Shown: in pieces, positions 1 through 42,311 of the stretch | Layout: each line of letters opens with the position of its first letter | How positions within the stretch are numbered: the stretch's first letter is position 1 | Virus record (IMG/VR): IMGVR_UViG_3300037420_000294 | Span: 1 to 42,311 of that record | Length of the DNA: 42,311 bases | Strand: one strand, 5' to 3' | Origin: a virus | Lineage: Duplodnaviria; Caudoviricetes | The notes under the pieces: model-generated | The model's database searches: none | Told to the model about the DNA's origin: nothing | Seen by the model: only the letters and a program-made list of their open reading frames with translations | Position numbers and translations under genes: made by a program

Positions 1-171
1 GCGCTCCAACCGATAGCGATAGCGCCCGCAATCCGAGATGATCGCCGATTGCTCGCCGAACAGACCCGGCATCTCGATTGCGACCTGAACTGGTCCAGGG
101 ACGCCACGCTCGTTGCAGTGCAACCGCAGCGGCGCGCTCTCGATCTCTCGCCATACTGGGGAAGTGGTCAT
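1..171 (-). CDS. 5' part of a DUF1643-like phage protein (runs off the window)
   Basis: Hand translation from the ATG at 171 gives MTTSPVWREIESAP...SAIISDCGRYRYRLER. The last stretch resembles the DUF1643 N-terminus. Not in the ORF track because it has no stop in the window. Confidence 0.55.
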   Translation of the reverse strand, partial: MTTSPVWREIESAPLRLHCNERGVPGPVQVAIEMPGLFGEQSAIISDCGRYRYRLER

Positions 172-194
172 GGGAAAGCGTCCCCCCGGTCCCG

Positions 195-207
195 TAAGCC
201 ATTGATA
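195..207 (-). promoter_or_regulatory. IHF-binding consensus in the att arm
   Basis: The minus strand reads TATCAATGGCTTA, matching WATCAA-N4-TTR. It lies between the left arm site and the core. Confidence 0.6.
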
Positions 208-266
208 TTCAACGCGCGGAACAGAACGGGAAAAGCGGGACGCGCCGTTGATTTCACAGGGAAATC

Positions 267-312
267 CCCTTTCACGGCGAAAACACGGGTTCGAGTCCCG
301 TTGGGGTCACCA
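267..312 (+). mobile_element. Attachment core (attP-like): 3' half of tRNA-Glu(TTC)
   Basis: CCCTTTCACGGCGAAAACACGGGTTCGAGTCCCGTTGGGGTCACCA contains the anticodon loop, T-arm and CCA. There is no tRNA 5' half upstream. It is adjacent to the integrase stop. Confidence 0.85.
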
Positions 313-322
313 AGGCTTGAAA

Positions 323-1378
323 TCATTGGGATTTTCCGGGCGCAGAAGCAGCCCGTCCCCCCGGCCGTCCCCCCGCAATCGAGAGGACGCGTCCCCCCTT
401 CACCTTTTCGGCGACGCCGCGGGCGATCATAAATGCCCGCTTGCGCTTGGTGTAATGGCGCACCGTTTCCGGCGTCATGCCGCAAATTGCGCCGATCTCC
501 GTATCGCTGAGGCCGAGCTCGGCGAGGTAGCATGCGGCGTTTTTCCTGAGGCCGTGAAAGCTGTAACCCTCATGGCCAATCGCCTTCATCAGATCCCGGA
601 TGCGCTCGCCCAGCGTGCGCCTGGACGCGAACGGCTTGCCCAACCGGTCGTAGAGGATGGTGACGGCCTTGCGCGGCACCTTGGCGATCTCGGCCAGCCA
701 TAGCGGGTGCATCGGCACCGCGACGTCGACCTTCCGCTTCTCGGTCGTGAACTGCATCATCGCGCCGTCGTGCCAGCCGTGCTGCATCCGGACGCAATCG
801 CCGATCCGGGCGCCGCTGCAGAGGCCCGTGATGATCGCCAGCCGCGTCATCGCCGACGCCTTGTCCAGCGCCGCCTCGAGCACCTCGGCCGGCCACGGCT
901 CATGTTCGCCGATCGGCAGCGCCGTGATCCCAAGTGCCGGATTGTCGCGGCGCCAGCCTTTCTTCGCGGCGAAGCTCATCAGCGCCTTGAACACGGTCAG
1001 CCAGTTGTTCGCCTTGCCGGGTTTGTCCTGGTACTTATCGCGCATGTCGTAAATGCGCGCGACGGTGACGCCTGTGACCGAGCGCTTGCCGTGCTCGGCA
1101 ACGATCATGTCGAGATAACGACCGTAATTTCCGCGCGTGCTCGCGGCCGGGATCAGCCGGTATTCCGGGCTCGCCCGATAGGCGGCGACCAGTGCGGCGA
1201 GCGAGCCAGCATCCGGCTTGTCACGCTCGGTTTCATTGGCGGCCTCGGCATAAGCGCGGGCATGGTCAGGATGCCACGGAGGCGGCAGGCGGAGATATTC
1301 GTCGCGGCCGTTGACCTTGCGGCGGTAGTAGAAGCGACCGCCCTTCTGGCACAGGTTCTTCACCTGAAGTCCGCCCAT
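323..1378 (-). CDS. int: Tyrosine integrase
   Basis: Catalytic motifs GARIGD, FHGLR and RHY; N-terminal arm-binding-like region; next to the att core. Confidence 0.95.
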   Translation of the reverse strand: MGGLQVKNLCQKGGRFYYRRKVNGRDEYLRLPPPWHPDHARAYAEAANETERDKPDAGSLAALVAAYRASPEYRLIPAASTRGNYGRYLDMIVAEHGKRSVTGVTVARIYDMRDKYQDKPGKANNWLTVFKALMSFAAKKGWRRDNPALGITALPIGEHEPWPAEVLEAALDKASAMTRLAIITGLCSGARIGDCVRMQHGWHDGAMMQFTTEKRKVDVAVPMHPLWLAEIAKVPRKAVTILYDRLGKPFASRRTLGERIRDLMKAIGHEGYSFHGLRKNAACYLAELGLSDTEIGAICGMTPETVRHYTKRKRAFMIARGVAEKVKGGRVLSIAGGRPGGRAASAPGKSQ

Positions 1379-1608
1379 GTCGGATCATCCCCGTCCGCGT
1401 CCGCGATTCCGAACTGAGCGGCGACGTATAGATCAAGCTGGCGCTTTGCCCATAGCCGACGACGGCCCTCGCAAACGGGCTGCGGGTATGTGCCCTTCTT
1501 CACGCGCTCGCGGAACATGGTCAGCGAGACCGCGAGATAGTCGGCCGCCATCGACTCACCCATCCGCGCAGGCCAGTCCGGCATCAAGGCGATGCGCTCG
1601 GGTTTCAC
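1360..1608 (-). CDS. xis: Excisionase / AlpA-like HTH
   Basis: 82 aa with AADYLAVS...YPQPV..GRRRLW pattern; overlaps the int start. Confidence 0.75.
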   Translation of the reverse strand: MKPERIALMPDWPARMGESMAADYLAVSLTMFRERVKKGTYPQPVCEGRRRLWAKRQLDLYVAAQFGIADADGDDPTWADFR

Positions 1609-2180
1609 CCCCCGATCGCCTCCTTCGCTTCCTTGCGGGCGGCGTTGAGCTCGGACATTTTCTCGTGGGAGCCGCCCTTGTCTGGGTGAACCGCAGCGGC
1701 TGTCGCTCGATATGCCGCGTCGATCTCAGCAGTCGTCACATGCGCGGATTTGATGCCGAGCACCTCGCGCCAACTCCGCTTACCCTCCGGAGCGGGAAGC
1801 GCGGTGAAGCCCTTGAACGTCTGCCTGACGACGTGCAGCCCGCCGTGGCGCATTTCCGTCCGGCGCGCCTCGAGCACATGATGGATCGCCTGAAGGTTGT
1901 CCTCAGGCTTGGGATAGCGGTCGACGGCAATGCAGCGCTGCTGGCCGTCCCATTCGAACCACACCGCGACTCCGGTGTCTGGCGGCCGGTCATTGCCAAG
2001 CGTGACGTTCGAGCTGATCGAAAGCGCGCTCACCGCCTTGCCGCTGTCGCGCCCGAACGCCTCCAACGACTTGCGGACGTTGTTCAGCGCGGCGTTCAAT
2101 GTCGTGCGGAATTGCGACGTCACCTTGCGCTCGGTCCGCGGCAGTCCATCCGGCCATGCGAGGGGATAGGCGGGGATCAT
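1605..2180 (-). CDS. Phage protein with C-terminal J domain
   Basis: Start MIPAYPLAWP overlaps the methyltransferase stop (ATGA). C-terminus WREVLG...HPDKGG...ELNAA is a J-domain HPD motif. Confidence 0.85.
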   Translation of the reverse strand: MIPAYPLAWPDGLPRTERKVTSQFRTTLNAALNNVRKSLEAFGRDSGKAVSALSISSNVTLGNDRPPDTGVAVWFEWDGQQRCIAVDRYPKPEDNLQAIHHVLEARRTEMRHGGLHVVRQTFKGFTALPAPEGKRSWREVLGIKSAHVTTAEIDAAYRATAAAVHPDKGGSHEKMSELNAARKEAKEAIGG

Positions 2181-4480
2181 GCTGCCTCGCTTTCCGGATC
2201 TTCGACGATTGCACTGACGGCATTCGCCGCGACCAGCGCCCTGGCCAGCGGCGGACAGACGCTGTTTCCGCACTTGGCCTGCTGCGCCGTTTCGGTGATG
2301 CGCCGGCCTTCGGCGTCGCGGTCGATGATGTAGTGGTGCCGAACTTCAAGCTCGACGAATGAATTGCCCGTCTGTGTTGGCGCGAGAGTGGACGAAGCGA
2401 TGGCATCGACCACAAAGCAAGATAAGATTATCAGCGTCGAGGCGGAGGTCCGGGAACTTGGTCCAACCGGCGATGTGATGGACTTCGTATCCGCGATCTC
2501 CGTAACGGTGACGCGTACCGCATCGTCCGCAGGTCGCGTTGTCGCGTCGCCAAATTCGCCTACAGAGCTGCCGCCAAGCATCGCTGGAGTGGAAGCGCTG
2601 GCGCTCGGTCGTTCGAAGTGGATCGGTTCGCTCGCGCCGTCGCCGTTCGACGGCGCAAGCGTTTGAGCAGCAGACACGATCTCGATAGGCAGGGGAACGC
2701 AAACGCTCTCGCCCGCAGACGGGGCATCGCTGGCGCAGCTTTTTGGACTGCTTAGCTGAAGAACCTGCCGCCCTAAGTCGATCAGCGCATGCACGGCTGC
2801 AAGTTCGCTTGGGCCGCGAGTTGATGATGACGAAGAATGCGGTTCCGCAGACTTCGCAGGGTCGATCTTCGCGGTCGCAAACTCGTGGCCGTCCACCGGC
2901 AGGATTATTGGGTCTCGCCATAAGTTCATCCTGTAGTTGCGGCTCCAGAATGGGAATCCCTGCGCGTTGAACTGCTCGCGCTTGGTCAGCATCCGCATGC
3001 CGATGTCGATGATCGCCCATTCTTCGCCTTCGACGGTGACGATCACCAGCCCGAAGCGGTCACGCGTGGTGACGGTCCCGAGCGGCCCGTTGGGGTCATG
3101 ACCTTCTTCCTCGTTCCCGTAATATTTCAGCAGGAAGGCGCGGACCTCGGCGAAGTGCGATCCGCCGGCGCTCACCGTGTGCAGCGGTTCGTCGACCGCC
3201 TGCCCGTCGGCGCACGTGCCGCGCAGCTTGACGAGGTTCGACGTCACCAGCGCCTGGTGCGGTCCCTTGGTCGTGACGACGCTGAGCGGATCGTCGAGCG
3301 GCTTGCCCGGATGCTCGGAAACGCCGCGGTCATTGTTGTATTGCGCGAGGAACGCCGTCACGAGCGCGTGCTTCGTGCCACCGGCAACGACAGTGCCGAA
3401 CGGAGCCTCTGCATCCATGCAGCGCGGCGCTTGCCCTTGGCGCTCGCCATTGCCCCGATGGATCAGACACGCGGACACCAGCCCGAGCGGACCCGAGCCG
3501 CCCGGGCGCTTGATGAAGCTGTTGGCCGTCACCGTCGCGAGCGGCTCGTCGATTGCATGTCCGGTAGCGCCGGAGCGGAACTTGGTGATGTGCGGCGTGA
3601 CGACGGCGAACTCGGGACTGGCGAGCACCGTCGGCAACGGCTCGTCGATCGGATGTTCGCCGCGCCCGCGCTTCTTGCCGCTCGCGTCACGCTCGCCGTG
3701 CGCCACGCGGACGATGAACGGCTTGGGATTTTCGAGCACGTAGCGGACGATCCCGCGCGCGATGCGCCGGCAGGTCGCTTCCGCGAGCGGCTTCTTGCGC
3801 TCGAAGATCGACGGACATGGGATCGACCAGTCGATGATTTCGGCGGCCGTGCGCCAAGGCAGGCGCTTGCCGGAGAGGACCTCTGGGCTGTCCGGACGCC
3901 CATGCGTCGGTTCGGGCCACACGATCGGCAGGCCGTCGCGCCGGGCAATCATGAAGAAGCGCTTGCGGATCGTCGGCGCGCCGTAATCGCACGCGCGCAG
4001 CTCGCGAAACTGAAGCTTGTAGCCGGCCTTGCGCAGCGAGCGGCACCATTTGTCGAAGGTCTCGCCCGCGCGTTCCTTGATCGGCTGTCCATCGAAGCCG
4101 AGCGGGCCCCACGTGCGGAACTCCTCGACGTTCTCGATCAGGATCAGCTGCGGCTTGACGCGCTGCGCCCACAGTACCACGATCCATGCGAGATCGCGGA
4201 TGCTCTTCTCGCGCGGCTTGCCGCCTTTGGCCTTGCTGAAATGCTTGCAGTCGGGGCTGAACCAGGCGAGCTCGACCGGCTTGCCCTCGGTGACGGCGAG
4301 CGGGTCGACCTTCCAGATATTGTTACGGATGTGCCGAGTTCCTGGGTGATTGACCTCGTGCATCCGGATCGCTTCTTCGTCGTGGTTGATGGCGATATCG
4401 ACCGCGCGGCCGAGCGCTTGTTCGATCCCGGTCGAGGCTCCGCCACCGCCGGCGAAATTGTCGACGATGAGGCCGCTCAC
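2177..4480 (-). CDS. C5-cytosine DNA methyltransferase with an in-frame insertion of about 205 aa
   Basis: Motifs DNFAGGGG (I), SPDC (IV), ENV (VI), RKRFF (VIII), RMLT.RE...QGFP (IX) and GNSV (X). The insertion lies between QGFP and YIID. Confidence 0.92.
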   Translation of the reverse strand: MSGLIVDNFAGGGGASTGIEQALGRAVDIAINHDEEAIRMHEVNHPGTRHIRNNIWKVDPLAVTEGKPVELAWFSPDCKHFSKAKGGKPREKSIRDLAWIVVLWAQRVKPQLILIENVEEFRTWGPLGFDGQPIKERAGETFDKWCRSLRKAGYKLQFRELRACDYGAPTIRKRFFMIARRDGLPIVWPEPTHGRPDSPEVLSGKRLPWRTAAEIIDWSIPCPSIFERKKPLAEATCRRIARGIVRYVLENPKPFIVRVAHGERDASGKKRGRGEHPIDEPLPTVLASPEFAVVTPHITKFRSGATGHAIDEPLATVTANSFIKRPGGSGPLGLVSACLIHRGNGERQGQAPRCMDAEAPFGTVVAGGTKHALVTAFLAQYNNDRGVSEHPGKPLDDPLSVVTTKGPHQALVTSNLVKLRGTCADGQAVDEPLHTVSAGGSHFAEVRAFLLKYYGNEEEGHDPNGPLGTVTTRDRFGLVIVTVEGEEWAIIDIGMRMLTKREQFNAQGFPFWSRNYRMNLWRDPIILPVDGHEFATAKIDPAKSAEPHSSSSSTRGPSELAAVHALIDLGRQVLQLSSPKSCASDAPSAGESVCVPLPIEIVSAAQTLAPSNGDGASEPIHFERPSASASTPAMLGGSSVGEFGDATTRPADDAVRVTVTEIADTKSITSPVGPSSRTSASTLIILSCFVVDAIASSTLAPTQTGNSFVELEVRHHYIIDRDAEGRRITETAQQAKCGNSVCPPLARALVAANAVSAIVEDPESEAA
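2346..2921 (-). CDS. HNH endonuclease with N-terminal Zn-finger repeats, nested inside the methyltransferase gene
   Basis: AGGA-N7-ATG start at 2921. Motifs CxxC/CSxxC, RDNATCGRCG, EVHHI, DNLILLCGRCH. Confidence 0.88.
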   Translation of the reverse strand: MARPNNPAGGRPRVCDREDRPCEVCGTAFFVIINSRPKRTCSRACADRLRAAGSSAKQSKKLRQRCPVCGRERLRSPAYRDRVCCSNACAVERRRRERTDPLRTTERQRFHSSDAWRQLCRRIWRRDNATCGRCGTRHRYGDRGYEVHHIAGWTKFPDLRLDADNLILLCGRCHRFVHSRANTDGQFIRRA

Positions 4481-4701
4481 CGCAACCGATCCCTTCCGCT
4501 CATTTCGAGGGCAGACGCCTTCGCGTAATCGTCGGCGATTGCGGCCATGACTTCGATCTCGCGATCGGCGTCGACCTGCTTCATCTTCCCTTCGGCGACG
4601 CGGCGGGCATAGACGCGCTTACGAAAGTCGAGCTCGCGGCGCGCGCATGCCTCCTTGTCGCGGAAGGTGATCTTGTCGCCGGGTGCGAAGAGGTCAGCCA
4701 T
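4477..4701 (-). CDS. Hypothetical phage protein
   Basis: MADLF...ARRELDFRKRVY; start/stop overlaps with both neighbours. Confidence 0.7.
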   Translation of the reverse strand: MADLFAPGDKITFRDKEACARRELDFRKRVYARRVAEGKMKQVDADREIEVMAAIADDYAKASALEMSGRDRLR

Positions 4702-4904
4702 CACGCCGCGACCATCTGCCGACGGACAACACCACCGCCCTTCCCAAAGCCGATCACGCGCGGGGCCGGCTTGCCCGAACTGTCCGCCAACGGCAGCGCG
4801 GTCGAACAGAAGACACACTCTGCACTGACCCGTCCGACCAGCCATTGCGAACGACCGCAGCCGGGACAGTGGTTCGTCTCGCCTTGGTGATATCGGGCGA
4901 TCAT
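4701..4904 (-). CDS. Small Zn-ribbon protein
   Basis: CPGC...CVFC; ATGA overlap with the upstream gene. Confidence 0.65.
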   Translation of the reverse strand: MIARYHQGETNHCPGCGRSQWLVGRVSAECVFCSTALPLADSSGKPAPRVIGFGKGGGVVRRQMVAA

Positions 4905-5059
4905 GCCGCGGCCCTCCGATGCTTGCACCCAACGTCAGCCCTCGCGCCGCATCTGAAGCATGGCTCGCGGTCGACGCGCTCGGCGATGCGGCCGAACGTT
5001 GCCGCGCGGTTCATCCATGCTTCGGCCTGGCGCTCGATGAGGAGACGGGCGTCGGTCAC
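4901..5059 (-). CDS. Small Cys-rich hypothetical protein
   Basis: GTG start overlaps the recT stop; PCFRCGARADVGCKH. Confidence 0.6.
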   Translation of the reverse strand: MTDARLLIERQAEAWMNRAATFGRIAERVDREPCFRCGARADVGCKHRRAAA

Positions 5060-6147
5060 TTGGCAGGCTCCGTCTGCTTCGCGCGCGCCGCGATGATCGC
5101 GTTCTTGCGCTTGTCCGCGGCGATCTCGACGCTGGCGCCGAGCTCGTCCGGCATCACCTCGATGTCCGCCTTGAAGCGCGACACGATGCTGGTCACGTCG
5201 ATGACGGCATTCGCTTCGTTGATCTCGGCGATGATCTCTGACGCCTTCGCCTCGGCGGGGCTGGGCCCATCGTCGACCGGCTCCAGTCCGAATGCGTCGG
5301 TTTCCTGCTCGATCTCGGCCTCGATCTCTTCGGCCTGTTCTTCGATCACTTCCTCGGCTTGCGCCTCTTCGGCACCGGCGTCGATGTGATGCTCGATCGC
5401 GTCGAGCCGGCTCATTGCCGGCTGCGGCTCGGGCTGGCGCTCGCGGCTGATCCGCTGAGTCGCCTCGGCATCGACCTGCAGCGTCTCGTCGCGGCTGAAA
5501 ATCTGCTCCTCGAGGTCGGTCGACATCGGTAGGCGCTTCGACAGGCGGCGCATCACTGTCTTGCGCGCCATTTCCGACCACCATGCGACCCATGGCCCGT
5601 TCTTCGCGGCGCGGCTTACGGAGCGCACCTTCTCGATCTCCTCGAGGCTCATGACCTCGAGCATTTTCGAGCCGTCCTTGAGCACGGCCGTCGCATAGGC
5701 TCCGATCGGCTCGCCGCGCGGCTTGTCGAGCGCAGGCGGAATGTGCTCCACGTCCTCGTCGAAGCCGTAGCTGATCGTGAACTGGTCGTTCGAATAGACG
5801 ACGTGAGCGCTGACCCGGGCAACTTCGCCGGACTGGCGGATGCGCTTCAGGATGCCGCCGATCATCGGCATGGCCTGGGCCTTGTTGCCGAACATCACGA
5901 CTGCGGCCTCGCGCCCATCGGGAAGCAATCCATCCTGGGCGAGCTTGACGAACGCGCCGAACAGCGAACGACGGTCGGCAGTCGCGAGCGCGGGCGTGTT
6001 CTGGATCGCCGTCAGTGCGACGCGCTTGAACTTTTCGACCGGAATGTGCGGCGGAAGCGCGGCCTTGAACTCGGGCTCCATGACCTGAAGGTTCTGCCGA
6101 ATGACGGCGACGGGGTTGGCCGTGTGCTCGGCAATCTGGGTAGCCAT
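5056..6147 (-). CDS. recT: RecT-family single-strand annealing protein
   Basis: LAQDGLLPDGREA and PW..WW.EMARKTVMRRLSKRLP motifs; start MATQ follows a GGAG RBS. Confidence 0.92.
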   Translation of the reverse strand: MATQIAEHTANPVAVIRQNLQVMEPEFKAALPPHIPVEKFKRVALTAIQNTPALATADRRSLFGAFVKLAQDGLLPDGREAAVVMFGNKAQAMPMIGGILKRIRQSGEVARVSAHVVYSNDQFTISYGFDEDVEHIPPALDKPRGEPIGAYATAVLKDGSKMLEVMSLEEIEKVRSVSRAAKNGPWVAWWSEMARKTVMRRLSKRLPMSTDLEEQIFSRDETLQVDAEATQRISRERQPEPQPAMSRLDAIEHHIDAGAEEAQAEEVIEEQAEEIEAEIEQETDAFGLEPVDDGPSPAEAKASEIIAEINEANAVIDVTSIVSRFKADIEVMPDELGASVEIAADKRKNAIIAARAKQTEPAK

Positions 6148-6148
6148 T

Positions 6149-7078
6149 TCAATTCTGCTCCTTGACGGTGATTCTACGGTAGCCGCGGCGGCCTTTGATG
6201 ATCTCGCCGGGCTTGGCTTCGCGATCGGCGACGGCGGCAACATCGGTCGCCCGCAGCATGAAGCCGTTGATGAGACCGACCGACGCGGCGCCGAGCTTGT
6301 CGAGCAGCTCGGCCTTCGCGGCGTCCTCGTCGGCTTGCGCTTTGGTCCGCGCCTCTCGCGCCCAAAGGTAGCGAGCGGCGGCATCGGCAGCGAGATTGTC
6401 GGTGCGCAGATCGATCGTCTCGCCGGTGCCCTCGCGGGTCAGCTCGGTGATCGTCGCAAGGTCGCGCGTGTAATCGGCTGGCGGCGGATCGTTCGCTTCG
6501 ACGCTCTGCCAAAACTCGGCGACGCGGCGCTCGATCTCGGCATAGATCTTCGGCCGGAAGTTGTAGCGGAAGCGTTCCAGCTTGTTCCCGCCCACCAGCA
6601 CGAGCACATCGCCCCACTCAACGCCGTCGAGCCCTTGGTATGCCTGGCTCTGCAGTAGATAATGCTCCGGCGGCTCGTCGCCCCATCCCTTGCGGACCAA
6701 CCAGTCGGCGGTCTTGATCTCGAGGATGCCCGGGCCGCGCTCGGGACAGATCACGCGCCGGTCGGGATGCCCGCCCAGGCCCTTGCCGTTGGACAGCCGG
6801 CCAACCTGTTCGCGGTCGATGTAACCGTAGCGCTCCTTCGCGGCTTCGATGATCGCCGCTTCGAGCCGAACGCCCCAATAGATGCGCTCGTTGTCAGGTG
6901 TGCCGTCGTCCGACATCGCGTTGAACTCTGGCGTGTCGATATTGCCCTTCTTGCGGTGCCAGAGCTCGAAGCGCGTCAGGTAGGACGAGCAATCGAATAG
7001 CGCGGCGGCTTCCGATGCGCCGACGTGCGCCGCGCGGAACTGCGCTTCGTCGATCGTGCTGGCGACGGACGCGTTCAC
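6149..7078 (-). CDS. YqaJ / lambda-exonuclease family recombinase
   Basis: VGASE, WG..LE, GHPD...LEIKT and Y.LQ.Q motifs; paired with recT. Confidence 0.9.
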   Translation of the reverse strand: MNASVASTIDEAQFRAAHVGASEAAALFDCSSYLTRFELWHRKKGNIDTPEFNAMSDDGTPDNERIYWGVRLEAAIIEAAKERYGYIDREQVGRLSNGKGLGGHPDRRVICPERGPGILEIKTADWLVRKGWGDEPPEHYLLQSQAYQGLDGVEWGDVLVLVGGNKLERFRYNFRPKIYAEIERRVAEFWQSVEANDPPPADYTRDLATITELTREGTGETIDLRTDNLAADAAARYLWAREARTKAQADEDAAKAELLDKLGAASVGLINGFMLRATDVAAVADREAKPGEIIKGRRGYRRITVKEQN

Positions 7079-7293
7079 TTGCGTTCCTCCGCGCTTGTTA
7101 CGGTCGGGACGGTGAGAGAAGCCTCGCGCTGTCGATCAGCTAACAGTTCCGGATCGCCGCCCGGCTTCGCGATGCAGAGGACGCTGTTGAACTGGAACTC
7201 GACGTCCCATTCGCAAGCGTCCGCGAACCGCTGAGCGTTCCGGCACGCATCGTTAAGGTCCTCGCAGGGTTCGACGATCAACTGCAGCTTCAC
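7075..7293 (-). CDS. Hypothetical protein
   Basis: 72 aa with GTGA overlaps on both sides. Confidence 0.6.
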   Translation of the reverse strand: MKLQLIVEPCEDLNDACRNAQRFADACEWDVEFQFNSVLCIAKPGGDPELLADRQREASLTVPTVTSAEERK

Positions 7294-7646
7294 AGCGCGT
7301 CTCCCATGATCGCCGCGCCGTCGATTGTGCAGACCGGCGCCAGATAGAGATCGCGCACCGCGCGGGTGACGTGCTCGCGATGGACGTAGCGAGCGGTCGA
7401 TTTCCGCTTCACGGCGAACAGGTGGACTTTGACGCCTCGCGCACCGGTCTCGCGGATCGCCAGATGATCCTTGTGCTGGAACGCGCGCAGCGTGACGGCC
7501 TGGGTCATCGCTTCGTCGAGCGAGCCGGCGTCGAGCCCGTCGATCGCGTAGGTGCGGCCGGTGTCGTCGCTGATCTGGAACGCGGCGTAGGTCGTCTCGA
7601 TGTAGGGCTCGGCGTGCTGCGCAACCGCTGTCAGGTGCGGAGGCAT
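7290..7646 (-). CDS. Hypothetical protein
   Basis: Start MPPHL via TAATG overlap with a GGAGG RBS. Confidence 0.6.
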   Translation of the reverse strand: MPPHLTAVAQHAEPYIETTYAAFQISDDTGRTYAIDGLDAGSLDEAMTQAVTLRAFQHKDHLAIRETGARGVKVHLFAVKRKSTARYVHREHVTRAVRDLYLAPVCTIDGAAIMGDAL

Positions 7647-7903
7647 TATGCCCGCCCTCCCTCGCGAAACGGCGACTTGCACTGTCGCGGGTACTGACGG
7701 GGTGCGAACACGGTCACGACGTTCTCGCCGTCGAGCACCAGGCGCGCACCACAGGCGAGACGGACGATCGAACAACCGAAGCCAGCCGCGGCCTTGATCG
7801 CACGATGCGCGGCCATGATGCGGGCCTTGGCTTCGTCCAGCGTGCAGGGCTCAACCCGCTGCTGATAGCGCTCGCAGGCGTGATGATAGACATGGATGCT
7901 CAT
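7646..7903 (-). CDS. Hypothetical protein
   Basis: 85 aa with HACERYQQRV...NVVTV pattern; coupled to neighbours. Confidence 0.65.
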   Translation of the reverse strand: MSIHVYHHACERYQQRVEPCTLDEAKARIMAAHRAIKAAAGFGCSIVRLACGARLVLDGENVVTVFAPRQYPRQCKSPFREGGRA

Positions 7904-8061
7904 GCCGCGTCCTTTCGTGCTTCACGGAATGGATCGCCGCGGACGTGCGTCATCTGCTCGGCTTCTTCGGCCCGGCACTTGCGGCACAGGCTGTTGCCAC
8001 CTTCGCGGCCGTAAGGGTCGACGCGCGCGTCGCAGCGCGGACAGCGGGGGACCATGCTCAT
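7900..8061 (-). CDS. 53-aa Zn-finger microprotein
   Basis: Hand translation MSMVPRCPRCD...LCRKCR...KDAA; overlaps neighbours on both sides; below the ORF track cutoff. Confidence 0.6.
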   Translation of the reverse strand: MSMVPRCPRCDARVDPYGREGGNSLCRKCRAEEAEQMTHVRGDPFREARKDAA

Positions 8062-8282
8062 CAGAAGCCCGCCGCGGCGACGAGGCCGCCGATGAACACG
8101 GTCATCGCGATCATGATGAACACGCCGATCCAGCCGCCGATGCCGGGTTCTTCGGCAATCGGCTGACGGTCGTTCGCGACGAAGCGGTCGATCAGGCTGA
8201 CCGGCTTACGCTCTAGAATTTGATCGAGCGTACCGGCGCGCATCCGGTGGACGCGGCGGGTCGGAATTTCGTCGTGGCGCAT
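8061..8282 (-). CDS. Small membrane protein, first gene of the leftward operon
   Basis: C-terminal hydrophobic helix; AAGGA RBS; downstream of the PL-like promoter. Confidence 0.65.
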   Translation of the reverse strand: MRHDEIPTRRVHRMRAGTLDQILERKPVSLIDRFVANDRQPIAEEPGIGGWIGVFIMIAMTVFIGGLVAAAGF

Positions 8283-8310
8283 GGCCCATCCTTTCGTTCG
8301 GATGGGTCAC

Positions 8311-8339
8311 TAAGTAGGACGCGTCCTACCAACTGTCAA
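8311..8339 (-). promoter_or_regulatory. PL-like promoter containing operator GTAGGACGCGTCCTAC
   Basis: TTGACA-N17-TACTTA; perfect 16-bp palindrome at 8314-8329. Confidence 0.8.
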
Positions 8340-8351
8340 GCGAGGTTTTTT

Positions 8352-8987
8352 CTATCCTACCCGGTCAAGCATTTCCCGAGAGCGGCGCGGCATGATGAAC
8401 AGTACCCGCGTCGCCCATTCGACCTCGACATTCTCCATGTCCGGGGCATTCAGGGAGCGCAGCGTCCACCGGCCCGGCTCGGAGCCGCGGACGAGCTGCT
8501 TCACGTAAGTCTCGCCGGTTGTCAGGCGAACGGCGCAGTCATCGCCGATGTCATCTTCGATGACGCCTTCATGCGTGCGCTGGATGTAGAGGATGTCGCC
8601 GTCGCGATATTTCGGAAGCATAGAAGAGCCCTCGACCACGAGCGCCACCAGCTTGCCAGAGACACCTGGCGGCCGGGCTACCGTCTCGGCTTCCTCTATA
8701 TGGTCCTCTTCACGCACAGCTAAAAAGATAACGCTCCCACCAGCCCCGATTTTCCCGACTATCGGGACACGAGGCAATGCGAGGAGATCGCCGAGATCGA
8801 CATCCAATGCACCCGCAAGTTTCCTTAAAGTACTGAACTGGACGTCACCAGTCTTGGTTAGCAGGTCTTTGACGAGCGTTTTACTGGTCCCGACGCGCTG
8901 CGAGAGCGTCGTCGGCTTCACCTTTTTGCGCTCCATAATCCGCTGAAGATTGGCGCGGATCGTCTCAATGTCGGGTGCATCCGGCAT
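8352..8987 (-). CDS. cI: CI-like repressor (XRE HTH plus S24 peptidase)
   Basis: N-terminal HTH, candidate cleavage site in IGAG, catalytic GSSM.P and YVKQL; divergent from cro. Confidence 0.92.
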   Translation of the reverse strand: MPDAPDIETIRANLQRIMERKKVKPTTLSQRVGTSKTLVKDLLTKTGDVQFSTLRKLAGALDVDLGDLLALPRVPIVGKIGAGGSVIFLAVREEDHIEEAETVARPPGVSGKLVALVVEGSSMLPKYRDGDILYIQRTHEGVIEDDIGDDCAVRLTTGETYVKQLVRGSEPGRWTLRSLNAPDMENVEVEWATRVLFIMPRRSREMLDRVG

Positions 8988-9040
8988 GAGGGGGAATATC
9001 GCCGTGTCCGGCTGCGCAATGAAGCGGGGATAGAGCCTAC

Positions 9041-9070
9041 TTGACGGTTGGATACGTCCTACCTTATAGC
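9041..9070 (+). promoter_or_regulatory. PR-like promoter containing operator GTTGGATACGTCCTAC
   Basis: TTGACG-N18-TATAGC, with the ATG 7 nt later. The operator at 9047-9062 matches the left operator at 13/16 positions. An extra CCTAC half-site is at 9036-9040. Confidence 0.75.
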
Positions 9071-9077
9071 CGCATCC

Positions 9078-9272
9078 ATGCCCTTGCTCGACGACATCAA
9101 AGCATTCTGCGCAACTCACGATTTGTCCATCTGGAAATTCGGCGAGTTGGCGATGAACGACAAGTCGTTCGTCAAGAACCTCGAAGAGGGTCGCAGGATC
9201 TGGCCGGACACCGAGGCCAAGGTCCGCCGCTTCATGGCCACGTACAAGCCGGCGCAGGACGCGGCGGCATGA
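9078..9272 (+). CDS. cro: Cro-like protein
   Basis: 64 aa (LLDDIKAFC...FG..AMND.SFV..L..GR); divergent from cI. Confidence 0.75.
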   Translation: MPLLDDIKAFCATHDLSIWKFGELAMNDKSFVKNLEEGRRIWPDTEAKVRRFMATYKPAQDAAA

Positions 9273-9372
9273 TTGCAGCGCGCGCCCCAGCGCTGTCGGG
9301 AGGGCCCGGTGCTCGTTGCCCTACAGGTTCCGGGCCCTCCCTAGCTTCAACGCTTCCCGAGAGCTGACCGCA

Positions 9373-9669
9373 ATGCCTGGGGAGAGCATTCAAATCCTGT
9401 TTTGCCTCGCGCTGGTCGCGGCCGCTATCTGGGGCCTGCAGTGGGTCATCCGCGTGCTGACCGATCTCGACCGCGAGGCCGAGGCGCTTGAGCGGCGCAT
9501 CACGGCTGCCGAGCGCGAGTGGCTCGCGGCGCATGGTGATGTGGTGAAGTTCCCCGAAGATTTCCGGCCCGCTCGCTCTGGGAAAACGCGGGGGAGCGGC
9601 GCCGAGCAAGGCGAGCGGACCGGTACGCACAAAGTCACCTCTCTCACCGATGACAGGGGCGGCTTATAA
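9373..9669 (+). CDS. Hypothetical membrane-anchored protein
   Basis: N-terminal hydrophobic helix followed by a coiled coil; TAATG coupling to the next gene. Confidence 0.5.
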   Translation: MPGESIQILFCLALVAAAIWGLQWVIRVLTDLDREAEALERRITAAEREWLAAHGDVVKFPEDFRPARSGKTRGSGAEQGERTGTHKVTSLTDDRGGL

Positions 9670-9986
9670 TGGGTTTCGTTCCGACAATCCTCGGAAAGCG
9701 AATCGACGACATCCAGTCTGATGTCGGGACCGCGCTCCTGCTTGTGAAAAATCGCCGTGGCCTCCGTTTGATCGAGATGGCCGGCGTCATGGGCAAGAGC
9801 GAGGACACGATCAGCAAATACATCACCGGCGAATACGAAATGGGCTTCATCGCTTGGGAGCGCGCGAAGGACGCGTGGCCCGAGCTCGTCGAGATCATCG
9901 AGGAAACTGCCGCGGATCGCGCCTTGCGTGCCCGCCAGCGAGCGCTCGATCTCGACCGGCCAGCACGAAAGGACCGCGCCGCATGA
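9669..9986 (+). CDS. HTH protein in the CII position
   Basis: LRLIEMAGVMGKSEDTISKY is HTH-like. Confidence 0.6.
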   Translation: MGFVPTILGKRIDDIQSDVGTALLLVKNRRGLRLIEMAGVMGKSEDTISKYITGEYEMGFIAWERAKDAWPELVEIIEETAADRALRARQRALDLDRPARKDRAA

Positions 9987-10207
9987 GCGCCTTCGACAGG
10001 CTTCCTGCTGAATATCGCGAGCTGTGCGCCGCGATCGCGAAGAACAGCCCGCCTCGCATTCTTGCGCATCGGAAGGTGCCGCTCAGTCCACAGAACCGCC
10101 GCGTTCGCTTCGCCGCCGATCAGTACCTGGCCGAGCGGCGCCACAATGAACGCGAAGCCCAGCGGAGGATGAGTACCGGCCATCTCCCGCGGGTCCGGAC
10201 GCCATAG
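9983..10207 (+). CDS. Hypothetical protein
   Basis: Start MSAFDRLP with ATGA overlap and AAGGA RBS. Confidence 0.55.
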   Translation: MSAFDRLPAEYRELCAAIAKNSPPRILAHRKVPLSPQNRRVRFAADQYLAERRHNEREAQRRMSTGHLPRVRTP

Positions 10208-10208
10208 A

Positions 10209-10526
10209 ATGCCCGGGGGAGCAATTCGCATCGCCGACATTCAGCAGGCCGTCGCCGAGCGTTACCGCGTGCCGGTCGCGATGATGAAAGCGCCGAGCGG
10301 CTGCACGACGAACGAGCGCAAGTTCGCATGGCCGCGCCAGGTGGCGATGACGCTCGCTTGGCGCCTGACCGACCATAGCAGCGTCCGCATCGGCCAGTTC
10401 TTCGGCGGCCGGGATCACGCGACCGTGCTTTACGCGATGCGCGCAGTCGAGAAGCGGCGCCGGAACAATCCCAAGCTGCATCAGTCGCTGCGCGCGCTGA
10501 CATTCGAGCTGGTGCGTCATGCCTAG
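10209..10526 (+). CDS. Stand-alone DnaA domain IV (C-terminal HTH) protein
   Basis: IQQAVA...PRQVAM.L...IG.FFGGRDHATVLYA. Confidence 0.88.
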   Translation: MPGGAIRIADIQQAVAERYRVPVAMMKAPSGCTTNERKFAWPRQVAMTLAWRLTDHSSVRIGQFFGGRDHATVLYAMRAVEKRRRNNPKLHQSLRALTFELVRHA

Positions 10527-11106
10527 CCGTCAGCTGGTCACATACCTGCAGCTGCGCGCGGACGGCGCGACCGTCGGAGTTGCCGCCGAGCAATCGACCA
10601 TCGGGCTCGTCGAAGCGCGCCTGCACGAAGAGGACATCGCGAGCGGAGCGCTCGAGCTCCCTCGCGCACGTGCACGTGCACGCGAGGGCAACCAACCAGG
10701 AGAGGGTGAAGTCATGGAAGACGTGAAGACGAGCATCCGCGTTGGCGACGGACCCGAAGTGCCGATCGATCTCAAGAAAGACCTGGACGCGCCGGAGAAC
10801 GCGGGCGCCAAGGAGCAGATCGGCGGCATGTTCAAGAAGCCGGCAACCGACACTGGCGCACGCCTCAAGCTCTACATCGAACGTGTCGAACGGCTCGACG
10901 AAGAGATCAAGGGCCTGAACAGCGACAAGAGCGACCTGTTCACGGAGATGAAGTCGGACGGCTTCGACACGAAGACGATCAAGCGCATCCTGAAGCTGCG
11001 CAAGATGGAGCCGCACGAACGGCAGGAAGCCGAGGCGCTGCTCCAAACCTACATGGATGCCATCGGCATGACGCCGATCGAGCAAGCCATCGCGTTGGCG
11101 GCCTGA
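10519..11106 (+). CDS. GapR / DUF2312-domain protein with N-terminal extension
   Basis: LKLYIERVERLDEE...GFDTKTIKRILKLRK...EQ.EALLQTY pattern; alternative start at 10714. Confidence 0.85.
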   Translation: MPSRQLVTYLQLRADGATVGVAAEQSTIGLVEARLHEEDIASGALELPRARARAREGNQPGEGEVMEDVKTSIRVGDGPEVPIDLKKDLDAPENAGAKEQIGGMFKKPATDTGARLKLYIERVERLDEEIKGLNSDKSDLFTEMKSDGFDTKTIKRILKLRKMEPHERQEAEALLQTYMDAIGMTPIEQAIALAA

Positions 11107-11109
11107 TCC

Positions 11110-11565
11110 GTGTCGGCGGATGCTCTTGAACTGCCGGTGCCGCTCGCGCGCATCAGCATCGTCGTTCCTGGCGCGCCGGTGCCGAAGGGCCGCCCCCGCC
11201 TGTCCACCATCCACGGTCAGGCGCGCGCGTTCACGCCAGCCAAGACGCGCCGCTACGAAGATTTGATCCGGCTTGAGGCTGGCCGCGTGATGGAGGGGCG
11301 CGGCAAGCTTCAAGGTCCGACGCGGGTTGAAATCCGCGCCTACATGCCGATGCCGCAGGCGCTGGCCAAGCATAAGCTCAAGGGGCCGGCCGCCGAAGCG
11401 GGCGTCATTCGCCCGATCACCAAGCCCGACGTCGACAATTTCGCCAAGGTCATCGATGCGCTGAACGGGATCGTATGGCCCGACGACAATCAGGTCGTCG
11501 AGCTGACGGTAGTCAAGTTCTACTCCGCGCGGCCGCGGCTCGAAATGACGGCGGAAGAACTGTGA
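11110..11565 (+). CDS. rusA: RusA Holliday junction resolvase
   Basis: PVPKGRPR and KPDVDNFAK..DALNG..W.DD.QV motifs. Confidence 0.92.
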   Translation: MSADALELPVPLARISIVVPGAPVPKGRPRLSTIHGQARAFTPAKTRRYEDLIRLEAGRVMEGRGKLQGPTRVEIRAYMPMPQALAKHKLKGPAAEAGVIRPITKPDVDNFAKVIDALNGIVWPDDNQVVELTVVKFYSARPRLEMTAEEL

Positions 11566-11615
11566 TCCGGGTCGCCGAAATCCAGCGCGCCGATGGCCTG
11601 GTGCGTCATGGCTAG
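11562..11615 (+). pseudogene. 17-codon remnant of a DnaA-HTH paralogue
   Basis: MIRVAEIQRADGLVRHG resembles both ends of gene 10209-10526; shares CTGGTGCGTCATG. Confidence 0.5.
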
Positions 11616-12585
11616 ACCAGCAAGCGCGCGCCTCAAGGTCAATCCGCCGATCGGCGAGAAGCCGGCGCTGCGTTGGCTCCGCCTGGACGAGATTGGCGTC
11701 GACTATGCCTACCAGCGGTCGCTCGAGGCACCGAACTCGCAAAGCCTGATCCGCAAGATTGCGACCTTCTGGGATTGGAGCCTGTGCCAGCCGCTGACCG
11801 TCGCCAAGCGTCCCGGCGGCGCCCTGATGATCGTCGACGGCCAGCATCGCCATGCCGCGGCGAAGCTCCGTCGAGACATTGAAGCGCTTCCCTGCGTCGT
11901 CGTCGCCTATCCGAACGCGGGCGATGAAGCGGCGGCGTTCGTGGCGCTCAATCAGCAGCGGCGGCCGCTCACGCGCATCGATCTATTCAGGGCTGCGCTC
12001 GCAGCCGAGGACAGCGGTTGCCGGCAGATCGTCACCGCACTTGAGAAAGCCGGGCTGAGCCTCGCGCGCCACAGCAACTACACCGCATGGCGGCCGGGCG
12101 ACGTCTCGAATATCGGCGGCATCCAGAACGTCTGGAAAGCGCACGGCCCGGCGGTTGTCGAACCAGCGCTTCAGGCGCTTTCGCTGGCCTTTCGCGGCGC
12201 GGTGCTGCGCTACGCCGGAACCATCTTCCCTGGCATTGCAGGCTTCCTCGTGATCAATTCGGCGGCACGCGGAGGCGAGCAATTCGAGCGCCTGGTCGTC
12301 ACTCTGCGCAAGCATGATCAGGCTGGCTGGCGTCGCCTCATCATGCGGCGCGCCGGCGAAACCGGCGAACGGCGCGACAAGGCCGGCCGTGGCGTCATTG
12401 CCGATGCCTTTGCTGACGCTCGCGAATGCCCAACCCCAGCAGCGAAGTGCGACAAGGCGCCGCTGACCTTCGACCAGCAGCTCGCGCGCGTCGAGCGTGG
12501 CGAGGTCGGGATTGCGCCCGCATTTCATCCATCACGGCCGGCGCCAGACCAGACGCTCGGCGGCGTGGGGAGTAGTCTCGTATGA
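11608..12585 (+). CDS. ParB-like / DUF6551-type protein
   Basis: VD..YQR, IVDGQHR and EA..FV.LN motifs. Confidence 0.75.
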   Translation: MARPASARLKVNPPIGEKPALRWLRLDEIGVDYAYQRSLEAPNSQSLIRKIATFWDWSLCQPLTVAKRPGGALMIVDGQHRHAAAKLRRDIEALPCVVVAYPNAGDEAAAFVALNQQRRPLTRIDLFRAALAAEDSGCRQIVTALEKAGLSLARHSNYTAWRPGDVSNIGGIQNVWKAHGPAVVEPALQALSLAFRGAVLRYAGTIFPGIAGFLVINSAARGGEQFERLVVTLRKHDQAGWRRLIMRRAGETGERRDKAGRGVIADAFADARECPTPAAKCDKAPLTFDQQLARVERGEVGIAPAFHPSRPAPDQTLGGVGSSLV

Positions 12586-13328
12586 ACGTCGCCGCATCGG
12601 TCCTCAGGCGTCACAAAACGACGCACGGCCGGCGGGCGCACGGCCACATGCCTGTCGTGCTCGGCGCGCTGGATCCGGCCTATCGCTACGGCCGGACGAT
12701 CTTCCCAACGCGCGTGTTCGATCCCGACGAAGTTCAGCGGGTGCTGAAAGACGGCCACCAGAGCCGCAAGATCGGCAAGTTCGTCACCAAGGGCGCGCGC
12801 CGCGGTTGGCCGCTGTTCACGCTGACACTGGAAGAGCGAGCAACCTGCCCACGGACGTGCCTCGCCTGGTCATACTGTTACGGCAATAACATGCAGGCGG
12901 CCGAGCGGATTACCGCCGGGCCCGCGCTCGAGGAGGCGCTTTGGAACGAGCTCCTGGCGCTGCAATTCGCGCATCCCAAGGGCTTCATGGTGCGCCTGCA
13001 CGTCCTCGGCGATTTCTATTCACTCGGCTATGTGAAGCTGTGGAAGCGGGCGCTCGCCGCGTTCCCCGCTCTTCATGTTTTCGGGTTCACGGCGCGGCTT
13101 CCCGGCACGGAGATTGGCGACGCGCTGCTCGAAATGGTGACCGAGCAATGGGACCGCTTTGCTGTTCGCTTTTCCGGCATGGACGGGCCGACGCTTGGCT
13201 CGCAGCTGATGCCGGACGCTCATCCGCAGGCGATCCCGTGCCCGGCGCAAACCGACGCGACCGACTGCTGCGCAACCTGTGCGCTGTGCTGGAATAGCAA
13301 GCGCTCCATCGCGTTCGCGAGGCACTGA
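12582..13328 (+). CDS. Gp88-like Cys-rich protein
   Basis: TCPRTC...CY, RLHVLGDF and CPAQ...CCATCALCW motifs. Confidence 0.65.
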   Translation: MNVAASVLRRHKTTHGRRAHGHMPVVLGALDPAYRYGRTIFPTRVFDPDEVQRVLKDGHQSRKIGKFVTKGARRGWPLFTLTLEERATCPRTCLAWSYCYGNNMQAAERITAGPALEEALWNELLALQFAHPKGFMVRLHVLGDFYSLGYVKLWKRALAAFPALHVFGFTARLPGTEIGDALLEMVTEQWDRFAVRFSGMDGPTLGSQLMPDAHPQAIPCPAQTDATDCCATCALCWNSKRSIAFARH

Positions 13329-15893
13329 ATGAACGCGCCCGATCCCTATCGCGCCTTTCTCGAGCAGAAGATCATCGCGCCGCCCGCGCTTGGGCTTCCG
13401 TGCGAGCCGGATGAGGTCAATCCGCTCCTCAAGCCCCACCAGCGCGCCTGCGTCGTCTGGGCGGTGCGCGGCGGCCGGCGCGGGCTGTTCCAGTCGTTCG
13501 GGCTCGGCAAGACTGTGCAGCAGCTGGAAATCGTCCGGCTGATCACGACAAAGACCGGCGAGCTCGGCCTCATCGTCGCGCCATTGGGCGTCCGCCGCGA
13601 ATTCATGCGCGACGCGGAGATGCTCGGGATCAATCTCGCGTTCGTCAAAAGCGATGCCGAGATCGCCGCGCTCCGACCCGACGATGACGTCGACCCGCCG
13701 ATCTTCCTCACCAATTACGAGAGCATTCGCGAAAGCAAGATCGACGTCGCCCGCTTCGGCTGCGTCAGTCTCGACGAAGCGGCCGTGCTGCGCTCCTACG
13801 GGTCAAAGACCTACCAGGAGTTCCTGCCGCTTTTCGAGCACGTGCCCTATCGCTTCGTCGCCACCGCGACGCCGAGCCCCAACCGTTACAAGGAGCTGAT
13901 CCATTATGCCGGCTTCCTCGGCATCATGGACACCGGCCAGGCGCTGACCCGCTTCTTCCAGCGCAACAGCGAGAAGGCCAACGACCTCACGCTCTATCCG
14001 CACAAGGAAGCGGAATTCTGGCTCTGGCTGAACAGCTGGGGCGTCTTCCTGCAGAAGCCGTCCGACCTCGGATTTTCAGACGATGGCTATGACCTTCCGC
14101 CGATCACGGTGCGCTACCATTCCGTTGCCTGCGATCTGTCGGATGCCGGCGTTGAAGGAAATGGCCAGCATCGCCTGATCCGCGACGCCGCGCTCGGCGT
14201 CGTCGACGCTGCGCGCGAGAAGCGCGACACGCTTGAAAACCGCGTCGCCAAGGTAAAGGAGATCGTCGGCGAGGTACCGGACGAGCATTTCCTCATCTGG
14301 CACGACCTCGAGGACGAGCGCCGCGCGATTTGCGCCGCGCTGCCTGACGCCAAGGCCGTCTATGGTTCACAGGAACTCGACGCGCGCGAGGAGATCATCG
14401 GCGACTTCGCGGACGGGCGCTTGCCGATCCTCGCTGCCAAGCCGGTCATGCTCGGCTCCGGCACGAACCTGCAGCGGCACTGCCACCGCGCAATTTTTGC
14501 CGGCATCGGGTTCAAGTTCAACGATCTCGTGCAGGCAATCCATCGGCTTCACCGCTTCCAACAGGAAAAGCCGGTCGAGATCGACATCATCCACGCCGAA
14601 ACCGAGACCGAAGTGCTGCGGACGCTTCAGCAGAAGTGGAAGCGCCACGACGAGCTGACCCGGCGCATGAGCGCGATCATCCGCGAATACGGCCTCAATC
14701 ATGAGGCCGCGGCCGAGACCTTGAAGCGCACGATCGGCTGCGAGCGGCGCGAGGAAAGCGGCGGGAATGGCCTCTGGCGCATGGTCCGCAACGACTGTGT
14801 CGATGAGGTTCGGCATATGGCCGATAGCAGCGTCGACCTTGTGGTGACGTCGATCCCTTTCGGCAATCATTACGAATATTCGGAGAGCTATAACGACTTC
14901 GGTCACACCGACGATCACGAGCATTTCTTCGCGCAGCTGGATTTCCTGACGCCCGAACTGCTCCGGATCCTGAAACCAGGCCGGCTTGCCGCGGTGCACG
15001 TCAAGGACCGTATCCAGTTCGCGAGCGTCACGGGAATGACCCGGCCGACTGTCGAGCCGTTCCACGCGGACACGATCGCTCACTTCCGCAAGCACGGCTT
15101 CGGCTACATGGGTCTAAGGTTCATCGCCACCGATGTCGTCCGCGAGAACAACCAGACCTATCGCCTGACCTACAAGGAGCTGCGCAAGGACTCGACCAAA
15201 ATGGGCTGTGGAAGCCCCGAGTTCCTGCTGCTGTTCTTCAAGCTGCCGACCGACCGCTCCAACGGCTATGCCGATGAGCCGGTCACCAAGAACGCGGACG
15301 AATACAGCCTAGCGCGCTGGCAGATCGACGCTGATGCGCTGTGGCGCTCGAGCGGCGACCGGCCGCTGACCTCGGCGGAAATGGCGCTGATGCCGCCGGA
15401 CACGCTCGCCAAGCTGTTCCCGGCATGGTCGATCCAGGACATTTACGATCACGAGCAGCACGTTGAGATCGGCGAAGGGCTTGCCGAGCGCCAGGCTCTC
15501 CCAAAGACCTTCTCGGTCCTCAAACCCGGCACGCTGCGCGATGATGTCTGGACCGATGTGGTTCGAATGCGCACGCTCAACAGCGAGCAGTCCCGGCGCC
15601 GCGTCGAAGCCCATATCTGCCCCCTGCAGTTCGACATCGTCGATCGTGCGATCCGGCTCTATTCAAACCCGGGCGACCTTGTGTTTGATCCTTTTGCCGG
15701 TCTCGGCACGGTGCCAATGCGCGCGATCAAACTGGGCCGCCGCGGCGCCGGCGTCGAACTCAACGAAGTCTCGTGGCGCGATGCGGTGCACTATTGCCGC
15801 GAAGCCGAAGCAGAGCATGCGGTCCCGTCGCTCTTCGACCTGATCGATGCCCCAATCGAGGATGCCGGCCTAGCGACGAGAAGCGCGGCCTGA
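13329..15893 (+). CDS. SNF2-like helicase fused to an N4C/N6A DNA methyltransferase
   Basis: Helicase motifs GLGKT, LDEA, TATP, QAIHR..R; methyltransferase motifs TSIPF, HICP and DPFAGLGT. Confidence 0.88.
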   Translation: MNAPDPYRAFLEQKIIAPPALGLPCEPDEVNPLLKPHQRACVVWAVRGGRRGLFQSFGLGKTVQQLEIVRLITTKTGELGLIVAPLGVRREFMRDAEMLGINLAFVKSDAEIAALRPDDDVDPPIFLTNYESIRESKIDVARFGCVSLDEAAVLRSYGSKTYQEFLPLFEHVPYRFVATATPSPNRYKELIHYAGFLGIMDTGQALTRFFQRNSEKANDLTLYPHKEAEFWLWLNSWGVFLQKPSDLGFSDDGYDLPPITVRYHSVACDLSDAGVEGNGQHRLIRDAALGVVDAAREKRDTLENRVAKVKEIVGEVPDEHFLIWHDLEDERRAICAALPDAKAVYGSQELDAREEIIGDFADGRLPILAAKPVMLGSGTNLQRHCHRAIFAGIGFKFNDLVQAIHRLHRFQQEKPVEIDIIHAETETEVLRTLQQKWKRHDELTRRMSAIIREYGLNHEAAAETLKRTIGCERREESGGNGLWRMVRNDCVDEVRHMADSSVDLVVTSIPFGNHYEYSESYNDFGHTDDHEHFFAQLDFLTPELLRILKPGRLAAVHVKDRIQFASVTGMTRPTVEPFHADTIAHFRKHGFGYMGLRFIATDVVRENNQTYRLTYKELRKDSTKMGCGSPEFLLLFFKLPTDRSNGYADEPVTKNADEYSLARWQIDADALWRSSGDRPLTSAEMALMPPDTLAKLFPAWSIQDIYDHEQHVEIGEGLAERQALPKTFSVLKPGTLRDDVWTDVVRMRTLNSEQSRRRVEAHICPLQFDIVDRAIRLYSNPGDLVFDPFAGLGTVPMRAIKLGRRGAGVELNEVSWRDAVHYCREAEAEHAVPSLFDLIDAPIEDAGLATRSAA

Positions 15894-16081
15894 TGCGCCG
15901 CTGGGGAGCATCGCAGATATCGTCCAGCCGAGCGAAGGCCGCGCTGTCGATGCTGCTCGCAGGATGCACGCCTGAGCGGCTGGCGTCGTTCACGGTCGAG
16001 GGGTTGGCTGTGTCGTACAACGTGCCGGTCTCGACCGTCGAGAAGATGCTGGCACGGGCTCGGCAGGGGCAAATGCTGTGA
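15893..16081 (+). CDS. Hypothetical protein
   Basis: TGATG-coupled start; 62 aa. Confidence 0.55.
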   Translation: MRRWGASQISSSRAKAALSMLLAGCTPERLASFTVEGLAVSYNVPVSTVEKMLARARQGQML

Positions 16082-16437
16082 ACGCCGAGGTCGTTCCCGG
16101 TGTATCCCGGCCGCCTCGCCGCGAAGATTACGAGCCAATCGTCAAAGGTCTTCGCCCCTTCATCGAAGGCGAGGAGCTGGTGCTGCGCTCGTCGCTGCTC
16201 CTGATGCGCGACCGGGCGATGGCGACAAAGTTCAGTGCCTGCGAACCATCCTGGCACCTTCTTGAAGTCGTCGAACGCGTCGCATCGGAAAACGCGATGA
16301 ACTGGCGCGTCACGATCGACGACCTGCGCGAGATCAGACGACTCTGCGTCATGTGCGTCACCAATGCGTCCGGCTTCGATGCGTTGTTCCAGCCGCGGCT
16401 TCCTCTCGACGAAGGGGAGGCGGATGCCGGTGAGTGA
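16078..16437 (+). CDS. Hypothetical protein
   Basis: GTGA overlap; 119 aa. Confidence 0.6.
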   Translation: MNAEVVPGVSRPPRREDYEPIVKGLRPFIEGEELVLRSSLLLMRDRAMATKFSACEPSWHLLEVVERVASENAMNWRVTIDDLREIRRLCVMCVTNASGFDALFQPRLPLDEGEADAGE

Positions 16438-17683
16438 CTACGACGACGATCCGTTCGAAGGCTACGCGCCGGACATTCCCGTTCGCCAGCCGCGCGCGCC
16501 GTCCAACGACGAGATGCCGCCCTGGCTGCGCGAGGTCCCGCCTCATGGTGAGGCGATCAAGACCCCCCAGCCGATCGTCGCGACGCCGTTCACGTGGCGC
16601 GACGAGAGCGAAATACCCGCGCGCCAATGGCTTTACGGCAAGCACCTGCTGCGACGCTTCGTCAGCGTCGACGTCGCCGCCGGCGGAACCGGCAAGTCAA
16701 GCGTCAAGATCGGCGAGGCGCTCGCTATGGCGTCAGGCCGCGCGCTCTACGGCATCGACGTGCATGACGGCCCGCTGACCGTCTGGCTCTACAATCTCGA
16801 GGATCCGGCCGAGGAATCGGAACGGCGCATCCACGCCACGGCCAAGTGGTTTCATCTCAGCCCCGCGGACGTCGACGGCCGGCTCTACGTCGACAGCGGC
16901 CGCGATCAGCGCTGCGTCATCGCGACAGAGACCGAATATGGCGCCCGCATCGCCCAGCCCGTTTATGAGCAGATCAAGGCCCAGCTGCTCGAGCGCAACA
17001 TTGACGTCCTCACGATCGATCCGTTCGTTTCGAGCCATGAGGTCAGCGAAAACGACAATCGCGCGATCGACGCCGTGGTCAAGGCATGGGGCCGCCTCGC
17101 CGACGAATGCAACTGCTCGATCAACCTGGTTCACCACGTCCGCAAGGGCAACGGCACCGAGACCAATGCCGACAGTGCCCGCGGCGCCAAGGCGCTGGTC
17201 GACGCGGCCCGGAGTGTGAACGTCTTCAACCGCATGAGCCCGGATGAGGCCTCACTGGCCGGAATAGCCGAAGATCAGCGCGGTTTCTTTTTCAGGGTTC
17301 AGAACGACAAAGCGAACCTCGCGCCGCCCGACAAGGCGACGTGGTATCGAATGAATAACGTCTCCCTCGGCAATGGCGATCAGGTCGGGGTGGCGTGTCC
17401 GTGGCGGTGGCCGGAGCTGTTCGAAGGCATATCGACGCGTCATCTGATCGCAGTTCAGAAACTGGTGCACGAAGGCGAGTGGCGCGCCGACTCCCGGTCC
17501 TCCCAATGGGTCGGGATTGCGGTCGGCCAGGTGCTCGACATCGACCCGGACAGCTCGCGCAAGCGGATCGTCAAGCTCCTCAAGGAGTGGATCGAAAACG
17601 GGGCGCTCAAGATTGTCGAGAAGCTCGATGACGAACGCCATTCGCGCAAGTTCGTGGAGGTTGGAAAATGGGCGCACGAATGA
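16424..17683 (+). CDS. RecA-family (RepA/AAA_25-like) replicative helicase
   Basis: Walker A AAGGTGKS plus NLED, IDPF, HHVRK, ARGA..L and K.N motifs. Confidence 0.85.
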   Translation: MPVSDYDDDPFEGYAPDIPVRQPRAPSNDEMPPWLREVPPHGEAIKTPQPIVATPFTWRDESEIPARQWLYGKHLLRRFVSVDVAAGGTGKSSVKIGEALAMASGRALYGIDVHDGPLTVWLYNLEDPAEESERRIHATAKWFHLSPADVDGRLYVDSGRDQRCVIATETEYGARIAQPVYEQIKAQLLERNIDVLTIDPFVSSHEVSENDNRAIDAVVKAWGRLADECNCSINLVHHVRKGNGTETNADSARGAKALVDAARSVNVFNRMSPDEASLAGIAEDQRGFFFRVQNDKANLAPPDKATWYRMNNVSLGNGDQVGVACPWRWPELFEGISTRHLIAVQKLVHEGEWRADSRSSQWVGIAVGQVLDIDPDSSRKRIVKLLKEWIENGALKIVEKLDDERHSRKFVEVGKWAHE

Positions 17684-17703
17684 TGCCGCGCGACTTACGC
17701 ACA

Positions 17704-17864
17704 ACTGTCGCACGACCGTCGCAAATGCGAAAGTTTGCGACAGTCACACTTAACAGTGAACTACCGACGCAGTGCCAATCGGGCGGCGCTCTCCACCGCC
17801 GCGCCTCCGTCGCAGCCGCAACGGTTGGGATGCTTCGCTTTGGCTACGCACCGCAACCGTCGCT
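17704..17864. repeat. Iteron-like ACYGTCGCA repeats (candidate origin)
   Basis: Direct copies at 17704 and 17715, inverted copies at 17726 and 17736, further variants at 17763, 17807 and 17856, in the gap after the helicase. Confidence 0.5.
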
Positions 17865-17894
17865 TGGCTGGACGACAGCCGTCTGGAGGGCGCG

Positions 17895-18194
17895 GTGACG
17901 GATCAGGAGTGGCTCACGTTCGCCAAGCTCCCGGCATTGGGCTTGGCGATCACAATCGGCGGCCAGCGCTATGACCTGCGCAGGCATGAGCCATATCGCC
18001 GGCGGGACGGCGGCCTGACGACGCTCCTCGTCTGGACATCGGCGTGCCTGGAGTGCGGCGCTGAGTTCATCTGCAAGTCGGCTTCGTACCGACTGCCGCA
18101 GAACCGCCGGTGCGATGAGTGCAAGCGTCCCGGTGTCAGGTTTGATCCTGAGCGCAAGAAGCGGATCGCGGATGCAGCCGGGGGCCGCCCATGA
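17895..18194 (+). CDS. Zn-finger hypothetical protein
   Basis: GGAGG RBS, GTG start; CLEC...CDEC. Confidence 0.6.
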   Translation: MTDQEWLTFAKLPALGLAITIGGQRYDLRRHEPYRRRDGGLTTLLVWTSACLECGAEFICKSASYRLPQNRRCDECKRPGVRFDPERKKRIADAAGGRP

Positions 18195-18541
18195 TCACGC
18201 TTGCGCTCCTGGTCTGCCTCGCGCCGACCGCCATCGACGGTGACACGCTCAAGTGTTCCGACGGCACGCGCATCCGCATCTTCGGCGTCAATGCGCCTGA
18301 GGTCGGGCAGCCCGGTGCTGATGTCGCGACGGCCAACCTGGCGAGGATCATCGTCGGCGGGCTCGCCTGTGAAATCCGCGGCGCCAGCTACAGCCGTCTC
18401 GTCGGCCGGTGTGAAAACGCGGCGCGCGAGGACATCAGCGCCGATCAGCTGAAGGGCGGCTTCGCGGTCGAATGGTGCGTCTATTCGAAGGGTTACTACG
18501 GGACGTGCGCGATCGCTGCGCAACGGGGAGGCGCACGATGA
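18191..18541 (+). CDS. Thermonuclease (SNase) family protein
   Basis: IDGDTL, RIFGVNAPE and YSRLVG motifs; hydrophobic N-terminus. Confidence 0.8.
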   Translation: MITLALLVCLAPTAIDGDTLKCSDGTRIRIFGVNAPEVGQPGADVATANLARIIVGGLACEIRGASYSRLVGRCENAAREDISADQLKGGFAVEWCVYSKGYYGTCAIAAQRGGAR

Positions 18542-19617
18542 CGAACGCGTCAGAGTTCAGGGAGGGTGTGATGCAGGCGTTGAAGGTCATCGATTTGCCG
18601 GAGGGCCGGCCCCCTCTCGCGCTCGACTTGCCGGGCGACACGACGTTCGACGAATGGGTCGCAATCGGTCGCCGGCTGTGTCTCGGAAGCCAGGCCCTGC
18701 AGTGGCACATCGGAGACTGGTGGGCATTCGGAGATCATCGCTATGGCGATCGTGCGAAAGCCGCGGCGGAGGGATTGTTCGGACGCGAGTTCGGCAGCCT
18801 GATGAACCTCGCCACGGTCGCGCGGACGTTCGAAACCTCACGGCGCCGTGAGCATCTAACGTTCACCCATCACGTGGAAGTCGCGAGCCTTCCGGCCGAG
18901 ACCGCCGAGGAATTGCTCGAGAAGGCCGAGCGGGAGCATCTCTCGACCCGCGATCTTCGCCGCGAAGTGCAGGCGATCAGGGTGGCGAACGATCCTCAAC
19001 CGGGCCCGGTGGAAGTCGAGCCCGAACCGCGAGCGTCAAAGCCCATCCCATCTCAGACGACACGCGCCGAGCTCACGGTCGCCTACGAGATGGTCATCGA
19101 GTTCGCGGAAGCGCTGCAGCAACTTCGGCCGCTCACCCGGCGTGAGACCGATCTCCTGGCAACGGCCATGACGTTCGTCGACGAGGCGCATTCCGGTCAT
19201 CGTCCGTGCCCCGAGGATTTCGAGGTGATCTTCGTCGAGCAAGGGCGGCTTGCCTGCGAAACGTGGTACGGAGCTTCACGGCTGACGGTAAATCGCTGGC
19301 TGATCGAACGCGGCAAGTCGCGCCTCATCGCCAAGCGCGCCGAATTCGTCAGGTTCCAGCGCGAGCAGCTTCATCCGCAGTCCGCCGTTCGTGAGACGGT
19401 CGCTGTGCGCCCGATCGACGTGCACCTGCACGCGTTGGCGAAGGAAGCCGCGTCGTTCCTGCGCGTCAGCCGGTATGGTGGATGGATGATTACCGAGACC
19501 GGCGATGGTGACTGGCGCGTGGGCACTGTCCGCAAGACCGCCGACGAGCTGATCGCCATGGCTGAGCGTCAGGGCTTCGACAGCGAGGCGGCACGAAAAG
19601 AGGTCGACGCGGAGTGA
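18538..19617 (+). CDS. LmbU-like DNA-binding protein with extra C-terminal domains
   Basis: F.EW...G..L.......W.IGDW..FG and VAR.F...RRR..L.F.HH.EVASL resemble the LmbU family. Confidence 0.7.
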   Translation: MTNASEFREGVMQALKVIDLPEGRPPLALDLPGDTTFDEWVAIGRRLCLGSQALQWHIGDWWAFGDHRYGDRAKAAAEGLFGREFGSLMNLATVARTFETSRRREHLTFTHHVEVASLPAETAEELLEKAEREHLSTRDLRREVQAIRVANDPQPGPVEVEPEPRASKPIPSQTTRAELTVAYEMVIEFAEALQQLRPLTRRETDLLATAMTFVDEAHSGHRPCPEDFEVIFVEQGRLACETWYGASRLTVNRWLIERGKSRLIAKRAEFVRFQREQLHPQSAVRETVAVRPIDVHLHALAKEAASFLRVSRYGGWMITETGDGDWRVGTVRKTADELIAMAERQGFDSEAARKEVDAE

Positions 19618-19649
19618 CCTACATCAGCGATAGGGTGGCGAGGTAGAAG
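19615..19649 (+). promoter_or_regulatory. Late promoter element 1 (variant)
   Basis: TGACCTACA-N20-TAGAAG; terS ATG 7 nt downstream. Confidence 0.6.
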
Positions 19650-19656
19650 GCTGACC

Positions 19657-20109
19657 ATGTCCGGTCCCCTCAAGAATGCGCGTCAGGAGCGATTTTGCCA
19701 GGAGCTGGCGAAGGGCAAGTCGCAGCTCGATGCCTACGAGTCCGCCGGTTACAAGCCGGATCGCGGGGCCGCCACACGGCTGTCAGCAAATGTCAGTGTT
19801 GCGGCTCGCGTCGCCGAGCTCAAGTCGCGCATCGCCGAAAAGGTGACTGAAAAGACATCAATCGACGCCGCGTGGGTGCTCACGAAAGCTGCTGAGCTTC
19901 ACGCTAGAGCACTGAAAGAAAAGCAACTTTCTGTCGCCAAGGGAGCGTTAGACCTGATCGGCAAGCACGTCGACGTCCAAGCATTCCGCGAGCAGGTCCA
20001 GCATTCCGGCCTGATCGAATACAAGAACCTCTCCGACGAAGAGATCGCCGCGCGGATCGCCGCGCACGAGGCCGCCCGTGCAAACGGCGACAAGCGCACC
20101 ACTCACTGA
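19657..20109 (+). CDS. terS: Terminase small subunit
   Basis: RQERFCQE...AY..AGY...A.RL pattern; directly precedes terL. Confidence 0.88.
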   Translation: MSGPLKNARQERFCQELAKGKSQLDAYESAGYKPDRGAATRLSANVSVAARVAELKSRIAEKVTEKTSIDAAWVLTKAAELHARALKEKQLSVAKGALDLIGKHVDVQAFREQVQHSGLIEYKNLSDEEIAARIAAHEAARANGDKRTTH

Positions 20110-21595
20110 CGTCGAATATCTCGCTCTGCTAGACGAGCGCGCCCGTCGCGAGCGGTTGCGCCGCGATGCCGCGGAACGGCAGCAGCTCGAGAATAACCTC
20201 GAGCAGATCCGACAGCGCTGCTCGACGCTCGCAGGCTTCGTCCGCGAGGCATGGCACGTGTTGGAGCCGGAAGCGAAGTACGTCCCCAACTGGCATATCG
20301 ACGCGATTTGCGAGCACCTCGAGGCGGTCACCGACGGACGCATCAACCGGCTGCTGATCAATGTCCCGCCTGGTTCGTCGAAGTCGCTGATCACATCCGT
20401 GATGTGGCCGGCGTGGGAATGGGGCCCATGTGGGCGCCGCTCGCTGCGTTATCTCGCAACTGCGTTCAACGAAGGTCCGGTCAAGCGCGACACGCGCAAG
20501 AGCCGCGATTTGATCGCCAGCGAATGGTTCCGGCGACTGTGGCCCGATGTTCAGCTGACGCGCACCGCCGAGACCAGCTTCGCGAATTCGTCGACCGGGA
20601 CGCGCGAGGGGGTACCGTTCGGATCGCTGACATCGCAGCGCGGCGACAGGCTGATCATCGATGACCCACATTCGACCGAGACAGCCGAGTCGGACACGGA
20701 GCGCCTGAACACGACGCGCAAGTTCCGCGAGGGTGCTGTCAATCGCCTCAACGACCAGGAGAAGAGCGCGATCGTCGTCATCATGCAGCGCCTGCACGAG
20801 CAGGACATCAGCGGCGTGATCCTCTCGCTCGGCATGGATTACGTGCACCTGATGTTGCCGATGGAGTTCGATCCGGCGCGCGCTTGCGAGACGCCGATCG
20901 GCTTCAAGGATCCGCGCACCGATGAAGGTCAGCTGCTCGACCCGAAGCGTTTTCCGCGTGAGGTGGTCGACGCGCTCAAGCGCGACATGGGCAGCTATGC
21001 GTTCAGCGGCCAGTACGACCAGGCGCCGACGCCGCGCTCAGGAGGTATGTTCCAACGCGGCGACTTCGAGATCGTCGATGCGGTGCCAGCCGGCGGACGC
21101 AGGGTGCGAGCATGGGATTTCGCGGCATCACAGCAGAAACCGGGCAAGCAGCCGGACTGGACCGTCGGACTTCGCATGGTGCTGGTGAAAGACGTGTTCT
21201 ACATCGAAGACGTGATGCGCGGCCGGTGGAGCGCGTCGGATGTCGAGACGCGGCTCAAGAACACGGCGACGCAGGATGGCCAGGGAATCACCATCCGCAT
21301 GCCGCAGGACCCGGGCGCCGCTGGCAAGGCAGACGCCGAGACGAAGGTCAAGCTGCTGAAAGGCTATCCCGTCATCGTGAAGCCCGTCACTGGCGACAAG
21401 GCGACGCGTGCCCGGCCGGCATCGGCACAGGCAGAGGCCGGTAACGTCAAGCTGTTGCGCGGGCCATGGAACGATGTCTTCCTGGGCGAGATTTGCGCAT
21501 TTCCGAACGGCGCATTCGATGACCAGGTCGACGCTTTCGCCGACGCGCTGAACGAGCTCGCGCTCGGAAACACCTACAGCTGGGACAACGTCTAG
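20078..21595 (+). CDS. terL: Terminase large subunit
   Basis: NVPPGSSKS, IIDDP, MQRLH, RAWD.A and DDQVDA motifs. Confidence 0.95.
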   Translation: MQTATSAPLTDVEYLALLDERARRERLRRDAAERQQLENNLEQIRQRCSTLAGFVREAWHVLEPEAKYVPNWHIDAICEHLEAVTDGRINRLLINVPPGSSKSLITSVMWPAWEWGPCGRRSLRYLATAFNEGPVKRDTRKSRDLIASEWFRRLWPDVQLTRTAETSFANSSTGTREGVPFGSLTSQRGDRLIIDDPHSTETAESDTERLNTTRKFREGAVNRLNDQEKSAIVVIMQRLHEQDISGVILSLGMDYVHLMLPMEFDPARACETPIGFKDPRTDEGQLLDPKRFPREVVDALKRDMGSYAFSGQYDQAPTPRSGGMFQRGDFEIVDAVPAGGRRVRAWDFAASQQKPGKQPDWTVGLRMVLVKDVFYIEDVMRGRWSASDVETRLKNTATQDGQGITIRMPQDPGAAGKADAETKVKLLKGYPVIVKPVTGDKATRARPASAQAEAGNVKLLRGPWNDVFLGEICAFPNGAFDDQVDAFADALNELALGNTYSWDNV

Positions 21596-21596
21596 C

Positions 21597-21630
21597 GAAC
21601 CTACATCGGCGCCGATGCTCGCCGTAACGT
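21597..21630 (+). promoter_or_regulatory. Late promoter element 2
   Basis: GAACCTACA-N19-TAACGT; ATG 7 nt downstream. Confidence 0.8.
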
Positions 21631-21637
21631 CGCCGCC

Positions 21638-23650
21638 ATGTCAGGCCGCCTCGTCAACGTCCGCCCGAAGCCGGGCTTCCTGATGGACGGCGCCGGCGAG
21701 ATCATCCCGGCACGTCAGAACGTGGTCCCGTTCCGCGACCGTTTGACCAACGTCATGTCCGGCATGGGCACGACCGCCGATCGCCGGGTGTACGATCGCT
21801 ATGCGTTCATCCCGATCAGCGCGGCGGAAAGCGAAGCCGGATATCGCGACGACTGGCTGTGGCGCAAGATCATCGACGTTCCAGCGCTCGACATGACCCG
21901 CGCGTGGCGCGACTGGCAAACGGAGAGCGCGAACATCGAAGCGCTCGAGGCCGAAGAGAAGCGGCTGCAGCTCAAGCACAAATGCAAGCGCGCGCTGATC
22001 CTGTCGCGCCTGTACGGCGGCGCGGCGCTGCTGCTGGGCACGAACGATCCCGATCCGTCGCAGCCGCTCAATCCGTCGCGCATCGGTAAGGGCGGCCTCA
22101 CTTACGTTCATGTGCTGTCGCGGCATCAGCTGACGCTCGGCAACCAGCGGCTAGACCCGGCTGATCCGTGGTTCGGCAAGCCCGATTATTTCGAGATCAA
22201 CACGAGCTCGAAGGATCAGCAGGTGAAGTTGCATCCCTCGCGCATCGTCGAGTTCATCGGACAACCGGTGCCGGAAGGGTCATGGTACGGCAGCGCCGGA
22301 ATGACGGGCGGGTCTTGGTTCTGGGGCGATCCGCTTGCACAGTCGATCCAGTCGGCGGTGAAGAACGCCAGTCTTGCGCAGGATGGCTTCGCGGCGCTCA
22401 TCGATCGGGCCGCGGTCGACGTGTTCAAGTTCAAGGATCTGATGAGCGTCGTCGGGACCGAGGATGGCGAAAGGCAGATCACGGCCCGCGTTGCGTGGAC
22501 CTCGCGCGCCAAGTCGACCCATCGCGCCATGCTGCTCGATGCCCAGGACGAATGGGAACAGGCCCAGATGGTCTGGGCCGGAATTCCGAACGTCATCGAT
22601 GCGTACACGCTGCTCGTCGCAGGCGCCGCGGATATTCCGATGACGCGCCTGCTCGGTCAGTCGCCGCGCGGCCTGCAATCGACGGGAGACGGCGAGGAGC
22701 GCGACTATCAGTCGATGATCAAGGCGCGGCAGGACGAGCTTCTGGCACCGGCGCTTGATCGCATCGACGAGCTGCTGATCCCGTCCGCGCTCGGCAGCCG
22801 TCCGAGCGATGTCTATTACGAGTTCGGCCCGCTGCAGGAGGAAAACGAGAAGGACGGCGCGACCATCGAGTTCCAGCTCAGCCAGGCGGTCAAGAATTAT
22901 TCCGATACCGGCCTCATCCCGGACATGGCGCTGGCCGCCATCGTCAAGAACCGGTTCATCGAGAGCGGACGCTGGCCCGGATCCGAAGTTGCGTTTGAGG
23001 AAGCGGAAGCCGCGACTGCTGCCGATCCCTCGCTCGATCCCGCGAATGACGATCCGAATGACGATCCTTCGGCGCTGACGCAGCCGCCGGTAGAACGCCA
23101 GCGCGGCGTCTCGGCTCTCAAGAAGAGCGGCGCGATCACGGCGGACCAGGCGAAGGCGCTTCTCGCCGATGCAGCTCCGCGCTCGCTCTACGTCAGTCGT
23201 AAGCTCCTGAACGCCGCTGACGTGATCGCATGGGCCAAGGGGCAGGGTTTCGAAACGACGGTCGCAGCCGACGAGATGCACGTCACGGTGCTCTATTCGC
23301 GCACGCCGGTCGATTGGATGGCGATGGGCAATGCGTGGGACGAAGATCAGAACGGCCAATTACGCGTCGCGCCGGGAGGCCCGCGAATGCTCGATCGCTT
23401 CGGCAGCATGGCCGATGCCGTCGTGCTGCTGTTCAATTCGTCGTCGCTGAGCTGGCGCCACGAGGACATGATAAGCAAGGGCGCGAGCAGCGATTACGCC
23501 GACTACGCGCCGCACGTCACGCTGAGCTATTCGGTCCCGGCTGACTTTGATCTGTCGAACGTCGAACCGTACCAAGGCGCGCTCGTGTTCGGTCCGGAGG
23601 TGTTCACCGAGGTCGTGGACGATTGGAAGTCCGGCATCACCGAGGAGTGA
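21638..23650 (+). CDS. Portal protein (DUF1073 type) fused to an Acb1-like 2H phosphoesterase
   Basis: Portal motifs RLYGG and AGAADIP.TRLLG.SP; acidic linker; two HxT motifs (MHVTVLYS, PHVTLSY). Confidence 0.88.
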   Translation: MSGRLVNVRPKPGFLMDGAGEIIPARQNVVPFRDRLTNVMSGMGTTADRRVYDRYAFIPISAAESEAGYRDDWLWRKIIDVPALDMTRAWRDWQTESANIEALEAEEKRLQLKHKCKRALILSRLYGGAALLLGTNDPDPSQPLNPSRIGKGGLTYVHVLSRHQLTLGNQRLDPADPWFGKPDYFEINTSSKDQQVKLHPSRIVEFIGQPVPEGSWYGSAGMTGGSWFWGDPLAQSIQSAVKNASLAQDGFAALIDRAAVDVFKFKDLMSVVGTEDGERQITARVAWTSRAKSTHRAMLLDAQDEWEQAQMVWAGIPNVIDAYTLLVAGAADIPMTRLLGQSPRGLQSTGDGEERDYQSMIKARQDELLAPALDRIDELLIPSALGSRPSDVYYEFGPLQEENEKDGATIEFQLSQAVKNYSDTGLIPDMALAAIVKNRFIESGRWPGSEVAFEEAEAATAADPSLDPANDDPNDDPSALTQPPVERQRGVSALKKSGAITADQAKALLADAAPRSLYVSRKLLNAADVIAWAKGQGFETTVAADEMHVTVLYSRTPVDWMAMGNAWDEDQNGQLRVAPGGPRMLDRFGSMADAVVLLFNSSSLSWRHEDMISKGASSDYADYAPHVTLSYSVPADFDLSNVEPYQGALVFGPEVFTEVVDDWKSGITEE

Positions 23651-23654
23651 GGCG

Positions 23655-24455
23655 GTGAAGTTCAGTCTCGCCGCCATGGCCAAGCGCCCGTCGCGCAAGC
23701 CGGTCGCGCTCGCCAACATCGCTCCGACAAAAGCGCAGGCCGACGACCTCTTCACGCTCTACGCCAGGATGCTCGCGATCTGGACAGCGCGAATTCCGAA
23801 CGTCGTCGCCGAATATGAGCGCACGCTGGCGAAGATGACGACCGACAGCGCGGAAACGACGGCCGGCGAACTCGATGGCATTGCTGCCGAAATCCAGCGG
23901 CTGGTGATCTTGCTGACGCCGGATTTGCGGCAATGGGCCCTTAGGCTCGAGTCGGTCCAACGCGGCAAATGGGTGCGGTCCGTGCTCTCCGCGATCGATG
24001 TCGACCTCAACACGGTTTTGACGGCCGGCGATGTGGAGGACACGGTTGGCGCGGCGATCAACTGGAACGTCAGCCTGATCCGTGACGTGAGCGCGCAGCT
24101 GCAGCAGAAGATCGCGAACGCCATCTTCGCCGGCTTCCAGCGGCGCGCGCCTGCGGAAGAGATCGCTAGCGAGATCAGGGACGCGGTTGGCATGGCTCGC
24201 TCGCGGGCGTTGCGGATTGCCGGTGATCAGACCGTGAAGCTCGGCGCGCGGCTCAATCAGGCTCGGCAGGAGCAGGCCGGCATAACCGAGTTCATCTGGC
24301 GGCATTCGGCGAAGAGGCACCCGCGCGAATGGCACCTCGCTCGCAACGGTCGCAAATTCCCTTGGCGCGGCAATTCGATCCCGGCCGACGACATGCCGGG
24401 AGTGCCGCCTTTTTGTGGATGCACCGCCCAGGGCGTGGTAAGTTTCGAGGAATGA
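23655..24455 (+). CDS. Head morphogenesis protein (Mu gpF / SPP1 gp7-like)
   Basis: RA..IA.DQ..K, W.HS....R.WH and PG....CGC motifs. Confidence 0.85.
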   Translation: MKFSLAAMAKRPSRKPVALANIAPTKAQADDLFTLYARMLAIWTARIPNVVAEYERTLAKMTTDSAETTAGELDGIAAEIQRLVILLTPDLRQWALRLESVQRGKWVRSVLSAIDVDLNTVLTAGDVEDTVGAAINWNVSLIRDVSAQLQQKIANAIFAGFQRRAPAEEIASEIRDAVGMARSRALRIAGDQTVKLGARLNQARQEQAGITEFIWRHSAKRHPREWHLARNGRKFPWRGNSIPADDMPGVPPFCGCTAQGVVSFEE

Positions 24456-24658
24456 TTGAGCCCTCCGACCTATCCGCCTTTTCTCTGCATCCCGATTCGG
24501 ATGGTCCGGTCCTTAGAGCTTCGGTCGATGACGCCATCCGGAGAGAAGCCGTTCGGCTCATGGAGAATGTGCGGGCGAAGTCGAACGAGGCCATGCTGCG
24601 CGTTCAACTTCGTGAGGATAGGCGGATCGTCGACGCAAACCGTCTCCGCCGCTCGTAG
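24452..24658 (+). CDS. Hypothetical 68-aa protein; its stop lies inside the tRNA-Arg 5' end
   Basis: ATGA overlap with the upstream gene; no recognisable motif. Confidence 0.4.
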   Translation: MIEPSDLSAFSLHPDSDGPVLRASVDDAIRREAVRLMENVRAKSNEAMLRVQLREDRRIVDANRLRRS

Positions 24659-24725
24659 CGCAACTGGATAGCGCACTTGGCTTCGAACCAAGAGGCTGCA
24701 GGTTCGAGTCCTGCCGAGCGGGCCA
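24649..24725 (+). tRNA. tRNA-Arg(TCG)
   Basis: Acceptor CCGCTCG/CGAGCGG; D-arm GCGC/GCGC with A20; anticodon arm CTTGG-CTTCGAA-CCAAG; T-arm GCAGG-TTCGAGT-CCTGC; ends G-CCA. Confidence 0.92.
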
Positions 24726-24727
24726 AC

Positions 24728-24801
24728 TGCCCCGTCGTCTAGCGGTAGGACATCGGCCTTTGAAGCCGACAGCCTTGGTTCGAATTCAAGCGGGGCATCC
24801 A
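24728..24801 (+). tRNA. tRNA-Gln(TTG)
   Basis: Acceptor TGCCCCG/CGGGGCA; anticodon arm TCGGC-CTTTGAA-GCCGA; T-arm CTTGG-TTCGAAT-TCAAG; ends T-CCA. Confidence 0.85.
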
Positions 24802-24803
24802 AC

Positions 24804-24837
24804 GAACCTACAGCCTGACGAGCCGCGCCCGTAATTT
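24804..24837 (+). promoter_or_regulatory. Late promoter element 3
   Basis: GAACCTACA-N19-TAATTT; ATG 7 nt downstream. Confidence 0.8.
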
Positions 24838-24844
24838 CGGGCGC

Positions 24845-24958
24845 ATGGACGTCCTCGAAACGATACTCATCGTCGTTGGCGTAATCGTCGGCGGTGCGAT
24901 CGTGCTGGCCATCATCGGCGCGGTACTCGCCGTCACCAGCGATGCGTGGAGCCACTGA
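24845..24958 (+). CDS. 37-aa single-pass membrane microprotein
   Basis: MDVLETILIVVGVIVGGAIVLAIIGAVLAVTSDAWSH; leaderless position; TGATG coupling to the next gene. Confidence 0.7.
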   Translation: MDVLETILIVVGVIVGGAIVLAIIGAVLAVTSDAWSH

Positions 24959-26169
24959 TGCTCTTCGCCGACAAGCTCAGCTTCGACCATCCGCGGAAGA
25001 CGCAAGACGGTTACATGGTCGTCAGGGCTCGAGCAGCTCGCGCCGGCATCTACGATTACCTCGGTCGCGAGGTCGATCCGGAGGGCAAGACCTTCGCCGC
25101 CGACCAGGTGGTCAAAGTCTATCGCCCCGAAGAGGAGGTGTTCGCTCAGGATAGCGTCGCCAGCTTCCTGATGAAGCCGGTCACGAACGATCATCCCGCG
25201 CAGCCTGTCACGGCGGCCAACTGGCGCGACCATGCGAAAGGAGTTGTCGGCAAGGCCATGCGCGATGGCGACTTCCTCGCGTTCGACATCGTGCTGATGG
25301 ACAAGGGCATCATCTCCGACGTCGAGAGCGGTAAGCGCGAGCTTTCGAACGGCTATGCGTCCGTGCTCGATTTCACCGCCGGTCAGACCGAGGATGGCCA
25401 GCAGTACGACGCTCGCCAGTCGCAGATTCGCGGAAATCACGTCGCCGTCGTCGACAAGGGCCGAGCGGGTCCGCTGTGCAGGATCGGCGATGCCGCCACG
25501 TGCGCCACGCTGCCGGCCGCCGAGCTCATCGAAATTTTGACCGACGAACGAACCTACAGCGACGGTTCGGACGGCCATAAAAACAACGCTGCAAGTTCAG
25601 GAGGCGGCCAAGTGGCGACCAAGACGATCACTTTCGACGGACTTCCGCTCGAAGTCACCGACGCGGCCGAGGCGGCAATCGCCAAGCTGCAGGGTCAGAT
25701 CACCACGCTCACCACGGCGAAGGACGCGGCGGAGACCAAGGTTGGCGAGCTCACCGCCACCGTCTCGACCAAGGATGGCGAGATCGCCGCGCTCGAGCAG
25801 AAGGTGAAGGACGCAGCGGTCAGTCCGGCCCAGCTCGAGAAGCTCGTTGCCGACCGCTCCGCCCTCATCGCGCAGGCGAAGGGCATCGAGCCCAACGTCG
25901 CCACGGACGGCAAGACCGAAGCCGAAATCCGCAAGGCCGTCGTGTCGGCCAGGCTCGGCGACAGCGCCAAGGACATGGACGACGCCGCGATCGCCGGCGC
26001 GTTCACCGTGCTCGCCAAGGACGTGAAGGTCGATCCGGTGCGCAACGTGCTGTCGGGCGGGATCACTCCGGTCGAAGACGCCAAGGCCGAGTACGCCAAG
26101 GCCCGTGACGAAGCGCGCAAGAACCTTTCCGACGCATGGCGCCCGGCCGCGCCTGCGAACGCCGCCTGA
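24958..26169 (+). CDS. DUF2213 capsid maturation / scaffold protein
   Basis: AR.GIY.Y, VYRP.EEVF, PVT.DHP, ELS.GY and NHVA.V..GRAG motifs; coiled-coil C-terminal half. Confidence 0.88.
   Translation: MLFADKLSFDHPRKTQDGYMVVRARAARAGIYDYLGREVDPEGKTFAADQVVKVYRPEEEVFAQDSVASFLMKPVTNDHPAQPVTAANWRDHAKGVVGKAMRDGDFLAFDIVLMDKGIISDVESGKRELSNGYASVLDFTAGQTEDGQQYDARQSQIRGNHVAVVDKGRAGPLCRIGDAATCATLPAAELIEILTDERTYSDGSDGHKNNAASSGGGQVATKTITFDGLPLEVTDAAEAAIAKLQGQITTLTTAKDAAETKVGELTATVSTKDGEIAALEQKVKDAAVSPAQLEKLVADRSALIAQAKGIEPNVATDGKTEAEIRKAVVSARLGDSAKDMDDAAIAGAFTVLAKDVKVDPVRNVLSGGITPVEDAKAEYAKARDEARKNLSDAWRPAAPANAA
25550..25583 (+). promoter_or_regulatory. Late promoter element 4 (intragenic)
   Basis: GAACCTACA-N19-TAAAAA, then AGGAGG and an in-frame GTG at 25612. 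Confidence 0.7.
25612..26169 (+). CDS. Probable separately translated scaffold (internal in-frame start)
   Basis: AGGAGG-N7-GTG at the domain boundary, with its own promoter element. Confidence 0.6.
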   Translation: MATKTITFDGLPLEVTDAAEAAIAKLQGQITTLTTAKDAAETKVGELTATVSTKDGEIAALEQKVKDAAVSPAQLEKLVADRSALIAQAKGIEPNVATDGKTEAEIRKAVVSARLGDSAKDMDDAAIAGAFTVLAKDVKVDPVRNVLSGGITPVEDAKAEYAKARDEARKNLSDAWRPAAPANAA

Positions 26170-26183
26170 GGGAGTCGAGCGAA

Positions 26184-26642
26184 ATGGCAATTACCGTTCA
26201 GAGCACTTACCCGACGGCACCCGCTGCTGGCTTCGCCGGCATGGTCGCGAACGGCGAGAAGTCCAACCGGATCAGCCGATCGGTCGAGGACGCTGGCGGC
26301 ATGGCGTTCGGCGTTGCTGCATTCCGCGGCAGCGGCGATCATGGCTGCACCGCAACTCCGACGGCCAACAAGTTCCTCGGCATCGTCATCGCCGATGTCG
26401 GCCAGGTTCCCGGCCTCGGCGGCACTGCCGACACTCTCGCGCAGTATACGACCGCAAGCCTTCTCAATGAAGGCGTGATCTACGTGAACGCTTCGGTCGC
26501 GGTGAACCAGGGCGACGCCGCCTATGTCACCGCTGGCGGCGCGATCACCAACGTCTCGACTTCGAACACCGCCATCCCGGCGCGGTTCGATGGCACCATT
26601 GCAAGCGCGGGCATTGTGCCGCTGCGCGTGACTCGCTCGTAA
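26184..26642 (+). CDS. Capsid cement / decoration protein
   Basis: Gly/Ala/Thr-rich 152 aa between scaffold and major capsid genes; GGGAG RBS. Confidence 0.75.
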   Translation: MAITVQSTYPTAPAAGFAGMVANGEKSNRISRSVEDAGGMAFGVAAFRGSGDHGCTATPTANKFLGIVIADVGQVPGLGGTADTLAQYTTASLLNEGVIYVNASVAVNQGDAAYVTAGGAITNVSTSNTAIPARFDGTIASAGIVPLRVTRS

Positions 26643-26654
26643 GGGGACTGAAAG

Positions 26655-27590
26655 ATGCCGCGCGACGGACAGATCATCTTCGAGGACGCACAGCAGGCTG
26701 GCGGTTTCCTGGTCCCCCAACTGTACCGCATCCACGGAGCGGTGCTGCAGGCGAAGTACCCGTCTTTCGATTATGCCGGCCTCGTGCCCGTCAACACCGA
26801 CGGCACGATGTGGGACATCGGAACGCTCGTCTATTCTGGCGATCTCGCGGGCGCCGCTGCCTATATCGGCGGCAAGGCTTTCGACATCCCGAACGCGAGC
26901 ATCAACTTCGCGCTGGGCCAGAGCCAGTTCCACCTCGCTGGCGCCGGCTACGAGCTGTCGCTGCAGGAAGTGAACCGCGCCGCGCAGATGAATATTCCGC
27001 TCGATCAGCGCAAGGCTTCTGCCGCGCGCCTGGTCAGCCAGAAGTTCGTCTATGATCGCGTCATTCGCGGCTCGACCGAGAAGAACACGACCGGCCTCAT
27101 CAACAACGCGTCGGTGCCGGCTGCAAGCGCTCCGACGGGCGGCTGGGGAACTGCGACGCCCGCGCAGATCCTCGCGGACGTCAACACCGCGCTCAACGAC
27201 GTCATCACGAACAGCGGCGAGACGGCGATGCCGAACGCCCTGATCCTGCCGACGACCGCGTTCCTGACGGCGAACAACACTCAGGTCACCAACACGAACA
27301 TGTCGGTGCTGACGTTCCTCAAGCAGAACAACAGCTACACGGCGATGACCGGCCAGGAGCTCGACATCCGCGCCAGCCGTGAGCTTCAGGCGGCGGGTTC
27401 CGGTTCGTCGCGGCGCATGGTGGCTTACGAGAAGAGCCCCGACAACATGGAGTTCTTCCTGCCGGGCATGTTCGAGTTCCTGCCGCCGTTCGCCATCTCT
27501 TCGATGGCGTGGAAGGTCGACGGCATCATGAACGTCGGCCAGCTCGAAATCTATCGCCCGAAGACGGTCTCGTACCGCGACGGGATCTAG
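26655..27590 (+). CDS. Major capsid protein (DUF2184 type)
   Basis: 311 aa with E...A.....LD..K, GLIN and P.T.SY.DGI patterns; position in the head module. Confidence 0.88.
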   Translation: MPRDGQIIFEDAQQAGGFLVPQLYRIHGAVLQAKYPSFDYAGLVPVNTDGTMWDIGTLVYSGDLAGAAAYIGGKAFDIPNASINFALGQSQFHLAGAGYELSLQEVNRAAQMNIPLDQRKASAARLVSQKFVYDRVIRGSTEKNTTGLINNASVPAASAPTGGWGTATPAQILADVNTALNDVITNSGETAMPNALILPTTAFLTANNTQVTNTNMSVLTFLKQNNSYTAMTGQELDIRASRELQAAGSGSSRRMVAYEKSPDNMEFFLPGMFEFLPPFAISSMAWKVDGIMNVGQLEIYRPKTVSYRDGI

Positions 27591-27599
27591 GAGGCGTAC

Positions 27600-27788
27600 A
27601 TGACGAAGGTCACCAACACCGCAGAGGGCCCGCGTGGCGTAGAGACCGACAACGGCACCGTGTTCATCGAACCGGGCCAGACGGTCGACGTCGACATCAA
27701 GGAAGGCCACGAGCTCTACGAAGGGCTCGAGAAGGGAGCGGCCGCGGCGAAGAAGGCTGCTGCCGAGGAAGCCGAAGAGGCGAAATAG
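27600..27788 (+). CDS. Small head-associated protein
   Basis: GGAGG RBS; 62 aa after the major capsid gene. Confidence 0.7.
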   Translation: MTKVTNTAEGPRGVETDNGTVFIEPGQTVDVDIKEGHELYEGLEKGAAAAKKAAAEEAEEAK

Positions 27789-27815
27789 CCAGCTCTCTCC
27801 CCTGAGAGAATGCGG

Positions 27816-27850
27816 CGGGCCGTCCTTAACCGGGCGGCCCGTTTCGCGTT
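27816..27850 (+). terminator. Probable intrinsic terminator after the head genes
   Basis: Stem CGGGCCGTCC/GGGCGGCCCG followed by TTTCGCGTT. Confidence 0.55.
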
Positions 27851-27884
27851 GAACCTACAGCGCAGCGCGGCCGCGACGTAACTT
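27851..27884 (+). promoter_or_regulatory. Late promoter element 5
   Basis: GAACCTACA-N19-TAACTT; ATG 6 nt downstream. Confidence 0.8.
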
Positions 27885-27890
27885 TCGGCC

Positions 27891-28649
27891 ATGATCACGT
27901 GGCCCACGAAAGACCCGGATGCGGTCCTCGATTACACGGCGCACATTCCGCTCGACAGCGGCGACAGCATTGCCAGCGGACAGGCCACGATCACGCGCAT
28001 TGACGGCACCGTGGTGCTGGTCAGCCAGACGCTCGCCGCCGCTCCGAGTACGACAGACGGCGCTTACGGGCAGGACCTGACCGCCTGGCTATCGGGCGGC
28101 GCCGATGGAGAGACATCCGTCTTCCGTATCGCATGGACAACCGCCCTCGGCCGCCAGGACGACGCGATCGTCCTGCTGCCGGTTGCGGCGAACGAGCCGG
28201 CCCCACTCGCACTCACCGGCTATGCAAAGCCGAGCGCCGCGGACCTGGTCGCGCGCTATCCCGCTTTCACCGACGTCGATGTGGCGACGATCCGCGCATG
28301 GCTGACCGATGCCGAGCGCTACGTCACCACGGCTTGGGGTGAAGGCGACTATGCGGCCGGCTTGATGAGCCTCGCGGCGCACAATCTGACCATGGCAGGC
28401 CTCGGCACCGATGCAGCGTCGCTGGCAAGCATCCCGGTTGGCGTCACTCGCATGAAATCCGGTTCGCTCGAGGTCGGCTTTACCGATGCCGCCGCGAATG
28501 CCCGGCTCACCGGAGGCTACGGCGCGACGCGCTACGGTGCCGAATATCTCTCGCTTCTGCAGCGCAATCGTGGCGGTCCGCGGGTGGCATCGACCGGCGT
28601 TCCGGTGGACTGCATCGTTCCGCTTGAAGGATGGCCGCAATGGGGCTGA
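27891..28649 (+). CDS. Head-tail connector (DUF4054-like) with an extra N-terminal adaptor-like domain
   Basis: N-terminal KDPD..LDY...WLSGG; C-terminal ARYPAF...AAH.L...T.YG..Y. Confidence 0.72.
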   Translation: MITWPTKDPDAVLDYTAHIPLDSGDSIASGQATITRIDGTVVLVSQTLAAAPSTTDGAYGQDLTAWLSGGADGETSVFRIAWTTALGRQDDAIVLLPVAANEPAPLALTGYAKPSAADLVARYPAFTDVDVATIRAWLTDAERYVTTAWGEGDYAAGLMSLAAHNLTMAGLGTDAASLASIPVGVTRMKSGSLEVGFTDAAANARLTGGYGATRYGAEYLSLLQRNRGGPRVASTGVPVDCIVPLEGWPQWG

Positions 28650-28996
28650 TGGACGGCTCAATCGCTGCTGCGTTTGCTGGCGTGTTTGAGGCCATTTATC
28701 TCGACGGCACGCTCTTCCGGCCGGTCGCGTTCGCCGATGACGGCATGGGCGGCGGTTCGGATCAGAGCTTCGGACCCGGTGAGGCGGTCAAGGTGCAGAT
28801 CGATGCCGCCACCTTCGCCATGCGCGCGAGCGAGGGCTTTATCGAAGGCGACGTGCGGATCCTGATGCTCGCGCATGGCGTCTCCGCTCCGGACACAGAT
28901 TGCGAGATCGGCGCGGGCGGTGCTCGCTACATGGTGGAGAGTGTCGCGACGGATCCGTGCGGCAGCTATTACGAGCTGCGCGGCCGGAAGAAGTAG
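28640..28996 (+). CDS. Head closure / adaptor protein
   Basis: Size and position; ends in DP....YELRGR. Confidence 0.65.
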   Translation: MGLMDGSIAAAFAGVFEAIYLDGTLFRPVAFADDGMGGGSDQSFGPGEAVKVQIDAATFAMRASEGFIEGDVRILMLAHGVSAPDTDCEIGAGGARYMVESVATDPCGSYYELRGRKK

Positions 28997-28997
28997 C

Positions 28998-29411
28998 GTG
29001 CCCCGCATAACCGGCGACAAGGGCGTCACCATCCGCCTCAACAACATCAGCGAGCAAGCCGTGCGCCGCGTCGGTGCGGCACTGTTCGCGGGCGGCGAGG
29101 AGATCAGGGCGGAAGCCAGCCACATGATCACTGAGGGCGCGGTAAGCGGCAAGCACCACGTTCCGAGCGCCCCGGGCGATCCTCCGAACGAAGACACTGG
29201 CGTCCTTCGCACGAACATCGAGACGACGCAGATCGGCCCGCTCAAGGTCGAAGTCAGCAGCAACGCGCCATATGCGGCGGCGCTCGAATTCGGCACGTCG
29301 AAGATGCTTCCCCGCCCGTACATGCAGCCCGCGACCGATCGGAAGCGCGATGCCGTCGTGGCGCTGGTGCGTGGGGCTGTCAGCGCCGCCGTCAAAGCCT
29401 CGAAGGGCTGA
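28998..29411 (+). CDS. HK97 gp10-like tail completion protein
   Basis: SAPGDPP..DTG.L and YA..LEFGT.KM.PRPY..P motifs. Confidence 0.85.
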   Translation: MPRITGDKGVTIRLNNISEQAVRRVGAALFAGGEEIRAEASHMITEGAVSGKHHVPSAPGDPPNEDTGVLRTNIETTQIGPLKVEVSSNAPYAAALEFGTSKMLPRPYMQPATDRKRDAVVALVRGAVSAAVKASKG

Positions 29412-29412
29412 T

Positions 29413-29446
29413 GAACCTACAGGCGGCCCAAGCGCCGCCATATCAT
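29413..29446 (+). promoter_or_regulatory. Late promoter element 6
   Basis: GAACCTACA-N19-TATCAT; leadered, with AGGGGA RBS. Confidence 0.8.
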
Positions 29447-29474
29447 CGCCGCGCATCATCCAAGGGGACAACCC

Positions 29475-29984
29475 ATGCTCGGCGTCGCCGCAACGATCGA
29501 TCTCCATCTCAAGGCCAAGCAGTCAGGCGCAGGCGACCTCGGCACTCCGCAGATGCTGGTCGACGTCCTGAAGTCGATGGAATTCACCCCCGGAACGGCG
29601 GCCGTCGGCCAGGCGAACATCCTTTTCAGCGACACGCGCACGCTCGCGGCTTCGGCAAGCGAAAGCCTGGACATGGCTGGCGTCCTCGCCGATGCGCTCG
29701 GAGCCACCATCGCCGCGGCCGAGATCGTCATGATCTACATCGCCGCCGCGTCCACCAACACCAATGACGTTCAGCTGACCCGCCCGGCATCGAACGGCGT
29801 TCCGCTGTTCCTTGCGGCCGGCGACGGCTTTTCGGTGGGCCCGGGCGACTTCTCGCTTCGGACCTATCGCAACGGCATCGCGGTTACACCCGGCACCGGT
29901 GATCTCGTCACGGTCACCAACGGCGGCGCCGGAACGCCGGTCAGCTACGACATCATCGTCATCGGCCGGACGGTCGCGGCCTGA
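29475..29984 (+). CDS. Putative virion structural protein
   Basis: 169 aa, Thr/Gly/Ala-rich; RBS and own promoter element. Confidence 0.6.
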   Translation: MLGVAATIDLHLKAKQSGAGDLGTPQMLVDVLKSMEFTPGTAAVGQANILFSDTRTLAASASESLDMAGVLADALGATIAAAEIVMIYIAAASTNTNDVQLTRPASNGVPLFLAAGDGFSVGPGDFSLRTYRNGIAVTPGTGDLVTVTNGGAGTPVSYDIIVIGRTVAA

Positions 29985-30328
29985 TGGCCTCGCGCTGGAT
30001 CACCGTTCGGCGGCCATTTGACTTCCGCTGGCCGAGCGGGGCGATCACCGCGTTCACGCCGGCCGACCTTGGCGATCATCTGGTGAAAGCCGAGCTCGCG
30101 GACTTCGCGGTCGGCAAAGGACATGCTACAGAGGGGAAGGTCGACGGGTCGTCTCGTTCCCGGAAGGGGGCCGCGAAGAAGCGCCCGTCGACCAGCCGCA
30201 AGAAGGGCAAGTCCGCTGGCGAGACCGCCGACAGTCGACCAGACAACCGAGTGGCTGAGCCGGATATGGCTGACGCTGATCGGCCCGCTGGTGGGGTCGC
30301 GCTGGATCCTGACTCCGAGCAACGATAA
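29984..30328 (+). CDS. Hypothetical protein
   Basis: Start/stop coupling on both sides. Confidence 0.6.
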   Translation: MASRWITVRRPFDFRWPSGAITAFTPADLGDHLVKAELADFAVGKGHATEGKVDGSSRSRKGAAKKRPSTSRKKGKSAGETADSRPDNRVAEPDMADADRPAGGVALDPDSEQR

Positions 30329-30741
30329 TGAGCGCGAGGCCGCTGCAGAGCTTGCGGCTGAGGCAGGTGATCGTTCCGCTCCTGAGGGGCACGACTGACC
30401 TCACCGGCATCGGCGATCCTGCTATTGGCGATCGCATCTACGGACGCCGCCAACCTGATCAGCTGACCTGGCCGTTCGTTCGCGTCACGGTTGCAGACGA
30501 AGGCCCGCTGAGGAAGGGAACGCAGGTCCGCGTCACCGTCCACGCCTTCAGCCACACGCAGTTCGATGACGAATGCGAGAGCATGAACGAGACGATCCAG
30601 TCGGCGCTCGAGAACGCCGTCCTCGAGCTCGGCGCGAGCACCACGGCCTACATGAGCTGGATCGGCTCTCAGGTGATCCCTGACGCGGCAGAGGCGAGTG
30701 CATGGCACGGGGTCAACAGCTTCTCCGCTACCATCGGCTGA
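30328..30741 (+). CDS. Tail terminator (DUF3168-like)
   Basis: RIY.......WPFV, VHAFS and WHG...F patterns; precedes the tail tube gene. Confidence 0.75.
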   Translation: MSARPLQSLRLRQVIVPLLRGTTDLTGIGDPAIGDRIYGRRQPDQLTWPFVRVTVADEGPLRKGTQVRVTVHAFSHTQFDDECESMNETIQSALENAVLELGASTTAYMSWIGSQVIPDAAEASAWHGVNSFSATIG

Positions 30742-30742
30742 T

Positions 30743-30776
30743 GAACCTACAGCCCTATCGGAGCGGCGCGTAAAGT
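30743..30776 (+). promoter_or_regulatory. Late promoter element 7
   Basis: GAACCTACA-N19-TAAAGT; leadered, with GGAGG RBS. Confidence 0.8.
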
Positions 30777-30830
30777 CGCCGCGGTAAGGCCCCTCGCGCA
30801 GGCGGCTGGTGCTTTGATGGAGGCTCTTCG

Positions 30831-31277
30831 ATGGCGCAGCCGAAAATCCTACGCGGGACGTACTTCTCGCTGATGCTGGGCGACAGCGGCAGCCCCGAGA
30901 CGTTCACCGCGCTGTGCGGCATCACTACCCGGACCTTCAATCACACGCGCAACACCAATGACGTCTATACGCGCGACTGCGCTGACCCGGAGAATGTCCC
31001 GGTTCGCAACCTCATCATCACCGGCGAGGCGTGGAGCCTTACCGGCACCGGCGTCCTCAATCGCGACAATCTCGATACGATCATCGCCGCCGACGACAAT
31101 CAGACGCACAACTGGCGCTATCTTTTCACCGAGCCAGCCGGCGATCTCGTGTTTCAGGGCTTCTACGCTGGCCCGGGCATCATCACCGACTTCCAGATCA
31201 CGGGCGAGGACGCGAATTTCGCGAACATCAGCCTGACGATCAATTCGGACGGCCAGTGGGCATGGAACGCAGTCTAG
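30831..31277 (+). CDS. Tail tube (major tail) protein
   Basis: GD..SPETF..LCG, DC.DP and SDG motifs typical of GTA-like tube proteins. Confidence 0.85.
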   Translation: MAQPKILRGTYFSLMLGDSGSPETFTALCGITTRTFNHTRNTNDVYTRDCADPENVPVRNLIITGEAWSLTGTGVLNRDNLDTIIAADDNQTHNWRYLFTEPAGDLVFQGFYAGPGIITDFQITGEDANFANISLTINSDGQWAWNAV

Positions 31278-31466
31278 GTGCTGCTCTGGCTCGCGATTAG
31301 CGTCATTCTCGTGATCGCCGGCGCAATTATGCTGATGGCGGGCAGCATGTCCGACGATCCCTATTCTGGCGAGCACGCCGCCGCGACCGGCTTCATCGTC
31401 GGCATGTCCGGCGCGGCAAGTCTGTTCGCGTTCCTTGCCACTGTCATCATCAGGGCCATTGGATGA
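31278..31466 (+). CDS. Two-helix membrane microprotein
   Basis: 62 aa with two hydrophobic segments; ATGA overlap with the chaperone gene. Confidence 0.55.
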   Translation: MLLWLAISVILVIAGAIMLMAGSMSDDPYSGEHAAATGFIVGMSGAASLFAFLATVIIRAIG

Positions 31467-31936
31467 GCTGCAGCACGATCGATCTCGACTTCGGCGACGG
31501 CTCCTATACCTTCGCGCTGCCTCTCGCGCAGATCAACGAATTGCAGCGCAAGACGGGCGCCGGCATCGGCGCGATCTATGCTCGAGTGGTCCGCGGTTGC
31601 GTGCCCGATCCGAAGGGCCTGCACGGCGAATGGGTGCTCAATCCAGCGACGGCGGAGTTCTACGCATCCGACCTCATCGAAACCGTGCGTCATGCCCTGA
31701 TTGGCGGCGGCAAGGGCGTCGTTGCCGGTGAAGAGGTCAAGGTGACGCCTGTCATCGCGAACCGCCTGGTCGACACTTACGTGATGGATCAGCCGCTCAT
31801 CGATGCTTGGAAAGTGGCCGCCACGATCCTCGGCGTCTGCATCCTGGGGTACGATCCGCCAAAAAAAGACGAGCCCCCAAAGACGGGGGCGACTTCGGCA
31901 AAGAGGGGCAGGAAGGCTTCTTCGACTACCCCCTAG
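31463..31936 (+). CDS. Tail assembly chaperone (gpG-like)
   Basis: F.DG.Y.F.L....ELQ and ET.R..LIGGG patterns; lies between tube and tape measure genes. Confidence 0.8.
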   Translation: MSCSTIDLDFGDGSYTFALPLAQINELQRKTGAGIGAIYARVVRGCVPDPKGLHGEWVLNPATAEFYASDLIETVRHALIGGGKGVVAGEEVKVTPVIANRLVDTYVMDQPLIDAWKVAATILGVCILGYDPPKKDEPPKTGATSAKRGRKASSTTP

Positions 31937-32130
31937 CGCTTGCCAACTGCGCGAGGATGAACATTCCTCCATCGGAAGCCGGCGCGCTCGACCTCTGGAC
32001 ATATGAAGCGTTGGTGTTTGCCTGGAACGAAGCGCTCACTCGTGACACCGACGATGTCGACGCGCCTGATCCGGAAATCGCGATGCGCGTGCTCGACAAG
32101 GCCAACCGGGACGAGCGCCTGATCCACTAG
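31861..32130 (+). CDS. -1 frameshift extension of the chaperone (gpGT-like)
   Basis: Slippery A AAA AAA G at 31861; the -1 frame is open to 32130. Confidence 0.7.
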   Translation, partial: KKRRAPKDGGDFGKEGQEGFFDYPLALANCARMNIPPSEAGALDLWTYEALVFAWNEALTRDTDDVDAPDPEIAMRVLDKANRDERLIH

Positions 32131-32139
32131 CGTCCCCGC

Positions 32140-32173
32140 GAACCTACAGGCGCAATTTGCCGCGCCATAGAGT
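32140..32173 (+). promoter_or_regulatory. Late promoter element 8
   Basis: GAACCTACA-N19-TAGAGT; ATG 6 nt downstream. Confidence 0.8.
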
Positions 32174-32179
32174 GCGGCC

Positions 32180-34636
32180 ATGCCCGCAAATGCCGATAGC
32201 GTCGTCGTCGAGCTGATCGCCAAGAACGACCAGTTCAACGCTGACGTGCGGCAATCGTCGGCCATCTACCAAAAGAGCATGTCCGACATCGAGACGGCGG
32301 CGGGCGGCGCTGAGAAGGCGCACGGACGCATGACGCTGGCGATGAATAACAATCGCATCGCCCTGCTCGAGTTCCAGCACGTCGTCAGAGGCAGCAGCGA
32401 GCAGCTCGCCCAGGGCGTCCCGCTAACCCAGATCCTCGCTCAGCACATGTCGATGCTCGGCGAGGCGGTTACTCTCGCTGGCGGCACATTCGGGAAGCTC
32501 GGCGCCTTCCTGTCGGGACCATGGGGCATCGCTCTGACGGTCGCGGTTGGGGCCGCGGCGATGCTCATCTCCAAGCATAAGGAACACGCCGACACGCTCG
32601 ACGATCTCGTGCGCAAGCTGCAGGAGCACCACGACAAGACGGTGCTGAGCCAGCAGGCCGACGACATCTGGGCGCATTCCATCGACGGCGTGATCGACAG
32701 CGAGAAGAAGCTCGCTGACGCGATGGAAAACCGGCTGAAAATCCAGAGCGTCGCCGACAAGCAGGCGTTCGCGAGCGCTCAGGCGATCGTCGCGCTTCGG
32801 GCAGCTCAGGTCGCGCAGGCGGAAAGCAAGTACGACGTCGGTGATCCGCGCCTCGTGAAGGTGCAGCAGGCGTTCCACCAGGCCGTCCGCGACATGATGG
32901 ACGACATCAATCAGCAGGGTGAGTACGAAGGCGGCGTAATTTCGGACCTGACGAAGAGGTCGCAGGACTGGGCCGACGCGCAGACCGACATCGTTCGCCG
33001 CCTGCAGGGATATCATCCGGAGCTCGGCGCCTTTTCGGCTGACATCAACGCCGCGTTCGACGCGATGAAGAAAGCGGTCAGCGACGCCGCCAGCGCGAAC
33101 GTGCCGTTCGATTCCGTGACAAGGCAGGTCGACGTCCTCAATAACCGGCTCGCCCAGTCGCCGCAGTTCATCAAGGAATATATCGCCCAGCTGAGGCAAC
33201 TCGCCGCCCAGCTCGAAAGCACCGCGAACGCCGCCAAGAACGTCCCCAAGGCGATCAGCGACTTCAAGTCTGGTCTCGCGGGCGCCGAGGGCACTGGACC
33301 CAACCGCATGGGCTCATCGGCCGCGGGCTTCGGCCAGTTCATGCCGGCGACGTTCGAGCATTATTTCCGACAGGCCTATCCGTATCAATCGGGCCTATCG
33401 AACCAGGCGATCGACGACCTCCGGAACAACAAGCAGGTCGCCGAAGGCGTGATCAATGTTGCGACAGATGATTACGTGAAAATCCTGCAGCGCGCCGGCC
33501 AGCAGATCACTGCGGCGGCGCTTTACACGATGCACATGCTAAGCGCAGGCGATCCCAAGGGAACCGTAGCGTTGCGCCTGCTCAATGCGCCAGCCGGCGC
33601 TTCCGCAAGATCAATCGTCGGCGATCGTGCCGTCGCCCAGAACGGCAATATCTTCACCGGGACCGCCGGTGATGCCCGGCGCGCCATTGCAAGGCGCATC
33701 GGCGACAGCTCGAGCGCGGTCTCCACCGGCGCGATCGCGATACAGCAATCGCTCGACAAGCTTCAGGAGCAGATGGACGAGCGGCTGGCGGACAGCCTCG
33801 AAAAGGAAAAGGATATCTCGGTCGTCAAGAGCGACCAGCAGCGCATCGCGTCGCAGATGATCCGGGATCAGGACGAGATGACCCGGCGCACCGCTGAGCA
33901 GGCCGAAGAGGAAAAGCTGCTCAAGAAGCACCTCGAGGAGGTCGCGGCCCAGCTGGACGAGGCGCGGCGCTTCGGCGGCGCGCTAGTCGATGATGTTCTC
34001 AACCCGGACAACTGGACCTCATGGGGCAATGTCGCGAAGTCGGTGCTGCACGACATCATGAGCGAGCTGATCCAGCTCGCGGCGATCAATCCGCTGAAGA
34101 ACCTGATCAACGGCAACAACGCGCTGCCGACGCTCAGCGGCGTGCTCGGTTCGCTGTTCGGCAGCGGCTTCGATTCGACCGCCTTCAATCTCGCCGGCCA
34201 GGCGGACGCCGCCTATCTCGGCCTTCCGTCCAACTTCTTCGCGTCAGGCCATGCCGAAGGCGGCTACATCAGCGGAGCAGGAAGCGGCACATCGGACAGC
34301 ATCCCGGCGATGCTCTCGAATGGCGAATATGTGCTGAGCGCGGCCGCGGTGAAACGGATCGGAGTCTCGACGCTCGACGCGATGAACGACGGCCACGCCC
34401 GTCATTTCGCGCAGGGCGGCCTCGTGCGCCCGTCGAACGCCATGGCGGCCTCGCCGATGGGCGCGCTCGGCAGCGGCTTCGTGCTCGTCCAGATCGAGGC
34501 GTCGGACTATTTCGACGGACGCGTCATGCAGGTGACCGGCCCGGTCATCGCGCAAGCTGCGATCGCCTCCACCAATGGCGGCGCCGCGCTCTCCCGGCGT
34601 AACCTCTCGCGCGAAGCTCAGCACAGGCTCGAATAG
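32180..34636 (+). CDS. Tape measure protein with a lysozyme-like domain
   Basis: Helical and Ala-rich; AE...N..SSAAG.GQF...T motif; C-terminal GG.I.G.G..TSDSIPA.LSNGE. Confidence 0.9.
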   Translation: MPANADSVVVELIAKNDQFNADVRQSSAIYQKSMSDIETAAGGAEKAHGRMTLAMNNNRIALLEFQHVVRGSSEQLAQGVPLTQILAQHMSMLGEAVTLAGGTFGKLGAFLSGPWGIALTVAVGAAAMLISKHKEHADTLDDLVRKLQEHHDKTVLSQQADDIWAHSIDGVIDSEKKLADAMENRLKIQSVADKQAFASAQAIVALRAAQVAQAESKYDVGDPRLVKVQQAFHQAVRDMMDDINQQGEYEGGVISDLTKRSQDWADAQTDIVRRLQGYHPELGAFSADINAAFDAMKKAVSDAASANVPFDSVTRQVDVLNNRLAQSPQFIKEYIAQLRQLAAQLESTANAAKNVPKAISDFKSGLAGAEGTGPNRMGSSAAGFGQFMPATFEHYFRQAYPYQSGLSNQAIDDLRNNKQVAEGVINVATDDYVKILQRAGQQITAAALYTMHMLSAGDPKGTVALRLLNAPAGASARSIVGDRAVAQNGNIFTGTAGDARRAIARRIGDSSSAVSTGAIAIQQSLDKLQEQMDERLADSLEKEKDISVVKSDQQRIASQMIRDQDEMTRRTAEQAEEEKLLKKHLEEVAAQLDEARRFGGALVDDVLNPDNWTSWGNVAKSVLHDIMSELIQLAAINPLKNLINGNNALPTLSGVLGSLFGSGFDSTAFNLAGQADAAYLGLPSNFFASGHAEGGYISGAGSGTSDSIPAMLSNGEYVLSAAAVKRIGVSTLDAMNDGHARHFAQGGLVRPSNAMAASPMGALGSGFVLVQIEASDYFDGRVMQVTGPVIAQAAIASTNGGAALSRRNLSREAQHRLE

Positions 34637-35221
34637 ATGATCGACCTTCCCGACCATGGCTATAGCGAGCGCAAGATCAGCCCCGTCGACCCGGGCGGCA
34701 CGGCAGACGGCGCACTCGGCGGACCGTCCGACTACATCGACCGGCCCGGCTATCGCTACTCGGTCACCTACACGCTGAGGCCGCTTCGATCGCAGGATGA
34801 CGCTCGCATCTTCGAGACGCTGCTCGAGCAAGCCGCCCGCGATGATGTCAGCTACCCGTTCCCGCTCGACCAGCGGTCGCTTCCCGCCGGGACGCCGCTG
34901 GTGAATGGCTCGAATGCGCCCGGCGCGGTCATCAATCTCAAGGGCCTTCAGCCGGGTTTCCAGTTTCGCATCGGACAGCCGTTCGCGGTGATCCTCGCCG
35001 ACGGGACGGGCTTCATCCATAAGGCGACGGTCGCGACGTCGGTCGGCGACGACGGGCTGGCGAGCGTCCCGGTGTTCCCGCTGACCCGGACCACGTTCGC
35101 GGACGGCCTGACAGTCGAGATCGAGCGCCCCCGCATCCGCGGCATCCTTCAGTGGGACGGATCGACGCAGGGCGCCAACGGGGCGCGCCCGTTCAGCTTC
35201 ACGATCACTGAGAGGCGCTGA
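34637..35221 (+). CDS. Distal tail protein
   Basis: Follows the tape measure gene; 194 aa. Confidence 0.65.
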   Translation: MIDLPDHGYSERKISPVDPGGTADGALGGPSDYIDRPGYRYSVTYTLRPLRSQDDARIFETLLEQAARDDVSYPFPLDQRSLPAGTPLVNGSNAPGAVINLKGLQPGFQFRIGQPFAVILADGTGFIHKATVATSVGDDGLASVPVFPLTRTTFADGLTVEIERPRIRGILQWDGSTQGANGARPFSFTITERR

Positions 35222-35225
35222 TCAG

Positions 35226-35876
35226 ATGACGCCGCAGATGATCGCTGCGCTGTCGGCCGGCCGGGCGCTGCTGACCGCGTTCTTCGAGATCGATCTTCCG
35301 AGCGGCACACGGCGCTTGCTGTACGGCAGCACTGAGGTCGCATGGAGCGGAAACACCTGGCTCGGCTACGACCAGACGATCGGCTCGCTCGCGGCGCCCG
35401 ACGACGTCACTGAGGACATGACCGGGGAAGCGCCGAATACGAGCATCACGCTCATCGTCTCGCCCGACGCCAACCTGGACGACATCGCCGGTGATGCGAT
35501 CCAGCTTTCGCCGCTCAAAATCTGGCTCGTCGCGCTCGAGCTCGACATCAACAAACGACTGCAGGTGGTGCCTGATCCGGAGCTTCTGTTTGACGGCTTC
35601 GTCGACCAGGCGACGATCACGCTCGATTCGAAGCGCAACGAGCTCGATTACACGATCATCTCGGCGTTCGATTACTTCTTCGAGGATAGCGAGGGGCAGC
35701 GGCTCAACGGTCAATTCCATCAGTCGATCTGGCCGGGCGAGAAGGGTCTCGACAACGTCACCGGCGTCACGAAGAAAATCTACTGGGGCGCCTACGGACC
35801 GGCGAGCGCGGGAACGCTGTTCGGCGGCGGCGGCGGACGCGCCGGCCCGGTGCAGGTCTGGATCAGGAACCTGTGA
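35226..35876 (+). CDS. Tail tip / hub protein
   Basis: LF.G..D and HQ...PG..G...V......YWG patterns. Confidence 0.7.
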   Translation: MTPQMIAALSAGRALLTAFFEIDLPSGTRRLLYGSTEVAWSGNTWLGYDQTIGSLAAPDDVTEDMTGEAPNTSITLIVSPDANLDDIAGDAIQLSPLKIWLVALELDINKRLQVVPDPELLFDGFVDQATITLDSKRNELDYTIISAFDYFFEDSEGQRLNGQFHQSIWPGEKGLDNVTGVTKKIYWGAYGPASAGTLFGGGGGRAGPVQVWIRNL

Positions 35877-36304
35877 TGGATCTCGTCAAGCGCATGCTCG
35901 CGACGCAGAAGACCGTCGACACATTCAAAGGCAGGGCATTCAGGGACGGCCGCAGCGATTGCGTCCAGCTGATCCTCGCTCACTCGCGCCACATGGGCCG
36001 TCCGATCAAGGTGCCGAAATATCGCGACGTAAAAGGCGCGGCCGGTGTGCTGAAAAAGCTCGGCTTCAAGACGCTTGCGGAGGCGATGGACCATCATTTC
36101 ACGCGCATCGATGTGAGCCGCGTGCTGGCCGGCGATATCGTCGAGATGCCGGGCGCCAACGGCTTCTCTGGGCTGACCGTCTCCGTCGGCAACGGGCGCG
36201 TTCTCGGCTTTCACGAAGACATCGAGCATTGCGAAATTCTGCAGCCGCTCCTGATCAGCGGCGTGTGGCGGATCGAAGCGAAGGCTAAGCGTCGCGGCCG
36301 CTGA
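35873..36304 (+). CDS. NlpC/P60-like tail protein
   Basis: F..G.SDC and GDIV motifs; position in the tail tip module. Confidence 0.65.
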   Translation: MMDLVKRMLATQKTVDTFKGRAFRDGRSDCVQLILAHSRHMGRPIKVPKYRDVKGAAGVLKKLGFKTLAEAMDHHFTRIDVSRVLAGDIVEMPGANGFSGLTVSVGNGRVLGFHEDIEHCEILQPLLISGVWRIEAKAKRRGR

Positions 36305-36626
36305 CGCACGCTTCAATATTGTTGCGGACGCGCGCCCCATAGGCGAGGCCCTCGCGAACTTCGACGGTTGATCCGGCTTTTGTCGGACGGAGCGTCACCA
36401 GCACCGCGGTAGTTCCGCCGCCGCCGAACGACAGCTCCGTCGAGCCATCGCCGGGGATGATCGAAGGGGCCGCGATCCAACTGAGATTCCCAGCGAGGCA
36501 ATGCTGAAGCTCGGCCACTGGCCGGCTGCTGTAATACGTCGCTCTAGGCGTGTGGTCGCGCATCTCGCGGATGGTGGTGCTGCAGCCGACCGTAAGCAGC
36601 AGCGCCAGGATCAAGATCCGTTTCAT
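36285..36626 (-). CDS. Lipoprotein moron
   Basis: Signal peptide and lipobox MKRILILALLLTVG-C; antisense to the tail genes. Confidence 0.8.
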   Translation of the reverse strand: MKRILILALLLTVGCSTTIREMRDHTPRATYYSSRPVAELQHCLAGNLSWIAAPSIIPGDGSTELSFGGGGTTAVLVTLRPTKAGSTVEVREGLAYGARVRNNIEACVSGRDA

Positions 36627-36633
36627 CGCCGCC

Positions 36634-36662
36634 GATTTAAACTTTTCGGGGAGATGGCTCAA
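36634..36662 (-). promoter_or_regulatory. Sigma70-like promoter of the lipoprotein gene
   Basis: TTGAGC-N17-TAAATC; ATG 7 nt downstream. Confidence 0.55.
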
Positions 36663-36670
36663 CCAGGTGC

Positions 36671-36704
36671 GAACCTACAGCCGCCGGGGACCGCCCAATA
36701 ATCT
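36671..36704 (+). promoter_or_regulatory. Late promoter element 9
   Basis: GAACCTACA-N19-TAATCT; ATG 9 nt downstream. Confidence 0.8.
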
Positions 36705-36713
36705 GCCGCACGC

Positions 36714-39050
36714 ATGTCCAAGGTGGTGAAAATCGCGGCTATCGTCGTTGGCGTGGTGGCCATGGCGATCCCGGTCGTCGGTCAGATCGTCGGCACTGCC
36801 ACACTTGCGGCCGCGCTCGGCGTCAGCGTCGGAACGCTCGCCACCATCGCCACCATTGCATCGGTCACCGCAACCGTCCTCGGCGTCGTCGCAGGAGTCC
36901 TGACGAAACCTCCAAAGCTCAAGAGCGACATCGCCGGCCAGCAACTCGAATGGTCCGCCGATCCGTCCGCAGGCGAGCCATATGCGCTCGGCGACACGAT
37001 GATCGGCGCCTCGATCGTGCACCAGGCGAGCTGGGGGACGAAGAACAAGAACCTCGGCATCATCGGCGCGCTCAGCATCTGCACGATCTTCGCCTATGAC
37101 GGCCTCTATGCCGACATGACGCAGGTGAGCTTCAGTTCGACCACACACAACGCGATCGGCTACTTCCACGACCATCTCTACCTGAACACGCAACTCGGCG
37201 CGACGCCGGAGGCTGCGGCGCTCACCATGACCGCGCCGGATGCGACCGCGATGCCCGATTGGGGTGCGGCCTATAAGACGTCCGGCATCGCGACGGCGGG
37301 CATGATCCTTGTCGCCGATATCGACAATGGGAAGATTTATTCGGGAGGGACGCCGAAGCTCACCAATCGGGTTCGGGGCGTGCTCGCCTATGACCCACGC
37401 GCGGATTCGACGCAGCCGGGCGGCAGCGGGGCTCAGCGCGCACTCACCGAGAGCACTTATGCCTATTCGGACAATCCGTGGGTGCACGCCGCCACCTACG
37501 CACTCGGCCGCTGGCAGAGTGGCAAGAAGGTGATCGGGCCCGGCCTCGCGCCGGCTCAAATCGACTTCGCGTCCTACATGGAAGCGGCCAGCGTTGCCGA
37601 CGCGAACGGCTGGAAAATCTCCGGCCTCATTTATTCGAGCGACGGTAAGTGGGACGTGCTGAAAGCGATGGCACAGGCCGGTGGCGGCTTCCCGATGCCC
37701 GCCCAGGCTCGTCTGTCGTGTCTCGTCAATGCGCCCAAGGTCAGCATCGCGACGATCACCGAGGCTGACGTGAAAGGCGCCGTGACGGCGCCGCAAATGC
37801 TGATCCGCCGCGACCGGCTCAATGGAGCCATCCCGCGCATCCGCACCTCGGACCATGGCTGGGAAGTGACGCCGCTGGTGGCGGTCAGGAACGCGACATA
37901 TCTCGCGGCGGACGATGGCAACGAAAAGACCCGCGAGGTCGATCTTCCGCTGGTTTCCGACAACGGGAACGGCGCCGGAAAGAACCAGGCCGCGCAGCTC
38001 GCCGCCTACGCCGTAGCGAACAGTCGCGAGCGCACCGGCATCTCGGTCGAGCTCGGCTATCAGTGGTCGCAGTATAAGCCGGGCGATTGCCTAACGCTCG
38101 ACCTGCCGGGCGCGCGGCTGAGCAATCAGAAGTGCATCGTCATCGGCCGCACGATCAACGTCGCGAAGAATACGATCACGCTGCAGTTCCAGACCGAGGA
38201 CGATGCGAAGCATACGTGGGCGCTTGGCGTCACCGGCACTGCCAACACGCCGCCGACGATCGCGCAGGCACCAGGGACCGGCGACACGAATACCAATGTC
38301 CTCGGCATTGATGATCCGCCTCAGCGCCTCAGCTTCAAGTACGATTATACGGGAGCTCCGCAGACCAACGAGTTTTCGCGCGACCTGACCTTCAAGCTCT
38401 ACAACTCGGCCGGCCAGATCACTGACGGGATCACTTGGACCTATCAGGTGCTGACCGGAACGGTGAACGGCTTCACCAGCGCATCAGCGGCACAGTCGAT
38501 GGCAGGCATCGGAACCGGGACGCTGACCGTCTCTAGCCTCGGCACGAGCGAGGCAAAGGTGCAGGTCACGGCCTCGATCAACGGCAGCTCATATGTGAAA
38601 ACGGTCACGCTGTCGCAGGACATGTCCCTAGCGCCGGTCGGTGCGAGCGGTGCGCTCGCGTCGAAAACCAGCGGCTTCGCGAGCATCAACTCGACGACGT
38701 TCATTGACGATACCGGCGCGATCGCTGGCACCGTGCCGTCAGGGAAGACCGCGGCGACGGTTGCCGTCGCGCTCGATTTCACGCCGAACGTGGGGATCAG
38801 CGGGGCCTGGACTGTCGAGGTCAAGGTGATGCGCGACATCTCCGGCACACCGACTCAGATCGGCACGACGCAAAGCAACTCCTCGGATTGGGATGACGTC
38901 GACAAGACGCTGACGCCCGCGAGCTTCGCCTTCTCGATTGCGGACACGGGCCTGACGGCCGGCACGACCTACAACTGGCGCGTTTACGCTCGCCTCACCA
39001 GCGGCTCGCGCACGCACAGCGTCACTGGCACGGTGACCGTCACCGCCTGA
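36714..39050 (+). CDS. Tail tip / central fibre (gpJ-like) protein
   Basis: G...YDPR.D, YS.NP and ID..S...AA..D patterns; Thr-rich C-terminus. Confidence 0.8.
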   Translation: MSKVVKIAAIVVGVVAMAIPVVGQIVGTATLAAALGVSVGTLATIATIASVTATVLGVVAGVLTKPPKLKSDIAGQQLEWSADPSAGEPYALGDTMIGASIVHQASWGTKNKNLGIIGALSICTIFAYDGLYADMTQVSFSSTTHNAIGYFHDHLYLNTQLGATPEAAALTMTAPDATAMPDWGAAYKTSGIATAGMILVADIDNGKIYSGGTPKLTNRVRGVLAYDPRADSTQPGGSGAQRALTESTYAYSDNPWVHAATYALGRWQSGKKVIGPGLAPAQIDFASYMEAASVADANGWKISGLIYSSDGKWDVLKAMAQAGGGFPMPAQARLSCLVNAPKVSIATITEADVKGAVTAPQMLIRRDRLNGAIPRIRTSDHGWEVTPLVAVRNATYLAADDGNEKTREVDLPLVSDNGNGAGKNQAAQLAAYAVANSRERTGISVELGYQWSQYKPGDCLTLDLPGARLSNQKCIVIGRTINVAKNTITLQFQTEDDAKHTWALGVTGTANTPPTIAQAPGTGDTNTNVLGIDDPPQRLSFKYDYTGAPQTNEFSRDLTFKLYNSAGQITDGITWTYQVLTGTVNGFTSASAAQSMAGIGTGTLTVSSLGTSEAKVQVTASINGSSYVKTVTLSQDMSLAPVGASGALASKTSGFASINSTTFIDDTGAIAGTVPSGKTAATVAVALDFTPNVGISGAWTVEVKVMRDISGTPTQIGTTQSNSSDWDDVDKTLTPASFAFSIADTGLTAGTTYNWRVYARLTSGSRTHSVTGTVTVTA

Positions 39051-39057
39051 GGTGCTT

Positions 39058-39091
39058 GAACCTACAGCGCGAGAGGCGCGGGCCGTATCGT
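39058..39091 (+). promoter_or_regulatory. Late promoter element 10
   Basis: GAACCTACA-N19-TATCGT; ATG 6 nt downstream. Confidence 0.8.
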
Positions 39092-39097
39092 TCCGGC

Positions 39098-39580
39098 ATG
39101 TCGGAAGCCATCAGGATCCCCCTCATCGCTGACCGGACGCTGGTGTTTATCCAGTCGCTGATCTTTCTTGGTCAGGACTTCACCGGCGGCACCTTCGGCA
39201 TGAAAATCAGGACGACGCCAGATGCGTCCGGATCGCCGATCGCCAACCTCCTGACCGTCACCGACGATAGCGAGGGCATCGAGCTTCGCTATGCCGGCAC
39301 GGACACCATCGCCAACCAGATCGCGGCCGGGCGCCTGACGCTCGACGTCTACAATCTCATCAACCCGGCGACGCGAACGAACTACCTTCCGACCGACAGC
39401 GTCATCCTGAGTGAAATCAGGATCCTGATCGGCGGTCCAACCATGAGCGCCATGCCAGCCGCCCCTGAGAAGGGCGACGATGTCGTGCTCGCCTACGACC
39501 TCACCATTACGCCGGTCGGCACGGTCAAGGCCAAGTACGCCTACGGAGACTTCACGGTCCGCGGAACGGTGACGCAATGA
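39098..39580 (+). CDS. Putative tail / baseplate adaptor protein
   Basis: YDL.I........YGDF.V...VT C-terminus; start reassigned using the promoter element. Confidence 0.6.
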   Translation: MSEAIRIPLIADRTLVFIQSLIFLGQDFTGGTFGMKIRTTPDASGSPIANLLTVTDDSEGIELRYAGTDTIANQIAAGRLTLDVYNLINPATRTNYLPTDSVILSEIRILIGGPTMSAMPAAPEKGDDVVLAYDLTITPVGTVKAKYAYGDFTVRGTVTQ

Positions 39581-39611
39581 CCGGTGACCTTTCCTCGAGC
39601 GGGACCGGCGC

Positions 39612-39797
39612 ATGTTCATAAGCCGGAACATCGTCATTCCCGACAACGGGAGGCGGATCATCCTGGTCCAGTCGAACGGTCGTGTGGCCGTGTTTCGGCG
39701 TCATGGGCCCGATCCGGTCGCGCCGCCGACATCAACGTCACTCGATTTCTCGGATTCAACGAACAGCGGCCTGCTCGCATTGCTGGAGGACATTTGA
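39612..39797 (+). CDS. Hypothetical 61-aa protein
   Basis: Fills the gap in the operon; ends LDFSD..NSGLLALL. Confidence 0.5.
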   Translation: MFISRNIVIPDNGRRIILVQSNGRVAVFRRHGPDPVAPPTSTSLDFSDSTNSGLLALLEDI

Positions 39798-39798
39798 A

Positions 39799-40416
39799 AT
39801 GAGCACGATCAACGTCAAAGATGCCACTGGCGCGACCGTTGCGGTGCAGGCGCCACTGGCGCCCGGGCGCGCCGCGGCGGCAGCCTCTCGTCCGGTGGTG
39901 CTGTCGACCGAAGATCTGGCCGCAATCAGCGACGTCACCACTGAGAAGCCGGTCAGCGTGCACACGCCGGCGGACGTCATCAGCTTCACGCCGACGCTGG
40001 ACACGGCAGCCTATGCGCCGGGCGACGTGCTGTTCGCGACGGCGGCGATCGCCGGCATCACGCGCGCCAATGATCTTCGCGCCGTGCTGATGTCGCTGAC
40101 CGCGATCGACAAGTCCAAGAACAAGCCGGCGTTCACGCTCTACTTCTACCAGACGAACGTCACCTCGGCCGCCGCGAATGCGGCCAACAATTTGAGCGAC
40201 GCCGACGCGGTCAACTGCCTCGGCTTCGTCGACGTGGCATCGACCGACTGGAAAGACCTCGCGAACAACAGCATCGCGTGCCTCAAGGGCATCAACCTGC
40301 TGCTCGAGGCGGCGACCGGCACGACCAGCGTCTATGTCGTTGGCATCCTCAACGCCGGCACGCCGACGTTCGCCAACGGCGACCTGGTGCTCAAGCTCGG
40401 GGTGGTGCAGGCCTGA
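39799..40416 (+). CDS. Putative virion protein
   Basis: GGAGG RBS; starts MSTINVKDA; Thr/Ala-rich. Confidence 0.65.
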   Translation: MSTINVKDATGATVAVQAPLAPGRAAAAASRPVVLSTEDLAAISDVTTEKPVSVHTPADVISFTPTLDTAAYAPGDVLFATAAIAGITRANDLRAVLMSLTAIDKSKNKPAFTLYFYQTNVTSAAANAANNLSDADAVNCLGFVDVASTDWKDLANNSIACLKGINLLLEAATGTTSVYVVGILNAGTPTFANGDLVLKLGVVQA

Positions 40417-42311
40417 TGTTCGCCGGGCTGATGCGGTCCTCGCTGCTGCACGGCGTTAGCCGTGCCGCGCTGCAGCTTCCCGCCGTCAACACCGTCGCTC
40501 CCTCGATCAGCGGAACCCGTGGCGGGACGCTGACGGCAACTCCCGGCACCTGGACAGGCGCGACCTCGGTTTCGGGCCAGTGGTACGCGGACGGCGTTGC
40601 GACCGGCAACACGACGACCAGCTTCACCGACAGCGACACGTCGAAGAGCCTCGAATATCGCGAGACCGCGCTTCCGGGGAGCGTCGTTGCGAGCGGTTAC
40701 AAGGGCGCGTTCGTCGATCCCCCGCAGACCTTCTCGGATAATTTCGACGACAATTCGAAGAACACGGCGCTGTGGGGCACGAACGGCCCCTTCATTGGCA
40801 GCGGCATCGCGACCGGCGGCGCGGCCAACGAGACGAACCAGCGGCTCGAGGTTTCGCCGCCGGCCAGCACGGCCAACGGCGGCAATGGCTTTATCTCAAG
40901 CTGGACGTTTGATTTCACGGGAGCATCGCTGACGGCAAGCATCGCGATCGTCAGCACATGGAATGGCGCAACGATCCCCTACCTCGGCATCGGGTCCGAC
41001 GCCAACAATGGTTATCAGATCGATATCGACGGCGGCACGCTGTACATCGCCAAGATAAAGACCGGAACCAAGACGCTTCCCGCAGCCGGTCCGGTCTTCA
41101 ACGCCACGACCCACAAGTTCCTGCGGCTGCGGCATGGCGGGTCGAGCGATGACACGTTCTACATGGACACGTCGCCAGACGGAGCCGCGTGGACGCAGCA
41201 GACTTCCGTCGCGCGTGACGCAGCTGTCGCAATCACCAACGTCAAGGTCGCGCTGGGCGCGTTCATCTGGACGTCCGCTACAACGCCCGGGACTGTTGGT
41301 TTCGACAATGTGGCCACGACCGCGACCGCGACGAGCGGGCCAACGTCGAACATCGTCTCGTCTGTCCCGATCAACCAACAATCGGGCGGATTGCCGTGGC
41401 AGAAGCAGGTCGACATTACTGCCACTATTCCCGTCGTCGGTGCGACCGGCGCTCAATACAAGATCGAAACCGAGGCGGGCCAGTTCGTCCAAGGCTGGAC
41501 GGCGATGACGCTCGCCAGCGGCACGGCGACGGCTTCCTACCTCATCGCCGATCACGCCTATGAGGGGCAGAAGCTCCGCGTTCTTGTTCGCAATGTCGGC
41601 GGGACCGTGAACACGACCTCCGCGCTGACTGCGACCAACGGCTACGTCCTCAACAGCCCGATCCAGGTAGGCATCAATGACGGCAACGGATGGGGCTATG
41701 CGGACCAGACTCCTAGCCGCGAGTGGTTCGCCATTCGCGATTTTGGCATCTGCGGCGCAACGGCAACCACGGCGGATCGACAGGAAATTTTTCCCGCTGG
41801 ATTGGTGCAGCAGAATTACTCGCATTGGGCGGAAGCCTACAGCCCGACGCAGGTGTACCCGAGCGCGAACGGCGAGGTCTTTAACTTTCGCCAGTGCCGT
41901 TACCAAGGGCTGAGCTGGAAAACAGTCGACACGACCTCTCAGACGCGACCGGCACCGAGCACCGCCGATCCTGCCGGCACGACTACCGGATGGAGCATCA
42001 CGCCGATCAACGGCGGCGCGGACGCAAGCCTCGTTGGCCTGACTGGCGACGGGCTTCCGACAAAGCTGCCCGACGACACCAACCTCACCATCTATTGCAG
42101 TTACTCATGGGTTCCTCCGGTAAGCCGCAGCGGCGCGACCTTCACCGTCCACTGCAAGACGCAGCCGGGGATCAAGTGGGTCCCTGTTTTCAATTCGCTC
42201 AACACGGTGACGATCACTAACGTCGATCTCGTCGCGGGCACCTTCGACCTCAACTACATCAGCCCTCACGCGAGCGGCTTCAACGGCCTGATGCGCATCG
42301 ACCGCGCCAAT
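40416..42311 (+). CDS. Tail fibre / receptor-binding protein (3' truncated)
   Basis: TGATG start; frame open to the window end (632 codons). Ig-like start (NT.AP.ISG...GTLT...GTW...QW) followed by a lectin-like beta-sandwich. Absent from the ORF track. Confidence 0.7.
   Translation, partial: MFAGLMRSSLLHGVSRAALQLPAVNTVAPSISGTRGGTLTATPGTWTGATSVSGQWYADGVATGNTTTSFTDSDTSKSLEYRETALPGSVVASGYKGAFVDPPQTFSDNFDDNSKNTALWGTNGPFIGSGIATGGAANETNQRLEVSPPASTANGGNGFISSWTFDFTGASLTASIAIVSTWNGATIPYLGIGSDANNGYQIDIDGGTLYIAKIKTGTKTLPAAGPVFNATTHKFLRLRHGGSSDDTFYMDTSPDGAAWTQQTSVARDAAVAITNVKVALGAFIWTSATTPGTVGFDNVATTATATSGPTSNIVSSVPINQQSGGLPWQKQVDITATIPVVGATGAQYKIETEAGQFVQGWTAMTLASGTATASYLIADHAYEGQKLRVLVRNVGGTVNTTSALTATNGYVLNSPIQVGINDGNGWGYADQTPSREWFAIRDFGICGATATTADRQEIFPAGLVQQNYSHWAEAYSPTQVYPSANGEVFNFRQCRYQGLSWKTVDTTSQTRPAPSTADPAGTTTGWSITPINGGADASLVGLTGDGLPTKLPDDTNLTIYCSYSWVPPVSRSGATFTVHCKTQPGIKWVPVFNSLNTVTITNVDLVAGTFDLNYISPHASGFNGLMRIDRAN

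Follow-up and report, generated by a model that had tools for sequence, protein, structure and literature searches.

The methyltransferase gene and its nested HNH gene

The window, by which we mean the whole stretch of 42,311 nt that was analysed, is the complete contig of a temperate phage with integrase, RecT, RecE-like exonuclease, repressor, terminase, portal, and capsid genes. It encodes a C5 cytosine DNA methyltransferase (MTase), the ORF of which matches PF00145 at residues 6-187 (E 2.8e-22). Motifs I, IV (PC), VI (ENV), VIII, IX, and X, numbered as in the C5 MTase literature, follow each other in order, and together with the predicted catalytic fold they mark the product as a C5 enzyme. 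The ORF is situated in the phage early region, where its neighbours are the integrase, RecT, RecE-like, and repressor genes.

Within the MTase ORF, 1559 nt from its beginning, a second ORF starts which matches PF01844 at residues 131-180 (E 1.5e-8) and is the complete 191-aa zinc-finger/HNH gene that the initial annotation had placed there, on the same strand and in an alternate frame (+2) (Table 1). The layout of the MTase given in that annotation, QGFP-[206 codons]-YIID, is found as claimed. Insert-free relatives do have 2 residues at the insert site, and their distance from QGFP to GNS is mostly 23 residues.

Table 1. Features of the MTase locus, with positions in the window.
Feature	Position	Strand	Remarks
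C5 cytosine DNA methyltransferase (MTase) ORF	2177..4480	-	767 aa; without internal stop across the insert
Motif IX end (QGFP), 5' junction	2951..2962	-	
Mobile insert	2339..2950	-	net 612 nt (204 codons), from alignment with the insert-free allele L087
Predicted beta-strand at insert start, MTase residues 512-519	2924..2947	-	block pLDDT 89
-10 hexamer position	2928..2933	-	CAGGAT in the window; in the family TATAAT-like and extended by TGn; the HNH ATG follows after 6 nt
Zinc-finger/HNH endonuclease gene	2346..2921	-	191 aa; +2 (= -1) frame relative to the MTase
HNH nuclease domain, residues 131-180	2382..2531	-	C131, C134, H148, H149, N165, C173, and H174 invariant (54 aligned members)
Predicted beta-strand at insert end, MTase residues 708-715	2336..2359	-	L714 column hydrophobic in all 45 loci that have a residue in it
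Motif X region, GNSV at 2269-2258	2222..2290	-	N-terminal catalytic domain joined in frame solely via the insert

Boundaries of the insert and an insert-free allele

The junctions could be fixed, as had been proposed, by alignment to insert-free homologues. The allele L087 lacks the insert, its catalytic core is 99% identical to that of the window MTase, and residues 1-510 are 90% identical. It reads QGFP-PD-YIIDRDAEGRRITETAQQAKCGNSV, which places the insert site right after motif IX and gives the net length of the insert. The 3' boundary of the insert is uncertain by a few nucleotides, as the empty allele has CCC GAC where the window reads CAC CAC (2338-2333). The insert extends beyond the HNH gene by 29 nt on the upstream side and by about 7-13 nt on the downstream side, less than 45 nt in total.

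The window sequence is no assembly artefact. Contigs from two other DNA runs (X4 and X5) match 2279-2660 and 2279-2833 with zero mismatches and include the downstream junction, the cover by external contigs leaving out 2869-2925 and none of them crossing the entire insert. A contig from run X6 represents the joined empty DNA form (2334-2952, with 5 letters between).

Size of the family

A profile search with the HNH protein led to 215 confirmed viral loci, 80 of which were retained. In 57 of these 80, the HNH gene lies between motifs IX and X of a C5 methyltransferase; 2 further loci meet the contig end but are open, and the remaining 21 are other HNH genes, 19 of them matching the nuclease domain only. 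A profile of the insert as read in the MTase frame matches 214 clusters at E<=1e-10, and 331 when the threshold is relaxed to E<=0.001 (clusters at 50% identity, 1.84 billion representatives). The strict pattern of motif IX plus motif X is present in 115 of the 150 clusters listed, the other 35 being mostly fragments or motif variants. Searching 50,697 annotated phages with the HNH protein by tblastn identifies 161 records, every one of them below 60% identity, and mycobacteriophage ShiLan is absent among the 50 matches listed of these 161. A GTDB scan contributes 1 locus (Vannielia litorea), and a metagenome scan with a 3-sequence alignment gave 142 pattern matches, 0 of which were confirmed. 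Judged by these protein searches, the insert family is large, with about 200-330 protein clusters, and hundreds of long C5 methyltransferase entries conceal a second gene which is usually missed by annotation.

The methyltransferase frame is kept open

The uninterrupted MTase frame across the insert was already described in the initial annotation and is evident from the 767-aa ORF. The three HNH codons said to avoid a stop are real as well (V31 GTC, L49 CTT, and L166 CTT, each followed by A) and belong to 8 codons at risk. In the window alone, 1000 synonymous recodings lead to an expectation of 1.4 stops and to P(none) = 0.16, so that its open frame is within chance, and the signal of stop avoidance therefore rests on the family. 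In 46 non-redundant loci, which are related by descent and hence no independent draws, there are 0 stops in the MTase frame versus 170 expected after synonymous recoding with the codon usage of each host gene, whereas the third frame of the same loci contains 697 stops versus 651 expected. None of 558 at-risk codon contexts yields a stop. The expectation amounts to about 3.7 stops per locus, +2 being an easy frame to keep open.

All 59 loci with both junctions have an open MTase frame, at the same site and in the same frame. They consist of 57 viral loci (of the 80 kept), L005, which is the Vannielia litorea locus, and the window; loci were gathered via the HNH gene and classed by motifs, openness not being used for selection. 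Open members span 48% mean HNH identity and 29-67% GC. Among the 21 non-nested HNH relatives, 20 contain 1-8 stops in the corresponding frame, and in one nested locus (L059) the HNH frame is interrupted by a stop while the MTase frame is open. Frequent stops in homologous inserts, which the initial annotation had named as evidence against its proposal, are thus seen in 0/59 loci, and the depletion that it had expected relative to synonymous recoding is found in the family and not in the window taken alone. Because 0 stops are observed versus 170 expected in 46 relatives, the open MTase frame is under selection across the family.

Product of the methyltransferase frame

For the segment from motif IX through the insert to motif X, AlphaFold2 (150-row alignment, mean pLDDT 68.6) predicts for the insert a confident strand at each end and, in addition, two helices, a hairpin, and one more short strand, all connected by disordered links. 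Built from 83 rows, the full-length model (mean 62.6) contains the same insert elements; the catalytic core is mostly at or above 90, motif X at 88-96, and the insert end strands at 83-89, and more than 60 insert residues have a pLDDT below 50. This full-length model matches the solved C5 enzymes M.HaeIII and M.HhaI (E 1e-12 to 5e-11). In a fold search with the insert model, the best match (Z 4.6, rmsd 4.0, 87 aligned residues) is not significant and speaks for neither a new nor a known fold, inteins are absent among the fold matches listed, and Foldseek finds no match at E<=0.001.

The 45 loci in which the column of L714 in the last strand is hydrophobic include 14/14 where this column is downstream of the HNH stop codon. 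The end strands show weak covariation (19-218, z 3.2; 17-220, z 2.2; 21-216, z 1.6), the three pairs being in one antiparallel register, and the promoter bases T-7 and T-1 account in part for the hydrophobicity pattern seen in the first strand. Bulk amino acid selection on the MTase frame is not detected, dSN/dNN being 4.66 in the overlap versus 4.70 in single-coded controls, and four-fold-site identity is 0.41 in the overlap versus 0.41 in the control; synonymous positions of the HNH gene change no less freely than those of such controls. Site-specific codon fixation is marginally above the control (p 0.048 in the thinned set, 0.18 with all), and the fixed HNH codons include H174 CAT (23/23), C170 TGT (21/23), and F84 TTT (16/16). 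Past the insert, the motif X tail has a pN of 0.20 versus a pS of 0.70 (13 insert-bearing pairs). By strict patterns, the 35 long filled ORFs possess ENV of motif VI and GN[SAG] of motif X in 35/35 cases, motifs IV and VIII in 33, and motif I in 29. Where MTase motifs are missed by the strict patterns, variant spellings are visible.

The insert had been regarded as a plain linker in the MTase frame, a view not shared by the models, in which a small core is predicted to fold and the loops to be disordered. On the sequence and model data, the insert seems best read as a permissive spacer, a few positions of which are under selection for structure.

As to the fate of the METHYLTRANSFERASE, there is no Rfam match at E<=1 within 2000-3300, and no RNA run that contains the stretch is among the 12 runs listed. 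Group I and group II introns were discarded as candidates, there being no Rfam ribozyme and less than 45 nt beyond the HNH gene, and the earlier remark on too little flanking sequence for an intron is therefore correct. Inteins are recognised by an N-terminal C/S/A, a C-terminal HN or N, C/S/T at +1, and a Hint domain, criteria given in part in PMC11855218. The residue following the insert is Y/W/F/H in 150/150 cases and never C/S/T, the first residue of the insert is E/D in 110/150 and the last one G in 110/150, and no Pfam family, Hint included, is found in the MTase frame of the three inserts searched. The absence of intein termini stated in the initial annotation thus holds, and an intein was rejected. 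Translational bypassing was rejected as well, because the MTase frame has no stop past the junction and bypassing would not be needed.

Expression of the nuclease

In 40/46 loci the start codon of the HNH gene is located exactly 29 nt into the insert. Upstream of it, T-7 is present in 46/46, A-11 in 38/46, and T-1 in 37/46 loci. Three further bases, which fall on third positions of MTase codons, are enriched in the same 46 loci over the background of each gene, namely T-12 (29 versus 10.4 expected, z 6.7), T-15 (26 versus 10.4, z 5.6), and A-9 (23 versus 10.7, z 4.5). The hexamer TAnnnT occurs in 26/46 loci at the promoter register and in at most 6 at any other, and among the 6 loci with a later start, 3 retain it at the unchanged register. 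A perfect TATAAT is present in L032 and L039. The layout is that of a sigma70/sigmaA promoter of the extended -10 type, from which transcription would begin at the first base of the start codon. The fixed -10-like motif 6 nt before the HNH start suggests such a promoter, implying a leaderless nuclease mRNA.

At the -35 position, with a 17-nt spacer to the -10 hexamer, the host Phe-Pro codons TTCCCA (2956-2951) are encountered. CCA at this Phe-Pro site is commoner in filled than in empty alleles (8/23 versus 8/86, p 0.005), and A-30 is not enriched over the background of each locus (14 versus 10.7, z 1.2). Evidence for a -35 role of these codons is mixed.

In the window itself, the -10 is weak (3 of 6, without TG extension), A-11 and T-7 still being present, and a promoter consensus scan of the window gave 0 matches, its own -10 lying below the threshold. 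The initial annotation had credited the HNH gene with its own ribosome-binding site. Indeed, there is AGGA at 2932-2929, 7 nt before the HNH ATG, but it overlaps the family-wide -10 position, and a Shine-Dalgarno-like word occurs in just 12/45 loci; L005 has GGAGG, and close relatives of the window have xAGGAT/xAGGTT. For the family, the upstream motifs make expression from an internal promoter via a leaderless mRNA more likely than a ribosome-binding site on the MTase message. For the window lineage, internal initiation led by a Shine-Dalgarno sequence stays a rival and, judged by its bases, is as plausible, because the -10 (CAGGAT) is weak and overlaps AGGA and the scan was empty. Translation of the HNH gene in this lineage off the MTase mRNA in this way, with no separate transcript at all, would agree with the AGGA before the ATG, the words in L005 and in close relatives, and the weak -10, but we consider it rather unlikely in view of the scarcity of such words in the family and of the -10 motif at its fixed register, of which the window retains A-11 and T-7.

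Probable mobility of the element

Among the 80 relatives that match the window MTase best, 76 are empty and 4 unclassified, and 80 relatives of locus L008 divide into 65 empty, 4 filled, and 11 unclassified ones. On a FastTree phylogeny of catalytic cores (125 rows, 31 filled and 94 empty), the filled/empty label changes 14 times, with 9 changes forced by well supported branches and gains indistinguishable from losses by count; in shuffles the mean is 28 changes, the filled label being more clustered than that. The window is sister to the empty L087 on this tree. A fixed insertion site is thus combined with a disjunct distribution over the host-gene tree, and MTase subfamilies that differ widely, their variable regions being unrelated, carry this one nuclease family.

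Purifying selection acts on the HNH frame (dNN/dSN 0.21, 17 pairs), and its catalytic residues are invariant in the 54 aligned members. Its closest solved relatives are the HNH domain of a group II intron maturase, the HNH protein of phage GVE2, and McrA (6ghc, E 1.8e-4). The patchy distribution of the insert fits the prediction for homing, and because of this distribution, the invariant catalytic residues, and the purifying selection, homing by the HNH element is likely.

A model for the locus and its alternatives

We consider it quite probable that the locus consists of a zinc-finger/HNH gene carried by a C5 MTase gene in an open frame, with the MTase read through without splicing, the nuclease made from a leaderless mRNA, and spread occurring via insert-free alleles. 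The HNH gene is inserted in the +2 frame directly after motif IX of a phage C5 MTase. According to the model, the MTase would likely be translated through the unspliced insert, and the nuclease would likely originate from its own leaderless mRNA, the putative promoter being inside the insert. The HNH enzyme likely cuts or nicks insert-free alleles and thereby spreads, recombination repair in cells that are co-infected or lysogenic being the presumed route. From these data we infer that the motif would drive transcription, that both frames would be translated, that the long protein would be active as a methylase, and that the element would home. The first and last 10 or so residues of the insert are predicted to form strands and, with the hairpin and the two helices, a small domain, which would bring the junctions together and let motif X pack back on the catalytic domain. 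The core of the initial proposal, namely that the host gene is spared by a mobile HNH element through an open frame and not through an intein or a recognisable intron, is supported by the 0 versus 170 stops in 46 loci, the patchy tree, and the lack of Rfam and intein signs.

A more far-reaching version, possible though doubtful, would have the overprinted frame encode a de novo alpha/beta clamp that replaces splicing, its first and last strands pairing to maintain the motif IX-X geometry and an active methylase. In this version the first 29 nt might also provide a sigma70-type -10 for the leaderless mRNA, with a -35 possibly recruited from the host Phe-Pro codons, and three codes would be superimposed on one stretch.

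Removal of the insert by an unrecognised kind of RNA or protein splicing, with the open frame as a fallback or as a requirement of protein splicing, would be compatible with the prediction of ordered strands at both insert ends, like those of inteins. We judge it very unlikely, as there is no Rfam match, the flanks are short, Hint domain and intein termini are lacking, no intein appears among the fold matches listed, and the insert length is a multiple of 3 in 59/59 loci, although the latter follows partly from the in-frame selection of loci. A domesticated restriction-modification or anti-competitor module, in which the nuclease serves the phage and the MTase protects self, might be suspected from the relationship of the HNH domain to McrA, from some members being named McrA-like by a source, and from one AT-rich clade whose members on the tree are all filled. 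However, the HNH domain of the group II intron maturase and the phage HNH match better than McrA, one nuclease family extends across very different MTase subfamilies, and filled and empty alleles are interleaved, so that such a module, too, has little probability. Finally, the open frame might be a by-product of codon structure or of recent insertion, and the long MTase dead. The ease of the +2 frame (with the few stops expected per locus and in the window) and the undetected bulk amino acid selection would be in line with this, but it is hard to reconcile with 558 at-risk contexts devoid of stops, divergent members that are all open, purifying selection on motif X past the insert, and a stop in L059 confined to the HNH frame, and we regard a dead MTase as very improbable.

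Comparison with known systems

An unspliced HNH gene within a host gene, with its own promoter, is known from the split nrdA/mobE gene of Aeh1. There the host protein is made as two polypeptides, whereas the host frame of the window is continuous. In two-frame enzymes of the EcoHK31I type, the second frame encodes a methylase subunit; a likeness to them was dismissed, the second frame of the window encoding a nuclease. A nuclease overprinted on an open host frame is likewise found in inteins whose homing endonuclease is out of frame or antisense (bioRxiv 10.1101/2025.01.02.630785), but these inteins have splicing domains and termini, and the insert of the window shows neither.

The closest precedent is the ShiLan domain, a hidden out-of-frame HNH in the gp65 methylase of mycobacteriophage ShiLan (PMC11855218), whose patchy spread was demonstrated by Gosselin et al. 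2023 (PMC9957025). Arsenault, Gosselin and Gogarten 2025 (PMC11855218) describe this domain and the Pacc40 gp60 arrangement in a purely computational study and propose leaderless initiation of the HNH off the larger transcript. The words 'promoter', 'cytosine', and 'selection' are absent from that paper. ShiLan and the window have in common an insert of about 200 codons in a phage DNA methylase with an open host frame, a same-strand zinc-finger/HNH gene in the +2 frame which nearly fills the insert, and a patchy distribution without signs of introns or inteins; both are known from sequence alone. The ShiLan and Pacc40 loci, which we fetched, have N6/N4 methylases as hosts. The ShiLan host belongs to PF01555 and the window host, a C5 enzyme, to PF00145; the HNH of ShiLan is of PF13392 and central, and that of the window of PF01844 and C-terminal. 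Neither the host nor the HNH proteins align (E 0.12 and 0.64). ShiLan domains occur in about 10 phages, as far as reported, versus 214-331 clusters at 50% identity for the window family, and TAnnnT is missing at the corresponding register of ShiLan, whereas the -10 motif is conserved before the start in the window family. Because hosts and HNH Pfam families differ and the proteins fail to align, the element of the window, as compared here, is not a member of the ShiLan family but works like the ShiLan domain. Pacc40 gp60 likewise has an out-of-frame nuclease ORF (+2) in an open helicase-methylase gene (PMC11855218), and differs in host protein, site, and nuclease type.

The initial annotation had considered the arrangement as potentially novel in kind. 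This is not supported, since the ShiLan domain and the insert of Pacc40 were already published with such an arrangement (PMC11855218), and the hidden out-of-frame HNH arrangement has been known since 2025. In the literature covered beyond that paper, outside of which most subscription journals lie, there is no C5-specific or promoter-bearing precedent. The 2025 paper left open by which route the hidden nuclease is expressed and whether the host enzyme survives with the insert. The window family offers sharp tests here, as the predicted transcription start is the first base of the nuclease and the filled and the empty allele have 99%-identical cores, and it constitutes a large natural series for the possible origin of a new folded domain by overprinting. 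What is new in comparison with the known systems is a separate and much larger C5 family, a natural filled/empty pair, a promoter-like leader, and a predicted end-clamping fold.

Hidden and Split HNH Insertions in N6/N4-Type Methylases

Among the viral loci found with the HNH profile, L073 encodes an N6/N4-type methylase whose ORF stays open across an HNH gene in its +2 frame, and this HNH belongs to a subfamily other than that of the window family, i.e., the C5 methyltransferases carrying a +2-frame HNH insert between motifs IX and X. L073 is an additional, independent case of a hidden HNH. L086 carries an HNH closely related to that of L073, at what looks like the identical methylase insertion site; there the methylase is split into a 72-aa N-terminal ORF, followed by the HNH gene and a 396-aa ORF that begins at a separate ATG. 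One methylase site seems to display two solutions side by side, read-through in L073 and splitting in L086. At L060, two ORFs (133 and 319 aa) of an N6/N4-type methylase flank a 266-aa zinc-finger/HNH gene.

Coordinates of the features discussed (nt)
Locus	Position	Strand	Feature
L073	2920-4941		N6/N4-type methylase ORF
L073	3204-3764		+2-frame HNH gene
L086	2973-4932		split methylase with HNH gene
L060	2918-4986		split methylase with HNH gene
L059	1497-2303		family member, stop in HNH frame
L067	2976-4743		HNH gene between helicase-like C-terminus and methylase ORF
L070	1789-3430		HNH gene between helicase-like C-terminus and methylase ORF
L074	3165-3950		HNH gene between helicase-like C-terminus and methylase ORF
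Window	13329-15893		fused helicase-methylase
Window	3060-3650	-	methyltransferase variable region
Window	1605-2180	-	small protein gene, C-terminal DnaJ-like domain, overlapping methyltransferase stop codon

Variation Within the C5 Methyltransferase Family

In six members (L014, L021, L026, L027, L028, and L034) the HNH starts elsewhere than 29 nt into the insert, in five of them 12-24 nt downstream of that position, and some of the six possess a purine-rich, SD-like word with the -10 hexamer still in position. These leaders constitute a putative switch from leaderless to leadered mRNA. In L059, the HNH frame contains a stop and the methyltransferase frame is intact; possibly the nuclease is decaying and the spacer is kept. 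In the database protein P0259, likely a frameshifted copy or an assembly error, the methyltransferase frame continues into the HNH C-terminus, and database protein P0013 has the opposite join.

The variable region of the window methyltransferase, which was modelled poorly, contains several copies of an ‘EPLxTVT’-like repeat unit, whose number varies between relatives. A gene for a DnaJ-like-domain protein lies near the methyltransferase in L002 as well.

HNH Genes Beside Methylases

The window also encodes a fused helicase-methylase. In L067, L070, and L074 the methylase ORF frame overlaps the end of the HNH, and their layout resembles that of the free-standing HNH genes beside methylases described in the 2025 paper on the ShiLan domain (PMC11855218).

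Follow-up and report, generated by a model that had tools for sequence, protein, structure and literature searches.

Introduction

How late genes are controlled is understood for few phages beyond those of enterics and Firmicutes, and our literature searches found no description of it for sphingomonad temperate phages. Lambdoid phages typically use a single late promoter together with the Q protein, and in lambda the Q gene holds the last position of the early operon. One small phage protein serves several internal late promoters in P2 (Ogr), P4 (Delta), and P1 (Lpa), as we propose here; however, the zinc-finger protein Ogr has its dyad site near -55 and the box for Lpa is at -22, and both geometry and protein family are unlike those of the locus described below. 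The MotA box of T4 is found at about -30, while the box described here lies farther upstream.

In Mu, the promoters for late transcription (Plys, PI, PP, and Pmom) are controlled by the activator C of the Mor/C family, which, according to two reports (PMC2582627; bioRxiv 10.1101/2025.05.02.651988), binds as an oligomer to a 16-bp imperfect dyad centered at -43.5; these promoters carry a -10 hexamer without a typical -35 element and are used by the host polymerase. The middle promoters of the lytic phage T4 have, by one account (PMC7403470), an asymmetric phage box in the place of the -35 element at many dispersed positions and need two proteins, MotA and the AsiA-remodelled sigma-70. The Caulobacter gene transfer agent (GTA; GafY, IHF, and GafZ) is described in a further report (PMC11150451) as having one main promoter with a non-consensus -35, an activator site near -120, and antitermination.

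Here, we analyzed a 42,311-nucleotide stretch of DNA from a Caudoviricetes virus (IMG/VR record IMGVR_UViG_3300037420_000294; the window), in which an earlier note had seen a box repeated along the late genes and proposed a distributed, activator-dependent late regulon analogous to Mu C or T4 MotA sites. The analogy holds for the logic but not for the components, as the box lacks a dyad and no homologue of either activator was detected here. Pfam and PHROGs scans of 77 ORFs, picked as probable genes from the 303 listed, detected no MotA, AsiA, or Mor/C protein; the members of the helix-turn-helix (HTH) family described below gave no Mor/C match either, and the listed fold matches, all weak (Z ≤ 5.5), include no Mor/C, MotA, or Ogr, although one of these folds may still be present. 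As in Mu, the phage is temperate, with several putative late promoters for the host polymerase that combine a -10 hexamer with the lack of a typical -35, and a small HTH protein, here a candidate, on a site overlapping the -35 region. In contrast to Mu, the box is asymmetric, covers 9-12 bp at about -40 to -32, and marks about ten promoters where Mu has four; most of the ten are predicted to be leaderless. Its location in place of a -35 element, with no TTG, is a likeness to T4 in position only. The locus shares with the Caulobacter GTA its alphaproteobacterial particle genes, a non-consensus -35, and a dedicated (here putative) activator, but its promoters are many, and their box occupies the -35 slot. 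Ten sites also set it apart from the lambdoid arrangement. In agreement with the earlier note, neither Q nor a sigma factor was matched among the 77 ORFs; 22 further NCBIfam queries gave no Q protein, which still leaves room for an unrecognized antiterminator. The control logic is already known in phages, while its parts are unnamed in family libraries; a candidate reader and its covariation with the box are what we add.

Results

Exact copies of GAACCTACA occur nine times in the window, all on the + strand, and nowhere else in it (Table 1). With up to one mismatch, 13 matches were found against 2.2 expected, a count reached by none of 100 shuffles. TA follows exactly 19 nt 3' of the box in all nine exact copies; at a TA frequency of 0.0137 in the late region, the chance of this is about 1e-17. 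The final T of the hexamer is present in eight. The conserved columns read YGAACCTACAGC and are asymmetric, with no dyad symmetry in the box and nothing conserved farther 5'. Neither the early nor the immunity region of the window contains a box, so the motif is confined to the late genes and their strand. The positions reported in the earlier note, its nine hexamers, and its zero count for the early region were all recovered, whereas the spacer, which it took to be unconserved, is not wholly free: G is found at +1 in 8/9 copies, C at +2 in 7/9, and a purine precedes TA in 9/9. A scan for consensus promoters and terminators gave chance-level results only.

The sites precede packaging, head, and tail genes, and the box is likely to form the upstream half of the late promoters, ten in number. 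The earlier note placed nearly all copies at gene boundaries; the copy at 25550 is not at one and is internal to the prohead-protease gene. This site is likely, as judged from its sequence context, to be the promoter of a nested scaffold, and all 10 distinct protease genes of type A that were compared have it. The proposed tenth copy at 19615 has two mismatches to GAACCTACA and a 20-nt spacer, and it did not score above 6 bits under a matrix trained on relatives; in its favor, a box with no mismatch or one is found at the same place before terS in relatives, with a 20-nt spacer in most. The ATG downstream of the 24804 site opens a 37-aa hydrophobic ORF with the prohead protease next, and in relatives the ATG at the counterpart of this site starts the protease itself. 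The hairpin adjoining the 27851 site comes after the capsid genes.

Table 1. Positions of the candidate activator gene and of the ten box sites in the window.
Feature	Position	Strand	Detail
359-aa gene	18538..19617	+	Last of early rightward operon, adjoins terS; from ORF list and sequence
Candidate activator part	19177..19617	+	HTH domain plus small alpha/beta C-terminal domain
Three-helix HTH domain, RPCPxDF...RW family	19198-19389	+	From AlphaFold model and fold matches
Variant site, TGACCTACA-N20-TAGAAG	19615..19649	+	Overlaps stop codon of candidate activator gene; terS ATG 19657, N7 past hexamer
Site preceding portal gene	21597..21630	+	ATG 21638, 7 nt past hexamer, no SD (Shine-Dalgarno)
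Site 3' of two tRNA genes	24804..24837	+	ATG 24845, 7 nt past hexamer
Site within protease gene	25550..25583	+	In frame as R-T-Y; in-frame GTG 25612 with AGGAGG downstream
Site right 3' of strong GC-rich hairpin	27851..27884	+	ATG 27891, adaptor-like gene, 6 nt
Site preceding 169-aa gene of unknown function	29413..29446	+	ATG 29475, leadered, SD-like AAGGGG
Site preceding major tail protein gene	30743..30776	+	ATG 30831, leadered, GGAGG
Site preceding tape-measure gene	32140..32173	+	ATG 32180, 6 nt past hexamer, no SD
Site preceding 778-aa tail protein gene	36671..36704	+	ATG 36714, 9 nt, no SD
Site preceding 160-aa distal tail-region gene	39058..39091	+	ATG 39098, 6 nt, no SD

The hexamer stands at a fixed distance from the box, as a -10 element would, with a predicted start point 6-8 nt downstream. 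An ATG lies 6-9 nt 3' of it in six of the nine exact copies (binomial p = 2.6e-5), none of which has a Shine-Dalgarno sequence, while the remaining three have one. Because of these six copies, most messages from the box sites are likely to be leaderless. We pooled the distinct sites with an exact box in 14 loci, the window included (52 sites), and found TA at N19 in 47 and an ATG 5-10 nt past the hexamer slot in 33, with a peak at 6-8 nt. TTG at spacers of 16-18 was found in 0/49 sites in relatives, where the best -35 match was 3 of 6. The earlier note does not mention the start codons that lie so close to the hexamer in six of the nine copies. Among public RNA runs searched with positions 19001-29000 of the window, none is listed as containing it. 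Leaderless mRNAs are common in Caulobacter, for which a report gives 375 (PMC4117421).

The gene that ends the early rightward operon encodes a fusion of an LmbU-like N-terminal part with the candidate late activator. Similarity to LmbU-family regulators (NCBIfam NF038070; PMC6510168) is limited to residues 28-163 (E = 3e-28; 98.9 bits, below the cut-off of 125 bits). We tested 28 window genes against five box-A contigs, three of them near complete, and found that the HTH part is the sole regulator-like one present in all five (44-48% identity). The LmbU-like part was matched in none of the five and is thus not the box reader. CI, the 64-aa cro-like ORF, the HTH at 9669, and the DnaA-C-like and GapR-like genes were set aside as readers, as they are not common to the near-complete box-A contigs.

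AlphaFold models of the candidate activator (pLDDT 84 and 93) predict a three-helix bundle with an HTH (helices 8-15, 17-24, and 28-38 in the latter). HTH-like folds were matched at Z 4-5.5. The best fold matches, SANT/Myb, NarL, and DosR (Z 4.3-5.5; rmsd 2.5-4.2), are weak and of a common arrangement, and they show no function. Foldseek against PDB and BFVD returned nothing at E ≤ 0.001, and a profile search of PDB sequences nothing meaningful. The HTH family comprises 570 representatives at 50% identity and is unnamed in Pfam, PHROGs, and NCBIfam; ESM Atlas holds two unnamed clusters at 0.76, and GenBank phages gave no match to the type-A protein and one to the type-B protein. A predicted complex of the 140-aa candidate with region 4 of Sphingomonas soli RpoD scored 0.00, which weighs neither way.

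In relatives, the slot holds the same box or another, TGACGGCGGTAA (boxes A and B), and the class of the box tracks the type of HTH protein encoded upstream of terS. The loci compared were picked by protein, not by motif, and both the type-A and type-B sets include near-duplicates. ACCTA-type sites were found in 25 of 27 type-A loci and box B in none; L273 and L285, which gave no ACCTA-type call, have about 2 kb of downstream sequence each. All 28 type-B loci carry box B, and none has GAACCTAC-N20-TA. In a Sphingomonas soli prophage, the HTH gene at L144:873-1172 is paired with TGACGGCGGTAA sites. The loose ACCTA pattern was found 88 times in gene orientation and 8 times on the opposite strand. 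On a tree of the HTH proteins (54 rows, 63 columns), the three box classes need two changes, the minimum, with a support of 98/78 for the ACCTA group. The two types differ at R237, C240, R248, and T250 (numbered as in the 359-aa protein). The capsid tree requires 5-6 changes, with independent pairs concordant in 5/5 (p = 0.0625), and these switches may represent swaps of the capsid gene. On the portal tree, box A forms one clade; because a single change suffices there, the contrast between A and B may go back to one ancestral event.

ACCTA boxes and the type-A HTH also occur together despite an unrelated DUF4055 portal (L287, L293, and L294). Two chromosomal prophages found by the family profile, G094 and G187, carry six and five GAACCTAC[C/A]-N19-TA sites in gene orientation, some with hexamers that turn the site into an inverted repeat. 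A third HTH variant (G233) is paired with a third box, TCCGTAG, in four copies. Capsid-less elements in sphingomonad chromosomes have a type-B gene behind its own box. The correspondence has exceptions: L349 encodes a type-B HTH before terS and has no B box in 40 kb, five loci with family members (L346, L350, L354, L355, and L359) have no callable box, and L129, with a 74% identical capsid, has neither box in 7 kb. The longer loci of a metagenome scan gave no HTH matches. Since four HTH proteins found with box B have a predicted recognition helix unlike that of the usual type B (L130, L143, L176, and L184), there is no simple helix code for box choice.

Discussion

The proposal of a distributed, activator-dependent late regulon is supported at the level of sequence by the hexamer spacing, the missing TTG, the restriction of the sites to the late strand, their leaderless geometry, and the lack of the motif in host chromosomes. 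We consider it probable that the sites are promoters for host sigma-70, with the candidate phage HTH activator reading their -35 slot. After induction, the gene at 18538-19617 would be transcribed last in the early rightward operon, and its HTH domain would bind the asymmetric box, which covers about -40 to -32. Host sigma-70 would then read TANNNT, a -10 box without a usable -35. RNA would start 6-8 nt downstream of the hexamer, at or adjoining the AUG in seven of the ten sites and giving leaderless messages, while three sites would give Shine-Dalgarno-led messages for the scaffold, the 169-aa protein, and the major tail protein. Such internal promoters could restart transcription past terminators and set the amounts made from each module. 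This suggests a virion program built largely on leaderless mRNAs.

The promoters might be real and yet be read by a host activator or another phage protein, with the HTH gene merely traveling with the late module. We regard this as unlikely. The physical linkage of the gene to terS, its frequent overlap with the first box, the single change on the portal tree, box B with divergent helices, and L349 without boxes would all fit such a reader; against it, the box-A contigs share no further regulator-like window gene, the pairing persists through a change of head module, the three classes fall on the HTH tree at the fewest possible changes, and the motif is unenriched in host chromosomes. Polymerase can also be blocked by a protein sitting on the -35 region, and covariation is silent on the sign of the effect; the HTH protein could repress or delay late transcription through a network of operators, the activator being something else. 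This is quite improbable, as the promoters look unable to fire unaided (no TTG -35 in 49 of 49 sites), the gene ends the early operon in the manner of late activators such as lambda Q, and the early and immunity regions are free of boxes.

It is also very unlikely that the element acts as an RNA or DNA hairpin, either a processing site giving leaderless 5' ends or a hairpin promoter, rather than as a protein-bound duplex. The self-complementary spacers at 29413 (z = -2.5) and 32140 (z = -1.8) and the inverted-repeat sites of G094 and G187 point that way, but the mean spacer z over 49 sites in relatives is 0.03, which is no hairpin signal; T-A and a final T at a fixed distance are a -10 signature, Rfam matched only the two tRNAs in the window, and no phage RNA polymerase is present among the ORFs scanned. 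ECF -35 elements resemble GAAC, and the lack of a sigma factor among the 77 ORFs would agree with a borrowed alternative host factor (ECF-, RpoH-, or RpoE-like), a reading to which we give almost no credence. The GAAC-hexamer gap is 24 nt, compared with 16-17 in ECF promoters, and close relatives have a wholly different box at the same distance. Furthermore, in 401 genomes of the sphingomonads, the putative host family, the pattern gave 12 matches, two of them beside phage portal or protease genes, and was present in 10 genomes versus 29 for a reversed-pattern control. The earlier note had asked whether the motif is common in the host chromosome; it is rarer than the control, and on these counts the box is not a host promoter class.

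The preferred reading, with the HTH protein as activator, offers a testable function for a nameless family of 570 representatives and supplies natural activator-box pairs. A bolder extension, which we find doubtful, is that the RPCP-HTH proteins form a new family of phage activators, each a single subunit replacing sigma region 4 at the -35 slot, with mutually exclusive protein-box pairs for GAACCTACA, TGACGGCGGTAA, and TCCGTAG. If true, helper phages could turn on the capsid-less type-B elements or be turned on by them, the box change of the type-A lineage would be an escape from such parasites, and the pairs would provide off-the-shelf orthogonal switches for leaderless expression in alphaproteobacteria.

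A test of the GCCTAGTAT box gave 120 loci, which were chance-like and had no RPCP-HTH. Matches to the 14-base pattern across viral contigs were mostly chance as well (110 of 123 loci were below 55% GC and had no ATG peak); in the loci above 55% GC, an ATG was found at 6-7 nt in 8 of 13.

The repeated box and its host distribution

The stretch (42.3 kb, 64% GC, a virus record) begins with early genes for an integrase, RecE/RecT, CI, a GapR-like protein, SNF2/methylase and a primase-helicase, followed by terminase, head and long-tail genes. It ends within a long tail-region ORF, and no lysis gene was recognised in the window. Nine exact copies of GAACCTACA (box A), all on one strand, have TA 19 nt further on, and in eight of them the hexamer ends in T. 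With a matrix trained on relatives, these nine sites scored 22-36 bits, while the next independent site reached 10.8. Motif count and spacing thus bear out the nine exact copies described in the earlier note, and the repeated motif is real. The tenth copy it had counted, at 19615, is degenerate and has a 20-nt spacer; we accepted it because matching sites precede terS in relatives, as its own score gives no support.

Features of the window
Feature	Coordinates	Strand	Remark
DnaA C-terminal HTH gene, stand-alone	10209-11106		early operon; adjoins GapR-like gene
359-aa gene before terS	18538-19617		
LmbU-like domain	18538-19176		fused to candidate activator
Candidate activator with HTH domain	19177-19617		C-terminal part
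Degenerate tenth site	19615		
Nine exact box-A sites	21597 to 39058	+	
Portal protein	21638-23650		C-terminal anti-CBASS Acb1 domain (PF23474, E 1e-40, residues 516-665)
Arg(TCG) and Gln(TTG) tRNA genes	24649-24801		head region; directly upstream of the 24804 site
37-aa hydrophobic ORF	24845-24958		separates predicted promoter from protease gene

The host is inferred to be a sphingomonad, because a Sphingomonas soli prophage is among the relatives and box-A prophage genes occur in three genomes of its family (G094, G187 and G369). The possibility that the motif is a host promoter class, raised in the earlier note, did not hold on host chromosomes: in the family of S. soli, the full pattern gave 12 matches in 10 of 401 genomes, as compared to 31 matches in 29 of 401 for the reversed control.

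Box class and HTH type covary

Relatives were gathered by capsid protein search. Those at 77-99% identity have GAACCTACA, while others at 44-72% have TGACGGCGGTAA (box B) in the same slot. Of the 52 distinct box-A sites pooled, 47 have TA at N19 and 33 have an ATG 5-10 nt further on; among 98 pooled box-B sites, TA stands at N20 in 63 and the ATG is present in 73. The hexamer-final T was found in 22/63 box-B as compared to 37/47 box-A hexamers. In mostly having no final T, box-B hexamers resemble most alphaproteobacterial sigma-70 promoters, as described in the available text of PMC8407463.

The gene preceding terS ends in 146 codons whose product is conserved across box-A phages; in box-B phages a homologous yet distinct protein takes this position (profile comparison 96%, E 1e-9). 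This family, which we call RPCP-HTH after its RPCPxDF...RW sequence, comprises 570 representatives (E <= 0.001) and is unnamed in Pfam, PHROGs and NCBIfam. Its core was modelled as a three-helix HTH (pLDDT 93), for which fold comparison gave weak hits (Z 4.3-5.5) to domains of the SANT/Myb, NarL and DosR kinds. When 28 window genes were compared with five box-A contigs, the HTH part was the sole regulator-like product to recur in every contig. The three near-complete contigs also share RecE, RecT and the primase-helicase, none of which is a regulator. Five members of 343-359 aa (P0105, P0107, P0114, P0136 and P0166) have the HTH at the same offset as the window protein, and thus the LmbU-like fusion recurs. 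The same small HTH also occurs as 3-6 tandem repeats that make up whole proteins (P0019, P0081, P0104, P0126 and P0153; loci L305, L306 and L338), some of which are encoded among the early genes of box-B phages.

We compared box and HTH type in loci chosen via the protein rather than the motif, with near-duplicates in both sets. ACCTA-type sites were present in 25 of 27 type-A loci and box B in none, while all 28 type-B loci had box B and none box A. In the tree of HTH proteins (54 rows over 63 columns), box class takes two changes, the minimum. The pairing was kept in phages whose portal is an unrelated DUF4055 protein and in two chromosomal prophages recovered by the family profile; a third box accompanies a third HTH variant. 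On the portal tree (46 rows, excluding loci without an HTH match or with <200 aligned residues), box A forms a single clade with one change, and therefore the A/B contrast may be one ancestral event. The capsid tree (35 rows) gave five concordant pairs (p 0.0625), which may be capsid swaps.

Some loci count against the pairing. Box B goes with four divergent HTH helices, several family members had no callable box, and locus L129 showed neither box A nor box B. No box was found in L349 (G218:C4:222100-242099), a prophage-like locus with a type-B HTH; its order is terS, terL, adaptor and tail genes, with no capsid match and a portal-like match only ~14 kb further. Seven small chromosomal elements (L314, L315, L322, L323, L345, L350 and L354) carry an RPCP-HTH gene, most together with a terminase-like ATPase and a tape-measure gene; portal and capsid were absent among their ORFs >140 aa. 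In L314, L322, L323 and L345 the HTH gene is itself preceded by a B-type box, a layout suggestive of positive autoregulation or of satellites driven by a helper.

Site anatomy and predicted transcripts

At six of the nine exact sites, the ATG of the next gene lies 6-9 nt past the hexamer without a Shine-Dalgarno sequence; at the remaining three, one precedes a start 28-54 nt away. RNA starts 6-8 nt downstream of a sigma-70 -10 box, and thus the predicted 5' end falls on or beside the AUG. Caulobacter commonly makes leaderless messages (375, in the available text of PMC4117421). A site within the protease gene precedes an in-frame GTG and is kept in 10/10 distinct type-A protease genes, as expected of a nested scaffold promoter. 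Another site lies directly 3' of a strong hairpin trailing the capsid genes. A TTG -35 was found in 0/49 sites in relatives, and spacers folded no more strongly than shuffled ones.

Ahead of the protease gene, L126:793 carries a longer, different insert at the same ATG as the 37-aa ORF of the window, and the leaderless start there resembles an insertion point for additional genes. In G094:C1:317713-317745, G187:C7:136466-136499 and G187:C7:144104-144136, the -10 hexamer is an inverted copy of the box, so the pattern can be read on both strands.

Proposed mechanism and known systems

The repeated sites are very probably promoters and, given that, the HTH protein is probably their positive reader. 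The full scheme we regard as fairly likely: the HTH protein, expressed last from the early operon, would bind the box at the -35 position and enable host sigma-70 polymerase to fire at TANNNT. The modules for packaging, head and tail would then be driven by the ten predicted promoters, of which seven would give leaderless or near-leaderless messages. Site geometry, the host control and box/HTH covariation favour, as the best reading, the distributed activator-dependent late regulon proposed from the sequence.

The analogy to Mu C and T4 MotA drawn at the same time stands for the mode of working, which resembles both as far as the available texts describe them (PMC2582627; bioRxiv 10.1101/2025.05.02.651988; PMC7403470). 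It does not extend to membership, as by sequence and site geometry the system falls outside Mor/C, MotA/AsiA and Q. It also differs from GafYZ control of the Caulobacter GTA as described in the available text of PMC11150451. No phage-promoter paper with either box was among the full-text matches listed, and topic searches found none on sphingomonad phage late control, in a collection that covers few subscription papers.

Several relatives match the Acb1-bearing portal protein at full length and others over the first 450 residues only.
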